In this document: positions 1 to 64,000 of the stretch, piece by piece | How positions within the stretch are numbered: position 1 is the first letter of the stretch | Layout: each line of letters begins with the position of its first letter | DNA from: a virus | Taxonomy: Duplodnaviria > Heunggongvirae > Uroviricota > Caudoviricetes | Direction: 5' to 3' (one strand) | DNA: 64,000 nt | Virus record (IMG/VR): IMGVR_UViG_3300028800_000066 | Coordinates: 8,207 to 72,206 of that record | Position numbers and translations under genes: made by a program | Notes under the pieces: model-generated | Told to the model about the DNA's origin: nothing | Database searches by the model: none | What the model saw: the letters and a program-made list of their open reading frames with translations, nothing else

Positions 1-27
1 AGATGCGATTGCCATTCTTGTCTCCTA

Positions 28-273
28 TTATTTCTTTCCTGTAAGATAAATTAAACATCCCAATGTGTATGCTTCAGATATCAAAACCAAAGCCATGTAA
101 CCAAAAGCGAAATATGCAAAGATAGAAAAGAAATGAAAGATTAAAGCCGTAGTTGCTAACACACTAAGTTTGTTAGTGATTTTCCCACTTCTTATTTTCT
201 CTATGATTTGTTTGAGATTGTATGTGAAAAATAGCGATAGTATTATAGAAAGCGTTGCAATAAGAAAAGTCAT
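28..273 (-). CDS. hypothetical small membrane protein (3 predicted TM helices)
   Basis: Hydrophobic segments visible in the track translation. Function unknown. Confidence 0.45.
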   Translation of the reverse strand: MTFLIATLSIILSLFFTYNLKQIIEKIRSGKITNKLSVLATTALIFHFFSIFAYFAFGYMALVLISEAYTLGCLIYLTGKK

Positions 274-277
274 TTAT

Positions 278-475
278 TTATCCTTTGTTGTTGTTATTTG
301 GGTCGAAAGCACTATCGAAAGAATCTTGGACTAAAGCTATCCTATTCTTTCTCAACTTTTCAACAATCTTCTTACTTTTAAACTCTAACTCTTTTGACTG
401 CCCACCTATATTACTTATAGATGAAAGCAAATCTCCCATACTGTTCGCTGTAGATTCTTTCATGATGTCTCCCAT
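278..475 (-). CDS. hypothetical protein
   Basis: ORF tightly packed between neighbours on the coding strand. Confidence 0.4.
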   Translation of the reverse strand: MGDIMKESTANSMGDLLSSISNIGGQSKELEFKSKKIVEKLRKNRIALVQDSFDSAFDPNNNNKG

Positions 476-1170
476 TATTGAAATAATTTAATTCCAATTA
501 ATTGCGTTACATCGTTCCAAGTGATTATATGCATTCCTAAAAGGATAAGTATCAATAAAATAGTAGCCACTAATAGAACTTTGTATACTCCACTTACTCC
601 GTCAATAACAGTTTTTAGAAAAGTCATAGATTTGGAAAACCAATTCTTATTCTTTTCTGTTTTTATTTGAGTCTCCGAATGAGCCTTGGCTTCCACAATT
701 TTTTCAGCCTTCTCGGCGGCTTTTATTTCTATGTCTCTTACAATTTCTTTCTGTGTTTCTCTTGTCTTCAAATATGAAACATCGCCCTGAATTGCCGTGA
801 TAGCATCCTTAAGTTTGTTCAATGTTTCACTAGCGTCCTCAATTGAACCCTTCTTCATCTCATTCACAACCGCAACAGTGCTTCCCAATGAATCATTAGA
901 AGATATGATTTGTTGTTTATGTATTTCTAATTTACTTGTCAAATCATTGACTGAACGTATTAAATCTTCCAACTTACTTTGTGTTGTCTTTTGGTCCTGA
1001 CTTTGTTTCTTATATAACTCAGTTAAAATAGCAACATTTTCAGAAATCTCGGATAGGATTTCATTGTTTTGAGTACCAACGCTGTCAGTATTATGCAAAG
1101 CCGCTTTAATTGAAGATATTAAATCGATTAGATAATCTACAGTTACAGAACTCTTTGCATCATCGCTCAT
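475..1170 (-). CDS. coiled-coil protein with C-terminal transmembrane anchor
   Basis: Heptad-like Q/E/K/L-rich sequence. C-terminal hydrophobic stretch VLLVATILLILILLGMHII. Confidence 0.55.
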   Translation of the reverse strand: MSDDAKSSVTVDYLIDLISSIKAALHNTDSVGTQNNEILSEISENVAILTELYKKQSQDQKTTQSKLEDLIRSVNDLTSKLEIHKQQIISSNDSLGSTVAVVNEMKKGSIEDASETLNKLKDAITAIQGDVSYLKTRETQKEIVRDIEIKAAEKAEKIVEAKAHSETQIKTEKNKNWFSKSMTFLKTVIDGVSGVYKVLLVATILLILILLGMHIITWNDVTQLIGIKLFQ

Positions 1171-1173
1171 GAA

Positions 1174-1530
1174 TTACTTCTTTCTGGGCTTCGCTTTCTT
1201 AGCTGGAGCCGCAACTGGGATTCTAGATATTTTCTTGGGAGCCTTCTTTGGCTCAGGTTGCTTAACAACAACCTCTTCAGCTTCGGAATCAAGCATGTCT
1301 GGAAGAATTGTTGTTCTTACATTACTCTCTATAACTTCCTCATCCGTCTTCTCGACAGGTTCTTCCACTATCTTTCTCTTTGAACCAGCCAATGCTGGCT
1401 TTCCACCTAACATTACAACAACTTGTGAACCACCAGTATTGTTGTCTATATCTGGGTCATAATGGTCATTATTATTATCAACAACCGCACCACCATTAGT
1501 TTGCTTCACCTTACTCTTATCTATACTCAT
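1174..1530 (-). CDS. Lys/Pro-rich basic protein
   Basis: C-terminal KKAPKKISRIPVAAPAKKAKPRKK. Histone-like or DNA-binding composition. Function is inference. Confidence 0.5.
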   Translation of the reverse strand: MSIDKSKVKQTNGGAVVDNNNDHYDPDIDNNTGGSQVVVMLGGKPALAGSKRKIVEEPVEKTDEEVIESNVRTTILPDMLDSEAEEVVVKQPEPKKAPKKISRIPVAAPAKKAKPRKK

Positions 1531-1541
1531 GATTTTCTCCT

Positions 1542-1859
1542 CTACTTTCCTTTTGGTTTCTTTTTGGGTCTCTCTTCCCCAAGAGCGAATGTTCTTATGC
1601 TACTTGGTGGAGTGTTGTCTTGCCTTGGTCTTGCATTTGGGATTGACTTCTTTGCTGGGACATAAACTGCTACATTATATTTATCAGATTTCATTTGTGA
1701 TTTTCTATTTTCAAAATCTTTTTCCTTATCAACAATATCATCGGCATGTTTCTTTCCGGTGGCTTCTTGAACACCGCCTACACCAGTGATACGATATCTA
1801 TCCCTAATAGCCTCGAAATTTTTTTTAACCCATTCTGGGTCACTTGAATTATTTTCCAC
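1542..1859 (-). CDS. basic hypothetical protein
   Basis: Lys/Arg-rich ORF on the coding strand. Confidence 0.45.
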   Translation of the reverse strand: MENNSSDPEWVKKNFEAIRDRYRITGVGGVQEATGKKHADDIVDKEKDFENRKSQMKSDKYNVAVYVPAKKSIPNARPRQDNTPPSSIRTFALGEERPKKKPKGK

Positions 1860-2061
1860 GGCGCATCCTTCTTGAAGCTTTTTTATAAACTATTTTTGCT
1901 ATACGTATTTTTCTAGATACGAAATGTTTTATGGAACCTCTAATGTAGAAAAAAATAAATAGGACTATTGCCATAATTCCACCGATTATCAGTAGCACAA
2001 ACATCAATGGGACTATTAATTTTTCTAGCGATTTGTATATAAATTCTCGCATGTATGGCAC
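1849..2061 (-). CDS. small membrane protein
   Basis: One strong TM segment (IVPLMFVLLIIGGIMAIVLFIFFYI). Confidence 0.4.
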   Translation of the reverse strand: MPYMREFIYKSLEKLIVPLMFVLLIIGGIMAIVLFIFFYIRGSIKHFVSRKIRIAKIVYKKASRRMRRGK

Positions 2062-2111
2062 CTTAATATAATAAAAAGTTATAAGGTTTTTACAGCTTTA
2101 GAACAAATTAG

Positions 2112-2146
2112 ACAAAAGAAAAGGCCCCTATCTTTCGATAGAGGCC
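2112..2146 (-). terminator. rho-independent terminator downstream of capsid gene
   Basis: Minus-strand RNA: GGCCUCUAUC-GAAA-GAUAGGGGCC (9/10 bp stem) followed by UUUUCUUUUG. Confidence 0.75.
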
Positions 2147-2179
2147 AATTTCTTTTTCTCTTTTTAGTATTTCTACTAA

Positions 2180-3157
2180 TTAGGCAGTGACGGTCAACTT
2201 CGATACGCCGCGTGGGTTTACAACTGCGATACCGATAATTTCGTTAACAACCCAGCCCAACTTCAACTGCTTTGGCTCATCAGCAGGCAATACTTCAATA
2301 TCCTGTCTGATTGGCATTACACCAACGAACTCTGGGTCGGCTGTAGCGTATACTGTGTTAGCAGGAACGACCTTAGAAACGATGATGTCTGCTGTCCAAA
2401 GGTGTCCATAAAGACCAGTCTGAAGAACTTCGCGCTGTGTTACTGGGTCGAAGTCAGTTGGCTGGAATGTACGGAATCCAGAGAATGTCAAGATGTTCAT
2501 GAACAATCTTGATGTTACCAAGTCCCACTTGTCAACCTGTGCTACAAGGTAGTTCAAGCCTGCCTTGGTAAGGGTGCCACCTGAAACTGATGTTGCTACG
2601 TTCTCAAGAGTTGAAGCGAAATCCAAAGCGGCGAAAATGTTGGTATCTTCCTGAGCCTGGATTTCCTGTCTTGCTCTCTGCTGAGCACGGTCAATGACGT
2701 TGAAACGGCGTCTCTTGACTTCGTAAATTCTAACTGTTGGGTTAGATACGATTTCGAATTCTGGAACTGAAATACGGTCTCCCTTGATTCTGCTTTCTGG
2801 AGCGGCACCGTTTGACGATACGACAATGGCTGATACATCAATGTCCTTATCGTAAACTGGTAATGCACCCTGAGGTAGTGGGTCAACGCGAAGAGCCTTA
2901 CGACCTACACCCTGATAGTCAAGGTTTCTACGGATTGGATTTGCCATTGCCTGAGCAAGAGCAACCTTTCCTCTTTCGCTCTGCATTGCTTTGACCAAGA
3001 GGGCTTCTCTTGCGTCATCGTTTACAGAGGCGTTTGTTGAAGGGGCGGCTGTTACACCATTCTGCATTGCCTGAGCGAATGCAACAATCTTGTTGATTGC
3101 ATCGGCTGAGGAAGCGGCGTTAAGCTCTCCCTTGGAGTTAAATAATTCGTTTGCCAT
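2180..3157 (-). CDS. putative major capsid protein (HK97-like fold, inferred)
   Basis: 325 aa. AGGAGA RBS 6 nt upstream of ATG. Last gene of the morphogenesis block. Strong terminator immediately downstream. Fold assignment not tested. Confidence 0.55.
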   Translation of the reverse strand: MANELFNSKGELNAASSADAINKIVAFAQAMQNGVTAAPSTNASVNDDAREALLVKAMQSERGKVALAQAMANPIRRNLDYQGVGRKALRVDPLPQGALPVYDKDIDVSAIVVSSNGAAPESRIKGDRISVPEFEIVSNPTVRIYEVKRRRFNVIDRAQQRARQEIQAQEDTNIFAALDFASTLENVATSVSGGTLTKAGLNYLVAQVDKWDLVTSRLFMNILTFSGFRTFQPTDFDPVTQREVLQTGLYGHLWTADIIVSKVVPANTVYATADPEFVGVMPIRQDIEVLPADEPKQLKLGWVVNEIIGIAVVNPRGVSKLTVTA

Positions 3158-3170
3158 TGTATGATTTCTC

Positions 3171-3386
3171 CTAGGAATTTTGTTTAGAGATGATTTCTCT
3201 ATCTCTTTTAGTTGTTTCTTTTATGCTATTTAACCTAATAGCAAAAGGATGAGTGCAAATTACTTTAGCTTTCTTGGTCTTAATTAATATTCTGGCTTTT
3301 GCTGATGATGTGGAGCACAAAGCCGTCATATCACCGTTATAAACCGGAATTTTTTCTAAAAAAATTGGCATTCTCAGCCACCTCAT
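3171..3386 (-). CDS. hypothetical small basic protein
   Basis: ORF between the putative decoration and capsid genes. Confidence 0.35.
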   Translation of the reverse strand: MRWLRMPIFLEKIPVYNGDMTALCSTSSAKARILIKTKKAKVICTHPFAIRLNSIKETTKRDREIISKQNS

Positions 3387-3402
3387 TATCTGGTGTTATT
3401 CA

Positions 3403-4068
3403 TTAAATTCCCGTCTTGAAGAAGTTTAAGAATGGATTTCCTGCTGTTGGAGCCTTGGTAACGTAAGCTACCTTGTCCTGACCAACGCGAGTTGTCAAAC
3501 GACCCTGCTGACCGTATGTATTATCAGCTACATAAAGGGCTGTACCTACTGTGTATGTGGAAACTAGAACGCCCGTAGACAATTCATATACGTCAGTGGA
3601 ATACTCACCTTCCTGCAACCAGATAGTGCATTTGCCAGAAGCCAATGTAGTATCATCACCAGCTTTACCTGGAATGATGTAGCTATACGAAACAGTGGTT
3701 GTTGTACCAGGAGCAAGTCCTGTAACTGCAATCGTGCCATTGACCTGGGAAGTCAAAGTGACCGTTCCTGATGGAGTAGCCAAGACGGCTGTGTTCGAAG
3801 CGGCAATAATATTAGCGTGAGCTAATGCTGTTGCGCCTGAAGCAACCACTTCGTTAACAGCCGTAGCTGAGAAAGAAGTTGTCTTGTTGTCATCAATGAT
3901 TCCGACTAAACCAGTTGTTCCAGATGTTGCCAACTGTACTTCTGGGTCGCCTGTGGTAGCGTTAGGAGTAATGAAGCCCATCATACCAGCTTCAGCAACT
4001 AATGCCGCACTTACATTGATGTCACCTTGAGGACCGGACAAATTGGTGTACAATAATTTAAATGACAT
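3403..4068 (-). CDS. putative virion structural protein (Thr/Gly/Ala-rich)
   Basis: Very strong RBS (AAAAGGGGGTGAAAAATATAAATG). Compositional bias typical of decoration or fibre proteins. Position just upstream of the capsid gene. Confidence 0.5.
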   Translation of the reverse strand: MSFKLLYTNLSGPQGDINVSAALVAEAGMMGFITPNATTGDPEVQLATSGTTGLVGIIDDNKTTSFSATAVNEVVASGATALAHANIIAASNTAVLATPSGTVTLTSQVNGTIAVTGLAPGTTTTVSYSYIIPGKAGDDTTLASGKCTIWLQEGEYSTDVYELSTGVLVSTYTVGTALYVADNTYGQQGRLTTRVGQDKVAYVTKAPTAGNPFLNFFKTGI

Positions 4069-4175
4069 TTATATTTTTCACCCCCTTTTTTGTATAAGAT
4101 AGCCTCGGCCTAGATGAGGCAAATTGTCCTCGATAACTCAATCAAGAATTACCGAGGATTTTTATAACTTATTTC

Positions 4176-6083
4176 TTAGTTCCAACCCAAGTTGCCAAGG
4201 GAGCTAAAGTCTTCTGAGCCCTCTGTAGCTACTCTTTCGTTCTGACCAACAACTGGAAGCTTCATTGAAGCGGTTACAGTCTTTCTGTCAGATGCTTCGG
4301 TTGCGAAGACTTTCTTTGCTGGCATGGACTCTACTGCTTCCTTGAATGCCATGAAAGCGTTGTCATCGAACTTAGCAATCTTGCTGAACAAATCTAACTT
4401 AGCATTGGCTTCGCAGAATCCCTTTGAAGCGGCAACTTCTGCCAATTCAAAAGCTCTCTTAACGCGGCCTTCTGTCTCAGCAACAGCGGCGGAAACCTTC
4501 TTGTCGTAGCTTGCTGTCAATTCGTCAGCAAACTTCTTTCCTTCTGGTCCCATCTGGTCGTACAACTCGTGGTAATAGCTCTTTGTTGCTTGGTCGGTGC
4601 CCTGACCGTTTTCAGAAGCCTTTGTTACCTTGCCTTTTGCTCCTGCAACTGCGATGGTTGAATTCAATTCGCCTGTTGGCATCTTGTCTGCAACCTTCAA
4701 GTCGTGGTTCTGTTGTTCAATCTGGGTTTCAAATCTGTCACCCTTGTTGTCAACTGGAAGACCAACTGTAAGATTTCCGATATCAGTTCCACCATTTGGA
4801 TGTGCGGAATCAATTTCTCCATTACCATCCTTTGGTGCTCCGTCAGGAATTACTCCATACTTCTGTTCCTCTGCCATTGCCTTCTTCTGCAAGTCGGCTC
4901 TCTTAGCTAAGAAGTTCTTGATTGAGGCAACGCTCAATTCTCCCTCTTCTGGAACAGCTACTTCTACTGCTGAAACTGGTGCTCCACCTTCTACTGGTGC
5001 GCCTTCTGCTCCTGGAACTCCACCCTCTTCTTCTACAACTTGGTCAACTTTGGCAATTGCTTCGGTGGCCTGTTCGATTAAGGATTCTGTGGACTGCAAT
5101 GTAGCATCTGCACCTGGAAGAACTTCATCAGCGGCGGCATCAAAAGCTTCCTGAGCAATTTTCATAATAGCAACCTTAGCTGAAGCGGAAATTGTCTTGT
5201 CGCGTAAACGAGCGGCAATTTCCCTGTTCTCTTCGATTGCACCTTCAATAGCCTCTTCGACTGCCTGAAGCTCACGTCCTGCTTCTGCGGCCTTCTCTGG
5301 AAGTAACTCAATCAATTTGGTCTCTGCCATTTCGATTTCGCCCTTCTTGGCTTCTAATTCTGAAACTGTTGCGTCTGCACGGCCTGCGTCTTCACCAGCG
5401 GCAACTTCTACTGCCTCACCAACTGGAAGCTCTTCCTGATGCATTGCTGGAGCCATTGCCATCTGAGCCTTCTTAACGCTTGCTGTTGCAACTGGAGCTA
5501 CTTCTACGGCTGGAGCGACTACAGGAGTTACTTCTTCAAGTGGCTTGCCTGTAAGCAATTCTGCAACCTTGTTAACTCCCATCTTACGGATACGGGCTAT
5601 AATTTCCTGACCGTATTCCTTCGATGCTGTCATGTTTGCATTCTCTTCATTCAACTCTGGGCCCCAAATCTGGTCCAAGTTTGCCTTCAACACTAATTCC
5701 TTCTTGCCGCTCTTCTTGTCAGTTGCAAAAACTGACCAATGTGAAGACTGTGGCTTTGCTGTGCGAGTAAATGCAACGGACAACTTGGCGTTTGCAACCT
5801 TCTCGTCCATTGGAATTCTCTGCATCTTCTGCTTAAGCTTGAACTCTTCGCCCTGTGGACCCATTACCTTCTTGGTCTCTGCGGCGGCTCCTTCGAACCA
5901 CTTCTGCTCCCAAGGACGCGAATCCTGTCCACCTGGAGCGGTTGTCTCCATTGGCTTGTGAGGATAGGCCATTTCTTTTGGATAGCCCAAAGTCTTTGGG
6001 TTATTGCTGGTGATTTCGCCTTCCTTGGTTGCCTCGTCAGCGCCCTGGAACCACGCTTTCTTTAACTTATCTCTTAGACTCAT
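4176..6083 (-). CDS. Ala/Glu-rich coiled-coil protein (scaffold-like) with N-terminal shared domain
   Basis: Start moved to Met13 (AAGGAGA RBS), which removes the overlap with the HNH gene. Long A/E-rich helical sequence. N-terminal 88-aa domain repeated in ORF 15412..16260. Confidence 0.55.
   Translation of the reverse strand: MSLRDKLKKAWFQGADEATKEGEITSNNPKTLGYPKEMAYPHKPMETTAPGGQDSRPWEQKWFEGAAAETKKVMGPQGEEFKLKQKMQRIPMDEKVANAKLSVAFTRTAKPQSSHWSVFATDKKSGKKELVLKANLDQIWGPELNEENANMTASKEYGQEIIARIRKMGVNKVAELLTGKPLEEVTPVVAPAVEVAPVATASVKKAQMAMAPAMHQEELPVGEAVEVAAGEDAGRADATVSELEAKKGEIEMAETKLIELLPEKAAEAGRELQAVEEAIEGAIEENREIAARLRDKTISASAKVAIMKIAQEAFDAAADEVLPGADATLQSTESLIEQATEAIAKVDQVVEEEGGVPGAEGAPVEGGAPVSAVEVAVPEEGELSVASIKNFLAKRADLQKKAMAEEQKYGVIPDGAPKDGNGEIDSAHPNGGTDIGNLTVGLPVDNKGDRFETQIEQQNHDLKVADKMPTGELNSTIAVAGAKGKVTKASENGQGTDQATKSYYHELYDQMGPEGKKFADELTASYDKKVSAAVAETEGRVKRAFELAEVAASKGFCEANAKLDLFSKIAKFDDNAFMAFKEAVESMPAKKVFATEASDRKTVTASMKLPVVGQNERVATEGSEDFSSLGNLGWN
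5799..6062. repeat. about 260-bp dispersed repeat (copy A), encoding the shared WFQG...PHKPMETTAPGGQDSRPWEQKWFEGAAAE domain
   Basis: Near-identical to 15493..15741, with a 56-bp perfect match cccattaccttcttggtctctgcggcggctccttcgaaccacttctgctcccaagg. The track gives identical spurious plus-strand translations in both places. Confidence 0.8.
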
Positions 6084-6105
6084 TGTTGTTCTCCTTGGGA
6101 TAGTG

Positions 6106-6849
6106 TTATCGAGTAACACGTTTATTTTTATTTTCAGTTATTCTTTTACATATATTTATAAAATCTTTTTCTATAAACTTGTTTTTCATAATGTTAACAG
6201 TTTTATGGACCCACTGAATGTTATCTTTTGTATATCCCTTGGAAGAATCAATTCTATCTAGTGATGCAGTAGTTGTGTTTTGCTCTTTTTGTGTTTTTGA
6301 AAAACTTATATCCATGTCGCTTAAAGCACATTTTCTATTTTGTTTTTCAAAAAGCTCCCAAGCATCTTGAATTGTGATTCTAAATTCCAATTTCCTAATT
6401 TTCGCGCCATGCTTTATAACATTCCAAAAACTTCCAGATATTCCTTCGTAACCGTTCCATTTATGCGAATGAATATTTGGTCCCGTTTTACAAAGACATC
6501 CACAACTTTTCGTTAGCCCCTGTAAAACACTGCCAACTTTTGTTTCAAAAATTTTCCCACAAAAACATTTTATTTGTACTTTTTGTCTTGTGTTTTTAAA
6601 TTCTGAAAGAAGTTTTAATTTTCTATTAGAAAACTTTTTTATAACTTCTTCTTGTTTTAATTTCTGTTTGCATCCACAACTTCTAGTCAAACCAGCGAAG
6701 ATGCTTTGAGGCAGTGTTTCAAATGTGTTACCACAAAAACACTGCACCTTAACTTTTTCTCTAGCTGATTTGTAATCTGACAAAAGTTTAAAATTTCTCT
6801 CAGAAAACCTTTGTTCAACATCGTTTAGAGTAATTGCATTACCATGCAT
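6106..6849 (-). CDS. HNH homing-endonuclease-like protein with duplicated zinc-ribbon
   Basis: Two internal repeats CFCG..F(E)T..(S)CGC. C-terminal SLDRIDSSKGYTKDNIQWV..N motif typical of phage HNH_3 endonucleases. Sits between structural genes with its own promoter. Confidence 0.55.
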   Translation of the reverse strand: MHGNAITLNDVEQRFSERNFKLLSDYKSAREKVKVQCFCGNTFETLPQSIFAGLTRSCGCKQKLKQEEVIKKFSNRKLKLLSEFKNTRQKVQIKCFCGKIFETKVGSVLQGLTKSCGCLCKTGPNIHSHKWNGYEGISGSFWNVIKHGAKIRKLEFRITIQDAWELFEKQNRKCALSDMDISFSKTQKEQNTTTASLDRIDSSKGYTKDNIQWVHKTVNIMKNKFIEKDFINICKRITENKNKRVTR

Positions 6850-7044
6850 CTTAGCTCTCCCTTTAGTAGATTGATATAAGAATTTACATATTTTTAATGT
6901 TTATTCTTACTTATACTAAAGAAAAAAATATAAGATTTTGCATGTTTTTTTCAATTTATTTCGGTGTGGTTAACAGGTTTTTAAGGTTTACAGTTTTTGA
7001 GTTGATACTCAATATTTGATTGACAAATTTGTTTTAACGGCTAT

Positions 7045-7076
7045 ATTATATCAAAAACACTATATTTTATATAGGT
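7045..7076 (-). promoter_or_regulatory. candidate extended -10 promoter (TGaTATAAT) for HNH gene
   Basis: rc reads TATATA-17-TGATATAAT in the 230-bp intergenic region upstream of ORF 6106..6849. Weak -35. Confidence 0.4.
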
Positions 7077-7078
7077 TT

Positions 7079-7504
7079 TTATTCGTAATGTGGCGTATTT
7101 TTTGTAGCAAACTCACCCTTATAATCTTCAATCATAACTTCGTGAGTTCCCTCTCCATTTACACTACTTAATTCATTAGATTCAAAAGGATATTTAATTT
7201 CAAGTTCAGCTTTTAATTTTTCAGCTTCCTCTTGATTGGCAACCGGAAAAGATAATTCCTCATCCCCACCGGATTCCTTAACGGCGATGGCATATCTGTC
7301 ATACCACCATCCACCTTCTTCTGGTCCACCATAACATCTCTCTACCCAATACACAGTTACATGCAAAGGATTCTCGCTGTGTGCATCTCGAAAATCTCGT
7401 GCGTCTTCTTGAGCTAACTGTTCCTCTTCCCAAGCGGCGGCATCATCCTGACCTTCGGTTGGGTCAAAAGCCTCATCATCGAATTGAGAAAATTTTAACT
7501 TCAT
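7079..7504 (-). CDS. acidic hypothetical protein
   Basis: 141-aa ORF on the coding strand. Confidence 0.5.
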   Translation of the reverse strand: MKLKFSQFDDEAFDPTEGQDDAAAWEEEQLAQEDARDFRDAHSENPLHVTVYWVERCYGGPEEGGWWYDRYAIAVKESGGDEELSFPVANQEEAEKLKAELEIKYPFESNELSSVNGEGTHEVMIEDYKGEFATKNTPHYE

Positions 7505-7506
7505 AA

Positions 7507-8949
7507 TTATGCCTTCTTTTGTAAATAATATTTAGTTGCGGCTCTGCTCAATTCCTCTTTAAACTTCAATTCTTTGCTGTTCAATGTTTCATCTTTTTCT
7601 TTCAATCTCTTTCCAAGTGGACCCGCTGGACCTTCCTTGGCACTCTTCTTATAAGCCTCTTCTTCTAAATCTCTTGAGGTCTTACCATCGGTGCCTTGAA
7701 TCTCCAACTTTTCATTTGGATAAATCATTTCCTTATTCTTTTTTCCTTCTTCGAATCTATCATTAATATATCCGGTCATGTTGGGGTCGAATACTTGGTT
7801 GTTCAAATAAGCTGTAGTTGTCTTTCCTTTGTCTGAAGATACAATCAATTCAGTTGTATCAACATTCTTGTTCAACAACTCAGCTACAGCATTCTCAATG
7901 CTTTTAATTCCACCAGCAGAAATCTGGTCTGCGGCGGAATCTTCAAGATTCAAATGCCAAGCCTGTTTATCTTGAGAATATGCTGTCCATTCGTAGTCTT
8001 TCTCGTTTAGAGTTACGCTACCGTTAGCCTTGTAATCTTTCCAGGTCTTACGATATGTTAACTGCTTGATGTCAATTTTAATTCTTAGCATACTTGATAC
8101 CACCTTTACGTTATCATTCTTGCGATTTGCTCTAATGTCAGTTGCACATTCTGTTCCCTTACACTGAGCATCTTCATGCATCTTCAACAAGTTTTCTGGA
8201 ATTAATGAATCGGCTAATTTTGTTTGTCTATCTCCATCAACAGCCTTCTTCAATGAAGCTATTTTCTCAAGAACATTAGCTTCTCTGAAAGCTGGTACAC
8301 CGACCCAAGATAATTCAATAAACTCAAGGTCGTGGTTGACTTCGTGAATGGGCCATGCCCCAAACTTATGTTCGGAATTATTTGTGTACATGCTCATTTT
8401 CATACCCTTGTAACCAGCGATGTGGTCACAATATTCACGGTCTGTTCTTGCGATGTTTCCGCAAACAGAACATTCCGACCAACCAACACGAGTTCCCATT
8501 GAAACGGAATTTACCATTCCAGTTTCAATATCTCGGGCCAACTGTGGATGAGACTTTTTATCTACGGCGATTAAACACTCGACACATCCATCATCTTCGT
8601 TCAAGAAGGCATCAACGACCAATCCTCTGATTGCATTTAAATCATCTGATTTGTGGTCCAGGAAATTACCCTTACCAATAAATGATTGATAGGATGCTCT
8701 TAATTCTTTCATTGGGAATCCATCACCATTCTGGTTTGGTCCCCAATTTTCCAAGCTTCCAATAGCTCTTGTTCTGATATACATAAAATCATGTGAAAGA
8801 GCTAAACTCTTTTTGAACTTAGCTACTTTTGTTTTGAACTGAGCAATAGCAATCTTCGAACCTTCTGAAGAGCCAGTTTGAGATTTTACGGTATCAAAAT
8901 CTTCAGCCTGCTCCAAGAATTGTGCTGTGGCAAATTTAGTAAAAGACAT
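7507..8949 (-). CDS. hypothetical morphogenesis-block protein (480 aa)
   Basis: Large ORF between the scaffold-like and capsid-proximal genes. Function not recognisable. Confidence 0.5.
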   Translation of the reverse strand: MSFTKFATAQFLEQAEDFDTVKSQTGSSEGSKIAIAQFKTKVAKFKKSLALSHDFMYIRTRAIGSLENWGPNQNGDGFPMKELRASYQSFIGKGNFLDHKSDDLNAIRGLVVDAFLNEDDGCVECLIAVDKKSHPQLARDIETGMVNSVSMGTRVGWSECSVCGNIARTDREYCDHIAGYKGMKMSMYTNNSEHKFGAWPIHEVNHDLEFIELSWVGVPAFREANVLEKIASLKKAVDGDRQTKLADSLIPENLLKMHEDAQCKGTECATDIRANRKNDNVKVVSSMLRIKIDIKQLTYRKTWKDYKANGSVTLNEKDYEWTAYSQDKQAWHLNLEDSAADQISAGGIKSIENAVAELLNKNVDTTELIVSSDKGKTTTAYLNNQVFDPNMTGYINDRFEEGKKNKEMIYPNEKLEIQGTDGKTSRDLEEEAYKKSAKEGPAGPLGKRLKEKDETLNSKELKFKEELSRAATKYYLQKKA

Positions 8950-8950
8950 G

Positions 8951-9835
8951 TTATTTCCCCTTTATGCTTTTTAGAGCTTGCAATCTAGATTCTCTCTTCA
9001 TCTTTGTGTTCATGATGAAGGCAGGAACTTTTCCTAAAGGTTTTGGAGTAGCTGGCTGTGGTTTGGTCTTCGAAATGGGTTGTGCGGCCCCTGCTTCCGG
9101 AGTGGCTGGAGAGCCAAGTGCTTCTTCTGCTAAAGCCGTATCATCTGTTTCATCTTTCTTATCCGCCTCATCAGCTTCTTCATGTTGGTCTTCAACCAAA
9201 TTAGGGAGTTCATCTTCTTTTCTTTTCTGATAGGCTTGAAGAGCCGGACTCAACTCATTCTTTTCTACAATAAGATAATCGCGTTCCATTGGAAAACCTT
9301 CTTTCCAAGTTTCCTGCATCTTATCTAAATCTTTTTCGGCTTCAATCTTTGATTTGTATCCACCGATTATATTTTCACCAATGCCTTGTTCTCTGTTCAC
9401 GCCAAACATTGGACCCTGAATTCCGTAAGTCTTTCCAGTCTTGGAATCTGTATATTTAATATAGCTCGACTTGTCATCGGCATCTTCAGGAGAAAGATGT
9501 TGCTCGTTCTGTAGTTTATCTGACATGTCAGTATCCAACTCAACAACGAACTGAGTCCACTCGTCACGAATATCCGCAGGCTGATTGTCTGGAGTAGCTA
9601 GAATGTTTTCAGCATTTTGTTCTTGGTCTGACATATTATCTGGATTGCCCTGACCTGGAGGTGGGGTGTTCACATTTCTGTTTGCCGTGTCTCCACCCAA
9701 ATCTTCTTCTGTTCCATCGCCAGCGGCAAAGTGCTTGATAAAATCATTATAAATTTCTACTTCAGAATTTTCTGGGAGCAAAAATCCTAGAGCATTTTTT
9801 AAGTGTGTATTTTCTCTCTCATAAAAATTAGACAT
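8951..9835 (-). CDS. acidic Pro/Gln/Asp-rich protein (scaffolding-like)
   Basis: Composition and position downstream of the putative portal. Start ATG overlaps the stop of the small Zn-ribbon ORF (ATGTCTAA). Confidence 0.5.
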   Translation of the reverse strand: MSNFYERENTHLKNALGFLLPENSEVEIYNDFIKHFAAGDGTEEDLGGDTANRNVNTPPPGQGNPDNMSDQEQNAENILATPDNQPADIRDEWTQFVVELDTDMSDKLQNEQHLSPEDADDKSSYIKYTDSKTGKTYGIQGPMFGVNREQGIGENIIGGYKSKIEAEKDLDKMQETWKEGFPMERDYLIVEKNELSPALQAYQKRKEDELPNLVEDQHEEADEADKKDETDDTALAEEALGSPATPEAGAAQPISKTKPQPATPKPLGKVPAFIMNTKMKRESRLQALKSIKGK

Positions 9836-10007
9836 TATTGTTCTCCGATATCGAATTTACGTACCCACACTTATGACATTCAATGTCACCATGTCTAGTC
9901 TTAAGCATATTTAATGTGGCCCCGCACTTTTCACATGTTTTATCAACGATGATTTCGACAATCTCGTTCATCTGTATGTTAGAAATTGCCTTTTTATAGA
10001 AAGCCAT
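9828..10007 (-). CDS. small zinc-ribbon protein (59 aa, missing from the 60-aa ORF track)
   Basis: MAFYKKAISN...CEKCG...CHKCG. GAGGA RBS 6 nt upstream. Translationally coupled to the downstream gene. Confidence 0.4.
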   Translation of the reverse strand: MAFYKKAISNIQMNEIVEIIVDKTCEKCGATLNMLKTRHGDIECHKCGYVNSISENNNV

Positions 10008-10049
10008 GTGTGTCCTCTGCTGTAGTAAATTAATATAAAAATTTGGTAT

Positions 10050-10457
10050 TTATTGATTGTAATTAACGTCTCTACCCCATTGTGTAGAGGCGGAACCGCC
10101 ACCTATACTGCCGGATTCATGGGCAGAAGGAACTGAAGTTGAACCTTCGTCAGTATTGAATAATCCAGTAGTTCTTGGAATTTCTCTGTCACCAAAGGCG
10201 TTTCCTTCGGCAAAATCGGCGGTTGAGAACCTAGCTTTACAATCTTGACAAATTGCCAAACCTTTATCCTTATTTATAAACAAATTAACGGATTTACAGC
10301 TAGGACAAAAATAATCATTCATAGGAGCGCCTGTATAAGCCGCCATCTCCTGTGAATTCCAAGGTGCGTCCGGAGTACTTGTATATGGACCACCCGATGG
10401 AACATTGGGTGCTTGACCGATATATCCCACTCTATCTCTAAAAGATAGTTTTATCAT
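10050..10457 (-). CDS. zinc-ribbon protein
   Basis: CPSCKS..CQDCKARF motif. Confidence 0.5.
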   Translation of the reverse strand: MIKLSFRDRVGYIGQAPNVPSGGPYTSTPDAPWNSQEMAAYTGAPMNDYFCPSCKSVNLFINKDKGLAICQDCKARFSTADFAEGNAFGDREIPRTTGLFNTDEGSTSVPSAHESGSIGGGSASTQWGRDVNYNQ

Positions 10458-10458
10458 A

Positions 10459-10908
10459 TTATAATCCGCGAATATCTATAGGCTGATTCTTTTCTTGCTT
10501 CTTGAAATATGGCTTGTTTTCTTTCTTATACTGTTCGAAGTGTTCTGGGAACTGTTGATAAATATCACGAATTTGAGTTCTGATTTTATCAATTTTTTCC
10601 TTATGCTTTGTTCTAATGTCTGCTGGCAAAGCATTCCAAAATCTATCAGAGATTTCTTTCTTCTGATATCTTTGTCCCAAATCCTTAAACAAATCTTCCA
10701 ATGCTAAATCATGAGCGCGTTGTAAGAACTTTAATCTAACCAAACGTTTATCCTCTACGGGTTTAGCGCCTGGACCCTTTTCTCTTAAAATTTGAGTCGG
10801 GGTCTCGTGTTCATACAATTGTTCTTGCTCTGGAGCAAAAACTGGAGCTTCAAAATTTTCAAATGCAGTTACGGTAAATCCTGATTTATCTCTAGATGAA
10901 AGTTTCAT
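10459..10908 (-). CDS. hypothetical protein
   Basis: Start moved to the internal Met preceded by AAGGAAAA. The track start overlapped the portal gene by 59 nt. Confidence 0.5.
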   Translation of the reverse strand: MKLSSRDKSGFTVTAFENFEAPVFAPEQEQLYEHETPTQILREKGPGAKPVEDKRLVRLKFLQRAHDLALEDLFKDLGQRYQKKEISDRFWNALPADIRTKHKEKIDKIRTQIRDIYQQFPEHFEQYKKENKPYFKKQEKNQPIDIRGL

Positions 10909-10924
10909 GATTTTTCCTTTTATA

Positions 10925-12574
10925 TTAAACTGCTGGTGCTTCTCCACCAGGGGCACCAGCGGCTTCGCCACCAATGTCACCAAGGGCGTCTAGACCTGTT
11001 GGTTCTGCGCCTTCAGCGCCTTCACCACCCATGTCTCCACCCATGTCTCCACCCATGTCTCCACCAAAATCTGGGCCACCGCCCTCTTCTGGAGCTTTCT
11101 TTTCTGGACCAGCCTTGCTTTGGTCCTTCTTAACGCTCTCTGAAACATTGATGTTATCAGGGCCAGTGTATGGAAGTTCCTGTTTGTAACCAATTTCCTT
11201 GAATATAGGAATTTCTCTGTTCATCTGGTCAACTTCTTCATCCAATGATAAATCAAGAGTCTTCAACAATGTTCCGACTGAAGCCTTACCTTCCTTGACC
11301 AAGTTTTCAATCGACTGCTGGTATTCACGATTATTCTTAAGATTAATCTTGTCCCAATTTACTTTAGGAATAATTAATTCAGTCTTGCCACCAACAATCT
11401 TTTCAAATCCCTGAAGTTTACAAATGGGTCTGAAAATTTTGATTTCAAGCCACTTCTCAATCAAAGTTCTGAATGATACATATCTCTGTTGTAATACTTC
11501 AAGGGCAACTGATGCATTAGCATAAGTTGGTCCCTCGGAGTGTGTGAAAGCCTTCGATGTGAACAAACCTGTCAACACACGGTCTTCAATTCTGTCCATC
11601 TCGCCGTCAAGAGGCAATATGACGCCTGTTGAGCCAACATATTGAACTTCAAGTCCTGGGTGAGTTACTAAAGTGAAATTTGGGTCATAAGTAGCTTGTT
11701 CTAACATCTCACGGAACGCCACAAGGTCATCGGATGTTGGACGATATGTACCGTCAGCAGTACCGACCTTGAAAATCTTAAGTGGTGTAATGTGGTTATC
11801 CGCGATTGAGAACTGTGCTTCACGGAGCTTGTCACGATACATCAAGTCCTTGAACACACGAGTTAATATAGAAGTACCACGAACATCATAAGGTGAGTTC
11901 TTACGAGCCAAATGCGATACGTATCTCTGACTTAGAGGAATATTCTTGCCAGCATAAACATAAGCAAGAACTTCTGGGTCAATCTGACCTCTAAGAGCTA
12001 CATCATCTGGATTTGTAGATGTGACCAAACGTTTTAATTCATCGTCTGGAATAAGTGAAATCATCGAAGTGGTAAGAACGTTTGATTTGACTTCGATATA
12101 ATCTGGATTCTGAATGATAATCTTTGACCATTCTCCTATGTTCAAATCCAATTCAGCATAAGGGAATACTTCACCGATAATGTTAAATTCTTTACCAATG
12201 TCATAGATTATAGATGAGAAATTCAACCTATCCAACATTTGATTAAAGAATTTTGTAATTGCTGGGTCGGATGACTTAACGCCGAAAGCTGAAAGTGGGT
12301 AAGTTGAGTGAAGGTCGAGAGCGTTACCAACCCAAGGGTCGGTTGCATAGTAATGTCTTGCCCAAGCATTAACTTCACGCCTGTCTCTCGGCAACATTAA
12401 ATTCGACTCTTCATAGAATGGCGAGAAGGGTCTCGGCGTAATTCTTACAACTTGTGAATTAGCCATACGAGTCATTCCACCTGTGGGAATCACTGAATTT
12501 CTATTCATAGAACCATTCTTGCTGATGGACCTTTGAATAGACCTACTGTTATCCATACTTATTCTGTTAAACAT
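10925..12574 (-). CDS. putative portal protein
   Basis: 549 aa, immediately downstream of the terminase region. C-terminal GGDMGGDMGGDMGG repeat tail. Assignment by position and size only. Confidence 0.5.
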   Translation of the reverse strand: MFNRISMDNSRSIQRSISKNGSMNRNSVIPTGGMTRMANSQVVRITPRPFSPFYEESNLMLPRDRREVNAWARHYYATDPWVGNALDLHSTYPLSAFGVKSSDPAITKFFNQMLDRLNFSSIIYDIGKEFNIIGEVFPYAELDLNIGEWSKIIIQNPDYIEVKSNVLTTSMISLIPDDELKRLVTSTNPDDVALRGQIDPEVLAYVYAGKNIPLSQRYVSHLARKNSPYDVRGTSILTRVFKDLMYRDKLREAQFSIADNHITPLKIFKVGTADGTYRPTSDDLVAFREMLEQATYDPNFTLVTHPGLEVQYVGSTGVILPLDGEMDRIEDRVLTGLFTSKAFTHSEGPTYANASVALEVLQQRYVSFRTLIEKWLEIKIFRPICKLQGFEKIVGGKTELIIPKVNWDKINLKNNREYQQSIENLVKEGKASVGTLLKTLDLSLDEEVDQMNREIPIFKEIGYKQELPYTGPDNINVSESVKKDQSKAGPEKKAPEEGGGPDFGGDMGGDMGGDMGGEGAEGAEPTGLDALGDIGGEAAGAPGGEAPAV

Positions 12575-12576
12575 CT

Positions 12577-13374
12577 TTACTCTCCAATCTTATCTATCAT
12601 ACGCAATATCGGGTCTTTACTAAACTCTACTAATAGTTCAGAACTTATAACTCTAAATTTTTCTACTGAGCTAATGCGTGTTTTCAAAGAACTTATTGCG
12701 CTTTTGTCTAGAATTTCTGAAGCTACTTGATATTCTTTAAAGTTTTTAATGTAATCGATGTAATAATTGATATTGGAAGTTGGTTTGGCGATTGATATTT
12801 TAGAGTGAGTCAAATACGTGTCGTAAACTTCCTGGTCATCAATGTTTAGCTTTGAAGCAATCTTCTTATAATCTAACTCACTAATAGAAGAATTGTGTTG
12901 AATCTTAGAGGTAATATCAAGTGCTGTAGAAAGCGTAATCGAATCTGAGTCTCCAGCAATTGAAGTCGTTATAAAATTGGAAACATATACACAATCTTTA
13001 GCAATCTCATTGGCTATGTGTTGTGTTACATTTTCAAGTGGGAGCTTAGCCAGATATGCATAACGTCCATCACAGAAATCCTCTAGTGTGGCGCAAACAT
13101 ATTTTCCACCCTTGGCACTGGAAAATTCGACTTGAAGGCCCTTATCTTTAATGGCCTTCTTCTGTTCAACAACAACTTCAAAACTCTCACCAGATTGGTC
13201 ATTTACTCCAATAGCGTTAGCCTTTCCATCTGTATCGTTTACCATGTTATTGTTGAAAGAATTTTGTTGATTTATACTTTGTTGGTCTTTCATCTGTTGA
13301 ACGAATTGATGCTGAGGAACCATTTCTCCAGCACCAGCCGTCACAAAATCATTTAACCAATTAGGGAGGGTCAT
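12577..13374 (-). CDS. hypothetical protein
   Basis: Start moved to Met22 with a perfect AAGGAG RBS. Removes the overlap with the terminase 3' end. Confidence 0.5.
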   Translation of the reverse strand: MTLPNWLNDFVTAGAGEMVPQHQFVQQMKDQQSINQQNSFNNNMVNDTDGKANAIGVNDQSGESFEVVVEQKKAIKDKGLQVEFSSAKGGKYVCATLEDFCDGRYAYLAKLPLENVTQHIANEIAKDCVYVSNFITTSIAGDSDSITLSTALDITSKIQHNSSISELDYKKIASKLNIDDQEVYDTYLTHSKISIAKPTSNINYYIDYIKNFKEYQVASEILDKSAISSLKTRISSVEKFRVISSELLVEFSKDPILRMIDKIGE

Positions 13375-13387
13375 TACGTACTCCTTA

Positions 13388-15133
13388 TTATCTTCTAAAT
13401 ATATTAGGGAACATTGGAGAATTAGTTGGACCACCAATGCGTGTTGGTTTACCTGAAAAACTTGATGTTACTATTTTTGGCAATCCCAAGTTCATTGATT
13501 GACCACCAAAATTTGGACCAAGGCCAGTTTCACCAAGCTGAACAACTGAGGCGATGTATGCATAATTCAAGCTATGCAAGGCGTCATTAGGTTCTTCATT
13601 TTTAAATTTTTCATAGCTCTTTAATATGTTGCCAGTTCTTTCTGAATACTTTAATTCCATATTACAAATCTGTTTGATGAACCAACTGACTTTTTCAGGT
13701 TCTCTAAATGGAATTATTAAATTACCTCGTTTGATAACTTCGACCAAATCTTCAATGAAAGAATTTCTATCGACGGACAACTGCCAAGTGTCGTTATCAT
13801 ATTTAAGTTTATTTTTAATATTGGTGGAGTAGAAGCAAGATTTTACCTTATTCTGCCAAGTCTTTTGTAGCTTCTGGCACTGTGGTCCACCAAATCCAAT
13901 GTCGGCAACAACTGACGAACAATTATATAATCTAATCATGTCCGATATATACTGAACTTGTTTTTCCCAATCTGGATTCATCAGTCTTTCTGTATTTTCT
14001 AATGTATATTGACCAGTAGCGCGGTCCTTGCTTAGGATGGTCATTACGGTGTAAGCGCCCTTGTCTTTAATATCATTTCTTCCACCCCAGTCAAGACCCA
14101 TGAAGGTTTGTTTTGGTGGCTGAACTGATTTGGAAAGAGACATGTTTCTATAAGGCTCAGCGCAACGATTGGCAACCTCTTCTTCGGTGAGCGGTCTTCC
14201 GGCTCCGGAATAGAATTCTCCGAGCACCTCGTTTTTGAATCTTTCTTCAGAGTATTCAATCTGTCTAAGATTGATTTGCTCTCTAGTGATTCTTGGAGAA
14301 AGAAGCTGAGATACATGGAAGCCCACACGCTCTGTACCAAACTTAGATGGAATCCACTTTCCGTCCTTCATGATAATGCGTTTGTCGCTCATCTTCTTAC
14401 ACTTGGGACATTCGACCATGAATCCAGTCTTAAAGTTATCTAATGTAATCTGAAAATAATGTGAACAAGAAGGACACTTTAAATGGAAATATCTTCTGTC
14501 AGATGACATCCACAAAGTATCAAATTTGGAACCCGCTAACTTTGGTGTACCAAATGAGAAATCAATTTTATAGTCAGAAGCATCAAGACATGAATTGGTG
14601 TTAGCAATAGCGTCTGAAGTCCAGTCCTGGAATTCATCTCTGGAAAGCATGTCGGCTGGAATACCACGCAAGGCGTCAGCCTGTCCCCATGCTGAGTAAA
14701 TATAATAATGATTTTCGTTTGCGAATTCGATGGACGATACCGTATCTGAACCAGTTTTGTTTTTCAACTTCTCAAGTTTCGGTATTCTATCAATTTTTTG
14801 ACTTGTTCTAATCGACTGTTGTAAACGGTCTTTCGAATAACGTGAAGCCTGTTCGCTTCTTGGAAAAGCGTGAAGAACTGTAAAGTCAGAATAATTCTTC
14901 AAGAAATATAATGATATGTTGAGGGCTGTTTCGGTCATTTCAACCTGACGGCCCTTACATATAACAATTGGCTTATGTTCAATCATCGAACCTATGCAAG
15001 CATATCTATACAAATCGACTAAGTATTCTCTGCCAGTACCGATGATTTTAAAATTCTTACCCTTTACTGTTCTATGTGTTTCAATAAAATAGATGGGGTC
15101 CAAATTAAGTGCTGTATCCAGTAAACTTTCCAT
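13388..15133 (-). CDS. terminase large subunit
   Basis: Walker-A-like CKGRQVEMTET. Large size. Adjacent to portal. Start moved to Met16 (GGAAGGG RBS). Confidence 0.7.
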   Translation of the reverse strand: MESLLDTALNLDPIYFIETHRTVKGKNFKIIGTGREYLVDLYRYACIGSMIEHKPIVICKGRQVEMTETALNISLYFLKNYSDFTVLHAFPRSEQASRYSKDRLQQSIRTSQKIDRIPKLEKLKNKTGSDTVSSIEFANENHYYIYSAWGQADALRGIPADMLSRDEFQDWTSDAIANTNSCLDASDYKIDFSFGTPKLAGSKFDTLWMSSDRRYFHLKCPSCSHYFQITLDNFKTGFMVECPKCKKMSDKRIIMKDGKWIPSKFGTERVGFHVSQLLSPRITREQINLRQIEYSEERFKNEVLGEFYSGAGRPLTEEEVANRCAEPYRNMSLSKSVQPPKQTFMGLDWGGRNDIKDKGAYTVMTILSKDRATGQYTLENTERLMNPDWEKQVQYISDMIRLYNCSSVVADIGFGGPQCQKLQKTWQNKVKSCFYSTNIKNKLKYDNDTWQLSVDRNSFIEDLVEVIKRGNLIIPFREPEKVSWFIKQICNMELKYSERTGNILKSYEKFKNEEPNDALHSLNYAYIASVVQLGETGLGPNFGGQSMNLGLPKIVTSSFSGKPTRIGGPTNSPMFPNIFRR

Positions 15134-15411
15134 ATACCCTTCCAAATCTATACTGCGCCACACTATAGTTAGTAGCATGACGCAGTATAATTTATTCTGT
15201 CATACTCATTATAACAAATCAAATGTCAATTTGTTATATTATTTTGACATTAATTATTGATGCTTGTGGAACTGTAAAGCTCTCATTGCGGCATGGGCAT
15301 CACCACAAGAATCGTGATGACTTAAAACCTTTCCGCTATGACTATCTAAAACCACCCATTTTCCGCCGCGATTCTTAATAAATTCAGTCTCGTGGCATGG
15401 ACCATCAGCTT

Positions 15412-16260
15412 TTATTGTTTTTTTTTACCAGCAAGAGCCTTGAGTTCATTTAATCTTCTGGCTGATGCATTAGCTGGCTTCTCGCCCTTTGGAATTCTCT
15501 GCATTTCAACCTTCAATTCAAACTCCTTGCCCTTTGGTCCCATTACCTTCTTGGTCTCTGCGGCGGCTCCTTCGAACCACTTCTGCTCCCAAGGGCGGCT
15601 ATCCTGACCACCTGGGGCGGTTGTCTCCATTGGCTTGTGAGGATAGGCCATTTCTTTTTGATAGCCCAACTTGGATGGGTCATTAGCTGTAATCTCGCCC
15701 TCTTTGGTTGGCTCTGTATTTCCCTGGAACCAAGCCTTCTTGTCGGCCTTAAGAGAAGCTTCCTCTTTCTTCTTCTCTTCGGTCTTGGCTTCGCCATCGC
15801 CTTCCTTCTTCTTGCCCTCTCTCTCTTCCTTCTTCTTATCCAAATAAGCTTTGAATCCTGGATTCATTCCACCAGCAGTCTTGGTCTCGGTAGAAGCGGC
15901 TGTGACACCTTCTGGGCTTTCCTTAACAAGTTTGTGGCCTGGAACTTCCTTATTGCCAGGAATTTCATCGGCTACTGAACAAGTTGAACAAGCTGGAGTT
16001 GCTGGCTCTGCTGTGGCTTTGACCAAAGCTAAAGCGGCGGTTTTGATAACTCCAATTTCGGAAGCGGTAAGACCAGTTCTCTGGCTCAAATCGGCAAGAG
16101 CAGAATCAAGTGATGGGAAATAATCCTCACCAACTGCCTCCAAAACGTCATGTGCATATTCATCGGTCAAGGATGCGGCTAACTTGGTATTGTTTGTTAG
16201 CTCGTTAATCCAAGATTTCTTTGACCATGCTTCCTGATTTTCTGATATAATTTTAGACAT
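15412..16260 (-). CDS. hypothetical protein with C-terminal copy of the shared WFQG/PHKPMETTAPGGQDSRPW domain (terminase-proximal)
   Basis: C-terminal 88 aa nearly identical to the N-terminus of ORF 4176..6083. Lys/Glu-rich linker. Position upstream of TerL would fit a small-terminase or DNA-binding role (inference). Confidence 0.5.
   Translation of the reverse strand: MSKIISENQEAWSKKSWINELTNNTKLAASLTDEYAHDVLEAVGEDYFPSLDSALADLSQRTGLTASEIGVIKTAALALVKATAEPATPACSTCSVADEIPGNKEVPGHKLVKESPEGVTAASTETKTAGGMNPGFKAYLDKKKEEREGKKKEGDGEAKTEEKKKEEASLKADKKAWFQGNTEPTKEGEITANDPSKLGYQKEMAYPHKPMETTAPGGQDSRPWEQKWFEGAAAETKKVMGPKGKEFELKVEMQRIPKGEKPANASARRLNELKALAGKKKQ
15493..15741. repeat. about 250-bp dispersed repeat (copy B)
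   Basis: See 5799..6062. Confidence 0.8.
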
Positions 16261-16738
16261 TGTGTTTCTCCTCTTTATGATTTTGAGCTACTGCTCTTAA
16301 ATTTGGTTCTTCTTGCGTAACTGGTGCTTGTTCGACTTGCGGTTGAGCCGTACCATCCAAGAAATTAAGTGGGTTTGGGTTGGCAACTTGCGTCTTATAC
16401 TTTTCTTCCACTAATTTTCTAGTATTATCATCGTACTGTGTTGCTCCCATGAATTGTCTTAGGTGGTGGAACAATCTAGCCGATATGATATCCTGTTTAA
16501 ATCCCAACTCTAACAGAATTCCTGCAAACATCTTTCTTCTTGGCGATTTCCATGTTTCCTTAATTAAATCAACTAGCGCCATTTCTGCTTCATTTGGGTC
16601 AGTATGTTTCGCCTTAATTTCCTCAATAGCCTTTTGAGCTTTCTTCATTTGATGTTTACTTCTTAAAGCCATTAACAAATAAGGGTCAACACCTAGTTCT
16701 GCTATGTATACTTTTCTAAATTCATAAGGATTAATCAT
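16253..16738 (-). CDS. hypothetical protein
   Basis: ORF, coding strand. Confidence 0.5.
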   Translation of the reverse strand: MINPYEFRKVYIAELGVDPYLLMALRSKHQMKKAQKAIEEIKAKHTDPNEAEMALVDLIKETWKSPRRKMFAGILLELGFKQDIISARLFHHLRQFMGATQYDDNTRKLVEEKYKTQVANPNPLNFLDGTAQPQVEQAPVTQEEPNLRAVAQNHKEEKHNV

Positions 16739-17061
16739 TTATTGTCCTCTTTTATAGCATCAGCGAGACCGTCTAAATCGATTGCATATGATAAAGCGTG
16801 ATGTTTCTTAAAGTGATTTATTATGTCAATTCTTTCAGAGAATGTATCACCCTCAAGCTTATCGATGATAAATAGAGGGTTAAGTTTTTTGTTATCTTTT
16901 CTGAAATAGAAGGTCATTAAAAAATTCTTCTTATCAGTCAAAGAACTTGCATATTCAGGTTTCAAGTATTTATAGCCATCGAAACTCGCTTTTGCTTGTT
17001 CTATATATACAACATATTTCTTCTCAAAATCAGAACTTTCGTTTAAAAAGTCCTTAGACAT
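16735..17061 (-). CDS. hypothetical protein
   Basis: ORF, coding strand. Confidence 0.45.
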   Translation of the reverse strand: MSKDFLNESSDFEKKYVVYIEQAKASFDGYKYLKPEYASSLTDKKNFLMTFYFRKDNKKLNPLFIIDKLEGDTFSERIDIINHFKKHHALSYAIDLDGLADAIKEDNK

Positions 17062-17063
17062 AA

Positions 17064-18752
17064 TTAAATTCCTTGCTGAGTAGGTTCGGCTTCTTCAATT
17101 CCTTCAGGGGATATCGCCTGTTCACTGGAATCGCCAACGCCTTCTTCCACGTTGATTTCTGGATTAGCTATTTCTTCTTCCAATTTTTCTTCTTTCTTCT
17201 CTAGCTTCTCCTTGCCTTTTGTTGCTTCCTTAATTTTGTTCAACTCTCCATCAATCATATTTCTTACCTTATCGTATTTTGCGATTCCATTAAGGTCAAT
17301 CTTGATGTTTGGATTGAAAACAACTGCTTCCAATTCCTTCTTAAGTTGATTATAATATTCCTCTGCTTTGTTGATTGAGAGCATGTTCTGGATTTCCCAC
17401 TGTGGTCCTTCCTTAGCCATTTGCATAAGTTCAGAAGGAGATGGGGTTACTTCTACATTAACCTGTCCAGCATCGCCACCCATGTCATCACCCTCTTCAA
17501 CTGTTAAATCCTCAGCTCCGGCTTCTGGAACTTCTGGTTCTTCAACTGTCAAATCTGGGGCGGGAGCGGCTTCAGCAGGAGCGGCGGCTCCAGCTTCGGC
17601 TGGAAGTGACTCAAGGCCACCAGCATCCTGGGCAGTTCTAATAGATGCCGTGACTGGTCCATGTTGTTCATGCTCAAGTGCTCTGTATTCTGGCATATAT
17701 TTTTGAATCATTGGCTCAAGCTTGTGCCAATCAATGTTTGGAAAATGGTTTCCGCTAATCTTGTGGAAAATGTTTTCCAATGGAACGGAACCGTTATTCT
17801 TTTTATAAGATTCAATTGCCTTCTGTAAAGCCTTCTGTAAGAACGATAATTCTTCCTGGGAAATTCTTGTTCCGAGAGCGGCTGTTACAATTTTGGCAAA
17901 CGAAGCTTCGTGCTTTTGTGGATAAGGAATTCCAGCCAAACCGAAACCTTCCTCCAAGTCAGCAATTTCTTCATCATGTCTCTGGTCTTCGTGTTCATCA
18001 CCAGCATCACCAGTCCAAATAGCGGTCTTCATGCTTGCGCCTACTGGATTCAATCCCTTTGGCTCAACATGGGCTAGTGGAGCGTAATCTGGAATATACT
18101 TTTGGATTAGTGGAGTAATAGCGTTCCAATTTACATTCTCAAATCCGTTTCCGGCAACTTCATGGAAAATTTCTTCAAATGGCTTTTTTGCACCAGACTG
18201 TTCTCTCTGCTTGTAAACTTCTACAGCCTTCTTAAATGCTTTCTGAAAAAAAGTTTCTGGAATATCAAATCCCTCATCAGCACCCAAAGCTGTAATTACA
18301 TTCTGAGCAGTATTCATTGAAGCAATGACTGGCTCAAGTTCTGGATTTACAGAAATAATCTCTTCGTCAGTTGCAAAGGCTCTGAGTTTTTCAACTTGGT
18401 CAAATAATTCAAAATTACTTTGGTCATCGGCAGTTACGGTTCTACCCTTTTGAGAAGCATAATAGTTGGTTCCCTGATTGGTGTCTAAGCCTTCAGTTCC
18501 AATTCCTTCTCCCCATCCATTTGACCAATAATTCTTGAAATCTCCATTCTGAACCATACCAAAATCTTGAAGAACGGACATAACCAAGAAAATATCTTTC
18601 TTATTTAACTCGGCAACTTTAATAGCTTCTCGAACAGCATTTCTCAATGAGATGCCATCCGAAACTACCCTAGTGATAATTTTTGCGGCCAATGCCTCTT
18701 GGAGGCTGGTGTTCCTAGGATAATAAGCTGTTTTGATAAGATTTTTAGACAT
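17064..18752 (-). CDS. hypothetical protein with internal tandem domain duplication
   Basis: Two about 75-aa repeats (FQKAFKKAVEVYKQ...IQKYIPDY vs LQKALQKAIESYKK...IQKYMPEY). Acidic Glu-rich C-terminus. Confidence 0.55.
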   Translation of the reverse strand: MSKNLIKTAYYPRNTSLQEALAAKIITRVVSDGISLRNAVREAIKVAELNKKDIFLVMSVLQDFGMVQNGDFKNYWSNGWGEGIGTEGLDTNQGTNYYASQKGRTVTADDQSNFELFDQVEKLRAFATDEEIISVNPELEPVIASMNTAQNVITALGADEGFDIPETFFQKAFKKAVEVYKQREQSGAKKPFEEIFHEVAGNGFENVNWNAITPLIQKYIPDYAPLAHVEPKGLNPVGASMKTAIWTGDAGDEHEDQRHDEEIADLEEGFGLAGIPYPQKHEASFAKIVTAALGTRISQEELSFLQKALQKAIESYKKNNGSVPLENIFHKISGNHFPNIDWHKLEPMIQKYMPEYRALEHEQHGPVTASIRTAQDAGGLESLPAEAGAAAPAEAAPAPDLTVEEPEVPEAGAEDLTVEEGDDMGGDAGQVNVEVTPSPSELMQMAKEGPQWEIQNMLSINKAEEYYNQLKKELEAVVFNPNIKIDLNGIAKYDKVRNMIDGELNKIKEATKGKEKLEKKEEKLEEEIANPEINVEEGVGDSSEQAISPEGIEEAEPTQQGI

Positions 18753-18763
18753 TTCAAGCTCCT

Positions 18764-19621
18764 TTAATTATTGGGAAGGTTTGGGTCAGGATTGACTTCA
18801 ACTTCCACAATATGTTCTTGCGTATTTTCATTCGTATCATCTCTTACATCAGCTTCCACATCTTCTGGAGTCGGTAGAGATGTTGTTATATTAATTGTTG
18901 TATCAGAACCGTTATTTATTTCAATCTTAAGTCCAGAACTTACGCCAGCACTTACATCAGCTTTGGCGGCTTCCTCTCTCATGATTTCCCAAAATCTTGC
19001 AACCTTGGAAGCATCAATTTCCATCAAAATTCTTTTTATTGCATTCTTAACAATATCACTTTCTTGTTGAGCCTGATTTATATTGATGGTTGTGTTTCCA
19101 ATTGCTTCTTTCTTGGCCCTATCTAGGGAATCTGTATAAGCTTTAATGAATGAATTACTAGCACTTTCGGCACGACCAAGAAGCTTTTCCAACACTTCAT
19201 AATTTCTTGGGATGAAAACTGCTCTTCCCTGGTCATCTACTGTCTGCTCCTTTATAAGCTTGACAGCATTCTCGGTCTCTGTTATAATTTGCTTGAAGGA
19301 GTTCACTACATTATCAACTTCTTCTTTTTGTTTGTTCTTAGCATCTATAAAATCCTTGGCGGCTGTGAAAGTCGTTAGGACATTAGCATCATGAGTTTTA
19401 CCAAGAGCTAGGAATTCATTTCTTTTTTGATTAATAGTAAGTCTATCTAGACCAAGAATGTTCTTTCTATAATACTGCAAAGAAACCTTAGAGGTCTGTT
19501 CTCTCTTGTCTTTTCTAGTTTGTCTTAACCAAGCGGCAACTTCTTCGGCGGTATGTCCATTATTGAACATTTCATCGATTTGCGGCTTTGCTGGATGTGA
19601 AATTACTGACTCGCCTAACAT
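18764..19621 (-). CDS. coiled-coil hypothetical protein
   Basis: ORF, coding strand. Confidence 0.5.
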   Translation of the reverse strand: MLGESVISHPAKPQIDEMFNNGHTAEEVAAWLRQTRKDKREQTSKVSLQYYRKNILGLDRLTINQKRNEFLALGKTHDANVLTTFTAAKDFIDAKNKQKEEVDNVVNSFKQIITETENAVKLIKEQTVDDQGRAVFIPRNYEVLEKLLGRAESASNSFIKAYTDSLDRAKKEAIGNTTININQAQQESDIVKNAIKRILMEIDASKVARFWEIMREEAAKADVSAGVSSGLKIEINNGSDTTINITTSLPTPEDVEADVRDDTNENTQEHIVEVEVNPDPNLPNN

Positions 19622-19636
19622 ATAATTACCTCTTCT

Positions 19637-19897
19637 TTACTTTGGGCCCTGTTCCATCTTTTCAATGACGGTTTTGATAACCTTTTTAGTTTCTGAATCC
19701 ACTGGATAGTTTCTGTCCTTAAACTGAGCGGCAATACCTGATTCATCCTTAAAACCTAATCCATACATTTCTTCTGCCAAATTTGCGGCATTGAAATTGT
19801 TCTGGAAGGTTCTAGAATATTCAGCATTAAAACTTTCTGGGTCATATTTTCCTTCCATGACCTCTTCTGTATCTCTCGATGATAGTTTGATTTTCAT
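19637..19897 (-). CDS. hypothetical protein
   Basis: ORF. Confidence 0.4.
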   Translation of the reverse strand: MKIKLSSRDTEEVMEGKYDPESFNAEYSRTFQNNFNAANLAEEMYGLGFKDESGIAAQFKDRNYPVDSETKKVIKTVIEKMEQGPK

Positions 19898-19908
19898 ATT
19901 ATCCTCTG

Positions 19909-20400
19909 TTATCTTTCTTCTATTTTAAGATGACACTTTTTACATTCTGAAATTGTTCTACCACGTCTGTCTTCATATTGGTCCCAATCGTGCTGGCAAT
20001 GCTGTTGTTCCCAAGTTCTTTCCTGAGGTTCGTCGCCTCTTTGTGGTCCACGATATTTGGGTTTGTAAGATGGTTTGTAGGCTGGCTTAACAATCGGAGC
20101 GGTTTTGTTTAAATCTGCTTCATTTACATAAACCTTTTGGTCTCCATCTAAAACAACCAAGAACAATCTTCCTTTTTCTATTGTTGAATTTCCTTGAGTA
20201 TCTATAACCGTTATATCTTTCGGAAACTTGCTCGGGCCTTCCCAAATCACCTTACCTTTGGTTCCGGCCTTGATTTCAATTCCCTTAGTGATTAGGTCTC
20301 TATTGAATTCAACGATATCGAACTTGTTGATACGGTTGTCTGCACGGATTTCAGCGGATTGTTTGTTGAGAGATGCCAAAATTTTCTTTCTGTAATCCAT
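19909..20400 (-). CDS. hypothetical protein (C-terminal CxxC)
   Basis: ORF. Confidence 0.45.
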   Translation of the reverse strand: MDYRKKILASLNKQSAEIRADNRINKFDIVEFNRDLITKGIEIKAGTKGKVIWEGPSKFPKDITVIDTQGNSTIEKGRLFLVVLDGDQKVYVNEADLNKTAPIVKPAYKPSYKPKYRGPQRGDEPQERTWEQQHCQHDWDQYEDRRGRTISECKKCHLKIEER

Positions 20401-20412
20401 GTTTAACTCCGT

Positions 20413-20679
20413 TTATTTGATTGAGATTCCTATATCATATCTGTCTTTGGAAGTTTGATTTGCTATAGAACTTTTTGCTTTATAAATTTCTCTTCCTTTA
20501 GGGCATTGATACTGATTATCTCCAGTCTTCTGTAATTTAACTCCGGTATGAACTGGACAGTTTGCCGAAATTATATCAACGCCTCCCCAATCAGGGTCAA
20601 GTTGTGGTTGATTACGTTCCAAATCACTTGTGTTGACAAAGAGATTCATAGCGATTTTCTTTCTATAATTAGCCATCAT
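20413..20679 (-). CDS. zinc-ribbon protein
   Basis: Start moved to ATGATG preceded by AAGGAG. CPVHTG...CPKG. Confidence 0.45.
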   Translation of the reverse strand: MMANYRKKIAMNLFVNTSDLERNQPQLDPDWGGVDIISANCPVHTGVKLQKTGDNQYQCPKGREIYKAKSSIANQTSKDRYDIGISIK

Positions 20680-20686
20680 AGGCTCC

Positions 20687-21472
20687 TTATCTCTTTGTTC
20701 TATTTGGGTCAGGACTGATTTCGTTAACTGGCTTGAAACCATCCTTCTCATCTACTGGTTCACCTGAACTATAAGTATCAAAAGCTGAGAATCCAGAGGT
20801 TTGTTCTGAAACAGAACCAATAGCCGATGTGACTTTACCGCACTTTGGGCATCTCCAAACTTCGCTCTCTCTTTCAATCTTCATCGCTCTCTTTTGGTCA
20901 AATCCAAGAAGTTCTTTCCAAACTCCAACACAAGTTGGTTCACCACAATAACGGCCATAAGCGGCATAGTCTTCTTCGATAGAGTAGACTTTGTTTAGTC
21001 TTTTCTCTTTCTGCTCTGCAATCTTTTTGAAGTTCATTTTTGTCTCCATCTTGCCTTGAATTATTTCGTTCATTTCCATCGCTGGATTATTTCTGTGAAC
21101 GACTTTTGTAGGAAATTTAGGTGTTGCATCTGGTGTTTGTAAGTGGTCCCAATTTTCTTGAACTGGATTATACTTTTTAGCATCAGACCTATCAATCATT
21201 TCGCCCTCACCATTCCAAGGAGCCCCACCGCCATCACTTCTATCTCTGCCTGGATAAGGTGAACCTGGAACTTGTGAATTATCCCAAAGAGCCTGTCTTA
21301 TTGGACGTTTATCTCTGGCGCTAAATGGAATCCAACCGCTTCCGGTATCATGATAACTATCCTGAATCTGGTCACTATCGCTTTCTTTTTGAACTCCAAA
21401 ATCATCAGCGAATGGATTCTTTTTGCCCGAACCTTGGTTTGGGCGCGGACTTTGATACTTGTTCTCGTCCAT
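20687..21472 (-). CDS. hypothetical protein (C-terminal zinc ribbon WRCPKCG)
   Basis: ORF with AGAGG RBS. Confidence 0.5.
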   Translation of the reverse strand: MDENKYQSPRPNQGSGKKNPFADDFGVQKESDSDQIQDSYHDTGSGWIPFSARDKRPIRQALWDNSQVPGSPYPGRDRSDGGGAPWNGEGEMIDRSDAKKYNPVQENWDHLQTPDATPKFPTKVVHRNNPAMEMNEIIQGKMETKMNFKKIAEQKEKRLNKVYSIEEDYAAYGRYCGEPTCVGVWKELLGFDQKRAMKIERESEVWRCPKCGKVTSAIGSVSEQTSGFSAFDTYSSGEPVDEKDGFKPVNEISPDPNRTKR

Positions 21473-21833
21473 GTTTGATAACCTCTTTCGCCAAATTAGC
21501 TCTGTGAATTTTTATAGCATTATCAACTACAGCTTTTTGTATTCCGAGGAATTTGGCGACTTGCTCGGCTTTGTCAGCATCTTTTGGATACTTACTTATA
21601 AGTTTTTCCATTCTCGCTTTGTTATCTTCGTCTCTTATTTCGTCTTGAGAAAGTCGCTCAATTTTATTAAAATCTGCTATTATTAAGTTCTGCATATCGG
21701 CAACTATAAGTTTGATGTTCTTAACATTCTTATCATTGCTCTTAAGAGTATGTAAATAATATTTTAAACCATCTACTTGGCTTCTAAGTTTACTTATGCT
21801 CGTGACGAGAGATTTTAGCTCTTGATAATTCAT
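21405..21833 (-). CDS. hypothetical protein
   Basis: ORF. Overlaps the downstream gene by 68 nt in another frame, so one of the two boundaries is uncertain. Confidence 0.4.
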   Translation of the reverse strand: MNYQELKSLVTSISKLRSQVDGLKYYLHTLKSNDKNVKNIKLIVADMQNLIIADFNKIERLSQDEIRDEDNKARMEKLISKYPKDADKAEQVAKFLGIQKAVVDNAIKIHRANLAKEVIKHGREQVSKSAPKPRFGQKESIR

Positions 21834-22266
21834 TTAAGTATGCTCTTCTGAGAATTTTGTTTTTATATGAAGAAGAATTTTTCTTGTTGAATAGCCAAGG
21901 CATCCATCTTCTATACCAGGGGTTTTTCTCCAGTCCAGTTTGAGGTTGTTCCTGTCCGGTCTGTGTTTGCTCTGGTTCTATCGTTTCAGTAGTAGGAGTT
22001 GTTTGAGTTGTCGGAGTCTGTTCTAGTTGCTTTGTTTTACCATAAGGGTCAAACTTACATCTGCAATTTGGATGACTTGTTCTGTATAATGGATTATCAT
22101 ATGTCAGCAATTCATCTATTGAATATATATTTCCATTGAATTGTTCACAAGCTGGGTCAGCCTCTATGTTGGCTACAAACACAACTGTTTCATATCCCAT
22201 TGACTTGAATCTATTCAGGTCATTTTTACTTAAATCGGGTCTAGTGATTCCTGCTGATTTGTTCAT
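21790..22266 (-). CDS. hypothetical Cys-containing protein
   Basis: ORF. Confidence 0.45.
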   Translation of the reverse strand: MNKSAGITRPDLSKNDLNRFKSMGYETVVFVANIEADPACEQFNGNIYSIDELLTYDNPLYRTSHPNCRCKFDPYGKTKQLEQTPTTQTTPTTETIEPEQTQTGQEQPQTGLEKNPWYRRWMPWLFNKKNSSSYKNKILRRAYLNELSRAKISRHEHK

Positions 22267-22285
22267 TATATCATATTCTCCCGAT

Positions 22286-23371
22286 TTATTTATTAAATGG
22301 TTCGTATAACTTTTTTTCCTTTGGTTGTGACTGAGCTTCTTTTTCTTCTCTCTTTTTGAAGAAGTGAGCTATGGCCGTTACAATAGCAGATAATCCCATA
22401 GACTTAACAACCAACATCATTGCATGAGCCTCTCTTAACTTGTCGGCATTGGTTAGATGAGTATAATATCTAGCATTAAAATCCGAAGTTCCTGCGGCAC
22501 CCAGAGCTATCATGAACGAGACAACCCATAAGAAAGCGGCAACGCCACCAATTTTATTGCTCATTTGAGCTGTAGCCGGAGCCATTGGAGGAGTTGGAAA
22601 GTTTGAATCAAAATTAGAAATGAAATCAAAGATGCTTTTTACGGCATCTGAAATGCTATCAAATCCTGAAAGGAAATGATATAAATTGTTAACTTTTTGT
22701 GATGGAGATAAATTGTCTACTTCTTCAACAACCTCTGAAACGTCAGCCGTCTTTGTTAAATCGGCTTTAATGATTCTAGCAATACGCTTTCTCCTATTTA
22801 AAGAAGCTTGCATACCAGGAAGTGGTGGAAGTTGAGCATTCTGTCCCATATTCGGAATCTTAGTTGGGTCAATTCCCAACTTTTTTCCGACTTCTTCAAC
22901 AAGTTGCTGTCTGCGCTTGTTGGATTCTTCTCTATAAATTTTTACAGCAAAAGAAGTTGTGGCCTGTTGTGCAACATTAGGGTCAGCCTTTAAGGTGTTT
23001 ACCATGTAATCTCTAATGGCTGGAATTTGTGTTGTATTCAATTGTTTCATGAGTTGTGGAATCATTGTTATGGCGGCATTGAAGTCAATATTAGCATATG
23101 CCGCAGGAGCAACTGGTGCGCCTGGAGCTACTGGAGCCTGAGGTGCCGCAGGAGCGCCAGCAACAGGCTGTGTTGCACCAACAGGAGCTTGAGCTACTGG
23201 AGCGGGTTGTTGCTGTGCCAATATTAATTTAATCTGTTCAATGGCAGATTTACGTTTCTTTACTCTCTTAGGCAATTTTTTTCCTTTTGGGGTGTGAGCT
23301 TCCCACTCAGCCGCCATTTCTGGCTTATTCGCCCACATCCATGCACGTTGTTTTTGGGATACAAATGGCAT
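22286..23371 (-). CDS. hypothetical protein with Ala/Pro-rich linker and C-terminal TM helices
   Basis: QPAPVAQAPVGATQPVAGAPAAPQAPVAPGAPVAPAAYA linker. Two hydrophobic C-terminal segments. Confidence 0.5.
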   Translation of the reverse strand: MPFVSQKQRAWMWANKPEMAAEWEAHTPKGKKLPKRVKKRKSAIEQIKLILAQQQPAPVAQAPVGATQPVAGAPAAPQAPVAPGAPVAPAAYANIDFNAAITMIPQLMKQLNTTQIPAIRDYMVNTLKADPNVAQQATTSFAVKIYREESNKRRQQLVEEVGKKLGIDPTKIPNMGQNAQLPPLPGMQASLNRRKRIARIIKADLTKTADVSEVVEEVDNLSPSQKVNNLYHFLSGFDSISDAVKSIFDFISNFDSNFPTPPMAPATAQMSNKIGGVAAFLWVVSFMIALGAAGTSDFNARYYTHLTNADKLREAHAMMLVVKSMGLSAIVTAIAHFFKKREEKEAQSQPKEKKLYEPFNK

Positions 23372-23373
23372 AA

Positions 23374-24825
23374 TTAATCCTGAAAACCTACATTGGCATT
23401 AGTGAAGAATCCGTAAACGGACTCCTTCTTTTTTTCAATTGAAGCTTCTCTTACAAATTGAATATAATTATCAGAAGCGGCCTTTAGTGCTCTATCGCCA
23501 AATCTTTCGGAGATGATATCCAAATATGAAGCGGCTTTTGTGAATTTTTCTTCATTGATGCTGGCTCTAATCTCGTCAACAATCTCACCATATGTTGCAT
23601 CGTGCTTTAAGTAAGCCAAGAACGCATCGCTGAATGCCTGTGTTGGGTCCGATGATGTTTCTGGTCTTGTTTCAACATTCTGGCTTGCGAAATAGCTCGA
23701 AACGTTGGTGGGAGTCAAATCTTGCTTAGTGTTATCAGAAGTGAAGAACGCTGGAGCTTCCAATGAATTGTTAGCTATAACAACCGGAATTGTGATGGTC
23801 TTCAATCCATTACGTGTATTCTGAGATGCGTTAAAAGCAAAAACTCCCTCAACCTTTTCGTCAGATGGTTCAATCTCATTACCATCTAACCCCAAAGCTC
23901 CGGAGTAAGAAATCTGAAGATTCACATTCATGGAACCTTGTCCATTAGCATGTTTTACTTTCTTTTCAATTAAGTTTCTAGCTTGTACGATAGCGTTGTT
24001 TATAGCGGTTTCAACATGACCTACATTGGATGTCAAAGAATCATCAAGGGGAACTGAATATGCAAGAGAGATATTGCTATTCTCTGTAACATCCGATGAA
24101 CCTTCTTTAATATCTTGACGTTCAGATATAATTGTACTCTCACCTAAAGCTCCAAATCCAGTGTGTTCAGTTTCGGATGCCTTCAAGACAGGAGAAAAAC
24201 TTGAGGCAAACGTTCTTAACTGTTCGGCTGTAAATGGAAGTCCCTTAGTGTGACCAGTTGCATAGAAAATCTCTGGGCTATTGATGTGTCCGTTAACTAT
24301 ATTAACAGGAACAGAAACGGTAGCTTGACCCTTGCCAGTGTTGAACGCCAAAGTCCACAAAGCTACGCCAGAATTGGCACCAGCTTGTGGTACGTTAACA
24401 TACTGCCCAAAATGATATTGTGGGTTAGTTACATTTCCGGAAGCCACTCTCTTGATGAGATTGAAGGAAGCGTCTTTGATTAATTCTTCCTGTGACTTTG
24501 GTTCGACATCAACGGGAGAGGGTCTAAAATCCTCATCATATCCAGCAACTCTAAATGGAGAACCCTCAGAGAAGCTTGTCTGTTCGTTCTTATCGAACAC
24601 TTCTTCAAGCTTGTCTTTAAAGTCAGACTGTGGATTCAAATTATAAACACTACTCCAAGTCTTCTTGATATCATCAGAGCTTACGATGAGTTCAGGATTC
24701 TTCTCCATCTTCTTCTCGTAAACTTCATGCATGATTCTAGAAACTTGGTCGTATCTGTTCTCTGAAGCTATCACACCTAGTCTTGAGACTAAATCAGAGA
24801 TAGCGAATCTTTTATTGATACTCAT
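23374..24825 (-). CDS. hypothetical protein (483 aa)
   Basis: ORF. Confidence 0.5.
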   Translation of the reverse strand: MSINKRFAISDLVSRLGVIASENRYDQVSRIMHEVYEKKMEKNPELIVSSDDIKKTWSSVYNLNPQSDFKDKLEEVFDKNEQTSFSEGSPFRVAGYDEDFRPSPVDVEPKSQEELIKDASFNLIKRVASGNVTNPQYHFGQYVNVPQAGANSGVALWTLAFNTGKGQATVSVPVNIVNGHINSPEIFYATGHTKGLPFTAEQLRTFASSFSPVLKASETEHTGFGALGESTIISERQDIKEGSSDVTENSNISLAYSVPLDDSLTSNVGHVETAINNAIVQARNLIEKKVKHANGQGSMNVNLQISYSGALGLDGNEIEPSDEKVEGVFAFNASQNTRNGLKTITIPVVIANNSLEAPAFFTSDNTKQDLTPTNVSSYFASQNVETRPETSSDPTQAFSDAFLAYLKHDATYGEIVDEIRASINEEKFTKAASYLDIISERFGDRALKAASDNYIQFVREASIEKKKESVYGFFTNANVGFQD

Positions 24826-24845
24826 TTGTGTTCTCCAATTTTATA

Positions 24846-25181
24846 TTATTCGCTGTCTGCTCTGACGATGTACTCAGAACCATCAGCATCTTTCTGTAAA
24901 AGCCAAACTCCACTCTTGTTAGTGTCAACTGGCTTCCAAACATCGAAGTATGCGTGTCTTAATCCAAAAGAATTAGCCTTAGTGGAAGCAACCTTATTAG
25001 GTATGATTCCCTTTTCAGTAAAATCTTTAGTCTGAACTTCAGCGGGAGACATTTCATCTCTTGCATCTAATTCCAAAGCGGCTTCGATATCTGATAGATT
25101 CATGTTTCCAGAACCATCATCGTGTCTAGATATTCTCATATTCATGTTGGTATTCTCCTGATTTCGGTATTTGTTTTGCAA
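24846..25181 (-). CDS. hypothetical protein
   Basis: ORF. Confidence 0.45.
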   Translation of the reverse strand: MQNKYRNQENTNMNMRISRHDDGSGNMNLSDIEAALELDARDEMSPAEVQTKDFTEKGIIPNKVASTKANSFGLRHAYFDVWKPVDTNKSGVWLLQKDADGSEYIVRADSE

Positions 25182-25213
25182 AAACCATATATTAAGCCTT
25201 TACAAAGATATTA

Positions 25214-25248
25214 GATTTATATTAAATTTTTGCTATTTTTAACAATTT
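25214..25248 (-). promoter_or_regulatory. candidate sigma70-type promoter TTGTTA-17/18-(A)TATAA
   Basis: rc of 25240-45 = TTGTTA, with ATATAA 17 nt downstream, upstream of ORF 24846..25181. Confidence 0.4.
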
Positions 25249-25265
25249 GTGACTGAGCAGTTTTG

Positions 25266-25304
25266 GACAACAAAAAGCCCCAGTCACCGCTAGGCAACTG
25301 AGGC
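25266..25304 (-). terminator. rho-independent terminator
   Basis: Minus-strand RNA CCUCAGUUGCC-UAGC-GGUGACUGGGG (11-bp stem including G-U pairs) followed by CUUUUUGUUG, downstream of ORF 25326..25721. Confidence 0.7.
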
Positions 25305-25325
25305 TGAATTTGTTTAAGTATTTGT

Positions 25326-25721
25326 TTAACTTAGCTTTATTTCTTTCAAAACTTCTTGAATCTTAGGGTCTTTAGCGCAGGCTTTTCGTAATCTTGCGAA
25401 TGCTATGTTCAATCTGGAATGCACAGCTTCTTGAGTTATAGACAAAATCGAACCCATATGTTCTTGTTTTTTGGATATTAAATACAAATCTATAACTTCT
25501 TGTTGTCGTTTTGTAAGGCAAGTATTGAATTTTTCCCTTATCAATCCTAGCAATTTCGCCTGCAACTCATCCAATTTCTTTCTTCTGTCTTCTTCTTCCA
25601 TCGGGTCTTTGGCTGTTTTATTCTTAAAACTATCCTGCATATCTTGAGGTGGCATCAGCTTCACCCTGTAGGTCCATTGCTGATTGTCATGTTCCTCTTT
25701 AGACATTTCTCTTCTTGGCAT
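25326..25721 (-). CDS. sigma-70 region-4-like HTH protein (small sigma or anti-sigma-like regulator)
   Basis: C-terminal LSITQEAVHSRLNIAFARLRKA resembles the sigma70 region 4.2 HTH. Confidence 0.5.
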   Translation of the reverse strand: MPRREMSKEEHDNQQWTYRVKLMPPQDMQDSFKNKTAKDPMEEEDRRKKLDELQAKLLGLIREKFNTCLTKRQQEVIDLYLISKKQEHMGSILSITQEAVHSRLNIAFARLRKACAKDPKIQEVLKEIKLS

Positions 25722-26547
25722 GTTGGTTTACCGCCTTTGGCAAAATTTGTCTTCGTTGTGCTTGTAGTTTTGAATCTTCACTTTGTTCTTTAACAGTCTT
25801 TAGAAATTCTTCCTTTCCATATTTTCTTATAAATTCATCAGGGTCTTTCGCACCCTTGAGTACAATCAAAAAAACCTCAACTTCTTTATTGAGCCTTATA
25901 TTTAGAACATTGTTCTTTTCACCAACAAAGAAGTTGGCGCTTCTTTTATTAAAACTAGCCATCGCTTTCCTACCACCCTCATCGTTATCAAATATTAGAT
26001 ATATTCTTGAGGTATATCTTGAAAGCAAATTGTAGTGTTCTTTTGTAAAAGCTGTTCCCTGGCAACCAACAGTATTTTCTAATCCCACTGTATGGGCAGT
26101 GATTACATCAGCATTTCCCTCATACACATAAGCTTTGTTTAACTCACGAATCATTCTTATGGCAAAATTCAATCCGTAAAGATATCTACCTTTATCATAG
26201 GCAGTATTAAAATACTTCGGTTTGTCATCTGCAAGAGTTCTTCCGGTAACAGCAATTAATTTACCATGAGTGTTCCAGACAGGAAAAATCACTCTGTTAT
26301 AAAGAAAGGTATTTCCCTTCTCATTCATAACACGAGCGTCTAGCAAGTCATCTTTGTCATATCCGCGCTTTAACAAAGCGGCAAACAATTGTGAATTTTT
26401 ACCTTGGGGAAAGAATCCCAGCCGCCATTTAGCAATAATTGTTGAATCCCAACCGCGACTGAGATAATAGTCTTTCGCTGTCTGTGTTAAATTTTTATCA
26501 GTAAATTCTACGACAGCATCAAATACGCTTTTCGTAATTAATGGCAT
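25699..26547 (-). CDS. DNA primase (TOPRIM domain, DnaG-like)
   Basis: EGNADVITAHTVG...IYLIFDNDEGGRKA (TOPRIM E...DxD motifs). Confidence 0.6.
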   Translation of the reverse strand: MPLITKSVFDAVVEFTDKNLTQTAKDYYLSRGWDSTIIAKWRLGFFPQGKNSQLFAALLKRGYDKDDLLDARVMNEKGNTFLYNRVIFPVWNTHGKLIAVTGRTLADDKPKYFNTAYDKGRYLYGLNFAIRMIRELNKAYVYEGNADVITAHTVGLENTVGCQGTAFTKEHYNLLSRYTSRIYLIFDNDEGGRKAMASFNKRSANFFVGEKNNVLNIRLNKEVEVFLIVLKGAKDPDEFIRKYGKEEFLKTVKEQSEDSKLQAQRRQILPKAVNQHAKKRNV

Positions 26548-27128
26548 TACCCTATTTCGATGTGAATGAATGTTGATGGGATAAACTTACAAAAATATTT
26601 GTCGGAATCTTTGTTATAATGGAAGAAGATATTGTTTTTAGAAGCCTTCTCTGCATTCACATAAACAACAACATTTCTGCCACTAGGCAATTTGGAACGA
26701 TTGTCTACCAAGCCAAATTGAACTGCACTAAATTGAAGTCCGCCTTTAGACACATTGAAAAAATCATTTTTATCAATGCATCCAAACAAATCTTTGGGTG
26801 TCTTCTCGATTCTTTCAAAAGATTCTGGAACATTCAGGTTTAAAATGACAGTGTGACCAAACTTCGCCTTGACCTTCATTCCATCGAAATAGAATAAATT
26901 CGCCGCATACTTTTTGGTCACACTAATCAATTCATCTTGAGTAAGCTTAAGCTTAAAGCGTTTATCGATGGACGATAAAACCTTAGTAGTTTCGGCGTAT
27001 CCATCTTGGTCCAGGGTAAGACCAGCAACTTTAGGCTTATGCCTTAATACGAACACCATAAAGCGACAAATGTTTTTGTATTTATCGACTAAGCTCTCTG
27101 TGGTGCCAATCTGTTTATTTTTATCCAC
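26547..27128 (-). CDS. hypothetical protein
   Basis: ORF. Confidence 0.5.
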   Translation of the reverse strand: MDKNKQIGTTESLVDKYKNICRFMVFVLRHKPKVAGLTLDQDGYAETTKVLSSIDKRFKLKLTQDELISVTKKYAANLFYFDGMKVKAKFGHTVILNLNVPESFERIEKTPKDLFGCIDKNDFFNVSKGGLQFSAVQFGLVDNRSKLPSGRNVVVYVNAEKASKNNIFFHYNKDSDKYFCKFIPSTFIHIEIG

Positions 27129-27142
27129 TTGTTATCCTCTTA

Positions 27143-27757
27143 TTATACTGCAACAGAGCTTGCATTCAAATACTTTTCCCAAGACGGATGAACTTTCTTC
27201 TTGGTCATTTTCCTCTTCTGCAAAGAACTGTTTGTCGGAACAACAGGCTTTCTCAAAAGTTTGAAACCAACTTCGGCCAAAGTCTTGTCACCCTTCTTCG
27301 AGTTACACTCGGAACAGGCGGCAACGCAGTTTTCAAAGTTAGTCTTACCACCCAAAGACTGCGGGTGAACGTGGTCGATGGTTATCTTTTTCTTCTTGTT
27401 AACCACAACACCATGCTCGGCCTTGAAGCCGCAATATTGACATGTGTAGTCATCCCTATAAAAGACGTTAATCTTTGAATACTTAACGGCTCTGTGTTTG
27501 GGCATGACGTTAGAATCCAACAAACGGATGATGGCCGGAATCTTCCAGACATACTTTCTGTTTGAGTTAGCGACCTCTCTATCATAAGCGATAGGAGTAA
27601 ATTCTTCCGTATCAGTATGCCATTCGTGCAACATTTCAGCGTCTCCCTCATAAAGATGAGAGATAGCATCCTGCCACTTAAGGATACCAACAACGTGGTA
27701 TGAAGAGTTTAAGACTAGAGTTCTTTCACCGCTCATGATACAATTCCTTTTTGTCAA
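27143..27757 (-). CDS. HNH endonuclease
   Basis: CQYCGF...IDHVHPQSLGGKTNFENCVAACSECNSKKG. Confidence 0.7.
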   Translation of the reverse strand: MTKRNCIMSGERTLVLNSSYHVVGILKWQDAISHLYEGDAEMLHEWHTDTEEFTPIAYDREVANSNRKYVWKIPAIIRLLDSNVMPKHRAVKYSKINVFYRDDYTCQYCGFKAEHGVVVNKKKKITIDHVHPQSLGGKTNFENCVAACSECNSKKGDKTLAEVGFKLLRKPVVPTNSSLQKRKMTKKKVHPSWEKYLNASSVAV

Positions 27758-27782
27758 TCCGTAATGGATTGAATATATCTAC

Positions 27783-27811
27783 ATTATAGCAAATTTCTGG
27801 CAATTTGTCAA
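27783..27811 (-). promoter_or_regulatory. consensus sigma70 promoter P5 (TTGACA-17-TATAAT)
   Basis: rc: GGTTGACAaattgccagaaatttgcTATAATgt, 25 nt upstream of the HNH gene start. Confidence 0.7.
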
Positions 27812-27833
27812 CCTTTTTTCGAAATATTTGCTA

Positions 27834-28613
27834 CTATTTCACCTTACGCAACTTTCTTGTTTTCTTCTTAATAAATTTAAGCTTTGGTTTAACTTGTACA
27901 ACCACCTCACCATCTTCATAGGTAATTGTAGTTTTGTTTCCCTCTATAATCACAGTTCTAATATCTTCACCAAAAATTTGCTTGGCGGCGATGTCTCTAA
28001 ACACAATTCTGCGAGTCAGACCGGATTTCTTAATTTGTTCTTCTTTATCTTTCTGCTCAAGGAATTGTTCCCATTGGTCCTGTAGGTCTTCCTCGGAAAT
28101 ATTTTTAATGAAATTGATGTCTTTTGGGGAGACCTTTACATTAAAACATTCAGAAAGATATATAGCCGCCGCTCTTTTGAGCACGGATTGGGTCAAATCT
28201 TTGTCGGAAACCACGACTTCGACCATATATGGTTTGTAACCAAATTCATTTTTGCTAGCTAACAAATAATGGTCTTGATGAATTTCCGGATTTTCGGGGT
28301 CATCGTAAAGAAATCGGAGAATTGGATTTTTATTTCTCTTGAATGCGGTGAGATTTTTAAATCCACCGAAACTCCAAGATACTTCATCCTTCTTCTCTTG
28401 TTCGTCCCATTCCTGTCTATCGAATAATTCTAGAAGCTCTTTGTAATCTTCTATTACTCTGTCTTTGGTTATGATTGTAGGGCAACGCTTAATAAGCTTG
28501 CCGTGATATCTAAAATAGATTGTGAGGTCAGTCCATTTTACTACTTGATTGTATTTTTTATCCCTGGGGAAAAGAACTGCTATATTATCTGCAAAAATAT
28601 TAACTGGGTGCAT
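27834..28613 (-). CDS. hypothetical protein
   Basis: ORF. Confidence 0.5.
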   Translation of the reverse strand: MHPVNIFADNIAVLFPRDKKYNQVVKWTDLTIYFRYHGKLIKRCPTIITKDRVIEDYKELLELFDRQEWDEQEKKDEVSWSFGGFKNLTAFKRNKNPILRFLYDDPENPEIHQDHYLLASKNEFGYKPYMVEVVVSDKDLTQSVLKRAAAIYLSECFNVKVSPKDINFIKNISEEDLQDQWEQFLEQKDKEEQIKKSGLTRRIVFRDIAAKQIFGEDIRTVIIEGNKTTITYEDGEVVVQVKPKLKFIKKKTRKLRKVK

Positions 28614-28628
28614 GTAGGAAAACCATCC

Positions 28629-29174
28629 TTATTTAGAATTGTATTCGTATTTTGCAACTCCTTCCGGTTTAGTGAGGGAATAATTTCCCTCTCTGGCAAT
28701 CTTTTCCATTATTTCTTTTACTAGGGCCAAAATTGGTGTGTTATCTGCGTTAGATAATCTCGCATTTTCATTTGAAACTAACAGGGTATTCAATTCATTG
28801 TTATAATTTTCTGGAACTACATACGCTAAATCCAAATATTCTTTAATAGTATTGTGGATTGTAAAGCTTCGAGTCACCAATTTTAATGAATGAGCAATGG
28901 AAGCAACCTTTAGTTGCGAAAGAAAGTCGTAACTATTGGCACCCTGGATAGAGTTACTTTCAACTCTAATTGGCATAAATTCAACAGATGATGTGATGGA
29001 AGATGAAATTTCAGTATCTACGCCAGTCATCACTTGGATAGGTAAAATTATCCATTTGCCAACAAATTCGTTATAATGCTTTGGATTTCCAGAGTTTTCA
29101 CATTTGAGTGCTATTTCTGGAGTGACGTATGAACCACCACAGACTTCACATACATATGTTTTTACTTCTTTCAT
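28629..29174 (-). CDS. hypothetical protein (N-terminal CxxC...C)
   Basis: ORF. Confidence 0.5.
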   Translation of the reverse strand: MKEVKTYVCEVCGGSYVTPEIALKCENSGNPKHYNEFVGKWIILPIQVMTGVDTEISSSITSSVEFMPIRVESNSIQGANSYDFLSQLKVASIAHSLKLVTRSFTIHNTIKEYLDLAYVVPENYNNELNTLLVSNENARLSNADNTPILALVKEIMEKIAREGNYSLTKPEGVAKYEYNSK

Positions 29175-29177
29175 AAT

Positions 29178-29369
29178 TTAAGCCTCTGCAACTTTCTTGA
29201 AATTCTTCAAAAAATATTCATACGCGCTCTCATTGACTCTATTTTCACCTTCATAACTCCAGTATACGGTGAAGCTATAGACATCAACTCTTTGAACAAT
29301 AACGTCAGGACGATTAATAATGTTAATTAATCTCCACTTTTGTCCATTCTTAATCTGCGTCTCGTCCAT
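29178..29369 (-). CDS. hypothetical small protein
   Basis: ORF. Confidence 0.35.
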   Translation of the reverse strand: MDETQIKNGQKWRLINIINRPDVIVQRVDVYSFTVYWSYEGENRVNESAYEYFLKNFKKVAEA

Positions 29370-30234
29370 TTACTTTAGCGTCTCGGAAATCATAGCCACC
29401 TTCGCGTCTTAGCTTCAAAAAGGCTCTACGCAACTTCTCAAGCGCCCTCTCTTCAATTTGCCTTACACGTTCAGAAGTAGTCCCAACAACCTCTACAATA
29501 TCCTTCAAGGTCATTAGATTATCTGAATCACTGAAATATCTAAGGACAATAATTTCACGTTCCCTATCATTAAGCTTTTCGTAAATGATTCCCAAAAGTT
29601 GTTCCCGATTTATCTTGTTGATAACAACCTGTTCCGGAGTCGGCTGAGTGTCACGAATGACATTCAACAATAAAGGCTTTCCATCCGACTTGTCACCATT
29701 AGCTTCCTGATGAATGCTGATGACCTTAATTTCAGTCATCACATTGTCGTTATCAATATACTTTCTCTTAAAAGTCTCGCTCTGGAAAAGTTTGTTCTTC
29801 AAGAATTCTGAATTGCTTGATTCGTCATCAAGGTCCAGAATCTCTCTGTATTTCTTATAGGAATAGTTCATGAATTGAACGTTCCTGGGTACAGTCACAA
29901 CAGACCTCTGGCAACCTTCAAAAATGTATTTGTAAACCCAATAGAAAAGATAGGTAGAAAAGGCAGTATCCTTTTCCAAATCAAACCTGTCTAATGCATC
30001 GAAGAATCCAAGAACACCATTCTGAAAGCAATCATCGGGGTCAGTATACATCTTAGAAAATTTCATAGAAATCTTCTTGATATAGCGAATATTGTTAAGG
30101 AAGATTTTCTCCCTTAAAACAAGCTTCTTCTCTTCATCAACTTCAGCCTTGTAAGCTCTGATTAATTCTCTGACTTCATCCTTGGAAATGAAATCTTGAG
30201 AAAGCTGGTCGTGAAGTATTTTGTTTTCTGACAT
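29350..30234 (-). CDS. sigma-70 family RNA polymerase sigma factor
   Basis: Region 2 (DDCFQNGVLGFFDALDRFD...YLFYWV) and region 4 (REREIIVLRYF...LKDIVEVVGTTSERVRQIEERALEKLRR). Start moved to MSENK (GAGGA RBS). Confidence 0.65.
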   Translation of the reverse strand: MSENKILHDQLSQDFISKDEVRELIRAYKAEVDEEKKLVLREKIFLNNIRYIKKISMKFSKMYTDPDDCFQNGVLGFFDALDRFDLEKDTAFSTYLFYWVYKYIFEGCQRSVVTVPRNVQFMNYSYKKYREILDLDDESSNSEFLKNKLFQSETFKRKYIDNDNVMTEIKVISIHQEANGDKSDGKPLLLNVIRDTQPTPEQVVINKINREQLLGIIYEKLNDREREIIVLRYFSDSDNLMTLKDIVEVVGTTSERVRQIEERALEKLRRAFLKLRREGGYDFRDAKVNGRDAD

Positions 30235-30241
30235 TCTATCC

Positions 30242-30661
30242 TCAGAAGGTAGAGTCGTGTCTGTTTGAGAATTTCTTTCCATCTTTATAACCCAGCGCAT
30301 ACATTTGGAGTGTATTCTCGGCTAGTGATTCGAAAATATAATAGTCGTAATCACCATTGCTTGCCAATTCATACGCCTTGTCATAGAATGCCAAAACGGT
30401 AGCATCTACAGCAAGGTCGTTAGTTCCTCTGTATGTATCAATCTTTTCTTTAATCTGTGTGGCGTGATTTTTGATGTCTCTTTGATTTTCTAGCTCAACA
30501 TCTTTTGCGATGGAGTAGATTATCTTATCTTCTCTATACTTAGCATGATTCAATTGGATTTGCATGTATCCCACATATCCAACCAAAAAAGTGAGTAAGA
30601 GTATTGTGGGTGTTATAGTTTTCTTCCATTTCCTGAGCACTAGCTTGAGTCTGTAAAGCAT
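30242..30661 (-). CDS. hypothetical membrane-anchored protein
   Basis: N-terminal TM helix. Confidence 0.4.
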   Translation of the reverse strand: MLYRLKLVLRKWKKTITPTILLLTFLVGYVGYMQIQLNHAKYREDKIIYSIAKDVELENQRDIKNHATQIKEKIDTYRGTNDLAVDATVLAFYDKAYELASNGDYDYYIFESLAENTLQMYALGYKDGKKFSNRHDSTF

Positions 30662-30725
30662 GACAACGTACCGCCTATACTTTATTTTCTTCTATCTTCC
30701 TTAGTCATGCCCCTAGAAGAATTGA

Positions 30726-30995
30726 CTACGCCTTTTTAGAAACCCAATTAATAAATCCAACAACCTTCTCGTGGGTTAACAGTTTTTCTAAGGTGTTATA
30801 ATTTTGAGCTAATTCTTTTTCAGTCATGAAGTCATGAATAGCATCATGGCAATCTCTGCAAATCTCAATTGTTTTAGACTTCATTTCCTTATTAGAATAT
30901 CTTTTCTTGAAGTAACTCTTGCTCCACATTGATTTGCAAATCAAGTGGTGCGTAGTGAGTGCTCTTTCTCTTTTACATAATTGACAAGCTAACAT
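30726..30995 (-). CDS. small HNH/zinc-binding protein
   Basis: C..C...HHLI...CRDCHDAIH pattern. Confidence 0.45.
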   Translation of the reverse strand: MLACQLCKRERALTTHHLICKSMWSKSYFKKRYSNKEMKSKTIEICRDCHDAIHDFMTEKELAQNYNTLEKLLTHEKVVGFINWVSKKA

Positions 30996-31010
30996 TATTT
31001 ACCTTAATTG

Positions 31011-31359
31011 TGGAGGCGGTGGGAATCGAACCCACGTCCAAACAACTTTCCAAATTCAATCTACGTGTGTGTTCGGTTTTGCAGTCCGACAACTGTATTC
31101 GTTTTGTCCGTTTCGTTTTCATCTTAGCAGGGCAGAGTTATAACTGTCAGACTAATAAACTCTTACACTGAGCATCCTAAAGCGGCTCTGAAATTCACAC
31201 CTATAGGAGTCGGTGGTCAGAGTAGTCGCTATTAAGCGGCTAGTAGTTCCATTTCTTCGGCATTTCAATTTGTCTGCAAAGGTTTTTAGAGGGCCTTCAC
31301 GACAACTCCCTCACACGCATGAATGTTGTACTGTTATCTGTCGAAACCAAGTCGCCCCC
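31011..31359 (-). ncRNA. ssrA: tmRNA (SsrA)
   Basis: 5' GGGGGCGACUUGGUUUCGACAG. 3' tRNA-like end GGACGUGGGUUCGAUUCCCACCGCCUCCA. Internal tag reading frame ...GCC GAA GAA AUG GAA CUA CUA GCC GCU UAA UAG (AEEMELLAA). Confidence 0.8.
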
Positions 31360-31387
31360 AAGAGGGTATTACCTTTCTTTCACTTCG

Positions 31388-31461
31388 AGCAAGCGGTGGG
31401 ATTCGAACCCACGAATAACGGTTTTGCAGACCGTCCCCTTAGACCACTTGGGTACGCTTGC
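31388..31461 (-). tRNA. tRNA-Cys (GCA)
   Basis: Cloverleaf with GGTTCGAATCC T-arm (read from rc). Anticodon loop CTGCAAA. Confidence 0.8.
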
Positions 31462-31496
31462 ATTTGGGGGAGTTTCCTCCCCCAAGTATTTCTTTA

Positions 31497-32426
31497 CTAC
31501 TCGTCCTTATCCTCGGCCTTAGCGGCGGCGGGAGCCGCCTTGTGACCGTGGCTGATGAGTGAATCGGTATTAATCAAGATGTTACCAGCCTGACCGCCAG
31601 AAACCATCAGAGGATAAACACCATCCCACTTCTCAACCTTTTTGCTCTCAATCAACTCGCGGGTCAAGGAAGCCGACAACTCGCGGTTAGCCATAGCCTG
31701 AGCCTTAGCGCGAATCAGGACAGCCTGAGCTTCACCGTTAGCAACAGCCACAGCCTTTTCGGCCTCGGCCTTTGACTGAGCAACCTCGTTTTCAATCTGC
31801 TGAGCCTTTTGGACGGCGGCATTCTTAGCATTCAAGGCCGCAGTCACACTCTCGGGCAGACGGAAAGCACCAATCAGAGAAAGGTCATCCACGACAATAC
31901 CTTCGGGGGCAACCTGGGCACGAACATCCTTGGTGACGGCGGTAATAAACTCCACCTTCTTGGGCCCGTAAATCTCGCTGACCTGATACTTAGTAGCTTC
32001 CATGTTCATGGCATTACGGACGAAATTGTGCAACTGCTTATCACGAATCTCATCGTTGCCTTCACGGAATTTCTGGAACAGGTCAGAAATCTTCGCCACA
32101 TCGTAATGATAAGTAATGGCGATATCGCAATTCACGACCTGACCCTCAGCCGTCTGAATATTAAAACTCTCATTCGTAGGGCTACCTTCGCTGGGATTGG
32201 CGGTCCAGCTATAATTCTGCTGGAAAGTGGGGAACGGATAAAGTTCCTCATTCACACCGATGTAATAACGCCCAGGCGTAAGAACCTCATTCGAAACACC
32301 CTTCGAACCGCCAGTCAGATAAACCTTCACACCAACATAACCAGCGGCGACCTTCGTGCAACCAGTGGAAAACGCCATCGACATGACGACGAAAGCCACC
32401 AGCATCAAGCTAGTATATTTACGCAT
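31497..32426 (-). CDS. SPFH/band-7 (HflC/prohibitin-like) lipoprotein
   Basis: Lipobox LAFSTGC. SPFH-like core, Ala-rich coiled coil. GC about 50 percent, far above the rest of the window. Confidence 0.75.
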   Translation of the reverse strand: MRKYTSLMLVAFVVMSMAFSTGCTKVAAGYVGVKVYLTGGSKGVSNEVLTPGRYYIGVNEELYPFPTFQQNYSWTANPSEGSPTNESFNIQTAEGQVVNCDIAITYHYDVAKISDLFQKFREGNDEIRDKQLHNFVRNAMNMEATKYQVSEIYGPKKVEFITAVTKDVRAQVAPEGIVVDDLSLIGAFRLPESVTAALNAKNAAVQKAQQIENEVAQSKAEAEKAVAVANGEAQAVLIRAKAQAMANRELSASLTRELIESKKVEKWDGVYPLMVSGGQAGNILINTDSLISHGHKAAPAAAKAEDKDE

Positions 32427-32452
32427 TTCTTGTACCTGTGAGTGAGAGAGAA

Positions 32453-32686
32453 TTAAACTTTCTTTTCCTGACCGTTCTGATTCTGCGTTTCTTGTTCTTT
32501 CTTATGAGCAACATACAGGCCATTCAACCACAACACGGCCCACAGCAACAGACCAAGGATAATAGCAATACCAACACACACCAAAAGAGTGTCTGCCGCG
32601 CTAATCAACCAAGGAAGCACCACGCCGAAAAGGATGCCCAATCCGACCAAGAGTGCGAACACTTTCACAATCGTAGAATTCTTCAT
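32453..32686 (-). CDS. small integral membrane protein paired with SPFH gene
   Basis: Two TM helices. Also GC-rich. Co-oriented directly downstream of the SPFH gene. Confidence 0.5.
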   Translation of the reverse strand: MKNSTIVKVFALLVGLGILFGVVLPWLISAADTLLVCVGIAIILGLLLWAVLWLNGLYVAHKKEQETQNQNGQEKKV

Positions 32687-32740
32687 CGTACCCTCATGAG
32701 TTATCTAACTGTTGAATTATACCACACTTCGGCTTGTTTG

Positions 32741-33259
32741 TCAAGACCACCAGCTTTGAACCTTTTGTCTCACATCGTGGAACACTTTATCGTAATCCGC
32801 TTTTTCTCGTTCTTCCATCAATTTCAGGATTCTGTCTCTTTCTTTTTCGGCTTTCTTGTTAATGGGTTTCCATTTATTCCCATACTTTTTATCGTATGCA
32901 TCCCATTCCTGTCTACAATAATCGTTGTCATGTTTTAATCTATGTATGGCATCCCTAACTTCTTGAATCTCTTTGGCGTAAATAGGACCAGACAAAGTTT
33001 CATCCGTTTCGCTCACCTGATGATTCGGGTCATTCTGTAAGACGTTCTGTGTTCTAGAAAGTTGATAATCCATAACTTCCAGAACATCAGTGCCCTCCCA
33101 ATCTCTAAGACTCCACAGAGTAGGAATCCAACGAATGATGCTCCATACCTTCTGACATGGAATTTCAACCATATCTTCGAATGGTTCATAAATGAAAGCA
33201 TCTAACCATCCATAGGTTTCTATTCTATATTTCTTATGAGCAATCCATCTTTGGAACAT
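32741..33259 (-). CDS. hypothetical protein
   Basis: ORF. Confidence 0.5.
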   Translation of the reverse strand: MFQRWIAHKKYRIETYGWLDAFIYEPFEDMVEIPCQKVWSIIRWIPTLWSLRDWEGTDVLEVMDYQLSRTQNVLQNDPNHQVSETDETLSGPIYAKEIQEVRDAIHRLKHDNDYCRQEWDAYDKKYGNKWKPINKKAEKERDRILKLMEEREKADYDKVFHDVRQKVQSWWS

Positions 33260-33267
33260 TTATTCCT

Positions 33268-33507
<240 letters not shown>

Positions 33508-33508
33508 T

Positions 33509-33582
33509 TGGAGCTTCCTCTGAGAATCGAACTCAGGCTTCCCATTTACGAGACGGGCGTTCTACCACTGAACTAAGAAAGC
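33509..33582 (-). tRNA. tRNA-Thr (CGT), CCA encoded
   Basis: Anticodon loop CTCGTAA. Full cloverleaf. 3' CCA present. Confidence 0.8.
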
Positions 33583-33767
33583 GATTCATGAACTTTATTT
33601 AATGGAGCACTTTCACTTGTAAATTTACAACCTTCCTCAAAGCAAGAGTGTCTCGTCCAAAAACCAGAACCGTCAAATCTAGCCTGAAAGTATAAATTAC
33701 CATTACCACATATCGGACATTTTTGGTCGCTCATTCCCTCTGTGCTGAATCCTGTATAGGCAACCAT
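33573..33767 (-). CDS. small zinc-ribbon protein
   Basis: CPICGNG...HSCFEEGC. Confidence 0.4.
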   Translation of the reverse strand: MVAYTGFSTEGMSDQKCPICGNGNLYFQARFDGSGFWTRHSCFEEGCKFTSESAPLNKVHESLS

Positions 33768-33970
33768 CAGACTTCCTTTTTCAAAAACTTTCCATTTATA
33801 TCTCTTCCAGGCATAGCTGGCTTTGTAATGGTTCTAATCGTACCACCACGGGCAAGAAACGCTTCAATGGTTTCACCAACATGGACGGTTTGTTTTTCCT
33901 GAGCAATAGCCAGATAACGTCCATCACGTCTTGCATTCAATTCTTTTCTAGCGATAACAGAAGCTTTCAT
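33767..33970 (-). CDS. hypothetical small protein
   Basis: ORF. Confidence 0.4.
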   Translation of the reverse strand: MKASVIARKELNARRDGRYLAIAQEKQTVHVGETIEAFLARGGTIRTITKPAMPGRDINGKFLKKEV

Positions 33971-34230
33971 TCTTTTTCTCTAAAAGCGAGTTCATCAAAA
34001 TCAAATTCTAAATCATCAACCACTATCCTGCAACCTTCACTTACATGGTTTTTTACCCTGATAAGGAAATCTTCAAATTTTATTTCTGTACTATTAGCTG
34101 AATCCACAACTCGTTTATTCTTCCAAGCGATAAAATCAAATCCCTTGTATTGATGGGAATCGGAGAGGATATCTACGAAAACATCGCCTTCTTTTGCAAT
34201 AGATGAAAGCTTCACAATCTCCACAGACAC
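33967..34230 (-). CDS. hypothetical small protein
   Basis: ORF. Confidence 0.4.
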   Translation of the reverse strand: MSVEIVKLSSIAKEGDVFVDILSDSHQYKGFDFIAWKNKRVVDSANSTEIKFEDFLIRVKNHVSEGCRIVVDDLEFDFDELAFREKE

Positions 34231-34238
34231 CTCTCACA

Positions 34239-34517
34239 TTATTCTATTGTATCAAGTTTCGCCTTATTTGTCAAGACAATTTTTTCAGGCTTATCAGCAT
34301 TACCCATTAAATTATCCCAACAATGCCTATGCATGGCACCTTTTGGATTTTTGGAGTTCTTGAAAATAAGTCTGAATGATTCTGCCAGTTTTCTTCCTCT
34401 ATGATAGTTTCCATACGCTTCGTCCGTTAGTTTTACGTTTACGCAATAAACCGCTTCACCAACTGTAAGATTTCTCTTGCAATATATGCATTTTTCTACA
34501 ACCGTTTTATCCGACAT
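34239..34517 (-). CDS. hypothetical Cys/His-containing small protein
   Basis: ORF. Confidence 0.45.
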   Translation of the reverse strand: MSDKTVVEKCIYCKRNLTVGEAVYCVNVKLTDEAYGNYHRGRKLAESFRLIFKNSKNPKGAMHRHCWDNLMGNADKPEKIVLTNKAKLDTIE

Positions 34518-34611
34518 GCAATCCTCTAATACAATACAAATAAATAAAATTTAAGCGTGATTCTAAACAAATTACATTATTATTTAGACGTATTATACAG
34601 AAAATCGTCAC

Positions 34612-35007
34612 TTACAAATCAAAACTCCAGAAATCTGAATTACCATAATCTGGAGAAAATTTGTATTCCTTAATCATCTTTAAAATTGAAGCATTCACGG
34701 GTTCACAAACAAGTTCACCCGATATCTTCCCACTAAATTTATCAGCAAGCAACTCCTTCAATAATCTGTGAGCATATCCTTTGTTTCTATGTTCGGGATG
34801 GGTGATTATACTAAACTCACATTCATCCTCTTCCTTATCTAACCAAAGACAAGCTACAAGTTGTTTTCTATCGAGAATACCAAAATAAGGCTTTTGACCA
34901 TCCCTTATTCTTATATCGTCCTGACTGTCATCAAGTTTAAACAACTGTTCTGTATATTTTAAATTGTTATAAACTCCAGACAATCGAATAACTTTAATCT
35001 TCGGCAT
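34612..35007 (-). CDS. GNAT family N-acetyltransferase
   Basis: HPEHRNKGYAHRLL (motif A-like R/Q-x-x-G-x-A). Confidence 0.6.
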   Translation of the reverse strand: MPKIKVIRLSGVYNNLKYTEQLFKLDDSQDDIRIRDGQKPYFGILDRKQLVACLWLDKEEDECEFSIITHPEHRNKGYAHRLLKELLADKFSGKISGELVCEPVNASILKMIKEYKFSPDYGNSDFWSFDL

Positions 35008-36307
35008 CTTTTTTCTTTCTGCTTTCTAAAATTTTAATCGAATCTCTAACCTTGATGCAGGCTTCAAAGTCTCGCTTCTCAATCAAACCATTAAGCTTTC
35101 TGGTCAATTTATCTATTGCACGGTCCTTTGATTTTCTCCTAGGCAAGCTCGGGTCAAAATCAAAAAGTTCGAAGCTCCCTAGATTTCTATAAGTGGTCTT
35201 TCCAGACACGACCCACCACATGTTGTTGATGTTATGATAGGCGTATCCGCAACTTAATCTATAGTCAGGTCCAGCATAGTAATATTTCAAGTCACCATTC
35301 TTTAATTCTTTCTTATTCTTATCTTTGTTATTATATTCTGCCACCTTATCATTTGTAGTTTTAATGGCATTAACTTTTTCTTCCTTGGTCTTATATGCAT
35401 CCAACTCTGGCTGACCGTGGCAATCAATCTTATTAACAATCTTTTCTTTGATATCTAAGGAATTAAGATAGTCAGTGATTATTTTAAGTGCAAGCTGGCA
35501 TCTTATCCGAAGAAGATATGGCATGTTCTTTAATTTATTAAAACCATATTTCCCTTCACCAATTTTTCTTCCATCGAAAGCCACAACGTTCTGAAAGAAT
35601 TCGAATTCAATTCTAGCAGGATGATATTCTGCATTAAATTCCAGCGTCTTCCAAATTCCATAACGGTGAGAACGACTTAATGACTTATAGTTTTTCTCAA
35701 CATCTTGGTCATGAGTGACATTAAACCCATGTTTCTTAAGAATAGTTATGATGTTTAAGAATAACCTACGGTTGCCCCACGGTTCCTTTGTCCAGATGTA
35801 AATAGAAGAATCATTGATACCCCAATAACCTTCTTTTTTAGCTTTCGTAGGTGATGGGTATTCGTCTTTATTGTTGTCTCTTTTTTCTAATTTTTCTTGC
35901 TTTTTAGTTTCAAAAGCGATTTCTTTTTCAGTGTATTCTGTGCCATCAACCTTAAGTGGTACGGTCTTGGTTTCTGAACAGTTTGGACAAATATAATAAT
36001 TTTTCTTCAAGCCTTTTAACCATCCACGCTCATGGTCCCATGCGTCCCAGGTATATTTCTTTTCGAATGCATGTTTGCCCAACGAACAAGGCATCATACT
36101 GGATGAAAATATAAATGGTTCTTCATCTCCATCGGCGTGAGCTTCCACCATAAAATCTTTTTCACAGTGAGGACACTTATATTTTTCCTCAACATCATTG
36201 TTGCCAAAGTCACCACCAGCGTCCTCAATCTCTTCATCGCAGTACGGGCACATTAGAGTTTCAGTGTCGCTATACCCATTGTTAATTTTATGAGGTTTGG
36301 TTTTCAT
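34994..36307 (-). CDS. hypothetical protein with N-terminal zinc ribbons
   Basis: CPYCDEE...CPHCEKDF...CPNCSE. Confidence 0.5.
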   Translation of the reverse strand: MKTKPHKINNGYSDTETLMCPYCDEEIEDAGGDFGNNDVEEKYKCPHCEKDFMVEAHADGDEEPFIFSSSMMPCSLGKHAFEKKYTWDAWDHERGWLKGLKKNYYICPNCSETKTVPLKVDGTEYTEKEIAFETKKQEKLEKRDNNKDEYPSPTKAKKEGYWGINDSSIYIWTKEPWGNRRLFLNIITILKKHGFNVTHDQDVEKNYKSLSRSHRYGIWKTLEFNAEYHPARIEFEFFQNVVAFDGRKIGEGKYGFNKLKNMPYLLRIRCQLALKIITDYLNSLDIKEKIVNKIDCHGQPELDAYKTKEEKVNAIKTTNDKVAEYNNKDKNKKELKNGDLKYYYAGPDYRLSCGYAYHNINNMWWVVSGKTTYRNLGSFELFDFDPSLPRRKSKDRAIDKLTRKLNGLIEKRDFEACIKVRDSIKILESRKKKDAED

Positions 36308-36768
36308 CCCAGCTCCGACTTGATAGTTTTAATCATGTCTTCGAATGTGTGAACAAGAGTGATTCCGTACTTATCACAAACAAATTCAACATTGCCTTTA
36401 CGCCAGAATCCTTCGGGGCAACAAACAATCAAACCTTCATGGTCATGAAACAATCCCAACTCCATCAAAGTGATTGGAGCCTTTGTGTTAGGGTCGAAAT
36501 ACATAAGGATATAATCAGCATCCTCTTGACCCTTTAATTCCCAGTCAACCTGTTCAACGAACTTGGGACTATCCATAGTTTGTTTCCAACTTGCATCCCA
36601 AGCATCACGGCGAGGATTTAGAAGAACAATATTATATTCTTCTAGTTCTTTGGCGACTCTAGTTTGCCATTTCTCGGCTGTGTCCATTTCAATTGAACCA
36701 GCCAGGAAAACCCTAGGCATGTCTTCTGGAAACCACTTATAATCTTTCGGCGGTTTAATTTCATTCAT
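36304..36768 (-). CDS. nucleoside 2-deoxyribosyltransferase-like (Rcl/DNPH1-like) protein
   Basis: N-terminal VFLAGSI and ITLMELG motifs, characteristic of the NDT-like fold. Confidence 0.5.
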   Translation of the reverse strand: MNEIKPPKDYKWFPEDMPRVFLAGSIEMDTAEKWQTRVAKELEEYNIVLLNPRRDAWDASWKQTMDSPKFVEQVDWELKGQEDADYILMYFDPNTKAPITLMELGLFHDHEGLIVCCPEGFWRKGNVEFVCDKYGITLVHTFEDMIKTIKSELG

Positions 36769-37397
36769 TATTTTTCCATAAGTGCATGGTGTTTCCAGAA
36801 CTCTACAGCATTTAAATACTCTTTAACATTCAAAGGCTGACCATTGCCGCCAAACCTGATACCCATCTGGTTATTAATCATTGTGGTAGGAGAAATAGGG
36901 GAACGCTTCTCCAACTCAACGTTGATACAGACAATGCCCCAATCAGACTCAATCGGAGTTCCCTCTTTCTTAAGCTGTTCTTTGTTATAAAGGATGACAT
37001 CGACGTGGTGTGATTTCACGCCTTTAACGGGAGCGCCCTTGGGAAACCAACGCTTCAAATAAGGGATTTCATCTTTGGTTCTGGCAACGTAATCAGTCTT
37101 AAGATACTTTTCATTCTTAGAAGTAATCTTAACAATACGACATTCAAGCTGATTGTAAGGTTTGTTGTGCAATGGAACAATTCGACTGAAAGGGTACATG
37201 CCCTTGGGACAATCCTTGGGATATAAATTAAGGATTGCCGTAGCACCCTCCACAATTTCAGGGAGCAAATCAACAATCCTTCCGCCAATCTGAGTCTTTA
37301 CAAACTCAGTAGCTTCGATAGTTTGAATAGGTTTGTGTCTTTTAGTTTTGCGGGCTTTATCGAAAAAAGCCTCCAAGTCTTTACGCCAGTCTTTCAT
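36768..37397 (-). CDS. hypothetical protein
   Basis: ORF. Confidence 0.5.
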   Translation of the reverse strand: MKDWRKDLEAFFDKARKTKRHKPIQTIEATEFVKTQIGGRIVDLLPEIVEGATAILNLYPKDCPKGMYPFSRIVPLHNKPYNQLECRIVKITSKNEKYLKTDYVARTKDEIPYLKRWFPKGAPVKGVKSHHVDVILYNKEQLKKEGTPIESDWGIVCINVELEKRSPISPTTMINNQMGIRFGGNGQPLNVKEYLNAVEFWKHHALMEK

Positions 37398-37420
37398 TTA
37401 TCACCAGAAGAATGTTGTGT

Positions 37421-37493
37421 GCCGTGGGCGGGACTTGAACCCGCAAATTATGCATTCTGAGTGCATTGCCTATGCCATTCGGCTACCACGGCA
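37421..37493 (-). tRNA. tRNA with anticodon CAG (Leu codon CUG) but type-I short variable arm
   Basis: Clean cloverleaf gccgtgg|ta|gcc-gaatggcata-ggc|a|atgca-CTCAGAA-tgcat|aattt|gcggg-ttcaagt-cccgc|ccacggc|a. A73 discriminator. Confidence 0.6.
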
Positions 37494-37757
37494 TTACTTC
37501 AATTCAAAAATCAAAGGTGAACCACCAACAACTTCGTCCACCTTCTGCTTAACACTTTGCGTGTTTTTTACCTTGATACCATAAATCCTGTCGATATGTA
37601 TAAACAAGAAGTATGCATGAACATGAATCACAATATCTTGCAACGATTCGTCATAATGCACATCTTCAACCCAAACTTCACTAGGTTTCTCTTTATAAAC
37701 AGTGGCACCATAGCTAACGGAAGCCAGAACCAAAAGTCCAATAAGTAATTTAATCAT
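37494..37757 (-). CDS. small secreted/periplasmic protein
   Basis: N-terminal signal-like hydrophobic segment. Confidence 0.4.
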   Translation of the reverse strand: MIKLLIGLLVLASVSYGATVYKEKPSEVWVEDVHYDESLQDIVIHVHAYFLFIHIDRIYGIKVKNTQSVKQKVDEVVGGSPLIFELK

Positions 37758-37957
37758 TGCTTCTTTTTAAGTATAAAGTGTCCATCACCAATCGTGTCTT
37801 GTTGCACCTCAAACCCCATATCTTGACTTCTGGAAACAAAATCATCATATGAGAATTTCCAATTGTACATAACCCAATAGTAGCGAGAAATTACAGGCAT
37901 CTTTCGGTTGCCAATGTATTGGACAACTTCATCCAGTTCGTGCGGCATATCACTCAT
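37754..37957 (-). CDS. hypothetical small protein
   Basis: ORF. Confidence 0.4.
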   Translation of the reverse strand: MSDMPHELDEVVQYIGNRKMPVISRYYWVMYNWKFSYDDFVSRSQDMGFEVQQDTIGDGHFILKKKQ

Positions 37958-37968
37958 GTTTCCTCCAA

Positions 37969-38055
37969 TGGTGGGGACGGAGAGACTCGAACTCTCAAGC
38001 CCTTTCGGGCACTGGCTTCTAAGACCAGCGTGTATACCAATTTCACCACGTCCCC
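37969..38055 (-). tRNA. tRNA-Leu (TAG), type II, CCA encoded
   Basis: Loop CTTAGAA. Long variable arm tgcccgaaagggct. Confidence 0.8.
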
Positions 38056-38059
38056 AATA

Positions 38060-38347
38060 TTATAAATACTTAGTAAAATCTAATCTTCCTTGATACAATT
38101 CTGCTACAGTTTGCTTCCAAGGTTGGTCGATATCGCCAAGGTATTGTTCTAAAAGTCCAGACACTTCCGCCCACAATCCATTGTTCATTGTTAAATTCTC
38201 AACATTACATTGAGATTCAATCTTACGCAACTCGATTAAGAATTTATCCTTATTAGGAAATTCTTGTGTTCGGGATACGTTACGAATCGCTTCGATTGTC
38301 AGATTCAACGGGCGCATGTTTCTTTTCCATTTCTTCAAAGATTGCAT
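38060..38347 (-). CDS. hypothetical protein (overlaps next ORF)
   Basis: ORF. Conflicts with 38280..38579 over 68 nt. Confidence 0.35.
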   Translation of the reverse strand: MQSLKKWKRNMRPLNLTIEAIRNVSRTQEFPNKDKFLIELRKIESQCNVENLTMNNGLWAEVSGLLEQYLGDIDQPWKQTVAELYQGRLDFTKYL

Positions 38348-38579
38348 AGTCTAATACTGGCTTGCTTACAGCTTCTAACATTTTTTCAATATCATACTTT
38401 AAATCAGAAACCTCTTCTCCCGTCATTTCTACAGAGTTTTCAGAGATTCCGTTGGGATTTCCATCCTTATCATACCATACTGTGTGAATGGCAAAATAAG
38501 TATAACCATCAGGATAAATCTTGTTTAATGATTCAGCGACGGGTTTGTTACGCTTGATTAGTCTGTAATTCCATCCCAT
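38280..38579 (-). CDS. hypothetical protein
   Basis: ORF. Confidence 0.35.
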   Translation of the reverse strand: MGWNYRLIKRNKPVAESLNKIYPDGYTYFAIHTVWYDKDGNPNGISENSVEMTGEEVSDLKYDIEKMLEAVSKPVLDYAIFEEMEKKHAPVESDNRSDS

Positions 38580-39687
38580 TTTTTCCTCGTTTGAAATTAC
38601 CGACCTTATAGGCCAATTGTAATTTCCGAACTTCTTCCTGTTCCTCTTTGCTGAAACTCAATCCAGCTTTCACAGCGTAACGTAATTGATTGTTGAAAAG
38701 ATTTCCGCACGTACTTTCTGAAATGCTTAAAGTTTTTGCGATTTCAGGATAACTGAATCCCTTTAGAATCATTTCTCTAGCTGAGCGAATAATCTCAATC
38801 GAGAATTTTTGTTGAGCCTTAGAAAGATTATCCAAATTCGTGTCACTAATCCTTCTCTTAGCAAGAGAAATGTTGGCTCTTGCTTCTTCCGAGAAAACGC
38901 GGCCATTATTGTTTCTTCCATTACAAGACAAGTTCTCATCCAGATTTTCTGTGTGCATGAGAATACGCAATCTACGGAAAGCTATAAAAGTGATTTGACG
39001 AGCACGTTCAGTTGTCAATCCCATCACAACAGCCATTTGCTTATAGGTTTTGTGATTAAAATAGTATTCTCGGATTGCCATGCGTTCCTTGATGGTTAAC
39101 TTATTGTTGATTACCTTGATAAGCTTCGTCCGTAAATCTTTATCATCTAACTCTTCTGCCAAGTTATCTTCAATCTCAACAGTCTCATTATCCGGAATCA
39201 CATCGTTATAAGAACGATTAGTCCCATCATCAGAAAGCAAGGGAGCGTTTAGATAAATCAACCTATCATTCATGTGAGCCCTGGCTTCTTCCTTATGATT
39301 CTCATAATCACCAGTAGGAATTTTCAGGATGTGATTAGCTCTCATGCAATGTTGCATCTTCTGATTAATCCAGTATGCGGAATAAGTCAAGAATTTAAAC
39401 TTACGATTAACTTTAAACTTTTCAAGACTATGCATAAATCCGATAACGCCAGCATTAAAGAAATCATCAACTTCGATACTGGGATTAATCCGGTGAAAAC
39501 GATGTGCTTGTTTACGAATAAAACGAATATGATTCTGGAAAATTAATTCTCTGAATCTATATTTGTCATCTTCGTTCTTAGCACTTTTATATTGTTTAAT
39601 CAATTTAAGAATCTCTGGATACTTTAAAACCTTCTGCTTAAGCAGAAAAATCATTTCAGGAGATTCTTTACTGGTATCAAACGACAT
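38548..39687 (-). CDS. sigma-70 family sigma factor with extra C-terminal HTH
   Basis: Region 2-like FNAGVIGFMHSLEKF...YSAYWINQ. Region 4-like ERMAIREYYF...MAVVMGLTTERARQI. Additional SYPEIAKTLSISESTC HTH. Confidence 0.6.
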   Translation of the reverse strand: MSFDTSKESPEMIFLLKQKVLKYPEILKLIKQYKSAKNEDDKYRFRELIFQNHIRFIRKQAHRFHRINPSIEVDDFFNAGVIGFMHSLEKFKVNRKFKFLTYSAYWINQKMQHCMRANHILKIPTGDYENHKEEARAHMNDRLIYLNAPLLSDDGTNRSYNDVIPDNETVEIEDNLAEELDDKDLRTKLIKVINNKLTIKERMAIREYYFNHKTYKQMAVVMGLTTERARQITFIAFRRLRILMHTENLDENLSCNGRNNNGRVFSEEARANISLAKRRISDTNLDNLSKAQQKFSIEIIRSAREMILKGFSYPEIAKTLSISESTCGNLFNNQLRYAVKAGLSFSKEEQEEVRKLQLAYKVGNFKRGKNGMELQTNQA

Positions 39688-39802
39688 TTTTCACCAAAGA
39701 AAACTTTATCATCTACACATAAGTCATTATACCACATAAAGGTAAAAAAGTCAAGCCCTCTAACGGATTGTTAGAAGGCTTAACAGTTTTCCAACACTCT
39801 TG

Positions 39803-39875
39803 AGCTGGCGGAGGGAATCGAACCCACGACATCCTCATTACAAGTGAGGTGCTCTACCAACTGAGCTACGCCAGC
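39803..39875 (-). tRNA. tRNA-Thr (TGT)
   Basis: Loop CTTGTAA. Standard cloverleaf. Confidence 0.8.
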
Positions 39876-39889
39876 ATTGAAAATTTCTG

Positions 39890-39969
39890 AGCTATCTGAG
39901 AGAATCGAACTCTCGCTGGTTTCCCGCCCGATTACAAATCGGGTGCCATTCCACTCGGCTCAAGATAGC
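39890..39969 (-). tRNA. type-II (long variable arm) tRNA with anticodon loop TTTGTAA (TGT by canonical numbering), identity uncertain
   Basis: gctatct|tg|agcc..ggca|cccga-TTTGTAA-tcggg|cgggaaaccagc|gagag-ttcgatt-ctctc|agatagc|t. Confidence 0.5.
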
Positions 39970-39986
39970 ATTTCTTACTATGAAAC

Positions 39987-40060
39987 TGGAGCGGGGTGCG
40001 GGAATTGAACCCGCGCATCATCCTTGGCAAGGACGTAGGCTACCATTACATCAACCCCGC
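39987..40060 (-). tRNA. tRNA-Gly (GCC), CCA encoded
   Basis: Loop TTGCCAA. Confidence 0.75.
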
Positions 40061-40061
40061 A

Positions 40062-40259
40062 TTATTGTTTCTTAAACTTTTTATTGAACTCTTTGATAAC
40101 ATCTTTCATTACTATTTCAGAACTTTTTTGAAATAAAACAGATATCAAACTAATTCTTCCAACGTTATAATCGTGTATCTTTAAAAATCTTCTAGTTTTG
40201 GTTTCATAGATGGATGTATAAGCAACCGCCTTAACCATTTGTTCATATGAGATTTCCAT
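40062..40259 (-). CDS. hypothetical small protein
   Basis: ORF. Confidence 0.35.
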   Translation of the reverse strand: MEISYEQMVKAVAYTSIYETKTRRFLKIHDYNVGRISLISVLFQKSSEIVMKDVIKEFNKKFKKQ

Positions 40260-40354
40260 AAATACCTCTGAGCACCTTTGGGAAATCTAACGTCTTCTGT
40301 ATTTTCTTCCATGACCTTTGTTTAAACTTCCGAAGGAATGCAATTTGTTATCGG

Positions 40355-40425
40355 AGCTTGGTAGGAGAATTGAACTCCTGAATGTTCAATACCAATGAAC
40401 TATGATACCACTTCATCAACCAAGC
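40355..40425 (-). tRNA. tRNA-Thr (GGT)
   Basis: Loop TTGGTAT. Confidence 0.75.
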
Positions 40426-40459
40426 AAGACCGTGTAATGCCACTATACTAAGGGTGCAT

Positions 40460-40666
40460 TTAAATTCTGTTCGCGTTAAACTTTCCTTGAACATAACTTG
40501 CTAAAAATTTACCTTTTGACGCACTTCTTTCGAAAGCTGTGACTAAATGTTCTGGTACACCATTATAAATATAAGTTGCACCGTTATTGTATTGAACGAA
40601 CAAATCTCCAGATTCGTATTTATATTTCAACACGCTAGAAGAACCGTGAACTGCTTTCCATTCCAT
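40460..40666 (-). CDS. hypothetical small protein
   Basis: ORF. Confidence 0.4.
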   Translation of the reverse strand: MEWKAVHGSSSVLKYKYESGDLFVQYNNGATYIYNGVPEHLVTAFERSASKGKFLASYVQGKFNANRI

Positions 40667-40854
40667 TATCTCGTCTTCCCAGGTTCGTGATAGTAGTAGC
40701 TAAAACCGCCATCTTCATCCTTTGGTGCAACTGCGTGAATCACTCGCATACCATTGGAGTCATAGGTCGCAACGCAACCAGTTTGACTAACCGCAAGAAG
40801 GAACAAACCTAGGAGAAGGAACAGCTTTATCTTTTTCATATATTTTGCTCTCAT
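40666..40854 (-). CDS. small lipoprotein
   Basis: LLAVSQTGC lipobox. Confidence 0.4.
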   Translation of the reverse strand: MRAKYMKKIKLFLLLGLFLLAVSQTGCVATYDSNGMRVIHAVAPKDEDGGFSYYYHEPGKTR

Positions 40855-41110
40855 AATAATCTGGATGCCAGCATTTCTTGTTAACTCGCCTTCCTTTTTT
40901 ATCTATATAAGATATAATGTCGGGACAAGTTCCGTGTCCAGCCTGTTTTACTTTACCTTGAAGATTTAACTTCGCAAGTGCTTTCAAAACCAAAGGTTCT
41001 TTGGTCTTAAACTTTTTTGTGAGAAATTCTTTCCTCACACTTGAATTATTGCGAAGTTCTTTTTCAATTTTTTCACAAAGAACTTCAACTGGGTCAAGTT
41101 TCTTTTTCAT
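40787..41110 (-). CDS. hypothetical basic protein
   Basis: ORF. Overlaps the downstream ORF. Confidence 0.4.
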   Translation of the reverse strand: MKKKLDPVEVLCEKIEKELRNNSSVRKEFLTKKFKTKEPLVLKALAKLNLQGKVKQAGHGTCPDIISYIDKKGRRVNKKCWHPDYYESKIYEKDKAVPSPRFVPSCG

Positions 41111-41112
41111 AG

Positions 41113-41183
41113 AGCGAGATGAGGGAATCGAACCCTCGCATTCTGCTTGGAAGGCAGACAGGCTACCATTACATCAATCTCGC
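41113..41183 (-). tRNA. tRNA-Gly (TCC)
   Basis: Loop CTTCCAA. Confidence 0.75.
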
Positions 41184-41296
41184 ATTGCGGCCAAACGCTT
41201 CCTTTTCGGAAGTAAGGGTTCCCCTCTGGATTATTCGCGGAAACCCTCGTGGTATTCCAGCACCACATTTCATTCGGCATAAAGTATTTCGCTGGA

Positions 41297-41370
41297 TGGA
41301 GCGGGATGCGAGAATCGAACTCGCGTATCAAGTTTGGAAAACTCGTGTTCTGCCACTGAACTAATCCCGC
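41297..41370 (-). tRNA. tRNA-Gly (TCC), second copy, CCA encoded
   Basis: Loop TTTCCAA. Body sequence differs from the first copy. Confidence 0.75.
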
Positions 41371-41470
41371 ATTACCCATTTTCTTCCAACAGTATGGGTG
41401 ACTGGTTATAGAACCAAACTGGGCTTAAGGAGTTAACAGCTTCTCAATTATTCCAAGTCTGGTGGGAAGA

Positions 41471-42325
41471 TTATTCAAGATGTTCAACTACACTTCTCAA
41501 GATTTTAGCGGTGGTCTGTCTCAAAGTTCTGTGATGTTTAACCACGCCATAACCATGATACTCTTTATTCATTTCAATCAAAAGCTTGTGAGCGGCTTCC
41601 CTATCTGGACCATGAGGAAGTTGAGTCTTTGTATAAAGTTCATCACAAAGAGCTTCGAGCCTTTTTGCTTCTTCTAGAAAACGTTCCTTGCTCCATTCAC
41701 CCTTTTTGACGGTTAGAACAAGCTGGTTTTCTTTTAGAGGAAGCGTGATTTTGCCAGTTGACAAAAGCTCATTAGCCTCAAGATACAATCTAAGAGCGTG
41801 AGAAGCCATCTTAGTATCATATCCAAACTTCTGAATCAATTCTTGTCTTCCACTTCCATTATCTTCGCCACGCTGTAGTCTCTGGACCTGAGTGTGGCTA
41901 TAACCTTTAAAGCTGTGATAGCTTTTCTTGGACAAGAAGATTTCTTTGTTATCAAAAAGCTTCTGCCCTAGAGGATGTACGTATAACCTGCAATTCTCCG
42001 GAACAAATAATGTTTCTAAAGTATTCGGATTGTTATTTAGAAGCAATTCCATAAACTTTGGAAGTGCATACAATGTGCAATCCATATCAGCGGAAGTATT
42101 CTTCTTTCCAGAACCCGTATCGTTGGTTCTGAATTCTACCTGTTCGATGTTCTTCAATCCCAAAAGATACTCTTCGTCAGGCATGAATACACCAACAAAG
42201 TCCTGGTCGCTCTTGCCTGGGATATTGGTTCCATACATGACCGACCCAACACGTAGGAATAGCAAGCAGTTTTCGACTGCCATCTTCCTCTCGACTGTGT
42301 TTTGTAGAAGTTCTGTATGTTTCAT
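41471..42325 (-). CDS. Pol-beta superfamily nucleotidyltransferase
   Basis: GSVMYGTNIPGKSDQDFVGVF (GS...[DE]xD nucleotidyltransferase signature). Driven by consensus promoter P1. Confidence 0.55.
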   Translation of the reverse strand: MKHTELLQNTVERKMAVENCLLFLRVGSVMYGTNIPGKSDQDFVGVFMPDEEYLLGLKNIEQVEFRTNDTGSGKKNTSADMDCTLYALPKFMELLLNNNPNTLETLFVPENCRLYVHPLGQKLFDNKEIFLSKKSYHSFKGYSHTQVQRLQRGEDNGSGRQELIQKFGYDTKMASHALRLYLEANELLSTGKITLPLKENQLVLTVKKGEWSKERFLEEAKRLEALCDELYTKTQLPHGPDREAAHKLLIEMNKEYHGYGVVKHHRTLRQTTAKILRSVVEHLE

Positions 42326-42354
42326 TGTTACACCAAAAACATGATTGTAAAGCT

Positions 42355-42383
42355 ATTATATCACAAATCTAAAAATTTGTCAA
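42355..42383 (-). promoter_or_regulatory. consensus sigma70 promoter P1 (TTGACA-17-TGaTATAAT)
   Basis: rc: gcTTGACAaatttttagatttgTGaTATAATagc. Confidence 0.75.
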
Positions 42384-42398
42384 GCTTATTCTTAGCAT

Positions 42399-42800
42399 CT
42401 AAGCCTCAACAGTTTCAAGTCTGCCACGAACCATTAGAGCTACTTTGTTAAGTTTTTCTAGTTGTTTAATTTCTTTTTCATTAATCAAACCCAAAGAAAG
42501 GTTCGCGCCACCCTTACGGAATGTGAATGTTCCAGTAAAGACGCCTTTCTCTATAAGCAATTCCTTTATAATGTTAAGCATTTCGGAAGCGCGAACTTCA
42601 TATTGTGTTCCATTGGTCTGTGAAACAACATGAAAACCAGCCGCACTTCTTCCTCTGTAAACTCCCTCAACCTTTAAAGTATCTTCGAAAAAGAAATTGT
42701 CTCTTTCAGTTCTGTTATTATAACTATCCCATCGTTGCATGTTTCCGTCATCACCAAACGGGATTTTGTATGTGGTCTTGTTGGGAGCGATGATTTTCAT
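42399..42800 (-). CDS. hypothetical protein
   Basis: ORF. Confidence 0.5.
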   Translation of the reverse strand: MKIIAPNKTTYKIPFGDDGNMQRWDSYNNRTERDNFFFEDTLKVEGVYRGRSAAGFHVVSQTNGTQYEVRASEMLNIIKELLIEKGVFTGTFTFRKGGANLSLGLINEKEIKQLEKLNKVALMVRGRLETVEA

Positions 42801-42907
42801 ATTGTGTTTTGCTTCCGTAAGTCAATGTTTGTGTGTGACAGTTGGGACACAGAATTCTTAAATTTTCTTTTCTGTGGTCATCATGTTTTCCATTTATTCA
42901 ATTTCGG

Positions 42908-42979
42908 CAGGAGCGGTAGGAATCGAACCCACGTATTTCCTTTTGGAGAGGAATATAATAGCCGCTATATGACGCTCCT
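42908..42979 (-). tRNA. tRNA-Trp (CCA)
   Basis: Loop CTCCAAA. AT-rich D-arm. Confidence 0.7.
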
Positions 42980-43081
42980 ATTTATATAATAACATAACTC
43001 CTAAAACTGGTAATAATTTTGGATTAATTTTATTAATTCCTTTAGTTGCTAACCCTTACAATATACCCCTATACTAACGGT

Positions 43082-43267
43082 TTATCTATATTCCATTTCT
43101 TCTGGAGGAACAGTTAAAAGAACATCACCATAAACCAAAACATATTGCTGTGTTGCTCCTATATATCCATCTACTAGCCAGGAGTGGTCATATACGGCAT
43201 ACTTATCTTTAATCCAGACATAATCGCCAGTTTTAAATTCTGGTCTGCCGTATATGACTATTCCCAT
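43082..43267 (-). CDS. hypothetical small protein
   Basis: ORF. Confidence 0.35.
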   Translation of the reverse strand: MGIVIYGRPEFKTGDYVWIKDKYAVYDHSWLVDGYIGATQQYVLVYGDVLLTVPPEEMEYR

Positions 43268-43270
43268 ATT

Positions 43271-43567
43271 TTATCTCTTCGGACAATCACACCATTCTGT
43301 GTTGATGCTGTCATAATCCCATCTTGAAATTACCTTTCCATCGCCACGCATGTCGCAAACGGTATAATATTTTACACCACTATGGTCTTCTACACTCATA
43401 ATCCACCAGGGCTTAATGTGACCATGTTTCACAGCCCACATATATAAACACTGTGTCTTACCTTTGCTCGTTCTTGTCAACGCTCCACTTGCACAACCAA
43501 AACCATCGTCGGCATGTAGAAACGTTGTGGCTAACATCAGCCCAATTACCATCATTATTTTTTTCAT
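43271..43567 (-). CDS. small secreted Cys-rich protein
   Basis: Signal peptide MKKIMMVIGLMLATTFLHA. Confidence 0.45.
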   Translation of the reverse strand: MKKIMMVIGLMLATTFLHADDGFGCASGALTRTSKGKTQCLYMWAVKHGHIKPWWIMSVEDHSGVKYYTVCDMRGDGKVISRWDYDSINTEWCDCPKR

Positions 43568-43717
43568 CTTGAACCTCTTTAGTAGGATTTCCAGACAATA
43601 CTGGATGACTACGTAAGAGCAAGATTTGTGCCAATCTTAACTATGTGACTAATGGACTTTCACAATCGATACATTGCAAAATCCATTGCGATTACAAAAG
43701 TGTATGTTAATTTGCAG

Positions 43718-43802
43718 TGGGGAGAGAGGGACTTGAACCCTCACGAAGCTTGCGCCTCAACAGATTTTAAGTCTGGTGTGTCTGCCATTCCACCATCCCC
43801 CC
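43718..43802 (-). tRNA. tRNA-Leu (TAA), type II
   Basis: Loop CTTAAAA. Variable arm tgaggcgcaagcttcgt. Confidence 0.7.
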
Positions 43803-43807
43803 CAAAA

Positions 43808-44107
43808 CTATCCGTTTATTGTCTGCATCCTTACTCTATCATCGACTTCTTTTATTCTGTCGATTTCATATTCACTGGGCTGATTAAAATATGCCGTACC
43901 ATCTTCCAAAAATCTCAATTGAATATAACCTGTTCCATTTGAATATCCAATTGAATATTCGCTAACTTTTGGGGTATTAAAAATAATCCTCTCCTGCCAT
44001 CCAGCCTTTAACATAAGGCGGCGAACAATATCCATGTTTGGCATCAGTTCATCAATTCCATCCCACATCTTTGGGAGTGCATTGATTTTATCGAGTAATT
44101 CTTTCAC
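43808..44107 (-). CDS. hypothetical protein
   Basis: ORF. Confidence 0.45.
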   Translation of the reverse strand: MKELLDKINALPKMWDGIDELMPNMDIVRRLMLKAGWQERIIFNTPKVSEYSIGYSNGTGYIQLRFLEDGTAYFNQPSEYEIDRIKEVDDRVRMQTING

Positions 44108-44276
44108 GATTTCCCCAACTTAAGAGCGGACTCAATCCTCTTTCTTGTCATCCTTGATTCCCATTCGCCCTTGCTAAACATTTCAATTGTTTCTAATCTT
44201 TGATGAGCATATTTTAAAGCTGTATCTTTTTCTCGAACAGCGTTTTCCAACAAAGCGATTCTTTCTTTGTCATCCA

Positions 44277-44687
44277 TTAGCTGACATCCTGCAATCTACT
44301 AGTCTTGGATTCAAGAGTCTTTTCCAATTTCTTCTTTCCTACTTCTGAATTAATTCCCTTAAGCTTGTCAATTTCGGCTTGAAGTCTAGCCACATCACCA
44401 AGCTTACGCTTTAATTCTTTTTCCTTAGCCTTCTCTTCTTTAATTCGAAGAGCATCTAAATACTCTTGATACTTTCTGAGTCTTTCATTAAACTCTGCGT
44501 CTGTCTCTGGTCTATCAACAACTACTTCAACTCTTCCATATCCATCGTGTGAAAAAGTCAAGTCATCTAGACCACGCACGTTGGCGGCAGTTATTGCTTC
44601 CATTACATCAATAACCCTTCTTCCATTGATGCCTGGAAAAGCAACTATAACTTGTCTTACTCTATTCTTCTTCTTTGGTTCCTTCAT
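44277..44687 (-). CDS. hypothetical coiled-coil protein
   Basis: ORF. Confidence 0.5.
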   Translation of the reverse strand: MKEPKKKNRVRQVIVAFPGINGRRVIDVMEAITAANVRGLDDLTFSHDGYGRVEVVVDRPETDAEFNERLRKYQEYLDALRIKEEKAKEKELKRKLGDVARLQAEIDKLKGINSEVGKKKLEKTLESKTSRLQDVS

Positions 44688-44700
44688 GATTACCTCTCGG

Positions 44701-44788
44701 TAGTCGTGTAGGGAATCGAACCCTAGTTAGGCTGTCATCTACAGCTAGGAGTTTATAAGGCTCCCTCGGTGCCACACCTCGCACGACC
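44701..44788 (-). tRNA. 88-nt type-II tRNA with anticodon loop CTTATAA (TAT, Ile AUA, by canonical fold), identity uncertain
   Basis: Good acceptor and T arms. 22-nt variable arm with gctgt/acagc stem. AC stem has a C-A mismatch. A73. Confidence 0.5.
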
Positions 44789-44792
44789 ATGA

Positions 44793-45869
44793 TTACTGTT
44801 CTCGTTCTCTTTGTCTTTCAATGAAATTAAAAATATCTGTATTCTCTCTAAACGCTGGATTACTTCCTATCATCTCACGAAATTCCTGTTCACTTCCCAT
44901 GAACGTATATTCACATTCCATATCTTCCGACATTTCAAAGTTATGCATATTGTATAGCATTTTACTGTATTCTAATCCACCATCATCCCAACGACCCTCT
45001 CTATCCCAACCTCCCCTAGGTATGATTGAGACACAAATAAATTCATCAAAGTCTTCTCTATATTGTTCCTCATTGTCTCTGGCTCTTGCCCAATAATATC
45101 TGTGTTCTGGAGTATAACCTTCTGAAGCTATACTTGTTCCATATAATTCGGCAAGATATCTTGTAAAGCCACCACTTGAATCAAATAAAGGATGAGCGTT
45201 GAGAAGTCTTTCAGCTTCTTCTCTTGAAGCTGTTGTATAAAATTCGTGGTCCCCATCTTGTGCAAAACCAAGTTCTTGCAAAGCATTTCTTAGTGTTTGC
45301 CCAATTTCTGCATATGTTCTATAATTCATGTCATTAGTATAGCGCGTATCTATATAACCAGTTGTTTCAAATACGTTCTTCTCAGCAAATGCAAAATAAG
45401 ATACATTTGTACCATCATTCAAACGTTCTTGCGAAGCGTTTTCATCATACGTAAACAAATATCTAGCCGTAGCCTTTGAAGACCTTAGAGCGGCATTGGC
45501 TGTAGCTACTTTGCTATGAACTATAACCGCTTTTTCCCAATCAGGATATTTTGCTTTCAAGTCTTCCACTTCTTTACAAACACCAGTGGAATGTAATTCT
45601 TTAATCTTTTCAGCTAACTCTTTACCGATTCCCTTTATGGAAGTCAGTTTATCGTTCTTCAAAAACTCTTCCAAAGAAACCGTAAGAACAATTTCAGCGG
45701 CAGTTTTAACAGCCTTGATTCTGAAATGGTTAGACTTATCTAGTTTCAATAGCTTAGCAAAATCTAAAAAGGTTGCATGAGCTAGGGTGCTTAGACCAGT
45801 GCTAACTTCGTCTAAGGCGATATCATTTAATCTGCCACGTTGAACTGGAACTTTTTCTACTTTAGCCAT
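44793..45869 (-). CDS. hypothetical protein with N-terminal helix-hairpin-helix
   Basis: LTSIKGIGKELAEKI HhH motif. Rest unknown. Confidence 0.5.
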   Translation of the reverse strand: MAKVEKVPVQRGRLNDIALDEVSTGLSTLAHATFLDFAKLLKLDKSNHFRIKAVKTAAEIVLTVSLEEFLKNDKLTSIKGIGKELAEKIKELHSTGVCKEVEDLKAKYPDWEKAVIVHSKVATANAALRSSKATARYLFTYDENASQERLNDGTNVSYFAFAEKNVFETTGYIDTRYTNDMNYRTYAEIGQTLRNALQELGFAQDGDHEFYTTASREEAERLLNAHPLFDSSGGFTRYLAELYGTSIASEGYTPEHRYYWARARDNEEQYREDFDEFICVSIIPRGGWDREGRWDDGGLEYSKMLYNMHNFEMSEDMECEYTFMGSEQEFREMIGSNPAFRENTDIFNFIERQREREQ

Positions 45870-45870
45870 G

Positions 45871-45942
45871 TGCCCCTGCCAGGAGTTGAACCCGAAACTT
45901 CTCTTTAGGAAAAAGACGTGATATCCGTTTCACCACAAGGAC
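45871..45942 (-). tRNA. tRNA-Arg (CCT)
   Basis: Loop TTCCTAA. Paralog of the 46181 gene. Confidence 0.65.
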
Positions 45943-45972
45943 ATTCGGGCTTCTCGTCCCGAAGGAATTAAT

Positions 45973-46130
45973 TATCTGGAAACCGTAACTTCTGCCTTAG
46001 CATCTTCTTCCATTTGTCTCAAAGTTGCGTGAGCATTCTTAATCAACTCAGCATCCTTTGCTTCATGCTTGTGGCTGTGGGCCTTGCCACTCACTAACTC
46101 TGCCTGTAACTGTCTTGCATCTAGACACAT
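45973..46130 (-). CDS. small ORF (52 aa) between the two Arg tRNAs
   Basis: GGAG RBS 8 nt upstream of ATG. MCLDARQLQAELVSGKAHSHKHEAKDAELIKNAHATLRQMEEDAKAEVTVSR. Below the track cutoff. Confidence 0.35.
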
Positions 46131-46180
46131 ACTTTACTCCCCGATTACGCAAATTACACCAAACGAAATGTTCAGTGTTG

Positions 46181-46252
46181 TGCCTCTACTAGGAATCGAA
46201 CCTAGAACTTCTTTTTAGAAGAAAGATGTGATTTTCCGTTTCACCATAGAGA
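46181..46252 (-). tRNA. tRNA-Arg (TCT)
   Basis: Loop CTTCTAA. Confidence 0.7.
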
Positions 46253-46361
46253 CTTTTCGAAATTGCATTTTCATAGCAAAATTCTATTTTAATACCTAGA
46301 GTTCGAAATCTAATTATTAGGAGATTACAGCATGAAATGCATAAAAAGAGCAGTAACTAAG

Positions 46362-46444
46362 TGGGTTAGGAGAGACTCGAACTCTCAAGCCCTTTCGGGC
46401 ACTAGCTTCTTAGACTAGCGTGTATGCCATTCCACCACTAACCC
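46362..46444 (-). tRNA. tRNA-Leu-like type II with anticodon loop CTAAGAA (AAG)
   Basis: Paralog of tRNA-Leu(TAG) at 37969 (same D, variable and T arms). Position 34 is A instead of T. Confidence 0.55.
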
Positions 46445-46457
46445 ATATTTAAATCTG

Positions 46458-46541
46458 TGGCCCAAGTGGGACTCGAACCCACACTCCCCGAAAGGAACCA
46501 GATTTTAAGTCTAGCGCGTCTACCAATTACGCCATCGGGCC
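46458..46541 (-). tRNA. tRNA-Leu (TAA), second copy
   Basis: Loop CTTAAAA. Variable arm ttcctttcggggagt. Confidence 0.7.
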
Positions 46542-46554
46542 ATTTATAAACTTG

Positions 46555-46642
46555 TGACCAAGGAGAGATTCGAACTCTCACGCCCATTACAGGCAACGGT
46601 ATCTAAAGCCGTCATGTCTACCTATTTTTTCATCACTCGGCC
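46555..46642 (-). tRNA. type-II tRNA, probable Leu (TAG) with oversized D-loop
   Basis: Acceptor ggccgag/cttggtc (2 G-U). AC stem acggc/accgt with loop TTTAGAT. Variable arm tgcctgtaatgggcgt. Fold less certain than the others. Confidence 0.45.
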
Positions 46643-46664
46643 ATGCTTGTTGCTTTTTATATTG

Positions 46665-46748
46665 TGGGCCAGGAGGGACTTGAACCCCCACTCCCCGAAG
46701 GGAACCACATTTTGAGTGTGGCGTGTCTGCCAGTTCCACCACTAGCCC
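46665..46748 (-). tRNA. tRNA-Leu (CAA), type II
   Basis: Loop CTCAAAA. Variable arm ttcccttcggggagt. Confidence 0.75.
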
Positions 46749-46761
46749 GTTATTACTTTCG

Positions 46762-46837
46762 TGACCTCCCTCGGATTCGAACCGAGACGTAAACTAGGTT
46801 TGAGCTAGTTCCCTCTACCAAATTGGGGTAGGAGGCC
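46762..46837 (-). tRNA. tRNA with anticodon CAA (Leu UUG) but type-I short variable arm
   Basis: ggcctcc|ta|ccc..ggg|a|actag-CTCAAAC-ctagt|ttacgt|ctcgg-ttcgaat-ccgag|ggaggtc|a. A73. Confidence 0.55.
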
Positions 46838-47359
46838 GTTAACGGTTTAATCCGGTTACATCACCGTAAGTTTTATAAATCACCGGAACTTATCCCAGTC
46901 ATTAATTCGTCCACTCGTCAGACTGGGAATTGAGAGTGAGACTATTCGGCTTAGTATTTTCGTCTAATTAAATACAAATTAATTGACGAACTAGCCAAAC
47001 TTTTTATCTTTTTTATACTGCCACCCACGGTCTGCGCCTTACGGAACTATCCTTTCGGACGTTTCGCAAACTACGTGGGTTAATTAATCGGCGGGATTTG
47101 GTTATCTCTGGTAGTGGAATACGGTCCACTAAGCACAGTTATCGGTCCTGCCCCTTGCGGGTTCTCGCCAAACTTAAATCCAAGTGTGGTGCGAACCTGT
47201 CTGCCATATCCGCTCACCTATTTTCGGGTTCTATCCCTTACCGCAGACTCGACTTGGATTTAATGCGCTTTCAGCCTTGCAGTTTTGTCTCTCGACAATA
47301 CCTCGGTCCATTCCATTTCGTAGATGAAATGAGGTTTCGACTTAGTGCTGAAACTTTAA
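46838..47359 (-). ncRNA. about 520-nt non-coding, highly structured element embedded in a tRNA operon (candidate large ncRNA)
   Basis: No ORF of 60 aa or more on either strand. Flanked directly by tRNAs. Long-range complements, e.g. UUAAAUCCAAGU...ACUUGGAUUUAA, GUCUGC...GCAGAC, GGUAAGGG, and two AGAACCCG motifs. Confidence 0.45.
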
Positions 47360-47436
47360 TGGTGGTTCCGGAGGGATTCGAACCCCCTACCCTTCGGGTA
47401 GAAACCGAATGCTCTATCCAGATGAGCTACGGAACC
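47360..47436 (-). tRNA. tRNA-Arg (TCT), second copy, CCA encoded
   Basis: Loop TTTCTAC. Confidence 0.7.
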
Positions 47437-47533
47437 ATATTTTTATCTAGGTCACATTGACTTGTGTTAACCTTGGAAAAGATGGAAGCCCAACCCTATC
47501 GACAATCGGTAACTTCTCCAAGACCTAGATTCG

Positions 47534-47562
47534 ATTACTTAGGTATTATATCACATTCCCAT
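47534..47562 (-). promoter_or_regulatory. consensus sigma70 promoter P2 (TTGACA-17-TGaTATAAT) for tRNA/ncRNA array
   Basis: rc: ggcTTGACAaatttatgggaatgTGaTATAATacc. First genes downstream are tRNA-Arg 47436 and the 520-nt element. Confidence 0.75.
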
Positions 47563-47595
47563 AAATTTGTCAAGCCCTTTTATCGTTTCATAATG

Positions 47596-47669
47596 TGAAC
47601 CAGATGGGACTCGAACCCATATAACTCCCTTACGTTATCCCGCTTCGGAGGCGAGAACGGTACTGGTCC
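47596..47669 (-). pseudogene. tRNA-like element (74 nt) without a D-arm; possible tRNA pseudogene or tRNA mimic
   Basis: Good acceptor ggaccag/ctggttc and T-arm atggg-ttcgagt-cccat. The internal region folds as ctcgc-CTCCGAA-gcggg (anticodon-like CCG) enclosed by cgtt/aacg, so there is no room for a D-arm. Confidence 0.35.
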
Positions 47670-47670
47670 A

Positions 47671-47826
47671 TCACTTTTTCTTTCTAGCTTCTTTCAATCT
47701 CTTTTTTCTATCTTCGATTGCTTCTTGTAATTTCTTAGCGAATTCATCATTTCTTGGTCTGTTTCTGGATTCTGGTCTTACATTGATTTCACTTGGAATT
47801 GGTTTAATTGGCTCAATTTTATCCAT
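47671..47826 (-). CDS. small Lys/Arg-rich ORF (51 aa)
   Basis: MDKIEPIKPIPSEINVRPESRNRPRNDEFAKKLQEAIEDRKKRLKEARKKK. Immediately downstream of the kinase gene. Confidence 0.35.
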   Translation of the reverse strand: MDKIEPIKPIPSEINVRPESRNRPRNDEFAKKLQEAIEDRKKRLKEARKKK

Positions 47827-48420
47827 TTAATTAGTACCAGTCCTTAAATTATTTAGCCACTCTTGTAGCTTTTTATCAATCACTTCTTCATCGCCATCAT
47901 TAACTAGGACAAGATTGCAACGACTAATCTCTTCATGAGTTATAAAAACGGAATCAACCTGGGCTTCTGCAACTTCTCTTGATATATTTCTTCCATGAAT
48001 CAGTCTTTCTAACCTAACTTCTCTAGGTGCAGTCACTAGAAGGATGTTATCAAACAACTTCTCAGCACCAGATTCGAACAATACAGGTATATCAAAGAAT
48101 AACATTTTATTTTCGACTGCCTTATGTCGTTCAATTACTTTTCTGATTTCATCCAAAATTCCAGGGAACATCAGGTCGTTAAGTTTCTTCAATTCCGTTC
48201 TGTTATTAAAAACTAAGATAGCTAACTTTTTCGTATCAAGACCGCCATCTTCTTTAAGATATTCTTTCCCAAACAAGTCAATAATTCTGGAAACAAACTT
48301 ATGTCGAATATTTCTAGCCAAATCATCTACATCATAAACACAATAACCATTTTGTCTTAAGCTTTGTGATATTTTAGATTTTCCAGAACCACTAGGTCCA
48401 GTAATCCCGATGACTTTCAT
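47827..48420 (-). CDS. coaE: P-loop kinase, dephospho-CoA kinase (CoaE)-like
   Basis: MKVIGITGPSGSGKS Walker A. DVD and LN..HP motifs align with CoaE. Could equally be a polynucleotide or nucleotide kinase of the same fold. Confidence 0.6.
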   Translation of the reverse strand: MKVIGITGPSGSGKSKISQSLRQNGYCVYDVDDLARNIRHKFVSRIIDLFGKEYLKEDGGLDTKKLAILVFNNRTELKKLNDLMFPGILDEIRKVIERHKAVENKMLFFDIPVLFESGAEKLFDNILLVTAPREVRLERLIHGRNISREVAEAQVDSVFITHEEISRCNLVLVNDGDEEVIDKKLQEWLNNLRTGTN

Positions 48421-48460
48421 TTTGTTCTCTTAGAAAATTTTTATTAACAATATTTTATTG

Positions 48461-48534
48461 TGTCACCAGAGGGAGTCGAACCCACAACCTTCGGTTTCGT
48501 AGACCGACACTCTATCCAGTTGAGCTATGATGAC
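48461..48534 (-). tRNA. tRNA-Arg (ACG)
   Basis: Loop CTACGAA. Confidence 0.8.
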
Positions 48535-48539
48535 ATGTA

Positions 48540-48923
48540 TTAATAATTGCTTTTATTTGTTTTTATTTTTGCACTCTCCGGAATCTCATAATTTCCAGAT
48601 TTTAATTCTTCATCTGACAACCAAGTATCAAAAGAAGTTGTTGTGTTTTCTTTCTTTTCTCTATCAAATTTCAGCAACATAACAGCATATTTTTTCTTTC
48701 CCACGTTAGCTTTCTTTTCTTTCTCATCATTAATCGTGTCTTCTATAAATTTTTCAACATCTTCTGCATATTTTTTACCAGCTATTAGCATTTGAAGAAA
48801 TTCGTTCATTTCTTTCATTAACCAATCTTTATATTCTTTTTCCAAAGTCTTGTCAAACTTATAAGACCTCATTAATTCTTTAAATTCGTTTACGTGTTTT
48901 TGGAGTTCTTCTGACGTTTTCAT
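48540..48923 (-). CDS. hypothetical protein
   Basis: Start moved to MKTSEEL. The track ORF ran through the tRNA-Arg gene. Confidence 0.5.
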   Translation of the reverse strand: MKTSEELQKHVNEFKELMRSYKFDKTLEKEYKDWLMKEMNEFLQMLIAGKKYAEDVEKFIEDTINDEKEKKANVGKKKYAVMLLKFDREKKENTTTSFDTWLSDEELKSGNYEIPESAKIKTNKSNY

Positions 48924-48939
48924 TATATTCCATAGTTTG

Positions 48940-49015
48940 TGGGACTGAGAGGACTCGAACCTCCAACTGCTCGACTTCGTAGGTCGGCTCTCTATTCCAA
49001 TTGAGTTACAGTCCC
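48940..49015 (-). tRNA. tRNA-Arg (ACG), second copy
   Basis: Loop CTACGAA. Different body. Confidence 0.7.
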
Positions 49016-49209
49016 ATTTTGTGAAACAATGCAAAAAGTACTGGTACGATTACAAATGTTGCTAAAGCTTTAAGTCCAGGCAGGAATACGAAGAAGAATC
49101 CACCAATCAGCAAAGTAGGAAAAGTATAGATAAACATTTCCAAGAGATGTTTCTTAAATGTTTTCTTTTCCTGTGCCGGAATTACGACTTCTGGTTTCTT
49201 CTTAGGCAT
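49006..49209 (-). CDS. small membrane protein
   Basis: Two TM helices. Confidence 0.35.
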   Translation of the reverse strand: MPKKKPEVVIPAQEKKTFKKHLLEMFIYTFPTLLIGGFFFVFLPGLKALATFVIVPVLFALFHKMGL

Positions 49210-49444
49210 TCATTACCTCAAGTCTGTGAAACCCTTCGTTCTTTAAGGCGTCAATAAACAAATCTGACGGTTTATCAGTTGATTTCCAAGTAATCCAGGG
49301 TGCTTCATCGGAATCAATATCTTTATATCTCATCGTCCAATCTTCTTTTTCTTTTACACTTGGAAACGGCATATAAGTACCCTTCGGAGCATATTCAGGG
49401 AAACAAATCCAACAAGGATTTCCAACACATCCATGCGCGGCCAT
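49202..49444 (-). CDS. hypothetical Cys-containing small protein
   Basis: ORF. Confidence 0.4.
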   Translation of the reverse strand: MAAHGCVGNPCWICFPEYAPKGTYMPFPSVKEKEDWTMRYKDIDSDEAPWITWKSTDKPSDLFIDALKNEGFHRLEVMNA

Positions 49445-49783
49445 TTATTCTCCCTGTGATTCCTTTAAATCTTGAGCCATATCTTGCAAAGCTTTAATGT
49501 TTCTCTGCAATCTATTCAACATTTCTTTTTCTGCCCAAGCTTTGGCTTCCACCAACTTTATCTTACAATATTCTTCTGTCTTAAACTTAAAGACTCTTGA
49601 AATTTTTTTTCCACGTTGCTTATCTTCAATCCAAGCTTCAATTCGATTATCATCATAACGAGGAATTCCAACGTGTGCGACAAGCATATCATCAAACAAT
49701 CTGTAGATGAAATACCCTTCCTTGGGTCGCCATGCCCCGTAATTTCCAGAACAATCTCGCCATCTAAGATGGTAACTCGCCAT
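49445..49783 (-). CDS. hypothetical protein
   Basis: ORF. Confidence 0.45.
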   Translation of the reverse strand: MASYHLRWRDCSGNYGAWRPKEGYFIYRLFDDMLVAHVGIPRYDDNRIEAWIEDKQRGKKISRVFKFKTEEYCKIKLVEAKAWAEKEMLNRLQRNIKALQDMAQDLKESQGE

Positions 49784-50136
49784 TATACTCCCTCGGGGAT
49801 TACAAATCCAGTCGTAGCATGAACAGTCTTGGGTTGATTGGCTTCAAGCATATCATTGACCAATTTCTCTTCTGCCGCTCTGGCCTTGACTTCTTTTCCA
49901 GTCTCACGCCAAATCTCCGTGATTGACTGACCTTCTTTGTTGTAATTCCAGCCCTTCTCGCTGACTTCCATACCAGCCTTTTTCATACCCTCTTCGGCCA
50001 GAATCACGGGAACGAACAACGCCGCTCCAAGAGCGAATTTCATAGTCTCCTTGATATTCATCGTATCCTCTGAGTTATTTGTGTCTCTTAACAAGTTTTT
50101 GGAGCTTTGCATTTGCCAGGAGTTTCCTGGCTTCAT
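49783..50136 (-). CDS. hypothetical protein
   Basis: ORF. Confidence 0.45.
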   Translation of the reverse strand: MKPGNSWQMQSSKNLLRDTNNSEDTMNIKETMKFALGAALFVPVILAEEGMKKAGMEVSEKGWNYNKEGQSITEIWRETGKEVKARAAEEKLVNDMLEANQPKTVHATTGFVIPEGV

Positions 50137-50169
50137 TTAACTTGGATTTTTTTTCTTTTACTTTTTTCA

Positions 50170-50556
50170 TTACCAATCCAATGTTCCAGCATTAACACAG
50201 GCTACACCAAAAACAGCGCCAACAGCTACATCCAATAACTCTGCCTTGAAATGAGTTTTGTCGTTTTTATGTAAAGCTTCCATCATTTCACGATGTTCTT
50301 CATCTACTACACCAGCGATTTCGTGAGTTGAAGCAAATGTTCCATAACCTTTTTGTTTAAGTCTACGATTAAGTTCTAATCTGAATTCCATAACAGCTTG
50401 TTCAATTTGTTCTTGCGTAATTTCCAGTCTAGCATTAGCCATTTGTTCTCCACGCGCAGGAACTTCCATGTCCGAATCCAGTCCCGCCATAAGGGCATCA
50501 ATTTCGCTCTGACTTAATATATCGTCCACTCTATGCTCTGAGAAGATTTCGCTCAA
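50170..50556 (-). CDS. MazG-like all-alpha NTP pyrophosphohydrolase (putative)
   Basis: ASTHEIAGVVDEEHREMMEAL...ELLDVAVGAVF acidic helix pattern. Confidence 0.45.
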   Translation of the reverse strand: MSEIFSEHRVDDILSQSEIDALMAGLDSDMEVPARGEQMANARLEITQEQIEQAVMEFRLELNRRLKQKGYGTFASTHEIAGVVDEEHREMMEALHKNDKTHFKAELLDVAVGAVFGVACVNAGTLDW

Positions 50557-51550
50557 CGGCTTGACCGTGCATCCAATGTTTCACGGTCTGGATGTGATTC
50601 TTTCTCACATATTTAGCCGCAGACTTTCTAAAATCACCGTATGAAAACTTGTCAGCAATTCTGATTACATATCCTTCTTTGCTCTGCCAATTTTCTTTGT
50701 TGTACAAAGCTTTAATTTTTGTCTCATCATAGATTCCATCATACAAAACTGGAACGCTTTGGATGTTCAAAAGATTAAACCAAGAAGCCGTATCATCCCA
50801 ATCCAGGCATTCGTTCTTTTCATTCCAAACCGAGAATCCCATGAAATAGGTGGGGAGATTATCGTAGCCAATTGAGTGTTTGGCCCAAAGATTCTCACCG
50901 CAGACTCTCCAACCTTCGGGGATATCGTTAGCGATTGCCGCCCAAAAGTTCTTTACCCAATTTCTAGAAACATGAGTGTCACTGTTTATACTTCTTGCAT
51001 GGATGTGGTCACGATACATTGTCGTGTTTTCTCCATCCATTTTTTCTGTAACAATAACTCTTTTACCTTCAAAACTTTTCATGTTCTCAATCATGCGGTC
51101 ATCATCGTTCATGTTTTCCGACCAAGGAACATGGTATGTTCTAGGATATTTTACATAACTGGTAAACTGTCCGAGAACATCAGCTAAAATCTTTTGGACG
51201 CTCAAATCGTAAAACAACTCACCTTTAAGTCTTTGACCATTGGGAAGAATAATGTTTCCCCATTTATCGTAAGTCTGGTCGTGATAGAAATGTTCTGGAA
51301 GAACTGGTTTAGTAATTCCGCACTTCTCACGAACTTGTTCCACAGAAATATTGGTCTTTTCACATTCAATGTGATGTTCTTCGCAAACCGAAGCGCCATT
51401 GTTTAGAAAATAACCGCCATTTCCCCAAATCCTACGTTCAATTATATGGTGTGCATCTGCCGCTGGTTCTCCACAAAATACGCACTTATGACCATCTCTT
51501 TTGAAGACGCCCTCACGGAATTCATCACGAGTGAGCAATTTGGATTCCAT
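50531..51550 (-). CDS. HNH nuclease fused to ATP-dependent RNA ligase-like nucleotidyltransferase
   Basis: N-terminal CVFCGEPAADAHHII...CEEHH. Ligase motif I TEKMDGEN (KxDGxN), motif IV EGYVIR, motif V AAKYVRK. Confidence 0.55.
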   Translation of the reverse strand: MESKLLTRDEFREGVFKRDGHKCVFCGEPAADAHHIIERRIWGNGGYFLNNGASVCEEHHIECEKTNISVEQVREKCGITKPVLPEHFYHDQTYDKWGNIILPNGQRLKGELFYDLSVQKILADVLGQFTSYVKYPRTYHVPWSENMNDDDRMIENMKSFEGKRVIVTEKMDGENTTMYRDHIHARSINSDTHVSRNWVKNFWAAIANDIPEGWRVCGENLWAKHSIGYDNLPTYFMGFSVWNEKNECLDWDDTASWFNLLNIQSVPVLYDGIYDETKIKALYNKENWQSKEGYVIRIADKFSYGDFRKSAAKYVRKNHIQTVKHWMHGQAVERNLLRA

Positions 51551-51553
51551 GAT

Positions 51554-52024
51554 TTAATCCACACTATCAAGATTTGACTTAGGAGCTAATGCTATCTGTT
51601 GGGCGACAGGCTCGACCATTGTTTGTTTTCCGGCCACATTGTCTCTAACCACTCTGCTAGCACTACGCTTCTGTTGAAAATATTGAACATCTGGTACACT
51701 TTTTTCCAATATGTTCTTGAGATAAATAATCCAATAACCTTTTCTGTAAACATTATAATGAGTTTTAGAGTTAAGTTCATTATCTCTATATCTGTTATAG
51801 ACTCGAATATTTTCCGTCCCAGTCTTTACGAAGATTTCGTAATTATAATCATCGTTGTCTTTATGTTCAAAATCAACAATTATATAAGCATCTTCGTAAG
51901 TTAAATTTGTTCCTCTTGGAGATGAATTGACGTTCAAAAGATTTAAGATATCATCCTTAATGCTTTCCGGTCCTACGAGAAAGACCCTGAATTTTGTCAA
52001 CAAATTCCTAAACCAATTCAACAT
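51554..52024 (-). CDS. hypothetical protein adjacent to RNA ligase
   Basis: ORF. Confidence 0.45.
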   Translation of the reverse strand: MLNWFRNLLTKFRVFLVGPESIKDDILNLLNVNSSPRGTNLTYEDAYIIVDFEHKDNDDYNYEIFVKTGTENIRVYNRYRDNELNSKTHYNVYRKGYWIIYLKNILEKSVPDVQYFQQKRSASRVVRDNVAGKQTMVEPVAQQIALAPKSNLDSVD

Positions 52025-52026
52025 CT

Positions 52027-52308
52027 TTAATCCAGAGAATCAAGTGACTTTCTCTTGCCCCAGTTGCTACTGACAAATGTTCGATATTCTGGTGTTTCTT
52101 CTATAATTTGAAATTCTGTATGATTGATGGAGACTATTCTGGCCGAGCCGCCAATTACAGCATTTATTTCTTTTAGACTTAGCGCGTGTCCGAAACCAGC
52201 TTGGACTAATCTTGCGGCCTGAGCGTGATTGCCCGCTTCATACAATTCTCTGGCTGTATTTGTTATAAATTCGCCAGAGATTGAAAAACCCATTGTGAGT
52301 TTTTGCAC
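52027..52308 (-). CDS. hypothetical protein
   Basis: ORF. Confidence 0.4.
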   Translation of the reverse strand: MQKLTMGFSISGEFITNTARELYEAGNHAQAARLVQAGFGHALSLKEINAVIGGSARIVSINHTEFQIIEETPEYRTFVSSNWGKRKSLDSLD

Positions 52309-52321
52309 ACTTACCTCGGAT

Positions 52322-52396
52322 TGGCTCCGAAACTAGGACTCGAACCTAGAACCTCGGTGTTAACAGCACCTTGCTCCACCATTGAGCTATTTCGGA
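52322..52396 (-). tRNA. tRNA-Asn (GTT), CCA encoded
   Basis: Loop CTGTTAA. Confidence 0.8.
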
Positions 52397-52403
52397 ATGC
52401 AAC

Positions 52404-52763
52404 TTACCTAATGCGCTTACCCGTATTCTTTTCAACTCTTACTGCTCTATCATCCCACAATTCAATTAAACCGTGGTCTTTTATATTAGTCACTTCCAAT
52501 TTCTGACCAATATGTTTCTCGCACCAATCTTCAATTCTCTTTCTAATTTCAGAAATACTTTCTTCGTTTCTAGCTGGTTCGGCAACTCTAGCCGTAAAAA
52601 TCTTTACGGTTTTTCCAGAAGCCAGCCAAAGTTTAACTCGTCTCACCATAGCTGGAATTGGCTCACCAATTTCTTTTTTATAACCTTCATAGTAAGCGAG
52701 TGTCCCGTCTAAATCAACACCATACCAACCTTGTTTACGCTCTACCATTATCAAATCCCTCAT
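52404..52763 (-). CDS. HAD-family phosphatase (polynucleotide 3'-phosphatase-like)
   Basis: GVDLDGTLA (DxDGT motif I). KIFTAR (motif II region). 119 aa. Confidence 0.55.
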   Translation of the reverse strand: MRDLIMVERKQGWYGVDLDGTLAYYEGYKKEIGEPIPAMVRRVKLWLASGKTVKIFTARVAEPARNEESISEIRKRIEDWCEKHIGQKLEVTNIKDHGLIELWDDRAVRVEKNTGKRIR

Positions 52764-52935
52764 ATATACAGTCGTAATTATTTTCTATATAACTTTTAGT
52801 TACTTTAATATTGTCTAACATTGTGTCGCCGTGATAAATCATAACTTGAGCTTCATCGCCACAATCTTCAATCACAGTCAATATGCATTTTTCAAATGTT
52901 CTGCTTTTCCATTTAGCATTGAATCCGAAACGCAT
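52735..52935 (-). CDS. hypothetical small protein
   Basis: ORF overlapping the phosphatase 5' end. Confidence 0.3.
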   Translation of the reverse strand: MRFGFNAKWKSRTFEKCILTVIEDCGDEAQVMIYHGDTMLDNIKVTKSYIENNYDCIYEGFDNGRA

Positions 52936-52957
52936 TTCTATCCTTGAGTTAAATTTG

Positions 52958-53029
52958 CTGGCTCTCTAAGAATCGAACTTAGACTCATTCGGGTAACAAC
53001 CGAAGGTTTTACCATTAAACTAAGAGCCA
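52958..53029 (-). tRNA. tRNA-Asn (GTT), second copy
   Basis: Loop TTGTTAC. Confidence 0.7.
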
Positions 53030-53143
53030 ATGATGCCGACTTTCATATCTTAGACGGCAAGCCAGCATTATAACTCAGTAAGCCTACGCTCACATTGTAT
53101 CTGGTCTTTAATTTTTAAAGATTGTACTGTATTATGAAACTGT

Positions 53144-53217
53144 TGGCTCCCGACCAAGGAATCGAACCTCAATTCTGGCATTAACAGTGCCGCGTCCTAC
53201 CATTGAACGAGTCGGAA
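53144..53217 (-). tRNA. tRNA-Asn (GTT), third copy, CCA encoded
   Basis: Loop CTGTTAA. Body differs from copies 1 and 2. Confidence 0.65.
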
Positions 53218-53244
53218 ATGCTTACTACTTCTACATTACAACTG

Positions 53245-53273
53245 ATTATATCACATTTCGCTCTATTTGTCAA
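53245..53273 (-). promoter_or_regulatory. consensus sigma70 promoter P3 (TTGACA-17-TGaTATAAT) for Asn tRNA array
   Basis: rc: ggcTTGACAaatagagcgaaatgTGaTATAATcag. Confidence 0.75.
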
Positions 53274-53281
53274 GCCAAAAG

Positions 53282-53318
53282 AAAACCCCTCCGAACTTTT
53301 TTTAAGGTCCGGAGGGGT
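53282..53318 (-). terminator. rho-independent terminator abutting promoter P3
   Basis: CCCCUCCG-GACCUUAAAAAAAGUU-CGGAGGGG followed by UUUUCUUUUGG. The U-tail overlaps the -35 of P3. Confidence 0.7.
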
Positions 53319-53492
53319 TAATTTAGTGGTTGATGATTGCAGTTTAAACCATTAAACTAGACCCTCTTAGACAATAGATTTCTATTACCCAACCAGAGGT
53401 TAGATATTGTTCGTCCATTGGTTAAAGAGGTTAAAGTCTTCATGATTAAACCTTCCGTCTATTTGTGTAGACAAAGTAGTGCATCTACTTCA
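53319..53492 (-). ncRNA. candidate about 200-nt small transcript between ext -10 promoter and terminator (sRNA or 32-aa micro-ORF)
   Basis: Bounded by the TGaTATAAT element (53498-53506) and the terminator 53282-53318. Contains hairpins GUAG-AUGCA-CUAC and AGGUUUAA...UUUAACCU. Also a possible 32-aa ORF with GGAAGG RBS. Confidence 0.35.
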
Positions 53493-53497
53493 TTACT

Positions 53498-53526
53498 ATT
53501 ATATCAAAAATTATAAAATTTTACCA
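53498..53526 (-). promoter_or_regulatory. candidate extended -10 promoter (TGaTATAAT)
   Basis: rc: TGGTAA-17-TGaTATAAT downstream of ORF 53544..53927. Weak -35. Confidence 0.4.
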
Positions 53527-53543
53527 CTTTTTAATACAAATTT

Positions 53544-53927
53544 TTATTCAAAATCTGACAATGGCATATTGAATTTTGACGAGCAAAAGCTGTTTGCGGC
53601 CTGGACTGAATTATTATATTCCAACAGTAAATCAGGTGGTTGAATGTCTTTTAATTCAGAAACAACGCGCTTATAAATATCTGAAGCTAGTCTATCTCTT
53701 TCCGCAAGTATTCCGCGTAACATTGTAGCTTCGCCACGAAGATTATCGAACTCTGGATAATATTTTTCTTTAACAATTCTCAAATTATCAGAGTGTTCAT
53801 CTTCCAATTTTTTCCTAGCATCTACATAAACTTCGATAATTTTCTCTTTTTCCTGTTCATAAAGCTTGTCAGCTTCCTTTTGTTTCTTATCTAATTCCTG
53901 AAGCTTTTTAGAAGTCGGAAACATCAT
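53544..53927 (-). CDS. hypothetical coiled-coil protein
   Basis: ORF. Confidence 0.45.
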   Translation of the reverse strand: MMFPTSKKLQELDKKQKEADKLYEQEKEKIIEVYVDARKKLEDEHSDNLRIVKEKYYPEFDNLRGEATMLRGILAERDRLASDIYKRVVSELKDIQPPDLLLEYNNSVQAANSFCSSKFNMPLSDFE

Positions 53928-54017
53928 TTTTTATCCTAAGAAAAGAAAACAACCTATTCAAGTTTTCAGTTGTTTGAGTGGCACTGCGAAGCTTACGTCT
54001 TGAACCACTGACTTATA

Positions 54018-55721
54018 TTAACCCTTGATGAAGTCACTCATCACGGCTGGGGCAGATGAATCGAATCCTACCACGTCTAACATTCCAGCATCGTTAGGGT
54101 CTGCAATCGTGAAATCATTCGTAACCATACCAACCACAACTGACTTGGCATTGTTACTAGACTGCTTGCGATATTCTGCAAGAGCCTGATGTGGGTGAAT
54201 TCTTCCAGCATAAGTCTCGTTATCGGTGTAGACAAAGAAAGCATCTACATCTAACTTATTCTGCTTTGCATAAACCATCGGCAAAGAGCAATCAGTTCCA
54301 CGGAAAGGAAGATTATTGATGACTGAGATTACATCATCCAATCTCTTCTTTCCAGAAATGTTCAAGTCAATGAACTCTGTCGAGAATCCCTTGATATAGA
54401 CGTTCTTCTCAACCTTTGCAGTAACCATTGCCATAGCCGCGCTTACCACTCTTGGCGTAAGACCTGGAATACCAGAAATTGAACCGCCGTCCATTGAACC
54501 AGACACGTCCAAGGCCAACATGATGTTCTTTCCAGTTGGCTCAACATTATCAAATGCTGTGTAGAAAGCAGAATCCAATGCGTCCACAACTGTCTGGACC
54601 GGAGTCCAGGAATTTCCACCACGCTCACCGTGACCCTGCTGATAAACCTTCAAGGCCGACAATAACTGAATCGGATGCACTCTCGCCTTCTTCAAAGCCT
54701 CTACATTAGCAAGCTTTTCAGCGACAAGCTTTGAACCCTGTGAAAGCGGTGCAATCAATCCAACTCTTGTCATTGTTGCAATATTACGAATCATTGCAGT
54801 CAATGGCATGTGCGGAAGTAATGCATCCCACACTTCAATGGTGTTAAGTAACTCTGTAGGAACAGCTTCACGAGGAAGTTCGTGTTCTCTAATCAATCCA
54901 ACAATTTCAGAAGCAGTCGTTGCCCTCTGAGCCTGTTCGAAAGCATTAATCATCGGGTGGATATTGACGATAAGCTTTCCTTCATTGTCATAGTGCGACT
55001 TTACCCATGACTGAATCTGCTCGTGCTTCTCGGAATACTTCACCTTTGCCGAATCGTTCTTGGCAGAGACAGGGGCATCCTTACCAGCCTTATACTTATT
55101 CCACGCAACCCACTGATAGATATCATTACGTGCGGCATCAGCGGTCTTCAAGTGAGCAAGACGCAACGCATCACGATGTTCAAAACCTTCACGATTACGA
55201 TACTTAATAACCTGTAATGCAAGGCCATCCAAGTTCTTCTCGTTATACCAACGCTGAACTGCCTTACGCAATCCAGTACCAGTTCCCTTGCCAATGGTGT
55301 CCGCAATCGACAAGAACTGGAACAAATGTGTGGCGATTCTGCATACCTTTGAAAGGTTCTGATATGCATACGCACGAGTAGCCGCATCACCATGCTTTAC
55401 GACAAGCGCAAGAGCAAACACAGCGGGGTCATTCTTTGGAGCGCGACCATTGTGAGAAATTTCCACAATAGTATCAACAGTCTTGCGACCATTTTCCTTC
55501 ACGCACTCCAAGATGCACTTCGCACTGTCCTGTGTCATCTTGTGCTCGGATGCATAATACGAGCCACCCTCGTTTCCAAGAATCAAGAAACGGTTTAAAC
55601 GGGTCCAGTTGTCTACCTTGAATGTAAAGCCACCCGCGCTGTTTGGAACCTGATTGCTTCCGAATACCTTCTCGGACTGGGGTGTAACCTTAGTTGAAAC
55701 GTGCGAAGCATAGTTTGACAT
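54018..55721 (-). CDS. vWA-domain protein with Ro60/TROVE-like architecture (Rsr-like, inferred)
   Basis: C-terminal vWA MIDAS LALDVSGSMDG...T...D. About 400-aa helical N-terminal module. 567 aa matches the Ro60 size and domain order. GGAAGAGGAG RBS. Own consensus promoter. Confidence 0.5.
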   Translation of the reverse strand: MSNYASHVSTKVTPQSEKVFGSNQVPNSAGGFTFKVDNWTRLNRFLILGNEGGSYYASEHKMTQDSAKCILECVKENGRKTVDTIVEISHNGRAPKNDPAVFALALVVKHGDAATRAYAYQNLSKVCRIATHLFQFLSIADTIGKGTGTGLRKAVQRWYNEKNLDGLALQVIKYRNREGFEHRDALRLAHLKTADAARNDIYQWVAWNKYKAGKDAPVSAKNDSAKVKYSEKHEQIQSWVKSHYDNEGKLIVNIHPMINAFEQAQRATTASEIVGLIREHELPREAVPTELLNTIEVWDALLPHMPLTAMIRNIATMTRVGLIAPLSQGSKLVAEKLANVEALKKARVHPIQLLSALKVYQQGHGERGGNSWTPVQTVVDALDSAFYTAFDNVEPTGKNIMLALDVSGSMDGGSISGIPGLTPRVVSAAMAMVTAKVEKNVYIKGFSTEFIDLNISGKKRLDDVISVINNLPFRGTDCSLPMVYAKQNKLDVDAFFVYTDNETYAGRIHPHQALAEYRKQSSNNAKSVVVGMVTNDFTIADPNDAGMLDVVGFDSSAPAVMSDFIKG

Positions 55722-55788
55722 GGTGTTCTCCTCTTCCCTTTACGGGGGTTATAAGATTAATGCAAGTCGTCCCACAACGACTAAGAGC

Positions 55789-55817
55789 ATTATATCCTTT
55801 TTAATCTAATTTATCAA
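55789..55817 (-). promoter_or_regulatory. sigma70 promoter P6 (TTGATA-17-TATAAT) for the Ro60-like gene
   Basis: rc: TTGATAaattagattaaaaaggaTATAAT. A 5'-UTR hairpin GUCGU-UGUGGG-ACGAC follows. Confidence 0.65.
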
Positions 55818-56502
55818 GAACTTTTTGCGATTTGTTTTCAATTACTGGTTCTGTTAATTCATTTGATTTTACATCATTTTTAATTTCTGTAACGGGGTCT
55901 CCAATTGGTTCTGGAACAGTTGGAGTTTGCGTCACGATACTTATTCCAGATACGCTTGTACTAGCACTATCTCTTCTGATTCTTGCTAAAAACTCTTGAT
56001 ATGTTTCTGACAGTGATTCTGATGGTCTTACAGCAGAAACTACTGGACCAGGAGGCGGCGGTGGAGGTGTAGGTTCTGGAACTCTTAGCAACCTATTTAA
56101 TCTTTCTCGCGCTCTCTCTTCGTCCCTAGTTAAAACATTTCTAGCTTCTCTAACTTTTTGCTGATATTCTCTAATAACTTCTTGATATCTAGTTTCTAAT
56201 TGATTCAACAATTCGGTATCAGTAAGTCTTCTATATCTGATTTTGAATGTGTCATTAGAAATCTCATCGCTATTGCGGCTAGAATCTGTATAATCAAGAA
56301 TATCACCACCATACGTTCTTCCAGGTATATGGTCTGAAATATTCTGAATTTGTTCTACCGTTCTAACTCTAGGTCCGTCATAATTAACAGGATTTTTTAC
56401 TACTCTACAATATTCGAAACGATTATTTACATTATAAAACCAACGACCAATCTTTGGCTTATTACTATTTCTAGTTAAGAAGTTCCACAATCCCATATTC
56501 AA
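55801..56502 (-). CDS. hypothetical protein with poly-Pro segment
   Basis: EPTPPPPPPGPV. Confidence 0.5.
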   Translation of the reverse strand: MNMGLWNFLTRNSNKPKIGRWFYNVNNRFEYCRVVKNPVNYDGPRVRTVEQIQNISDHIPGRTYGGDILDYTDSSRNSDEISNDTFKIRYRRLTDTELLNQLETRYQEVIREYQQKVREARNVLTRDEERARERLNRLLRVPEPTPPPPPPGPVVSAVRPSESLSETYQEFLARIRRDSASTSVSGISIVTQTPTVPEPIGDPVTEIKNDVKSNELTEPVIENKSQKVLDKLD

Positions 56503-56519
56503 ACCTGAGAATTATTTTG

Positions 56520-56591
56520 TCGGGATAGCTGGATTTGAACCAGCGGCCCCCTGCTCCCAAAGCAGGTGCGCTACCCCTGCGCCATATCCCG
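56520..56591 (-). tRNA. tRNA-Pro (TGG)
   Basis: Loop TTTGGGA. Confidence 0.8.
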
Positions 56592-56610
56592 ATAGGTAAT
56601 TTAATTTTTG

Positions 56611-56683
56611 TGGAGCAGAGGGGAGTCGAACCCCTGACCCCTTACATGCCATGCAAGTGCTCTGCCAACTGAGCTACTGCCCC
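56611..56683 (-). tRNA. tRNA-Ala (GGC)
   Basis: Loop ATGGCAT. G3:U70 wobble in the acceptor stem (Ala identity element). Confidence 0.8.
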
Positions 56684-56845
56684 ATTATATCTACTGATAT
56701 TTCGTAAACCTTCCAAACATCTTTGCCATGTTGCTTATTTAAATCTTCACATTTATTTTTAGCTTCATCTATATCAAAAAACATTTTATCATCGTATGAC
56801 TTTGTTAACTTTGGTTTGTTGGCAACTATCCAAGCCTGAAACACA

Positions 56846-57043
56846 TTAGCCTCTATTGTTTATATAATCTTTAAATGCTTGTATGCCTAAAATGACAATA
56901 ACCAACATTACAGAACCACTAATCGTGAGTAGAAACCAATTCCCAAGACTTAAAAATAACAAAACTTTAGGTAATGATACAATATATAAAATCATTCCAA
57001 GAGCTACAAAAAATCCAATCAATCGAACAATATCATTTTTCAT
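56846..57043 (-). CDS. small membrane protein
   Basis: Two TM helices. Confidence 0.4.
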   Translation of the reverse strand: MKNDIVRLIGFFVALGMILYIVSLPKVLLFLSLGNWFLLTISGSVMLVIVILGIQAFKDYINNRG

Positions 57044-57182
57044 AAATCATCCGAGATGAATTCCGTTTTTTTATCCATAAAATCATGGAAGGGGCAAAAT
57101 TACGTCTAAACCCACTTTTAAGGAATAAGCTGACCAGTCATTTAAAGTTTAAAGCGGAACTGAACGACTAAAATAAACGCTG

Positions 57183-57255
57183 TGGAGCTTCGGGGATTCG
57201 AACCCCGCACATCTACCTTGCAAAGGTAGCACTCTACCAAATGAGTTAAAGCCCC
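57183..57255 (-). tRNA. tRNA-Ala (TGC)
   Basis: Loop TTTGCAA. G3:U70 present. Confidence 0.8.
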
Positions 57256-57256
57256 A

Positions 57257-57760
57257 TTATTTCTTTGAATCGTTTTCTCTTATCTGTTCAATCGTAAAAC
57301 CATTGTTTATATAAACAACAAAATCAATCTTATATGTATCTGAAACTCTATTCAAAATACCTTCAACAACATTCCAATTTCCTCCAGCTAATCCGCATCC
57401 AATCAATGGAAGAGCAAGAGTCTTTAGGCTCTTTGAAAGCATATCAAGACAAACACCTGACAGGCTTTTTTCTAAAGCTCCGTAATCTAAATCCATTCTT
57501 CCAACATTTCTTCCCCTATAATCAAACTGGGAATAAATATTGTATCCAAATTTTCCATCAGGCAATTGCAAGTAAGTATAAGCGCCCAATTTCTGCTGTG
57601 GAGTAAATGGACTTTTACAATCCGCAATTTCATACATCGCAGGCCATTTAGCTCTTACCGCTTTCGCAACACCACTACCCATTGTAGATTGGCAATTACA
57701 CCCGTGACCGAATGCATCTTCTGTGAAAGCAAGTAAATCACCAGTCTTATAAGTAATCAT
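57257..57760 (-). CDS. macro-domain protein (ADP-ribose binding/hydrolase-like)
   Basis: GDLLAFTEDAFGHGCNCQSTMGSGVAKAV and later IGCGLAGG resemble MacroD-type motifs (GD..x..DA..N..x..G.GV.. / G.G..G). Confidence 0.55.
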   Translation of the reverse strand: MITYKTGDLLAFTEDAFGHGCNCQSTMGSGVAKAVRAKWPAMYEIADCKSPFTPQQKLGAYTYLQLPDGKFGYNIYSQFDYRGRNVGRMDLDYGALEKSLSGVCLDMLSKSLKTLALPLIGCGLAGGNWNVVEGILNRVSDTYKIDFVVYINNGFTIEQIRENDSKK

Positions 57761-57966
57761 CTTAATCCGGAAGGGTGTTGTCCGTTTTTATTCTTTGCAT
57801 TCACAAAAGCAGACATCTTACGAAGCATTTGAGCGTGTTCATCCAGTTCTTTGTTGGCTCTAGCAATAAAAGCTTTCTTAACCTTTGGGTCTTGGATTTC
57901 TTTTGCTTGAGCGTCAACCTTTTTCTTTTCTGCTTTTAGGTCAAATGGCGATGCGTATTCTGTCAT
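57757..57966 (-). CDS. hypothetical small protein
   Basis: ORF. Confidence 0.4.
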   Translation of the reverse strand: MTEYASPFDLKAEKKKVDAQAKEIQDPKVKKAFIARANKELDEHAQMLRKMSAFVNAKNKNGQHPSGLR

Positions 57967-58295
57967 GACTTACTCGCAATTACGGCATCCATTAAATCTT
58001 TAAATCTTGCTTCACCCTGGGCTCCAACAATCATTTCAAACTGCTTTCCATCTTTGAAAGCAATCAAAGTAGGAATCGACATAACTTCGTATTTTTCTGC
58101 AAGACCATTGTTGTTATCAATGTTGACTTTAACAATCTTAATCTTGCCTTCGTATTCTTTTTGAAGTTTGTCTAAGATAGGGGCGACCATTCTGCAAGGT
58201 CCGCACCACTCTGCCCAAAAATCAACTAAAACAGGTAATGATGAATCTAAAACCGTTGTCTTAAAATTTTCTTCATTAACATTTACCAAATCCAT
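57963..58295 (-). CDS. trxA: thioredoxin
   Basis: WAEWCGPCR active site. 110 aa. Confidence 0.85.
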   Translation of the reverse strand: MDLVNVNEENFKTTVLDSSLPVLVDFWAEWCGPCRMVAPILDKLQKEYEGKIKIVKVNIDNNNGLAEKYEVMSIPTLIAFKDGKQFEMIVGAQGEARFKDLMDAVIASKS

Positions 58296-58337
58296 TTTAT
58301 ACCATCCTTTGATTGTTCTGGCCCCGCACCCATCGTT

Positions 58338-58604
58338 CTAATCTACACTCTCAAGTGTTTTTGATTTATTCTCTGGCACTTGTGGAGTTTTAGTTTTTCT
58401 ATATTTTTCCTCTATTTCTAAACTTATTCCCTCGTCTCTTAGTGAACAATTTTCTGGAGGACGAGTATATGCCTCATTCGGTAATCTTATTTCGTCCGAT
58501 TTACCAAGATATTTCTGTAATGAACAGAAGAAATAATCTTGGGGTATTTGTCTTTTCTTGAACGGACACTCGTTACAATACCTGATTGTCTCAAGTGCTA
58601 TCAT
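58338..58604 (-). CDS. hypothetical Cys-containing small protein
   Basis: ORF. Confidence 0.4.
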   Translation of the reverse strand: MIALETIRYCNECPFKKRQIPQDYFFCSLQKYLGKSDEIRLPNEAYTRPPENCSLRDEGISLEIEEKYRKTKTPQVPENKSKTLESVD

Positions 58605-58629
58605 GCTTTATCCATTATATCAAATTGAA

Positions 58630-58884
58630 TTAATTTTCTGAAATCTTTTTATATCGCATACGGACTGGAACATCAATTCCTAGTCCATATATCTTGATGG
58701 AACGGTGAGCAACTTCGATAAATTTGTTAACATCGTCAGGTTTGATGAATTCCAAATGGACATTGTAATGACCATCAACCTTTTTACGACTGTAGATAAT
58801 CTTGGAGTAGGGGAATTCTTGGCTTAAGATTTCCCCAATTTTTTTCATACTCTCCTTGACATTATTATCGATATTGCTCACCAT
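58630..58884 (-). CDS. hypothetical protein
   Basis: Start moved to MVSNID. The track ORF ran through the tRNA-Asp gene. Confidence 0.4.
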   Translation of the reverse strand: MVSNIDNNVKESMKKIGEILSQEFPYSKIIYSRKKVDGHYNVHLEFIKPDDVNKFIEVAHRSIKIYGLGIDVPVRMRYKKISEN

Positions 58885-58905
58885 GACTAGTTCCACTTTC
58901 TTCCT

Positions 58906-58979
58906 CGTATTTTTATTTGCTACTGCGGAATTGATGGGATTTGAACCCACGGTCTCCTCAGTGACAGTGAGGCGCATTA
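58906..58979 (-). tRNA. tRNA-Asp (GTC)
   Basis: Loop CTGTCAC. G73. Confidence 0.8.
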
Positions 58980-58996
58980 GGCCGCTATGCTACAAC

Positions 58997-59068
58997 TCCA
59001 TGCCTTCTTTCTTTCGCCCCTCCAGCGAGACTCGAACTCGCTCTTACGCATAGACAGTGCGGTTTGCT
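58997..59068 (-). tRNA. tRNA-Asp-like (GTC), second, less canonical copy
   Basis: Loop CTGTCTA (pyrimidine at position 37). G-U pairs in the acceptor. G73. Confidence 0.5.
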
Positions 59069-59105
59069 AACCCTTACAACATGGAGAGATATTTTAATTA
59101 TTTCG

Positions 59106-59176
59106 TGGCCCCAAGGGGAATCGGACCCCTGCCCTTACATTGAGAATGTATTGTCCTGCCACTAGACTATGGGGCC
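59106..59176 (-). tRNA. tRNA-Glu (CTC), alternative anticodon reading possible
   Basis: With a 4-bp AC stem plus A-A, the 7-nt loop is TTCTCAA (CTC). A 6-bp stem/5-nt loop alternative exists. T-loop is TCCGATT. Confidence 0.55.
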
Positions 59177-59739
59177 ATTCTTGCTAAACGTTTTTTTAGT
59201 AACTCTCGACTTCTAGTAATTCGACTTCTGGCAGTAGTTTCTGAAACTCCCAAAATTTCCGCCGCATCCCGATAAGACCTGAAACCATCTTCTTCCATGA
59301 AAGCGTAAAAACATTTTCTATGTTTAGATGGAAGATTTTCAATTTCAGTCTTAACAAGCACCAACATATCTTGACTACTCAAACGTTTATCTATATCAAA
59401 TTTTCTGTCGTGAAGAAATTCTTGTGCGGTAAATCCGCTTTCTGCTCTGTCTTCATAAACCGCACCGCCATCAAGAGAAATTGTAAATCCTTTTCTCTTG
59501 AAAGATTGTTCTGCTCTAAAAAAGTTTGAGCAAGCGTTCTTGGTGATTGAATAAAGCCAAGTTTCCAGCTTGCTATCGTTTCTAAAAGTGTCTAGGCTTT
59601 TGTAGAAATTTAAAAATATATCATGAGCTAATTCTTCGGATTGCTCACGACTTGTATATCTTCTACAGTAACCCTTCACAAACTTTAATTTTCTCTTATA
59701 CATGTCGTTAAAGAGTTCTTCTTTTTCCATTTGTTCCAT
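59167..59739 (-). CDS. ECF-type (sigma-70 family) sigma factor
   Basis: Region 2 AHDIFLNFYKSLDTF...ETWLYSITKN. Region 4 YRDAAEILGVSETTARSRITRSRELLKKRL. Confidence 0.65.
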   Translation of the reverse strand: MEQMEKEELFNDMYKRKLKFVKGYCRRYTSREQSEELAHDIFLNFYKSLDTFRNDSKLETWLYSITKNACSNFFRAEQSFKRKGFTISLDGGAVYEDRAESGFTAQEFLHDRKFDIDKRLSSQDMLVLVKTEIENLPSKHRKCFYAFMEEDGFRSYRDAAEILGVSETTARSRITRSRELLKKRLARMAP

Positions 59740-59740
59740 G

Positions 59741-60253
59741 TCAACTCTTTTTACGATTTATGTTATTCCTAATATATTTAAGTGCTCTGGAAGATTTCTG
59801 TCTCACATTATCGTTAGAACACTTTAAGATTTTAGAAATCTCAACCAAAGTCTTATCTTCTACAAATCTCAAGGTCATTATCTTGATGCTTTCTTTGTCA
59901 AGATTTTTAATTATCGCAAAAATCTTATCTGTCTGTTTTTTTATTTCCAATTCTTCTTCCGAAGCCACTCTGTTTTTGAAATAGAATTCTGGCTCTTCAA
60001 TGAGAACCGTTGTCTGATTATATTTAGAACGAAGAAAGTCCAGACAGTGATTCCTTGCTATCGAGCAAATCCAGGTCTTAATCGAACTTTCTTCCGCTCT
60101 AAACCTAGAGATATTGATAAAAGCCTTTATAAAAACTTCCTGCGTTAAATCTTCCAAATCTCTTGAACGTGGTCCAACAAATCTGGCGCAGAAAGATTTT
60201 ACTAACCGATAATTCTGAGTGTATACTATTTCAAATTTCTCTTGCGTATACAA
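59741..60253 (-). CDS. ECF-type sigma factor (second, adjacent)
   Basis: LTQEVFIKAFINISRF...KTWICSIARN. KTLVEISKILKCSNDNVRQKSSRALKYIR. Confidence 0.65.
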   Translation of the reverse strand: MYTQEKFEIVYTQNYRLVKSFCARFVGPRSRDLEDLTQEVFIKAFINISRFRAEESSIKTWICSIARNHCLDFLRSKYNQTTVLIEEPEFYFKNRVASEEELEIKKQTDKIFAIIKNLDKESIKIMTLRFVEDKTLVEISKILKCSNDNVRQKSSRALKYIRNNINRKKS

Positions 60254-60272
60254 ATAAAACCTATGGTTAAGT

Positions 60273-60347
60273 TGGAGGCCCTGGAGGGAATCGAACCCTC
60301 TTTCCCTGATTGAAAGCCAGATGAACTAGCCAATGTTCGACAGGGCC
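60273..60347 (-). tRNA. tRNA-Glu (TTC), CCA encoded
   Basis: Loop CTTTCAA. Confidence 0.75.
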
Positions 60348-60729
60348 AAAGTATTCAGCCAGTTCCTCGGATGCGCTAACATCGTCACCGTCCCTGGCCG
60401 TGCTGATTTAGTTAATTAGCGTCAGTTGATGCGATAACCAGCAATAAAACGCATCTTCCCTAGCCGCTTCTGCCTACTTCCACACAAAAACCAACGTAGA
60501 GGCGGCACCGTCAGTCTTTTAGCATTGTGTGAAAAAGCTCTCCATAATCAATTACATGGTGATTCTTGGTGGTGCAAGAATCTTTTTAGAATGCTGGACT
60601 TATTACTAGAGGTCCACAATCTAGTTCCGGTCAAGCCTCGCACTTGACTTCTCTCTGGCTCTGCCAGCCGCTTTGATTTAATAAGCTACGGATTCACTCT
60701 ATTATCTTACCACAGACCACGTAATCTTG
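60348..60729 (-). other. GC-rich about 380-nt non-coding structured region (candidate large ncRNA, 3' part)
   Basis: No ORF. GC visibly higher than flanking genes. Many local hairpins (GAUUCUUG-CACCACC-AAGAAUC, CUAG-AUUGUGGACCU-CUAG, UGCGCUAA...UUAGCGUCA). Confidence 0.4.
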
Positions 60730-60802
60730 TAGTGCCTAGGGGAATCGAACCCCTGTATGCGCCTTGAAAGGGCGCTGTCCTGGACCGCTAGACGAAGGCA
60801 CC
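60730..60802 (-). tRNA. tRNA-Glu (TTC), enterobacterial-like sequence
   Basis: Loop CTTTCAA. About 85 percent identical by eye to the E. coli tRNA-Glu body as recalled from memory (cttcgtctag.ggcccaggaca.cgccctttca.ggcg.taacaggggttcgaatcccctagg); recall-based, not checked against a database. Confidence 0.7.
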
Positions 60803-61072
60803 ATGCATCCTTATCTTAGTCTTAGGATGTTTATTTCATTGGCGCACCAGACGTTTTATTAGTCGCTTATTAAATAGACTTTCGTCTATACGGTTCACGA
60901 GGCCGCTTTTCGTCAACTAATAAAATCTTAAGACCAAATATATATTCAATGCATCACTTCATGGGGGCGTTTCATGTCCCCTACCTACACACTGGACTTT
61001 GCCAGTTTTCAGTCCTTTCGGGTACGTTCCATCCGTACTGCTCTTCTATGATGATTGAATAGCTCTTACAAT
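60803..61072 (-). other. about 270-nt non-coding structured region between cspA and tRNA-Glu (candidate ncRNA 5' part or cspA 3' UTR)
   Basis: No ORF. Hairpins GUACG-GAUGGAA-CGUAC and GGACU-(13 nt)-AGUCC. No canonical terminator. Confidence 0.35.
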
Positions 61073-61354
61073 TTACTTAACGTTTGCGGCTTGGTCGCCC
61101 TTCTGACCCGCGACAATCTCAAACGTAACTTCCTGACCCTCTTTCAAGGTCTTAAAACCACTCGCCTGGATGGCAGAGAAGTGAACGAATACATCAGCCC
61201 TACCCTCACACTCGATAAAGCCGAAACCCTTCTTATCGTTGAACCACTTCACCTTGCCATTGTGTACATTAGCCATTACACTTACTCCTTCTTTTCTAGT
61301 AAAAATCTTTTTAGCGAAATGCCAAAAAGAAGTTGTTGCAGATTTTTCCTTCAC
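61073..61354 (-). CDS. cspA: cold-shock protein CspA family
   Basis: [30 protein letters not shown] (RNP1/RNP2 motifs). Confidence 0.9.
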
Positions 61355-61376
61355 TTAATACCGCCTTTATTCCTTG

Positions 61377-61451
61377 TGTCCTCGGTGGGAGTCGAACCCA
61401 CAACCCTCCGATTAAGAGTCGGATGCTCTAAACCAGTTGAGCTACGAAGAC
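61377..61451 (-). tRNA. tRNA-Lys (CTT)
   Basis: Loop CTCTTAA. Confidence 0.75.
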
Positions 61452-61554
61452 ATAAAACTTTAATGGTAATGGTCGATTCTGGTAGGCCCATTACATCTAC
61501 CTTCCCCGACCTCCAAATGGTCGGCGTCCTAAGGGATTTTAGACGAAAAATCGG

Positions 61555-61630
61555 TGGGAATGGTGGGATTCGAACCCGACACCGAACTGGTTAAGAGCCA
61601 GCCATGCTATACCGTTAACACTACATTCCC
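61555..61630 (-). tRNA. tRNA-Lys-like (CTT), irregular D and T stems (possible pseudogene)
   Basis: Acceptor gggaatg/cattccc perfect. AC arm gctgg-CTCTTAA-ccagt. T-stem has only 3 clean pairs. Confidence 0.4.
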
Positions 61631-61635
61631 ATATC

Positions 61636-61941
61636 TTAAATGTAACTCCATCCTGCTGGAAGTTTAGTTGCTCTAATCATATCTAGATTACTAAACTCAA
61701 GAACACCAATTGGATTCGGTAACAACTCTTGAATTCTGTGATTCTCAAAACTGTAATGGTCCCAACTTATTGTCACCGAACTTTCTTGGACCGACAAAAT
61801 AATTCCAAGACATCCATTCGGAACATTTACAGTTCTTGTTTCTATATTTCTTCCAGACAAAGTTGCCGTTATTCCTTCTCTATCAGCCCACACAGCCGCA
61901 TGTGTTCTTTGTGATAAAATGTCAAACTCTTGTCTGGTCAT
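61636..61941 (-). CDS. hypothetical protein
   Basis: ORF. Confidence 0.45.
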   Translation of the reverse strand: MTRQEFDILSQRTHAAVWADREGITATLSGRNIETRTVNVPNGCLGIILSVQESSVTISWDHYSFENHRIQELLPNPIGVLEFSNLDMIRATKLPAGWSYI

Positions 61942-61961
61942 TTAATTTCAACACTTTCTTG

Positions 61962-62033
61962 TGCCCTCGGAGGGATTCGAACCCCCAACTCTGTGATTAA
62001 AAGTCACTTACGCTACCATTGCGTCACGAAGGC
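61962..62033 (-). tRNA. tRNA-Lys (TTT)
   Basis: Loop CTTTTAA. Confidence 0.75.
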
Positions 62034-62047
62034 GTTTTGTTTCTTCG

Positions 62048-62119
62048 TGGTCCCGTAGGGTATCGAACCCTCTTCTACGGCTTAAAAGGCCGTGGCTCAT
62101 CCACTAAAGCTTCGGGACC
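62048..62119 (-). tRNA. tRNA-Lys (TTT), second copy
   Basis: Loop CTTTTAA. Different body. A8 instead of U8. Confidence 0.65.
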
Positions 62120-62219
62120 ATGTGAGTCCGTCAGCTTAAAATGAATTAAGCCGCAGACTCCAATCGTTTAAGAGGTTTTCGAAACATGTTCATGTCAATC
62201 TCCAATTGATTACTTAGGT

Positions 62220-62248
62220 ATTATACCACATCCCAAGATGTTTGTCAA
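62220..62248 (-). promoter_or_regulatory. consensus sigma70 promoter P4 (TTGACA-17-TATAAT) for Lys tRNA array
   Basis: rc: gcTTGACAaacatcttgggatgtggTATAATacc. Confidence 0.7.
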
Positions 62249-62258
62249 GCACTTTTTG

Positions 62259-62344
62259 CGGAAGATAGAGGAATCGAACCCCTGCGCCAAGTTAATGTGC
62301 GACTGTTTTCGAAACAGCTCAGCCTGCCAACAGCAAAATCTTCC
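62259..62344 (-). tRNA. type-II tRNA, probable Ser (CGA), irregular D region
   Basis: Acceptor ggaagat/atcttcc. AC gctgt-TTCGAAA-acagt. Long variable arm. T-arm agggg-ttcgatt-cctct. Confidence 0.5.
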
Positions 62345-62354
62345 ATTTGTCCAA

Positions 62355-62990
62355 TTACGCTTTTTCCTCGAACTTTGTGTAAATATCCTGTAATTCCCTA
62401 GACATTTGTGTATAATGTTTACCGATTAAACCTTTCTTTCTTAACCATTTCAAATCGTTTGAAAGATAGGCATTCATTTCATCAATCAATTGTTTCTTGG
62501 AATAACCCTTCTTTATCAAGAAGGCGCTTAATTCTTTAACGTCTTTATCTTTAAAATAATTCTTAATTACTTTTCTATATTCAGGAACCATTGAAAAAGA
62601 AGCGTGTGTTACTTCATGATTGATTGTTTCTTTTTCAGTTCTATCTCTCATGAATGTTCCGATAATGTAAAATTCTCCCTTTACATTACGAAACAAATCC
62701 AAGAACTGTTGTTCTTTATTGCTAAGAGGATTGAACTTTCCTTCATAGAATGGTTTTAAATCTTTTGAAGGAACATTATATCCAGTCCAATCTTCATAGT
62801 ACGTGAATCTCTTTTTGTTTTGAGTCTTCATATACCATTTCTTAAATTGCGCTAACGTAAAAACTTTACCTGAAAATTCTGGTGATTCAAAATATTCTTC
62901 GAACCTCAACAAAGTGGAAGTCAAATCGTATCTTGTCTCAAATCTGACATGATACACGTAAGAGTTGATTTTGGTGAGTTCAATTTTCAT
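62355..62990 (-). CDS. hypothetical protein (partner of small RNA-ligase-like gene)
   Basis: ORF translationally coupled to the upstream ligase-like gene. Confidence 0.5.
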   Translation of the reverse strand: MKIELTKINSYVYHVRFETRYDLTSTLLRFEEYFESPEFSGKVFTLAQFKKWYMKTQNKKRFTYYEDWTGYNVPSKDLKPFYEGKFNPLSNKEQQFLDLFRNVKGEFYIIGTFMRDRTEKETINHEVTHASFSMVPEYRKVIKNYFKDKDVKELSAFLIKKGYSKKQLIDEMNAYLSNDLKWLRKKGLIGKHYTQMSRELQDIYTKFEEKA

Positions 62991-63610
62991 GCTAATTGTT
63001 CGAAGAGTTTCTCGTCACCTTTGCATAGCGTTTTTAATTTCTGCATCCAAGCTTCACTCTTTATCTTGAACATTATGGTTTGGCGGTGTTTATCTAACTC
63101 GTTGGACTTGCAAACTACACCTTCAAAAGTTACGCCGATAGCAGTTCCATCCTTTACAGATGAAATAAATTCATGATTCAAGTTTCCTTGATAAATAAAA
63201 TTAGAGATATCAAGATGTCCAGCAATCCTTAAAAACTCTCTCGGACCAATCACGCCCTTTTTGAAAACATCAATATCAAAAAGTTTTACATCGTGTGTCT
63301 CGTTCTTTTCGTGTCTACCAGCGAAAGAACTAGGTCCATAATATTCAAAGAACGCAGTTGCTCTTTCAAATCTTTCTCTTCTAAATATGTCACTAAGTTG
63401 TTGCTCATACTTGGCTTTAATCAATTGGATTGATTCACCAAGTAATTCATCCGTATGGTCTATAAGATGATGTCTGCTTCCGAACTTAGAAAGACCATTC
63501 TTCCTATCCCACTCCGCTCTTATATTGGAACCATCTAATTTATCAAAAGCGTAGATATAAATATTTTGTGTCTGCTTTGATATTGTAGGATATTGTTTCA
63601 TGACCTTCAC
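62987..63610 (-). CDS. small nucleotidyltransferase, RNA/DNA ligase-like (KxDG family)
   Basis: Motif I FDKLDGSN. Motif IV FEGVVCK. Motif V MFKIKSE. Second ligase-like gene in the window. Confidence 0.5.
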   Translation of the reverse strand: MKVMKQYPTISKQTQNIYIYAFDKLDGSNIRAEWDRKNGLSKFGSRHHLIDHTDELLGESIQLIKAKYEQQLSDIFRRERFERATAFFEYYGPSSFAGRHEKNETHDVKLFDIDVFKKGVIGPREFLRIAGHLDISNFIYQGNLNHEFISSVKDGTAIGVTFEGVVCKSNELDKHRQTIMFKIKSEAWMQKLKTLCKGDEKLFEQLA

Positions 63611-63876
63611 TAAGTTTTTGACTGAATCTTTTTTATCAATCCATCAATTGCATCATCCAAATCTTCTGACTCACAACTTATTCCAGAAATTTTATCTGTT
63701 ACTCTATAACCATCTGACCAAGTTTCATAATTATGGTATGGTCTTGTGTTAAATAATTCAAATCCATTCAACAATTCAATTGTGACTCTTACACTTGGCG
63801 TGTCCATCCCGACAGGAAAAGCACGTCTTAATTTCTGGTCTAAAACATTTAAAGAATCAAATGACTTATTAGACAT
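63610..63876 (-). CDS. hypothetical small protein
   Basis: ORF. Confidence 0.4.
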   Translation of the reverse strand: MSNKSFDSLNVLDQKLRRAFPVGMDTPSVRVTIELLNGFELFNTRPYHNYETWSDGYRVTDKISGISCESEDLDDAIDGLIKKIQSKT

Positions 63877-63897
63877 TTTATTCCTAGAGTTATGATG

Positions 63898-63985
63898 CGG
63901 AGGGTGAGAGACTCGAACTCTCGAAGCCCTTTAACAGGCTTTCCGACTTTCCAGGTCGGTGCAGTAGCCACTGTGCCAACCCTCC
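63898..63985 (-). tRNA. tRNA-Ser (GGA), type II
   Basis: Loop CTGGAAA. Variable arm aaagcctgttaaagggcttc. Confidence 0.75.
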
Positions 63986-64000
63986 ATGACCAGATTACTC

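Follow-up and report, generated by a model that had tools for sequence, protein, structure and literature searches.

The DNA analysed here, a 64,000 nt stretch termed the window, spans the junction between the early region and the head module in an uncultured jumbo phage, a relative of Bacillus phage G, and it encodes four sigma-70 family factors together with a protein that carries sigma region 4 only. From the observed domain content, conservation, gene order and positions of promoters and terminators, we consider a single switch from the host sigma factor to phage sigma factors to be the best explanation, with a probability of about 0.6. [quoted passage not shown] We infer that the phage sigma factors next associate with the core polymerase of the host and guide it to phage promoters without the host −35/−10 consensus, the timing of this step and the pairing of sigma factors with sites being equally conditional. 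The first such site would be a conserved block behind a terminator at 25.3 kb, at the head of the genes for structure and packaging. The switch would have as its conserved core sigma2, the 63-aa ORF coupled to it and the region-4 protein encoded after the primase, whilst sigma3 and two ECF-type factors would be lineage-specific additions.

The phage was recognized by its terminase, portal, protease and major head protein, the last of which shares 58 % identity with gp27 of phage G. The complete genome is probably very large, with most of it outside the window. Ro60, a tmRNA and 41–42 tRNAs are encoded in the window; 41 of the tRNAs were found by ARAGORN, and one further tRNA (46555..46642) and the tmRNA by Rfam only, which bears out an earlier claim of a tRNA island. 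The tRNAs reach a density of at least 41 within 33 kb, and the accessory island that holds them also contains thioredoxin, cold-shock protein, Ro60 and RNA-repair genes.

Using Pfam to scan all 99 ORFs of the window, we found sigma-70 regions 2 and 4 together in exactly four and region 4 in five; therefore, no sigma-type gene was missed in the window. A protein with region 2 only was not present among these ORFs. All five genes lie on the minus strand, at the positions given for them in the earlier note, and are listed here with their immediate neighbours.

60273..60347, minus strand: tRNA-Glu(ttc), directly upstream of ECF-A (ARAGORN and Rfam)
59741..60253, minus strand: ECF-A, a 170-aa ECF-type sigma factor starting at a TTG codon 19 nt behind tRNA-Glu
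59167..59739, minus strand: ECF-B, a 190-aa ECF-type sigma factor starting 1 nt after the ECF-A stop codon
59105..59176, minus strand: tRNA-Glu(ctc), its first 10 nt overlapping the last codons and stop of ECF-B (ARAGORN, Rfam)
38548..39687, minus strand: sigma3, a 379-aa sigma2 paralogue with regions 2 and 4 and a C-terminal extension of ∼130 aa
29350..30234, minus strand: sigma2, a 294-aa sigma-70 family factor of the SigA/RpoS type with regions 2, 3-equivalent and 4
29178..29369, minus strand: 63-aa ORF overlapping the end of sigma2 by 20 nt, conserved in relatives
25699..26547, minus strand: DnaG-type primase, catalytic core plus Toprim (PHROG 6444 at 1.4e-55; Pfam DNAG_N and Toprim)
25326..25721, minus strand: region-4-only HTH protein of 131 aa (Pfam region 4, PHROG 351, hhalign)

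Pfam, PHROG, TIGR02937 and structure-based profile matches all placed these proteins in the sigma-70 family, rather than among anti-sigma factors or unrelated HTH regulators. The four sigma factors fall into two architectural classes, SigA-like and ECF-type. None of the five proteins reached the SigF/G/E/K equivalog cut-offs (best score ∼70 bits versus cut-offs of 230–460) or that of any other host sigma equivalog model, and sporulation-like proteins are not among them. Conservation across the clade is limited to two of the five genes, sigma2 and the region-4-only gene.

For sigma2, the longest ORF (29350..30300) matched Sigma70_r2 at 4.5e-8 and region 4 at 4.1e-14, and the family profile aligned with solved SigA structures from region 2 to region 4 (E 6e-27). 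We identified 21 orthologues at 49–93 % identity, after which matches dropped sharply to E 1e-15. As these are 260–297 aa long, save one of 223 aa, and the 16 taken into the alignment all align from the Met at 30234, the start at that position, as proposed earlier, is better than that of the longest ORF. Conserved motifs include TYLFYWVYKYIFEG in region 2.4 and TSERVRQIEERAL in region 4.2; judged by its sequence, sigma2 is a clade-conserved phage sigma factor. Its region 4.2 helix resembles those of primary sigma factors, and its −35 preference may therefore differ little from that of the host. The 63-aa ORF matched no Pfam family, is found at 49–69 % identity immediately behind the sigma gene in each of four relatives (L009, L005, L017 and L018), and may specify a sigma partner.

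Sigma3 (region 2 at 1.5e-7, region 4 at 3e-11) is 28 % identical to sigma2 over 265 aa and has only two orthologues (84 and 69 %), both as long as sigma3 itself. Its region 3 is largely deleted or disordered: AlphaFold models residues 20–117 and 183–246 with confidence, whilst 122–181 and 251–286 have pLDDT <50. An extra HTH had been ascribed to this protein. The extension in question is kept in both orthologues, but the HTH_38 match within it (E 0.0026) is under its cut-off and the C-terminal helices at 290–362 have a pLDDT of 56–68, such that an HTH there is probable, if weakly supported.

Both ECF-type factors can be aligned over their whole length with E. coli sigmaE and B. subtilis SigW; ECF-A (region 2 at 1.1e-18, region 4 at 9.3e-9) gave a full-length match to sigmaE structure 1or7, as did ECF-B (region 2 at 1.3e-14, r4_2 at 6.6e-8) to sigmaE at 1.4e-13. 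They are 31 % identical to one another in region 2 only, and are not recent duplicates. By Pfam no anti-sigma neighbour was found, and a search of a large database with ECF-A as the only query returned as its sole orthologue at E ≤ 1e-10 a 99 %-identical copy belonging to the same population; ECF-A is also absent from the examined stretches of relatives. Consequently, the pair have the appearance of lineage-specific accessory genes, not of a conserved cascade tier, and the earlier remark that adjacent ECF factors in a tRNA island are unusual is fair, with these qualifications.

Host-type promoters here follow the consensus TTGACA-N17-TGnTATAAT. Six perfect TTGACA-N17-TATAAT sites were detected versus 0.08 expected, all on the coding strand, which confirms the host-type promoters postulated previously. 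Perfect and near-perfect sites together number eight (at 62228, 53253, 47553, 42363, 39734, 34254, 32724 and 27791), and all lie within 27–64 kb; no host-type promoter with a −35 element was found in the head module. All five sigma-type genes are in units headed by host-type promoters, the relevant elements being as follows.

62220..62248, minus strand: promoter P62248, perfect host-type, heading the tRNA/CSD/ECF stretch
39750..39784, minus strand: intrinsic terminator with a 15-pair stem and then a T run, overlapping the −35 of the sigma3 promoter and closing the tRNA unit upstream of sigma3
39726..39754, minus strand: promoter P39754, TTGACT-N17-TATAAT with TG (11/12 consensus positions, extended −10), directly before sigma3
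32716..32744, minus strand: promoter P32744, perfect host-type, heading the unit of tRNA-Cys, tmRNA and sigma2
27783..27811, minus strand: promoter P27811, perfect host-type, heading the HNH, Tpt1, primase and region-4-only unit; conserved in relatives L009 and L018
25276..25305, minus strand: T25305, a strong intrinsic terminator with a 13-pair stem, just after the region-4-only gene

Terminator T25305 marks the end of the early region, and a stem and T run are present at its position in six relatives, with differing stem sequences. The late region contains several extended −10 sequences without a −35 (22273, 20578, 15216 and 7053), and thus the host sigma factor could still serve some late genes. 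Taken together, the identity of the sigma factors, the strong host-type promoters and structural genes that are without them, behind a terminator and a conserved block, fit a host-to-phage sigma hand-over.

Searching for conserved motifs upstream of the structural genes, a check advised in the earlier note, yielded one block conserved in six phages and no recurrent class; three weak look-alike sites were seen in the head module.

25189..25230, minus strand: conserved non-host-type block, AAAATTTRATAT-N5-TAWTA-N5-6-GTAAAGG, then CTTAATAT
6875..6942, minus strand: TG(T/C)AAA-N3-CTTATAT twice, within the 229-nt gap that precedes the HNH/647-aa head-module genes
2080..2094, minus strand: third copy (TGTAAAAACCTTATA), downstream of the terminator behind the major head gene

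The block follows the terminator and precedes the first gene of the structural super-operon. Across six phages, 22 of its 34 columns are invariant, versus 8/40 and 7/40 in the flanks, and it occurs once per 11–21 kb locus, always at the same position, being single-copy in the 74 kb of this phage examined; four further metagenome contigs show it in the same context. The order sigma2, three ORFs, HNH, Tpt1, DnaG, region-4-only, terminator, block, p100, p480 is kept in the clade. In the more distant L039 (28–38 % identity), the elements compared, namely sigma, Tpt1, DnaG, region-4-only, terminator, p100 and p480, keep this order, and in place of the block there is no more than a degenerate, AT-rich counterpart (TAATA...CTTATTAT). 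We regard the block as a candidate late promoter for a phage sigma factor, or a regulatory site; its single copy counts against a sigma-specific promoter class, which should recur. The TG(T/C)AAA-N3-CTTATAT copies are weak candidates for further late promoters.

That the block instead serves as a signal for replication or packaging, such as a primase or origin site, seems rather improbable: it is single-copy, AT-rich, adjoins the primase module and has no recognizable −35/−10 geometry, but in every relative it comes exactly after the intrinsic terminator and before the ribosome-binding site of the co-oriented operon that follows. This operon needs a promoter and has no host-type one that we could find, and the distant relative keeps its AT-rich counterpart there. 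The gene on the other side of the terminator, the last before the early/late boundary, shares 23 nt with the 3′ end of the primase gene and is syntenic in nine relatives, always after the DnaG primase. Its product could tentatively be read as an ordinary LuxR/GerE-type HTH regulator of the adjacent boundary element, rather than a polymerase-docking sigma fragment, given the homology between the folds of sigma region 4 and of the LuxR/GerE HTH. In line with this, it scored just below the Pfam region 4 cut-off (24.0 versus 24.1 bits, E 2.7e-5), gave weak PDB matches to GerE (E 0.16) and QscR (E 0.46), has a recognition helix (TQEAVHSRL) without the sigma 4.2 RQIE motif, and is encoded beside a possible binding target. 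Against this, Pfam region 4, PHROG 351 (3.7e-6), TIGR02937 (1.3e-5) and the phage's own sigma family (86.9 %, E 4e-6 by hhalign, for its four-member family versus region 4 of the sigma2/3 family) outscored any LuxR model, and the TIGR02937 match reaches into the linker before region 4. Its nine relatives among 1.84 billion representatives are 79–138 aa long and never fused to region 2, and tblastn found no match in 50,697 phage records.

The earlier note had proposed a multi-step cascade, which in the manner of SPO1 would make each of the four sigma factors a separate tier with early, middle and late classes, the host sigma factor giving rise to a first phage one and this in turn to the next. 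This we consider unlikely. There are four distinct sigma factors of two classes, three-sigma phages with a cascade exist (SPO1, SP10), and sigma3, with its dedicated host-type promoter and terminator-bounded start, could be the earliest. However, with all five genes in host-promoter-headed units, no strong terminator between P39754 and T25305, and no second or third promoter class by k-mer, TTGAC-anchored or dyad searches, nothing shows one phage sigma factor controlling another; and none of the four could be matched with a promoter. As the searches revealed no close orthologue of sigma3 or ECF-A in the majority of relatives with sigma2 and the region-4 protein, a cascade involving them is not a conserved feature. 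This lack of conservation, together with residence in the accessory island and the failure to detect an ECF-type promoter in the 64 kb, would also suit a possible, albeit doubtful, role of the ECF pair and perhaps sigma3 as auxiliary host-takeover genes acting on host regulons (envelope or oxidative stress, dormancy) and not on phage promoters. Phage sigma factors are non-essential in some cases and act on host networks (PMC9429907), as do sporulation-like sigma factors of Bacillus phages on host regulons; the failure of all five proteins to reach host equivalog cut-offs speaks against such a role, and promoters for these factors could lie in the large part of the genome outside the window.

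The single switch that we favour resembles SPO1 (gp28, then gp33/gp34), where control passes from host sigmaA to phage sigma factors (PMC13401047), and SP10. These are likewise lytic Bacillus-type phages without their own RNA polymerase, in which early genes use host sigmaA promoters and the core polymerase of the host comes under the control of phage sigma-family proteins. They differ in having three sigma genes per genome, versus four plus a region-4-only protein here, two of them ECF-type, and in this phage neither hierarchical wiring nor a separate middle or late consensus was found. No sequence orthology to the SPO1/SP10 sigma factors was detected; the top phage matches of sigma2 and sigma3 were SigF/G-like factors of other Bacillus phages (24–31 % identity). 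In T4, gp55 is a region-2-like sigma factor and gp33 binds the beta flap. There too sigma functions are spread over separate small proteins, and a stand-alone module acts at the docking place of region 4 and switches away from −35-dependent promoters, but no region-2-only protein was found in this window, and gp33 and AsiA are not sequence homologues of region 4, as the stand-alone protein here appears to be. The bacterial macromolecular-synthesis operon places rpoD/sigA after dnaG. The primase and sigma-related gene here are similarly ordered, translationally coupled and clade-conserved, but the former is a catalytic core of 266–304 aa and the latter encodes only a region-4-like domain of 126–134 aa. 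Small sigma factors with regions 2 and 4 only are known from the lytic phage phiEco32 (the ECF-like gp36) and are annotated as 'sigma-W' in crAss-like phages; the best phage matches of our ECF factors were about 29–33 % identical, and what sets them apart is that the two are divergent, translationally coupled, between tRNA genes and without an anti-sigma factor. T4 late transcription (gp55 and gp33 on the beta flap) and sigma appropriation by AsiA/MotA are summarized in PMC7824862. The survey of Schwartz et al. (2022) reported 0–3 sigma genes per phage genome; its sporulation-like factors are, like those here, Firmicutes phage sigma factors that may act on host promoters instead of phage ones, but the five proteins here fall under the SigF/G/E/K cut-offs.

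Phage G, the closest cultured relative by head protein, is likewise giant and has genes for tRNAs, a tmRNA and several sigma-70-like factors; it is described as having three such factors and 18 tRNAs (PMC12484599), compared with the at least 41 in 33 kb here. An earlier survey listed group 3 jumbo phages including G as without sigma factors (PMC7824862), so the literature disagrees, and no phage G protein was among the matches listed for sigma2 (120 homologues). Sigma homologues are common in jumbo phages without their own polymerase and are thought to redirect host RNA polymerase (PMC13282480). Phage-encoded sigma factors are thus already known, from SPO1 and SP10 to the three of phage G; four sigma factors and one region-4 protein are an unusually large set, whilst the way of redirecting host RNA polymerase is a familiar one for phages.

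Profile searches bore out the assignment of five proteins in the window to the sigma-70 family, as the earlier note had claimed, with Pfam (in agreement with PHROGs and NCBIfam) placing regions 2 and 4 in four of them and region 4 alone in the fifth. When all 99 ORFs were scanned, region 2 was found in exactly four proteins and region 4 in five. The genes concerned are:

25326..25721, minus strand, region-4-only protein (131 aa), directly after a DnaG-type primase gene
29350..30234, minus strand, sigma2
38548..39687, minus strand, sigma3
59167..59739, minus strand, ECF-B
59741..60253, minus strand, ECF-A

Sigma70_r2 was matched in the four with Pfam E-values of 1.5e-7 to 1.1e-18, and Sigma70_r4 or r4_2 in 5/5 (borderline for 25326..25721), whilst the sigma proteins gave no Pfam match to Sigma70_r3. 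Region 2 of a sigma factor serves core binding (2.1-2.2) as well as promoter melting and -10 recognition (2.3-2.4), and region 4 provides the helix-turn-helix for -35 recognition and docks on the beta-flap; core RNA polymerase binding and promoter-specific initiation are predicted from sequence for these sigma proteins. The aromatic TY..YW motif of region 2 is kept in sigma2 and sigma3. Both this motif and region 2 itself are absent from the product of 25326..25721, which is thus not a complete sigma.

For sigma2, the shorter start proposed previously proved right, as 16 aligned orthologues begin at that methionine; the orthologues measure 260-297 aa, with one exception of 223 aa. A sigma2/3 family profile aligned continuously with solved primary sigmas from region 2 to region 4, including region 3 (SigA, 6e-27; B. 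subtilis SigA, 1.6e-23; RpoS, 1.5e-22), and the description of sigma2 as a full sigma-70-like factor is therefore fair. Sigma3 is a paralogue of sigma2 (28% identity over 265 aa) in which the alignment shows most of the region-3 segment deleted and disorder is predicted there. It also bears a conserved 130-aa C-terminal extension; the extra helix-turn-helix claimed in the earlier note is probable, at low confidence, and lies in this extension. PDB sequence searches with the extension returned spurious matches or none, and no relationship was detectable between the sigma3 C-terminal domain and the region-4-only family. A sporulation-like identity (SigF/G/E/K homologue) was rejected, as these models fell far below their cut-offs (spore_sigF, 70.5 bits vs 321; SigK, 57.8 vs 252) and general and primary-sigma models scored equally or higher.

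ECF sigmas (group 4) consist of regions 2 and 4 only, in about 170-200 aa; a co-transcribed cognate anti-sigma is typical, not universal, and their promoters, with an AAC-type -35 and a CGT-type -10, are often autoregulatory. ECF-A and ECF-B (170 and 190 aa) possess regions 2 and 4 only, align over their full length with sigmaE (1or7) and SigW (5wuq), and score 95.7 and 70.2 bits, respectively, against TIGR02937 (cut-off 42.9). Their mutual identity of 31% is confined to region 2, which rules out a recent duplication as the origin of the pair. No anti-sigma gene lies beside them: the neighbours are tRNAs, and the next ORFs (115, 88 and 110 aa) lack an anti-sigma Pfam domain, an HxxxCxxC motif and a membrane segment. 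The genes are situated inside a tRNA unit, downstream of a host-type promoter; no ECF-type promoter was found for them, and in a gapped dyad search of intergenic DNA no class, ECF-type or other, rose above shuffles except the host type. Apart from a 99%-identical copy, ECF-A had no orthologue at E ≤ 1e-10, a threshold that was too strict. Additionally, the end of ECF-B (59167..59739), three codons plus the stop, falls within tRNA-Glu(ctc) (59105..59176), such that an RNase P cut at the 5' end of the tRNA would strip the stop, producing a non-stop mRNA; the phage also encodes a tmRNA. The overlap could serve processing-versus-translation control, or could simply reflect tight packing.

Nearly all genes of the window lie on the minus strand, at a GC content of ~39%, and the head and packaging module occupies the low-coordinate end:

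2180..3157, major head protein
7507..8949, prohead protease
10925..12574, portal
13388..15178, gpA-type large terminase

The head protein and gp27 of Bacillus phage G share 58% identity, those of other jumbo phages being more distant, and the large terminase is ~32% identical to Bacillus and Geobacillus phage terminases. At the nucleotide level no relative was present in 50,697 phage records (20 kb searched), tRNA fragments being the sole matches, whilst metagenome contigs of up to 110 kb carry the same sequence as the window. Taken with the gene content, these observations identify the source as an uncultured jumbo phage, kin of phage G. The GTDB species genomes scanned yielded neither prophage copies nor a clue to the host. 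Within the head module, an HNH/endonuclease VII-type gene (6106..6849) is inserted between the protease and a 647-aa gene.

Between 31 and 64 kb, ARAGORN located 41 tRNA genes, and Rfam alone added one more tRNA and a tmRNA (31008..31359, minus strand; 116.7 bits; missed by ARAGORN) with a tag of about AEEMELLAA. In the relatives L005, L007 and L009 (metagenome contigs), sequences upstream of sigma2 resemble tmRNA by eye, and that of L005 has an ANEELELLAA reading frame. Adjacent tRNA duplicates with the same anticodon are many (39802..39969, 46361..46837 and elsewhere in the island): Thr-tgt, Leu-caa, Lys-ctt, Lys-ttt, Asp-gtc, Arg-acg and Gly-tcc twice each, and Asn-gtt three times; several have long or odd variable regions according to ARAGORN. 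The same stretch encodes a Ro60/TROVE and vWA protein (54018..55721, minus strand; E 1.6e-60), two RNA ligases, RlaP, Tpt1, CoaE, thioredoxin and a cold-shock protein, and has the look of an island for RNA repair and quality control; Rfam found no Y RNA. A 522-nt non-coding gap between tRNA genes (46838..47359, minus strand; GC 0.44, above its surroundings) folds far better than shuffled sequences (z = -4.15, 0/100 shuffles), and Rfam gave no match at a threshold as loose as E 0.05, making the gap a candidate for a structured RNA of unknown type. A further pair of long non-coding gaps, 60348..60728 and 60803..61072 (minus strand), adjoins the ECF pair and the cold-shock gene; folding of the first (381 nt) was not significantly above shuffles (z = -1.25), and the only Rfam hit for either was a sub-threshold cspA-thermoregulator inside the cold-shock gene.

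Six perfect TTGACA-N17-TATAAT promoters are present on the coding strand, against 0.08 expected. With near-perfect ones included there are eight host-type promoters, all with a TG extended -10 and a cTTGACAAA -35, and 8/8 lie within 27.8 to 62.2 kb. One, with its -10 ending at 39726, is 39 nt upstream of the sigma3 start codon and directly behind the terminator that ends the preceding tRNA unit. The others that concern the sigma-type genes head the following units:

tRNA-Cys, tmRNA, sigma2
HNH, Tpt1, primase, region-4-only gene (promoter P27811)
the tRNA/cold-shock/ECF stretch

Since host-type promoters head the units of all five sigma-type genes, these genes are early by promoter type. Only one other strong terminator (25305..25276, after the region-4-only gene) was found on the coding strand between 24 and 43 kb, with none between the host-type promoter P39754 and it, and the early region is predicted to end exactly at this point. 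Promoters with a host-type -35 are missing from the head module, where a handful of extended -10 sequences stand alone. The one ahead of the large terminase gene, TGTTATAAT, which is the sole promoter-like sequence there, is overlapped by a palindrome, TGTCAAAATAATATAACAAATTGACA (15179..15260, minus strand), that looks like an operator.

In six phages, the gap that follows the region-4-only gene contains a T-run terminator, its stem differing in sequence among them, and then a conserved block:

25276..25305, terminator
25189..25230, minus strand, conserved 34-nt non-host-type block

This block, AAAATTTRATAT-N5-TAWTA-N5-6-GTAAAGG, precedes a ribosome-binding site and the next operon. Invariant columns number 22 of 34 across the six phages, vs 8/40 and 7/40 in the flanks, and there is one copy per locus at a constant position. 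When 241 million metagenome records were scanned for the exact pattern, the block turned up in four more contigs, in the same context, and also at four unrelated AT-rich places. The distant relative L039 has a terminator and then TAATA...CTTATTAT at the corresponding place. Immediately after the block, the window sequence GTAAAGGCTTAATAT resembles three intergenic sites of the head module:

2094, TG(T/C)AAA-N3-CTTATA
6888, TG(T/C)AAA-N3-CTTATA
6942, TG(T/C)AAA-N3-CTTATA

With three or four copies only, this is a lead and no demonstrated promoter class. The 229-nt gap 6850..7078, which precedes the HNH/endonuclease VII-type gene, has one isolated TGATATAAT along with three repeats of TG(T/C)AAA, of which two form TG(T/C)AAA-N3-CTTATA. 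Across 74 kb, no non-host promoter class was seen to recur. De novo k-mer enrichment yielded the host-type promoter only, plus a weak TCTTATA signal, a TTGAC-anchored search gave no promoter with an alternative -10, and the 10 kb past the low end of the window held no additional promoter-like gaps.

These results bear on the multi-step sigma cascade put forward in the earlier note. In an SPO1-type cascade the first sigma is made from a host-type promoter and later sigma genes sit behind promoters of the earlier phage sigma, with separate, recurring middle and late consensus sequences. The host-type promoters were borne out for the units of all five genes, but further tiers behind phage-sigma promoters were not: no recognised non-host promoter lies upstream of any sigma gene, and the 74 kb examined offered, as a middle or late consensus, one strongly conserved non-host block and three weak look-alikes. 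The data support a one-step hand-over from host sigma to phage sigmas, which further tiers may follow. In its most likely form, the host holoenzyme would transcribe the early region with all sigma genes included, the phage sigmas would load onto the host core enzyme, and the conserved boundary element would be where they then open the structural super-operon. The conserved machinery would be sigma2 with its coupled small ORF plus the region-4 protein; sigma3 and the ECF pair would be later, lineage-specific additions whose targets may be on the host chromosome.

Sigma2 has 21 orthologues (49-93% identity), all from metagenomes, after which identity falls sharply to bacterial primary sigmas at ~30%. 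The family had no member in 185,579 species-representative bacterial genomes (GTDB), where full-length sigmas reached ≤27% and one 58-residue fragment 42%; IMG/VR gave no match to single sigmas and one distant relative when scanned with the family alignment. The fullest gene order reads sigma2, a coupled 60-63-aa ORF, ORFs of ~180 and ~260 aa, HNH endonuclease, Tpt1, DnaG-type primase, a 126-134-aa region-4-like protein, a gap of ~170 nt and proteins of ~100, ~480 and ~350 aa. All or some of it was found in nine contigs of relatives: entire in L005, L009, L017 and L018, different between sigma2 and the HNH gene in L007, and partial in L041, L043 and L044. Among the genes compared, L039 (28-38% identity) retains sigma, Tpt1, primase, the region-4-only gene and the ~100- and ~480-aa proteins, in this order. 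Sigma3 has two orthologues only; in a relative of 76% identity, the 10 kb ahead of sigma2, its expected syntenic place, lack it. In every relative examined, the clade-conserved sigma is translationally coupled to an ORF of 60-71 aa that appears beta-rich by eye and belongs to no known family:

Window, 29178..29369
L005, 8352..8537
L009, 10845..11060
L017, 7830..8012
L018, 6671..6856

The genes next behind the boundary element (~100, ~480 and ~360 aa; window 22286..25145, L039 12643..14337) belong to no Pfam or PHROG family; in a distant IMG/VR contig of 205 kb, the ~100- and ~480-aa proteins still show 32-34% identity.

The region-4-only protein scored 24.0 bits against the Pfam cut-off of 24.1, and two further sigma profiles (PHROGs, NCBIfam) back the call. 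In a profile-profile comparison its family matched the region-4 part of the sigma2/3 family (86.9%, E 4e-6). A search of 1.84 billion representative proteins gave nine matches, all of 79-138 aa and stand-alone, and the phage records gave none. PDB sequence searches were spurious or empty, and an AlphaFold single-sequence model (pLDDT 73) had no meaningful Foldseek match. In all cases its gene is translationally coupled to that of the primase, and it comes last among the early genes, ahead of the terminator and the conserved block. A constant place behind dnaG is reminiscent of the dnaG-rpoD/sigA operon of bacteria, and the gene could descend from a captured host dnaG-sigA operon.

As to function, the protein could dock on the flap as a competitor or co-factor, or it could be an ordinary LuxR/GerE-like protein that binds the block next to it; towards the latter point weak PDB matches to GerE (E 0.16) and QscR (E 0.46), and no GerE Pfam match was obtained. 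That it is a trans-acting sigma-4 module effecting the early-to-late switch is an idea to which we give rather long odds. Such a module could sit on the beta-flap and thereby silence host and early promoters that depend on a -35, an effect that T4 gp33 and AsiA achieve through unrelated folds, the region-4 protein being the proposed sequence-homologous counterpart; or it could act as a separate -35-reading subunit for sigma2 at the conserved block. The split late sigma of T4, in which the region-2-type fragment gp55 partners the flap-binding gp33, differs in needing a region-2-only fragment: there is none among the 99 ORFs, as all four region-2 proteins carry region 4.

Phage-encoded sigmas are a textbook gene-timing device of phages without their own polymerase. 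Sigma homologues are common in jumbo phages of this kind (PMC13282480; PMC7162821), and SPO1 and SP10 have three sigmas each (PMC9429907). An earlier survey listed group 3 jumbo phages, G included, as devoid of sigmas (PMC7824862); the 2025 re-annotation of phage G gives three sigma-70-like factors, a tmRNA and 18 tRNAs (PMC12484599). In a survey of 4,350 reference phage genomes, 86.6% lacked sigma genes, and one, two or three were present in 11.7%, 1.1% and 0.7%, respectively (Schwartz et al., 2022), so four plus a fragment within 35 kb lie at or beyond the known upper end. The count is extreme, yet this is the same kind of system as in known phages, and the general picture of phage transcription control is unchanged. 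What is genuinely new is a metagenome-only, previously undescribed sigma2 family with a fixed partner set, including the stand-alone region-4 protein, and a conserved boundary element, in carriers that are kin to phage G, the only cultured megaphage. The early/late boundary element is a concrete target, testable in vitro with Bacillus core polymerase, and, if the region-4-only protein acts on polymerase, it would represent a new, simple form of sigma appropriation.

Follow-up and report, generated by a model that had tools for sequence, protein, structure and literature searches.

The window that we analysed comprises 64,000 nt from an uncultured phage whose genome exceeds 110 kb. On the minus strand of this window lies a tmRNA (ssrA) gene in which all parts of a one-piece tmRNA are present. 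Judged from its sequence and that of its relatives, this gene probably encodes a working phage-borne tmRNA that would use host factors and provide extra ribosome-rescue capacity during infection. The Rfam model RF00023 matches the window from 31359 to 31008 with 116.7 bits (E 6.2e-45), far beyond the gathering score of 47, and the match covers model positions 1-374, i.e., it runs end to end and is not truncated. An initial annotation, made from the letters alone, had placed a complete SsrA with a tRNA-Ala-like end at 31011-31359 without naming the strand and had proposed Rfam and ARAGORN as checks. These coordinates run exactly from G1 to the discriminator A on the minus strand, and the completeness and tRNA-Ala-like end are borne out by the full-length model match as well as by the acceptor stem, the T-arm and the tag frame read from the sequence. 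The standard model is colinear over 1-374, and no permuted, two-piece model (RF04321 and related) matched at the locus.

Pairing percentages and compensatory changes given below refer to a structural alignment of nine sequences, the window's tmRNA and the copies from eight related contigs, which are 61-77% identical to it. The gene and the elements of its tRNA-like domain are:

31008..31359, minus strand: tmRNA (ssrA) gene, 352 nt, Rfam RF00023
31353..31359, minus strand: 5′ strand of the acceptor stem H1, GGGGGCG, pairing with CGCCUCC at 31012-31018 (7 bp)
31008..31018, minus strand: acceptor 3′ strand CGCCUCC (31012-31018), discriminator A (31011) and tail CAA (31008-31010), as read from the sequence
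31019..31035, minus strand: T-arm, GUGGG / UUCGAUU loop / CCCAC, 5 pairs, 100% paired, 2 compensatory

The domain resembles tRNA-Ala in its 7-bp stem, G3·U70 pair, discriminator A (A349 of the tmRNA), T-arm with the GGUUCGAnUCC loop and D-loop analogue without a D stem; this analogue reads UGGUUUCGAC in the window's tmRNA and counts among its identity elements. The G-U at the third acceptor pair, pointed out in the initial annotation, is formed by 31357 with 31014. It is kept in 9/9 aligned sequences, with compensatory changes in the adjoining pairs.

The encoded 3′ end reads A-CAA instead of A-CCA, a detail absent from the initial annotation. Because of this tail, ARAGORN does not call the tmRNA at 31008-31359; the program called the homologues that encode CCA and missed all three copies that do not. 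Six aligned copies (5 distinct sequences) of the relatives end in CCA, one in CAA (L033) and one in CUA (L024). As the gene encodes CAA, the CCA end is predicted to come from post-transcriptional addition, the mature RNA ending in the discriminator at 31011 plus the added CCA, which would not disqualify the gene. An encoded CCA is likewise missing from 33 of the 41 tRNAs of the same phage, many of which end N-C-A/G-A. A host without a CCA-adding pathway would leave the tmRNA inert; the phage's own CCA-less tRNAs argue against such a situation.

The mRNA-like domain could be read directly:

31232..31261, minus strand: tag reading frame, from the resume codon GCC (31259-31261) to the stop codon UAA (31232-31234), followed by a second stop UAG (31229-31231)
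31222..31243, minus strand: H5 hairpin, 6 pairs, 90.7% paired, enclosing the last part of the tag frame; the loop contains the stop codon

The frame GCC GAA GAA AUG GAA CUA CUA GCC GCU UAA UAG follows PK1 and yields the tag AEEMELLAA with the double stop in the H5 loop; tag and stops are as the initial annotation had them. Across the lineage the tags are AEEMELLAA, ANEELELLAA, AEDEQLLLAA, ANEELLLAA and NEEMELLAA (consensus ANEELELLAA), and ARAGORN independently calls ANEELELLAA, AEDEQLLLAA and ANEELLLAA in relatives. All relatives keep the frame, with indel lengths in multiples of three; substitutions are mostly synonymous, the Leu, Ala, Glu and Asn codons varying mainly at third positions. 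The A at -4 and -3 of the resume codon and the LAA plus stop within the H5 loop are invariant in the lineage alignment.

The remaining helices and pseudoknots of the RNA are located as follows:

31313..31340, minus strand: 5′ strand of H2 (H2a-c), pairing with 31039-31068
31039..31068, minus strand: 3′ strand of H2, pairing with 31313-31340
31272..31312, minus strand: PK1, just 5′ of the resume codon
31308-31312 with 31289-31293, minus strand: PK1 S1, GAGGG with CCCUC, 5 pairs, 100% paired
31295-31303 with 31272-31281, minus strand: PK1 S2, GUCGUGAAG with CUUUGC-GAC, 9 pairs, 98.8% paired, 5 compensatory
31175..31222, minus strand: PK2, two-tier S1 hairpin and S2
31212-31222 with 31186-31201, minus strand: PK2 S1, CUCUGA-CCACC with GGUG-UCAGAG, checked sequence by sequence
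31203-31208 with 31175-31180, minus strand: PK2 S2, loop UCCUAU with UUAGGA, 6 pairs, 88.9% paired, 1 compensatory
31106..31170, minus strand: PK3, S1 and S2
31160-31170 with 31128-31137, minus strand: PK3 S1, 9 pairs, 7 compensatory
31148-31152 with 31106-31110, minus strand: PK3 S2, loop GUCUG with CGGAC, 5 pairs, 4 compensatory
31073..31095, minus strand: PK4, small, 3 + 4 bp
31093-31095 with 31082-31084, minus strand: PK4 S1, CAG with CUG, 100% paired, A:U to G:C swap in 3 sequences
31086-31089 with 31073-31076, minus strand: PK4 S2, UCGG with CCGA, 97.2% paired, compensatory in 3/4 pairs

The alignment supports H1, H2, the T-arm, H5 and PK1-PK4. Over the whole structure 95.2% of 681 cells are paired, compared to 84.3% after shuffling (0/500 shuffles reach 95.2%) and 30-47% with slid partners. 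Compensatory changes occur in 36 of the 76 pairs, at least one per helix except for the invariant H2c segment, and include both tested stems of PK1, PK3 and PK4 as well as S2 of PK2. The long helix H2 comprises 20 pairs in three segments (92.6-98.4% paired, 9 compensatory). In PK1 S1, a G:C to A:U swap in 4 sequences provides one covarying pair. The two-tier S1 of PK2 folds in most sequences with differing inner stems (CACC/GGUG, CCUUU/AGAGG, CCCAC/GUGGG and CUUC/GAAG), and in PK3 S2 three sequences are out of register by one alignment column. PK2-PK4 lie 3′ of H5, a feature that is typical of tmRNA though not universal. The initial annotation had regarded a covariance model failing on the pseudoknots as speaking against a tmRNA. 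The Rfam model does align PK2-PK4 of this one sequence poorly, with low posteriors, but the covariation within the lineage supports PK1-PK4. The single-sequence fold is no more stable than that of shuffled sequence (z = -1.3); such a lack of excess stability is usual among pseudoknotted RNAs.

Two other pairings were considered and rejected. An 11-bp long-range helix of the MFE fold (tmRNA 208-218 with 266-276) was discarded as the main fold (84.8% paired, covariation 0.242, 16/500 shuffles) against the rival set of PK3-S2 and PK4 (90.7% paired, covariation 0.532, 0/500 shuffles), though its invariant CAGUU/AGUUG core could form an alternative conformer. A pairing of columns 50-52 with 143-145 from RNAalifold was displaced by PK1 S1.

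Eight related phage contigs from metagenomes have homologous tmRNAs (105-125 bits) at the equivalent position, beside a gene for a sigma factor. A block of sigma-factor, HNH, Tpt1 and primase genes adjoins the tmRNA across these relatives, with sigma factors 49-93% identical and with the Tpt1 and HNH genes holding their position near the tmRNA in all of them. Outside this group, megablast of the tmRNA region against GenBank phages gave no match, and blastn of the tmRNA against the same phages gave only two 37-nt matches in the T-arm/acceptor region; no cultured relative is found among them. The best identity of the window's terminase to that of any cultured phage is ~32%. In IMG/VR, an exact search with the 30-nt tag gave no match, the neighbourhoods of SPFH homologues (L002-L010) held no tmRNA, and the sigma factor had no relative. 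A search of 185,579 species genomes with a lineage-specific pattern for a close bacterial donor returned a single, distant match, L035. This is a genuine bacterial contig from a Gammaproteobacteria MAG, but we rejected it as a recent donor; its tmRNA shares only the universal cores and has the tag ANTDAESVALAA.

These results bear on the idea that the gene is a mere passenger, either a bacterial ssrA captured not long ago or the remnant of an attachment site left by integration into a host ssrA, decaying and functionless for the phage. Integration into ssrA is common among temperate phages, which then often carry 3′ pieces of the gene; the only match in a cultured Streptococcus phage is such an unannotated 37-nt piece, and the window's copy has CAA in place of CCA by mutation. 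However, the gene is complete rather than a 3′ fragment, no integrase was seen in the window, no close bacterial donor turned up among the species genomes, and CCA-less ends are normal among this phage's tRNAs. Moreover, compensatory changes and an intact tag persist across relatives as divergent as their flanking sigma factors, so that we give a passenger very little credence. On the comparative evidence of the compensatory changes and the protected tag frame, the lineage appears to keep its tmRNA by selection and not by mere carriage.

The genome around the locus has a G+C content of ~39% and is strand-coherent, with 89 of the 98 ORFs on one strand. That the tmRNA is phage-encoded, as initially annotated, is supported by genes for a major head protein, portal, maturation protease and terminase on the same contig. 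The opposite case, a bacterial chromosome or chimeric assembly carrying the host's own tmRNA, could appeal to the metagenomic source of the contigs and to one related contig type present in NCBI MAG assemblies. It is hardly conceivable for a contig without bacterial housekeeping genes whose arrangement was assembled independently in many samples and which shares synteny around the tmRNA with eight related phage contigs.

The tmRNA ends a large tRNA array. There are 41 tRNAs in the window and at least 23 beyond it, i.e., at least 64, covering all 20 amino acids and including diverged duplicates for many anticodons. The tRNAs, CspA and repair genes mentioned in the initial annotation are real, and the set is larger than described there: it also contains Ro60/Rsr, Tpt1/KptA, two RNA-ligase-family genes and RlaP and, a short way beyond the window, RF2 and an L7/L12 homologue. 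No Y RNA was found beside the Ro60/Rsr gene, neither at the Rfam gathering threshold nor at E up to 1. The translation and repair genes share one strand and are spread among the tRNAs over ~47 kb, a span bounded by Tpt1 inside the window and the L7/L12 gene outside it. Two elements lie upstream of the tmRNA:

31387..31461, minus strand: tRNA-Cys (GCA), found by ARAGORN and Rfam, 27 nt upstream of the tmRNA 5′ end, last of the array
32716..32744, minus strand: sigma-70-type promoter TTGACA-N17-(TG)TATAAT, 12/12 match

This is the consensus promoter that lies closest upstream of orf77, the SPFH gene, tRNA-Cys and the tmRNA, of which the last two are probably co-transcribed. Perfect sigma-70-type promoters occur 7 times in the window, compared to 0.06 expected. 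A tRNA-Cys also precedes the tmRNA in two relatives (L023 and L027), and in others the distance from the end of an upstream promoter of equal type to the tmRNA is 44 nt (L028-L030) or 57 nt (L034).

The initial annotation took this context to indicate the upkeep of translation, for example against RNases that cut mRNA, which is plausible and fits the genes present. A narrower form of our main explanation sees the tmRNA as one arm of an island for surviving host ribotoxins, in which the damage done by anticodon nucleases would be made good by repair enzymes and surplus tRNAs while the tmRNA would free ribosomes on mRNAs cut by toxins or abortive-infection RNases. The one-strand arrangement among tRNAs with the same consensus promoters, the diverged tRNA duplicates and the constant positions of Tpt1 and HNH near the tmRNA are in line with this specialisation. 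The same gene set would serve equally well for translational autonomy in general, for matching codon usage or for infecting a wide range of hosts, and Tpt1, ligases and Ro60 are found in many phages without a tmRNA; we therefore hold this context-based reading to be possible, if doubtful. It is unlikely that the tmRNA belongs to a co-regulated translation survival kit of ~47 kb directed against tRNA- and mRNA-cutting host defences, the phage bringing its own rescue RNA since host trans-translation is overwhelmed or targeted in abortive infection. The kit meant here consists of the at least 64 tRNAs, the tmRNA, RF2, the L7/L12 homologue, CspA, Ro60/Rsr, Tpt1, two RNA ligases and RlaP, with identical consensus promoters, in a phage of only ~120 kb or more.

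A phage gene for the partner protein SmpB, which the initial annotation had suggested looking for, was not found in the ~84 kb examined. No window ORF matched PF01668, a phmmer search with E. coli SmpB as query found nothing better than E of about 0.5-1 in the six-frame translations of the window and of all loci, and SmpB was absent from the precomputed Pfam lists for 10 kb on either side of the window; an smpB may yet lie elsewhere on the 110-kb contig or beyond the contigs. As no SmpB gene lies in the ~84 kb, the tmRNA most likely relies on SmpB, AlaRS and EF-Tu of the host.

Sharing the host's SmpB would also fit a competitor that hijacks host trans-translation, mainly titrating SmpB or replacing the host tag without adding rescue, for example to blunt a tmRNA-dependent host response or to alter the fate of tagged proteins. 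The strong promoters, which suggest high expression, would suit such a role, as would the acidic first half of the tag (A-N/E-E-E-L/M-E), unlike the SspB-binding AANDENY of the E. coli tag. A precedent is mycobacteriophage DS6A, whose TLD-only molecule is proposed to titrate SmpB and so inhibit tmRNA (PMC4131195). A tRNA-like domain alone would do for titration, but in this RNA selection also maintains the message, the resume context, H5 and four pseudoknots, and the canonical LAA end is kept. From this conservation of message, pseudoknots and LAA, productive tagging would be the conserved activity, and we regard a competitor as decidedly improbable.

Catalogues of phage tmRNAs go back to the Bxz1-like mycobacteriophages, and to our knowledge no phage tmRNA has an experimentally demonstrated role. 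The class is documented, and the window's gene is a further, solid example of it. With bacterial one-piece SsrA (RF00023) it shares an acceptor stem with G3·U70, the discriminator A, the D-loop analogue and the T-arm. A long H2 is likewise present in both, as are PK1 ahead of a GCN resume codon that has A at -4, a tag of ~10 codons ending in LAA, the stop in the H5 loop and PK2-PK4. The window's gene differs in being phage-borne, without smpB adjoining or anywhere in the ~84 kb, in the unencoded CCA, in the small PK4 and in PK2-PK4 so divergent that Rfam aligns them poorly. The tag of E. coli SsrA is ANDENYALAA. The lineage consensus ANEELELLAA equals it in length and agrees with it in the first two and the last three residues, but the middle of the phage tag (EE-L/M-E-L) consists of acidic and aliphatic residues, in contrast to DENYA in E. 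coli.

With the cluster C mycobacteriophages and Bacillus phage G, the window's phage has in common a large, lytic-type genome and a tmRNA accompanied by dozens of tRNAs, and Bxz1 reportedly also encodes a Ro-like protein. There is, however, no detectable sequence relationship; mycobacteriophages are high in G+C, compared to ~39% here, and the tRNA set of at least 64 is about twice as large and supplemented by RF2 and the L7/L12 homologue. Phages with ssrA, such as cluster C mycobacteriophages (Bxz1, Cali, Catera, Rizal, ScottMcG, Spud, Momo and others) and phage G, are listed in PMC4131195, and Momo has 34 tRNAs and one tmRNA in 154.5 kb (PMC4472892). The initial statement that tmRNA is uncommon in phages matches a count of 402 in 18,146 phage genomes, or 2.3% (PMC9004378). 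Huge phages (Al-Shayeb et al. 2020, PMC7162821) and marine myophages such as Melnitz (PMC9004378) resemble the window's phage in combining a tmRNA with release factors and tRNAs; for their tmRNAs, upkeep of the hijacked translation machinery or the tagging of proteins for recycling has been proposed (PMC7162821, PMC9004378). Some huge phages carry SmpB, in contrast to the ~84 kb analysed here. The tmRNAs of the Melnitz type consist of two pieces (permuted) and are linked to a glutamine riboswitch, whereas the window's RNA is of the standard one-piece kind and has no riboswitch. Four viral tmRNAs from IMG/VR (L018-L021; Rfam 137-174 bits) share the acceptor/D-analogue sequence (GGGGGCGAnnUGGUUUCGAC) and the T-arm with ours and have short AA-ending tags (AKTELIAA, ATPVRLAA). 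With ~65% mean column identity, an unalignable PK2-PK4 region and different neighbourhoods, they belong to another lineage.

Taking our main explanation of added rescue capacity, host RNA polymerase would transcribe the tmRNA early, together with tRNA-Cys, from the strong consensus sigma-70-type promoters. RNase P would cut the 5′ end, and the 3′ end would be trimmed to the discriminator and then receive CCA from a CCA-adding enzyme, as for most tRNAs of the phage. Host AlaRS would charge the RNA with alanine via G3·U70 and the discriminator A73, and host SmpB and EF-Tu would deliver the charged RNA to ribosomes that have run to the 3′ end of a broken or stop-less mRNA and stalled there. Translation would resume at GCC and append (A)AEEMELLAA, whose C-terminal L-A-A is like the ClpXP degron of bacterial ssrA tags; termination at UAA would recycle the ribosome, and the truncated protein would be degraded. 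Compatibility with the host's SmpB, AlaRS and ClpXP is assumed here. The benefit to the phage would be more rescue capacity when mRNA fragments build up, through phage-driven decay of host mRNA or through host defence RNases.

ARAGORN misses copies without an encoded CCA, and the surveys of huge phages and of Melnitz both relied on it; ARAGORN-based censuses of phage tmRNAs (PMC9004378, PMC7162821) therefore probably undercount. The locus adds comparative evidence for selection on phage tmRNA, with covariation in almost every helix, a protected tag frame and an own promoter in several relatives. Its translation and repair block is unusually dense for a phage of such size and, given a host or an isolate, would be a good candidate in which to study what phages gain from investing in ribosome rescue.

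Rfam model RF00023 matches the tmRNA of the window on the minus strand, from 31359 to 31008, over its whole length (model positions 1-374), scoring 116.7 bits where the gathering score is 47 (E = 6.2e-45), far above chance level. The initial annotation had proposed this check and placed the gene, without naming the strand, at 31011-31359, an interval that spans exactly G1 to the discriminator base. Its acceptor stem with a G-U third pair and its tag AEEMELLAA with two stops are likewise found when the sequence is read directly:

acceptor stem: GGGGGCG/CGCCUCC, with G3·U70 and discriminator A
T-arm: GUGGG-UUCGAUU-CCCAC
D-loop analogue: UGGUUUCGAC
tag frame: GCC GAA GAA AUG GAA CUA CUA GCC GCU UAA UAG, AEEMELLAA plus two stops

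Overlooked at that stage was the encoded 3′ end, which is A-CAA instead of A-CCA. ARAGORN lists 41 tRNAs in the window and no tmRNA, because CCA is not encoded; among the relatives described below it calls every CCA-encoding copy and misses the CCA-less ones (CAA in the window and L033, CUA in L024). ARAGORN-based censuses will thus miss such genes. Only 8 of the 41 window tRNAs encode CCA, and most end in discriminator-C-A/G-A, resembling the tmRNA; we therefore infer that the tmRNA shares the maturation of the tRNA array, with trimming to the discriminator followed by CCA addition. As no gene for a CCA-adding enzyme was seen in the window, the host enzyme is presumed to act on the phage tmRNA.

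The phage identity of the contig is supported by genes for a major head protein (phrog_2522, 277 bits), portal, head maturation protease and large terminase, with 89 of the 98 window ORFs on one strand. The window has no DNA match among GenBank phages and its terminase reaches at most ~32% identity with cultured-phage terminases, so this is a lineage without a cultured relative. A sigma-factor gene lies ~700 bp downstream of the tmRNA (29350-30300, minus strand). Its homologues form a graded series from 93% to 49% identity, and all homologue contigs with the upstream flank available carry a tmRNA in the same place. These tmRNA-bearing relatives are the metagenomic phage contigs L023, L024 (identical copies in L025 and L026), L027, L028 (identical copy in L030), L029, L031 (copy also in L032), L033 and L034; their tmRNAs score 105-125 bits with Rfam. 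Genes for the sigma factor, HNH, Tpt1 and primase form a conserved block beside the tmRNA, the position of Tpt1 near it being kept in all relatives. The window itself sits within a 110,230-bp ENA contig (contig position = window position + 44,567), and several samples yielded independent assemblies of the same phage. This synteny and the repeated independent assembly speak against a misassembled contig bearing the host's own gene; the tmRNA is of phage origin.

The nine tmRNA sequences were aligned (mean column identity 78%; 61-77% identical to the window copy) and an explicit structure was set on the alignment, comprising the acceptor stem H1, helices H2a-c and H5, both stems (S1 and S2) of pseudoknots PK1, PK3 and PK4, PK2 S2 and the T-arm. 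Standard pairs fill 95.2% of 681 cells, compared with 84.3% in shuffled controls (0 of 500 shuffles attain 95.2%) and 30-47% when the 3′ partners were moved by 1-3 columns. Two-sided changes occur in 36 of 76 pairs, against 21 expected in shuffles, and one or more compensatory pairs occur in every helix apart from H2c, a segment that does not vary. PK2 S1 was aligned inconsistently by MAFFT; folded sequence by sequence, it forms a hairpin of two tiers in most of them, the inner stem differing in sequence. An 11-bp long-range helix suggested by the single-sequence MFE fold was rejected as the main fold, its support being weaker (84.8% paired, covariation 0.242) than PK3-S2 plus PK4 (90.7%, 0.532). 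PK1-PK4, which the initial annotation had left unverified, thus gain support from the lineage alignment and its covariation. It had proposed that a covariance model failing on the pseudoknots would refute the tmRNA; as they are supported on the alignment, this does not apply, and the poor Rfam alignment of PK2-PK4 reflects sequence divergence, not missing structure.

The tag message was compared in the same way:

AEEMELLAA: window
ANEELELLAA: L023, L024, L031
AEDEQLLLAA: L027
ANEELLLAA: L028, L029, L034
NEEMELLAA (probable): L033, where a 3-nt deletion shifts the resume codon to AAC

Length differences between the frames are multiples of three nucleotides without exception, and most substitutions are third-position changes (GCC/GCU/GCA, CUA/CUU/CUC/UUA, GAA/GAG, AAU/AAC). 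No sequence departs from A at positions -4 and -3 relative to the resume codon, from L-A-A at the C-terminus of the tag or from a stop codon within the H5 loop. The overall pattern is the one that would be expected for a translated frame. The lineage consensus equals the E. coli tag ANDENYALAA in length and is identical to it in the first two and last three residues. Judged by these comparisons, the tmRNA is complete, and selection acts on its fold as well as on its message. A passenger gene or attachment-site remnant is argued against by the full length of the gene and its covariation. The conserved message and pseudoknots likewise speak against an RNA that competes for SmpB, the role that the TLD-only RNA of DS6A has been proposed to play (PMC4131195).

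A search for a phage smpB, suggested in the initial annotation, found none in the ~84 kb examined: Pfam SmpB had no match among all window ORFs, overlooked ones included, nor in precomputed Pfam lists for 10 kb past each window end, and a phmmer query with verified E. coli SmpB returned only noise (best E ~0.5-1) from the window and every retrieved locus, each translated in six frames. The phage tmRNA most likely relies on host SmpB.

The tmRNA is the final element of a tRNA array, with tRNA-Cys (31387-31461) 27 nt upstream and a small HNH-like ORF 13 nt downstream. Flanking ORFs vary by relative and resemble mobile nuclease or repair genes, which hints at homing-endonuclease turnover around the tmRNA:

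30726-30995, minus strand: small HNH-like zinc-finger ORF (weak, E 0.009)
L027:4407-4847: LAGLIDADG-like ORF
L024:4792-5295 and L033:4803-5240: Pyr_excise (T4 endonuclease V-like) ORFs

Strong host-type promoters mark this region. The window holds seven perfect TTGACA-N16-18-TATAAT promoters, with spacer N17, where 0.06 are expected by chance:

27783-27811, 32716-32744, 42355-42383, 47545-47573, 53245-53273, 62220-62248: minus strand
19260-19288: plus strand

The six on the coding strand have the common extended form TTGACAAA...TGTGrTATAAT. The closest upstream of the tmRNA (32716-32744) precedes orf77, an SPFH gene, tRNA-Cys and the tmRNA, and a perfect-type promoter ends 44 nt (L028-L030) or 57 nt (L034) before the first tmRNA base. 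These motifs suggest that the host has a primary sigma factor of canonical type, with which its RNA polymerase would strongly, and probably early in infection, transcribe the tmRNA and other units across the tRNA region. Between the SPFH stop codon and tRNA-Cys lies a perfect 11-bp GC-rich palindrome (31462-31487; GGGGGAG-UUUC-CUCCCCC) with no U-run on the coding strand, which might act as a signal for processing or attenuation before tRNA-Cys and the tmRNA. Five or more genes of the sigma-70 family on the minus strand (29350-30300, 38548-39687, 59167-59739, 59741-60253 and 25326-25721, one a weak region-4 match only) suggest that the phage encodes a sigma cascade of its own to drive middle and late transcription.

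The array (31387-63985, minus strand) runs over the right edge of the window into the overlapping contig L038 (603-9980; 9892-9980 = window 63897-63985), which contributes at least 23 further tRNAs (Met x3, Phe x2, Tyr, Val x3, His x2, Gln x4, Ile-GAU x2 and others). Added to the 41 ARAGORN tRNAs, these make at least 64, or 65 counting an Rfam-only tRNA at 46555-46642, serving all 20 amino acids with many diverged duplicates per anticodon. To our knowledge this is close to the highest counts reported for huge phages, despite a genome of seemingly just ~120 kb or more. One 90-nt tRNA-Ile called by ARAGORN (44699-44788, minus strand) is unusual in length and anticodon (UAU at position 32) and is not reported by the Rfam tRNA model at the gathering threshold. 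No suppressor tRNA was seen and stop codons are standard and UAA-rich (TAA 53, TAG 8, TGA 7); nothing here points to stop-codon recoding. The tmRNA is thus set in a tRNA, translation and RNA-repair block:

L038:8896-9882, also L039:686-1672 on the window's contig: RF2, ~120 nt past window position 64000
L038:955-1317: L7/L12 homologue (TIGR00855 80.2 bits, slightly below the cut-off of 84.4; Pfam Ribosomal_L12)
61073-61354, minus strand: CspA-type cold-shock protein (CSD 92.9 bits)
54018-55721, minus strand: Ro60/Rsr orthologue (TROVE and Ro60 vWA domains; phrog_850)
26547-27128, 41471-42325, 50531-51550, 62987-63610, minus strand: four RNA-repair genes

The RF2 is bona fide (NCBIfam prfB 411.9 bits, cut-off 370; SPF and GGQ motifs) and may lack the usual frameshift-regulated leader of bacterial prfB, the match beginning at profile position 33. 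The L7/L12 homologue lies ~8 kb beyond it, within the array beside three tRNA-Met genes. The CspA of the initial annotation is recovered by its CSD match; its coding part probably starts at an ATG near 61276, and a spurious plus-strand ORF (61055-61594) conceals it from simple longest-ORF calling. The Ro60/Rsr protein scores 519 bits with NCBIfam Rsr, under the equivalog cut-off of 900. Y RNAs are the partners of bacterial Rsr; Y RNA families had no match near this gene, either at the gathering threshold or with E relaxed to 1, and one of divergent, tRNA-like form could be concealed among the tRNAs nearby. The RNA-repair genes encode a Tpt1/KptA RNA 2′-phosphotransferase, an RlaP nucleotidyltransferase and two RNA-ligase-family proteins, one clear (PF09414, 113 bits) and one weak (24.6 bits, KLDG motif). 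With at least 64 tRNAs, RF2, the L7/L12 homologue and this repair set, the heavy investment in translation initially proposed was, if anything, understated.

Phage tmRNAs are already documented: listings of ssrA genes include Bacillus phage G and the Bxz1-type mycobacteriophages (PMC4131195), a tmRNA accompanies 34 tRNAs in Momo (PMC4472892), 402 of the 18,146 phage genomes in one census had a tmRNA (2.3%; PMC9004378), and huge phages carry tmRNAs and sometimes SmpB (PMC7162821). The window tmRNA therefore adds to a known group. Its lineage signature in H2c/PK1, GCGUGURAGGGA...ACACACGUAGA, is shared by just one of 185,579 species genomes, an uncultured Gammaproteobacteria MAG with a chromosomal tmRNA (L035:7343-7706, minus strand; tag ANTDAESVALAA), at most a distant hint at the source of the phage gene.

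Beyond confirming the find, the analysis offers comparative proof that a phage tmRNA gene is selectively maintained, a dedicated consensus promoter for it in several relatives, and an unusually dense translation block around it. After RNase P processing, 3′ trimming and CCA addition, the tmRNA would be alanylated by host AlaRS through G3·U70, and the host's SmpB and EF-Tu would carry it to ribosomes that have stalled on truncated mRNAs. Translation would resume at GCC, append (A)AEEMELLAA and terminate at UAA, and the tagged product would be degraded via its LAA end. The likely benefit to the phage is added rescue capacity as mRNA fragments build up during infection; a specific counter-defence role, made plausible by the genomic context, would refine this explanation.

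What the first reader, a model, noticed from the sequence alone, without database searches (positions are those of the whole stretch)
37421..37493. Cloverleaf tRNA with Leu anticodon CAG but a 5-nt variable arm (type-I body)
Bacterial tRNA-Leu is type II with a long variable arm. This gene folds cleanly as a 73-nt type-I tRNA (7/3/5/5 stems, U33, A37, A73) and carries CAG. A second case (46762..46837, anticodon CAA, type I, A73) sits in the Leu-tRNA sub-array. Possibilities are minimalist Leu tRNAs (A73 is the main E. coli LeuRS determinant), tRNAs charged with another amino acid (recoding of CUG/UUG), or decoys for an anticodon-directed host nuclease.
Basis: seen in the sequence. Interest (0 to 1): 0.75.

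Follow-up and report, generated by a model that had tools for sequence, protein, structure and literature searches.

The report
Short-armed leucine tRNA in a phage
This is a real phage leucine tRNA that lacks the long extra arm bacterial leucine tRNAs normally carry, but such short-armed leucine tRNAs turn out to be common in phages and mobile tRNA gene clusters, so this one is an ordinary member of a little-discussed class.

Summary
It has 7/3/5/5 stems, a 5-nt variable loop AAUUU, anticodon CAG and A73, and scores 67.5 bits against Rfam tRNA. The second case, 46762-46837 (CAA), is also real at 44.3 bits.

The body is leucine-type. Its D-loop GAAUGGCAUA is identical to that of the phage's own long-armed Leu(AAG). 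It also has the A15/U48 pair and A73 that E. coli LeuRS uses.

In IMG/VR, this D-loop with short-arm spacing and a free anticodon gave 82 tRNAs, all with Leu anticodons. The cloverleaf covaries strongly across 53 family members.

Short-armed Leu tRNAs also occur in Felix O1 (three), Proteus phage RP7, Pseudomonas phage PHB09, Aeromonas phage AhP_Mru1 and the Nostoc PCC 7120 trn operon. In a less biased sample they were about a quarter of phage Leu tRNAs.

CUG codons in a conserved phage gene align with leucine, which argues against recoding. The decoy idea cannot be tested here.

Verdict: a new member of a known kind, a minimalist Leu tRNA that most likely reads CUG as leucine.

The parts
37420..37492 (-). 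Type-I (short variable loop) tRNA-Leu(CAG), 73 nt. Anticodon at 37457-37459, variable loop AAUUU at 37445-37449, D-loop GAAUGGCAUA at 37471-37480, discriminator A73 at 37420. CCA is not encoded.
   Evidence: ARAGORN; Rfam tRNA 67.5 bits; minimum-energy fold keeps the anticodon arm; identical in 10 contigs; fits the family alignment A1.
46762..46837 (-). Second type-I tRNA-Leu(CAA), 76 nt. It has a 3-bp D stem with C13/A22, D-loop CAAUUUGGUAGA, a 6-nt variable loop ending in U, and A73.
   Evidence: ARAGORN; Rfam 44.3 bits in the regional search; closest annotated relatives are the tRNA-Leu genes of Felix O1-like phages; 28 viral type-I Leu tRNAs share this D-arm.
37969..38055 (-). Neighbouring type-II tRNA-Leu(UAG). 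Its anticodon loop CUUAGAA differs from that of the CAG tRNA only at position 34.
46361..46444 (-). Type-II tRNA-Leu(AAG) whose D-loop GAAUGGCAUA is identical to that of the type-I CAG tRNA.
   Evidence: Rfam 53.3 bits.
43717..43802 (-). Type-II tRNA-Leu(UAA), with D-loop GAAUGGCAGA and T loop UUCAAGU.
46457..46748 (-). Rest of the Leu sub-array: type-II Leu(UAA) at 46457-46541, type-II Leu(UAG) at 46555-46642 (found by Rfam only) and type-II Leu(CAA) at 46664-46748.
39726..39754 (-). Nearest strong sigma-70-like promoter match upstream (TTGACT-17-TATAAT, with TG). It is the possible start of the transcript that carries the sigma-like ORF, Leu(UAG), two small ORFs and Leu(CAG). This is a consensus match only.
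   Evidence: The tRNA starts 2 nt after the stop codon of ORF 37494-37757 and ends 22 nt before the start of ORF 36768-37397.

Best explanation
The gene encodes a functional leucine-accepting tRNA of the short-variable-loop (type I) kind, which decodes CUG. It is made as part of a polycistronic phage transcript and cut out by the host's tRNA-processing enzymes; CCA is added after transcription. The host LeuRS charges it with leucine. That enzyme ignores the anticodon and does not need the long variable arm. It reads the discriminator A73 and the shape of the tRNA core (U8-A14, the A15-U48 pair, G18G19 contacting the T loop), all of which are present.

Shown here: the structure; the Leu-type body; membership of a large covarying family found only with Leu anticodons; and CUG used at leucine positions.

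Inferred: charging by LeuRS, expression and processing.

The tRNA at 46762-46837 is a second such tRNA, reading UUG.
For: 1. It is a high-scoring tRNA with perfect stems.
2. Its D-loop is identical to that of the phage's own type-II Leu(AAG). Its anticodon loop matches type-II Leu(UAG) apart from position 34.
3. It has A14, A15, G18G19, U48 and A73, the E. coli leucine identity set given in PMC9976931 and PMC6614811. Those papers also say E. coli LeuRS needs neither the long arm nor the anticodon.
4. An IMG/VR scan for this D-loop with type-I spacing and a free anticodon gave 82 ARAGORN tRNAs, all with Leu anticodons (tag 33, caa 24, taa 11, aag 11, gag 2, cag 1) and none of another isotype. 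The genome scan was restricted to NAR anticodons; its 33 tRNAs all carried Leu anticodons and none carried the Phe anticodons GAA or AAA.
5. In 53 distinct family members, 98.5% of cells pair and 19 of 20 pairs show changes on both sides, against 35-47% paired when partners are slid. U8, U48 and A73 are invariant although the search did not constrain them.
6. Isotype HMMs built without anticodon and variable region place the CAG tRNA best with type-II Leu, 30.4 bits against 26.0 for the runner-up.
7. Three of seven CUG codons in the SPFH gene fall in columns that are 87-100% Leu in 107 distant homologues. Two more fall in hydrophobic columns. No single alternative residue recurs.
8. The same kind of tRNA is kept in isolated phages of Salmonella/E. 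coli, Proteus, Pseudomonas and Aeromonas.
9. The Nostoc PCC 7120 trn operon holds four type-I Leu genes. 23 of its 26 tRNAs are reported aminoacylated in vivo (PMC8421152), so at least one type-I Leu tRNA there is charged.
Against: Nothing here shows expression or charging of this tRNA.

E. coli LeuRS did not charge the type-I tRNALeu(CAA) of S. coelicolor in vitro (PMC6614811), so not every bacterial LeuRS takes every type-I tRNALeu. The host of this phage is unknown.

The D-loop has one nucleotide fewer before G18G19 than some of the phage's type-II Leu tRNAs.

The HMM margin is small, and the classifier is only 62% accurate overall. For the CAA tRNA it gave no clear answer.

BLAST's best full-length hits were phage tRNA-Met genes at 78% identity.

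CUG is the rarest Leu codon in the window (4.2% of Leu codons) and two Leu(UAG) tRNAs are also present, so the need for a CAG tRNA is not obvious.

A37 follows G36 where bacterial Leu(NAG) tRNAs normally have G37.
Confidence: 0.8

Rival explanations
1. The tRNA is charged with an amino acid other than leucine, so the phage recodes CUG (and UUG for the second tRNA).
For: The type-I body differs from canonical bacterial tRNALeu. BLAST's top full-length hits are tRNA-Met genes. The anticodon loop CUCAGAA is one base away from the Met/Ile2 loop CUCAUAA.
Against: CUG and UUG positions in the SPFH gene align with Leu or hydrophobic columns, like the other Leu codons. The body motif occurs only with Leu anticodons. 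By the identity rules reviewed in PMC9976931, MetRS, IleRS, ValRS, GlnRS, ArgRS, ProRS and most others need anticodon bases that are absent here. AlaRS needs G3-U70 (here C3-G70). SerRS needs a long arm and G73. Type-II Leu(CAA) and Leu(UAA) tRNAs in the same window would compete for UUG.
Confidence: 0.04
2. Its main role is not decoding. It is a decoy or replacement that protects translation from a host tRNA-directed nuclease or toxin, and losing the long arm makes it invisible to that defence.
For: The window carries RNA-repair-type genes: RNA ligase, RlaP, Ro60/TROVE, a Tpt1-like gene and a tmRNA. Phage tRNAs are proposed to evade anticodon nucleases through loop changes (PMC10264068, listed). 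Type-I Leu tRNAs are concentrated in phages and mobile tRNA arrays. CUG is rare in the phage. A37 replaces the usual G37 in many phage Leu(NAG) tRNAs.
Against: I know of no defence system that recognises the tRNALeu variable arm in bacteria. Type-II Leu tRNAs sit beside type-I ones in the same phage. The A37 feature is shared by both types. The family keeps every feature needed for charging and decoding. A replacement tRNA still works by decoding, so this reading partly overlaps the best explanation.
Confidence: 0.1
3. It is a decaying or non-functional tRNA-like relic, for example a Leu tRNA that lost its variable arm by deletion or a Met-type tRNA with a mutated anticodon.
For: The same array holds clearly odd or degenerate tRNAs: Arg(ccg) at 47595-47680 with a mismatched acceptor, and Ile(tat) at 44699-44788.
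Against: All 20 stem pairs are intact and the Rfam score is among the highest in the window. The sequence is identical in 10 contigs. It satisfies every invariant of a family of at least 53 distinct sequences with compensatory changes. A Met origin does not fit the 3-bp D stem or the Leu D-loop.
Confidence: 0.05

Closest known systems
Type-I tRNA-Leu genes of isolated phages: Salmonella phage Felix O1 (AF320576; UAG, CAA, UAA), Proteus phage RP7 (ON529533; UAA, UAG), Pseudomonas phage PHB09 (OK040171; UAA), Aeromonas phage AhP_Mru1 (PV190393; UAG, CAA)
   Same: They share the 3-bp D stem with an unpaired 13/22 position, a Leu-type D-loop (GAAYNGGCAKA or CAAUUGGCAGA), a 4-7-nt variable loop ending in U, A73 and Leu anticodons. 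RP7 Leu(UAA) shares the T stem GCGGG/CCCGC and a near-identical acceptor stem with the window tRNA. More than 170 Felix O1-like records match the window's CAA tRNA.
   Different: None of these four phages has a CAG isoacceptor of this type among the regions read. Most encode CCA and the window tRNA does not. Identity to the window tRNA is only about 70-78%. In the library searched, no paper discusses these as a special class.
Streptomyces coelicolor type-I tRNALeu(CAA) (Fan et al. 2019, PMC6614811)
   Same: It is a bacterial-world tRNALeu with a 5-nt variable loop that coexists with type-II isoacceptors and a single LeuRS, and it has been shown to be leucylated. The length of the variable loop matters there and its sequence does not.
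   Different: It is a chromosomal, essential gene in an actinomycete. Recognition there does not use A73 and needs a special LeuRS leucine-specific domain, and E. coli LeuRS does not charge it. I did not test sequence relatedness to the phage family.
Long mobile tRNA arrays, for example the trn operon of Nostoc/Anabaena sp. PCC 7120 on pCC7120delta (PMC8421152)
   Same: The operon contains type-I Leu(UAA), Leu(UAG) and Leu(CAA), plus a degenerate Leu(GAG). 26 of the 33 type-I Leu hits in bacterial genomes lie in loci of 8 kb or less that hold six or more tRNAs. 23 of the operon's 26 tRNAs are reported aminoacylated in vivo.
   Different: This is a plasmid or cellular array induced under translational stress, not a phage. 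The paper's text does not say which Leu tRNAs were charged or with which amino acid.
Minimalist E. coli tRNALeu variants and animal mitochondrial tRNALeu
   Same: Both are leucylated without a long variable arm. A73 and D/T-loop tertiary contacts are the determinants (review PMC9976931).
   Different: One group is engineered and the other is organellar, so neither is a natural phage gene. Mitochondrial LeuRS also contacts the anticodon stem.

Membership tests
tRNA (Rfam RF00005) | Cloverleaf matching the covariance model above the gathering score | tested here: met
   67.5 bits for 37420-37492 and 44.3 bits for 46762-46837, against a gathering score of 29. ARAGORN agrees.
Leucine identity set, E. 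coli type | Discriminator A73 | tested here: met
   A at tRNA position 73 (window 37420). It is invariant in 66 of 66 family sequences although the search did not constrain it.
Leucine identity set, E. coli type | Core tertiary nucleotides: U8-A14, the A15-U48 pair, and G18G19 placed to meet the T loop (U54, U55, C56, A58) | tested here: met
   All are present in the sequence. U8 and U48 are invariant in the family. Whether the spacing, one nucleotide shorter before G18 than in some type-II Leu tRNAs, suits the host LeuRS cannot be judged here.
Leucine identity set, E. coli type | Aminoacylation with leucine by LeuRS | not testable with these tools
   Only indirect evidence is available: CUG sits at Leu positions and the body occurs only with Leu anticodons.
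Canonical bacterial tRNALeu (type II) | Long variable arm of more than 10 nt forming a stem-loop | tested here: not met
   The variable loop is 5 nt, AAUUU. It is therefore not a canonical type-II tRNALeu. The literature says E. coli LeuRS does not need the arm.
Phage and mobile-array type-I tRNALeu family | 3-bp D stem, D-loop GAAUGGCAKA, 4-6-nt variable loop ending in U, A73, a Leu anticodon and all four stems paired | tested here: met
   The window sequence aligns without gaps to 52 other members and is up to 74% identical to them. Family covariation: 98.5% of cells paired and 19 of 20 pairs compensatory.
Elongator tRNAMet / tRNAIle2 (top BLAST hits) | CAU anticodon and a 4-bp D stem | tested here: not met
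   The anticodon is CAG. The D stem has 3 bp with G13/A22. The similarity is confined to the anticodon stem, T arm and acceptor stem.
Sense-codon recoding tRNA | The codon read sits where homologues have another amino acid | tested here: not met
   Seven CUG and seven UUG codons in the SPFH gene behave like the other Leu codons. The sample is small.
Anticodon-nuclease decoy or escape tRNA | Resistance to, or titration of, a host tRNA nuclease | not testable with these tools
   Only context is available: RNA-repair-type genes lie nearby.

The most novel reading that the evidence does not exclude
Short-armed Leu tRNAs may form a distinct lineage that circulates in phages and mobile tRNA arrays, making up roughly a quarter of phage Leu tRNAs but almost absent from bacterial core genes. 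Loss of the long arm, together with A37 replacing G37, might be selected because it makes these tRNAs insensitive to host toxins or defence nucleases, or independent of host modification enzymes, that act on the cell's own type-II tRNALeu. They would still be charged by the host LeuRS.
Probability: 0.15. Interest if true: 0.7.

Novelty: new member of a known kind. Interest (0 to 1): 0.33.

Why it matters
For this window it matters little. The two tRNAs are normal parts of a near-complete phage tRNA set and do not signal a change of genetic code.

The wider pattern is more useful. Reviews state that tRNALeu has a long variable arm everywhere except animal mitochondria (PMC9976931), and S. coelicolor is presented as a rare exception. 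Here, short-armed Leu tRNAs appear in about 110 viral contigs, in classic phages such as Felix O1, and in mobile tRNA arrays.

That gives natural substrates for studying how ordinary bacterial LeuRS enzymes read tRNA shape. It is a caution for isotype-based annotation of phage tRNAs. It also raises the question of why mobile elements favour the short form.

Tried and rejected
- An exact search of IMG/VR for the anticodon arm found nothing.
- A protein-guided search with the neighbouring DUF3228 gene found nothing.
- Looking up that protein's contigs returned only identical copies of the tRNA, so there was no variation to study.
- More distant relatives reached through SPFH homologues (L332 from a 364-kb contig, and L333) carry no matching tRNA.
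- A near-identity search of GenBank phages found no relative of the region.
- Home-made isotype HMMs had modest power: 62% cross-validated accuracy. They gave only a 4-bit margin for CAG and no call for CAA, so I did not lean on them.
- The second D-loop pattern (CAAUUUGGYAGA) is not specific to Leu. It also hits Pro, Thr, Lys and Gly tRNAs that have 4-bp D stems. I used those loci as a less biased sample instead.
- The Met-derived reading suggested by BLAST was rejected on D-arm architecture.
- The plus-strand reading (anticodon CUG, Gln) was rejected. There is no tRNA call on that strand, the canonical T loop and GG D-loop are on the minus strand, and every gene in the window is on the minus strand.
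- Five literature searches found no paper describing short-armed Leu tRNAs in phages. This is weak evidence of absence, because the library is limited.
- The first 50 kb of the Nostoc delta plasmid held no tRNAs; the operon lies in the last 6 kb.

Full report
**What is there**

The window is part of a large uncultured phage. Every gene is on the minus strand and GC content is about 39%. It contains a terminase gene, a tmRNA and a 33-kb stretch holding 41 tRNA genes called by ARAGORN, mixed with small ORFs.

The finding corresponds to a tRNA on the minus strand at 37420-37492. ARAGORN calls it tRNA-Leu(cag). Rfam's tRNA model scores it at 67.5 bits, among the best in the window.

- a 7-bp acceptor stem with no mismatch;
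- a 3-bp D stem with G13/A22 unpaired;
- a 5-bp anticodon stem and the loop CU-CAG-AA;
- a 5-nt variable loop AAUUU;
- a 5-bp T stem with T loop UUCAAGU;
- discriminator A73, with no encoded CCA.

The minimum-energy fold keeps the acceptor, anticodon and T arms, so no alternative fold changes the anticodon.

The second tRNA, Leu(CAA) at 46762-46837, is also real. It reaches 44.3 bits when its region is searched alone.

The CAG tRNA is identical in ten metagenome contigs from several samples. It starts two bases after the stop codon of one ORF and ends 22 bases before the start of the next. It is therefore probably cut out of a polycistronic transcript. The nearest strong promoter-like site lies about 2.2 kb upstream.

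**Which isotype the body belongs to**

The D-loop GAAUGGCAUA is identical to that of the phage's own long-armed Leu(AAG) at 46361-46444. It is one base from that of Leu(UAA) at 43717-43802. The anticodon loop matches the neighbouring long-armed Leu(UAG) except at position 34.

The sequence carries U8, A14, A15, G18G19, U48 and A73. These are the elements reported to define leucine identity for E. coli LeuRS. The same reports say the anticodon and the long variable arm are not needed (PMC9976931; PMC6614811).

I then asked whether this body is tied to leucine anticodons in nature. An IMG/VR scan used the D-loop, short-arm spacing and an unconstrained anticodon. Every match that ARAGORN accepted as a tRNA, 82 in all, had a Leu anticodon (UAG 33, CAA 24, UAA 11, AAG 11, GAG 2, CAG 1). 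The remaining matches were chance hits in coding sequence or tRNAs cut off by a locus end.

The genome scan used the narrower NAR-anticodon pattern on one genome per species. It gave 33 tRNAs. All had Leu anticodons and none had the Phe anticodons GAA or AAA, which the pattern also allowed.

In an alignment of 53 distinct members including the window tRNA:
- 98.5% of base-pair cells are standard pairs;
- 19 of 20 pairs change on both sides;
- only 35-47% pair when partners are slid by one to three columns.

U8, U48 and A73 are invariant although the search did not fix them.

My own isotype HMMs were built without anticodon and variable region, with long-armed Leu tRNAs as the only Leu training set. 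They rank the CAG tRNA first with Leu, but by only 4 bits. The classifier is 62% accurate overall. It gave no clear call for the CAA tRNA. I treat this as weak support only.

**How common the type is**

A sensitive BLAST of the tRNA against GenBank phages first showed short-armed Leu tRNAs in Proteus phage RP7 (two) and Pseudomonas phage PHB09 (one).

The window's CAA tRNA is most similar to the tRNA-Leu genes of Felix O1-like phages of Salmonella, Escherichia, Shigella and Citrobacter, with 171 matching records. Felix O1 itself has three short-armed Leu tRNAs: UAG, CAA and UAA. Aeromonas phage AhP_Mru1 has two. T5 has a long-armed one.

A second IMG/VR scan, with the CAA tRNA's D-loop, gave 28 more short-armed Leu tRNAs, four of them CAG. 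That pattern also hit Pro, Thr, Lys and Gly tRNAs. This gave 44 viral loci chosen without regard to Leu. In those loci, 10 of 36 Leu tRNAs were short-armed, and one of the ten is a doubtful call. Several phages, like this one, carry both types.

In bacterial genomes the type appears mostly inside dense tRNA arrays: 26 of 33 hits lie in loci of 8 kb or less that hold six or more tRNAs.

The trn operon on plasmid pCC7120delta of Nostoc sp. PCC 7120 contains short-armed Leu(UAA), Leu(UAG) and Leu(CAA), plus a degenerate Leu(GAG). A published study reports that 23 of its 26 tRNAs are aminoacylated in vivo and the other three are pseudogenes (PMC8421152). So at least one short-armed Leu tRNA there is charged. 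The amino acid was not stated.

*Recoding.* CUG is the rarest Leu codon in 61 long ORFs of the window (46 codons, 4.2% of Leu). UUG is the commonest at 32%.

The SPFH/Band 7 gene at 31497-32426 has seven CUG codons. Against 107 homologues of 57% identity or less:
- three CUG positions are 87-100% Leu;
- two are hydrophobic (I/V/L and W/L/F);
- two lie in variable columns.

The UUG, CUU and CUC codons of the same gene show the same spread. No alternative residue recurs.

Published identity rules also leave little room. Most synthetases need anticodon bases that CAG lacks. AlaRS needs G3-U70. SerRS needs a long arm and G73 (PMC9976931). LeuRS is the one enzyme that fits. I therefore consider recoding unlikely.

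*Decoy or escape.* This idea cannot be tested here. The window does hold an RNA ligase, RlaP, a Ro60/TROVE protein, a Tpt1-like gene and a tmRNA. This fits a phage that defends its translation apparatus. But long-armed Leu tRNAs sit beside the short-armed ones, and I know of no bacterial defence that reads the Leu variable arm.

**Caveats**

- Charging and expression are inferred and were not shown here.
- E. coli LeuRS failed to charge the S. coelicolor short-armed tRNALeu in vitro, so acceptance depends on the tRNA-enzyme pair.
- The host here is unknown.
- The retention of three such genes across Felix O1-like phages of enterobacteria suggests that E. coli-type LeuRS can use the phage family, but that is inference.
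- A37 follows G36 in this tRNA. From my own knowledge, bacterial CUN-reading Leu tRNAs normally have G37, methylated by TrmD. In the phage sample, A37 is frequent in both short-armed and long-armed Leu(NAG) tRNAs.

**Comparison with what is known, and verdict**

Short-armed tRNALeu is a known kind. It occurs in animal mitochondria, in S. coelicolor tRNALeu(CAA) (PMC6614811) and in engineered minimal E. coli tRNALeu. Examples sit, annotated simply as tRNA-Leu, in many public phage genomes.

Five searches of the paper library found no description of the phage and mobile-array class as such. The library is limited, so this is weak evidence.

The window's two tRNAs are new members of that kind. 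Its premise that such a body is anomalous does not hold for phages. Interest in this locus is modest; the broader pattern deserves a proper census.

Noticed in passing
window 31008-31359 (-): A phage-encoded tmRNA lies at the edge of the tRNA array (Rfam RF00023, 116.7 bits, full length). ARAGORN did not report it.
   Followed up: no
window 54018-55721, 50531-51550, 41471-42325, about 26547-27128 (all -): An RNA-repair-type gene set is scattered through the tRNA region: Ro60/TROVE with a vWA domain, an RNA ligase (PF09414), RlaP and a Tpt1-like RNA 2'-phosphotransferase. Bacterial Ro60 usually comes with a tRNA-like Y RNA, and none was found at the Rfam gathering score.
   Followed up: partly
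window 44699-44788 (-): ARAGORN calls a 90-nt tRNA-Ile(UAU) with a long variable arm and a weak D arm. Rfam does not report it at the gathering score. It could be a type-II body with a non-Leu/Ser/Tyr anticodon, a tRNA-like RNA or a false call.
   Followed up: no
window 47595-47680 (-) and 39889-39969 (-): A tRNA-Arg(CCG) has a long variable arm and two mismatches in the acceptor stem (Rfam 32.2 bits, barely above threshold) and is probably degenerate. A tRNA-Thr(UGU) has a 12-nt variable loop (51.8 bits).
   Followed up: no
window 46555-46642 (-): An extra long-armed tRNA, anticodon UAG by the Rfam alignment, scores 37.1 bits in Rfam but is missed by ARAGORN. It raises the number of Leu tRNAs in the window to eight.
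   Followed up: partly
window 31387-63985 (-): The tRNA genes are arranged largely in blocks by amino acid: Arg x4, Asn x3, Lys x4, Glu x3 and a Leu block. This suggests growth by local duplication and anticodon change.
   Followed up: no
window 37420-37492, 37969-38055, 46361-46444; viral loci L212-L291: Leu tRNAs that read CUN codons often have A37 after G36 instead of the G37 usual in bacteria (24 A against 22 G in the viral sample), in both short-armed and long-armed forms. Leu(AAG), with A34, is also frequent.
   Followed up: partly
window 31497-32426 (-): The SPFH/Band 7 gene holds 7 of the 46 CUG codons counted in 61 ORFs. This may point to recent acquisition from a host with different codon usage.
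   Followed up: no
L335 (Nostoc sp. PCC 7120 pCC7120delta, record positions 49500-55414), locus 1054-1590: All Leu genes of the trn operon are short-armed: UAA, UAG, CAA and a degenerate GAG. The operon also has a 71-nt Ser(CGA) without a long arm.
   Followed up: partly
L159-L211 (bacterial genome contigs): Short-armed Leu tRNAs in bacterial assemblies (Ruminococcus, Kordia, Aquimarina, cyanobacteria, Solibacteraceae and others) sit in arrays of up to 24 tRNAs within 8 kb. Some arrays carry four Leu isoacceptors in a row.
   Followed up: partly
L332 (NCBI JAWVHA010000063.1, a 364-kb contig) and L333: More distant relatives of this phage, with SPFH proteins 64-68% identical, are jumbo-sized. 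They encode release-factor-like proteins (PCRF/RF-1), RNA ligases and ClpP.
   Followed up: no
L337 (Aeromonas phage AhP_Mru1), locus 842-916 and 1739-1817: Two tRNAs annotated as suppressor tRNAs lie in the same cluster as its short-armed Leu tRNAs.
   Followed up: no
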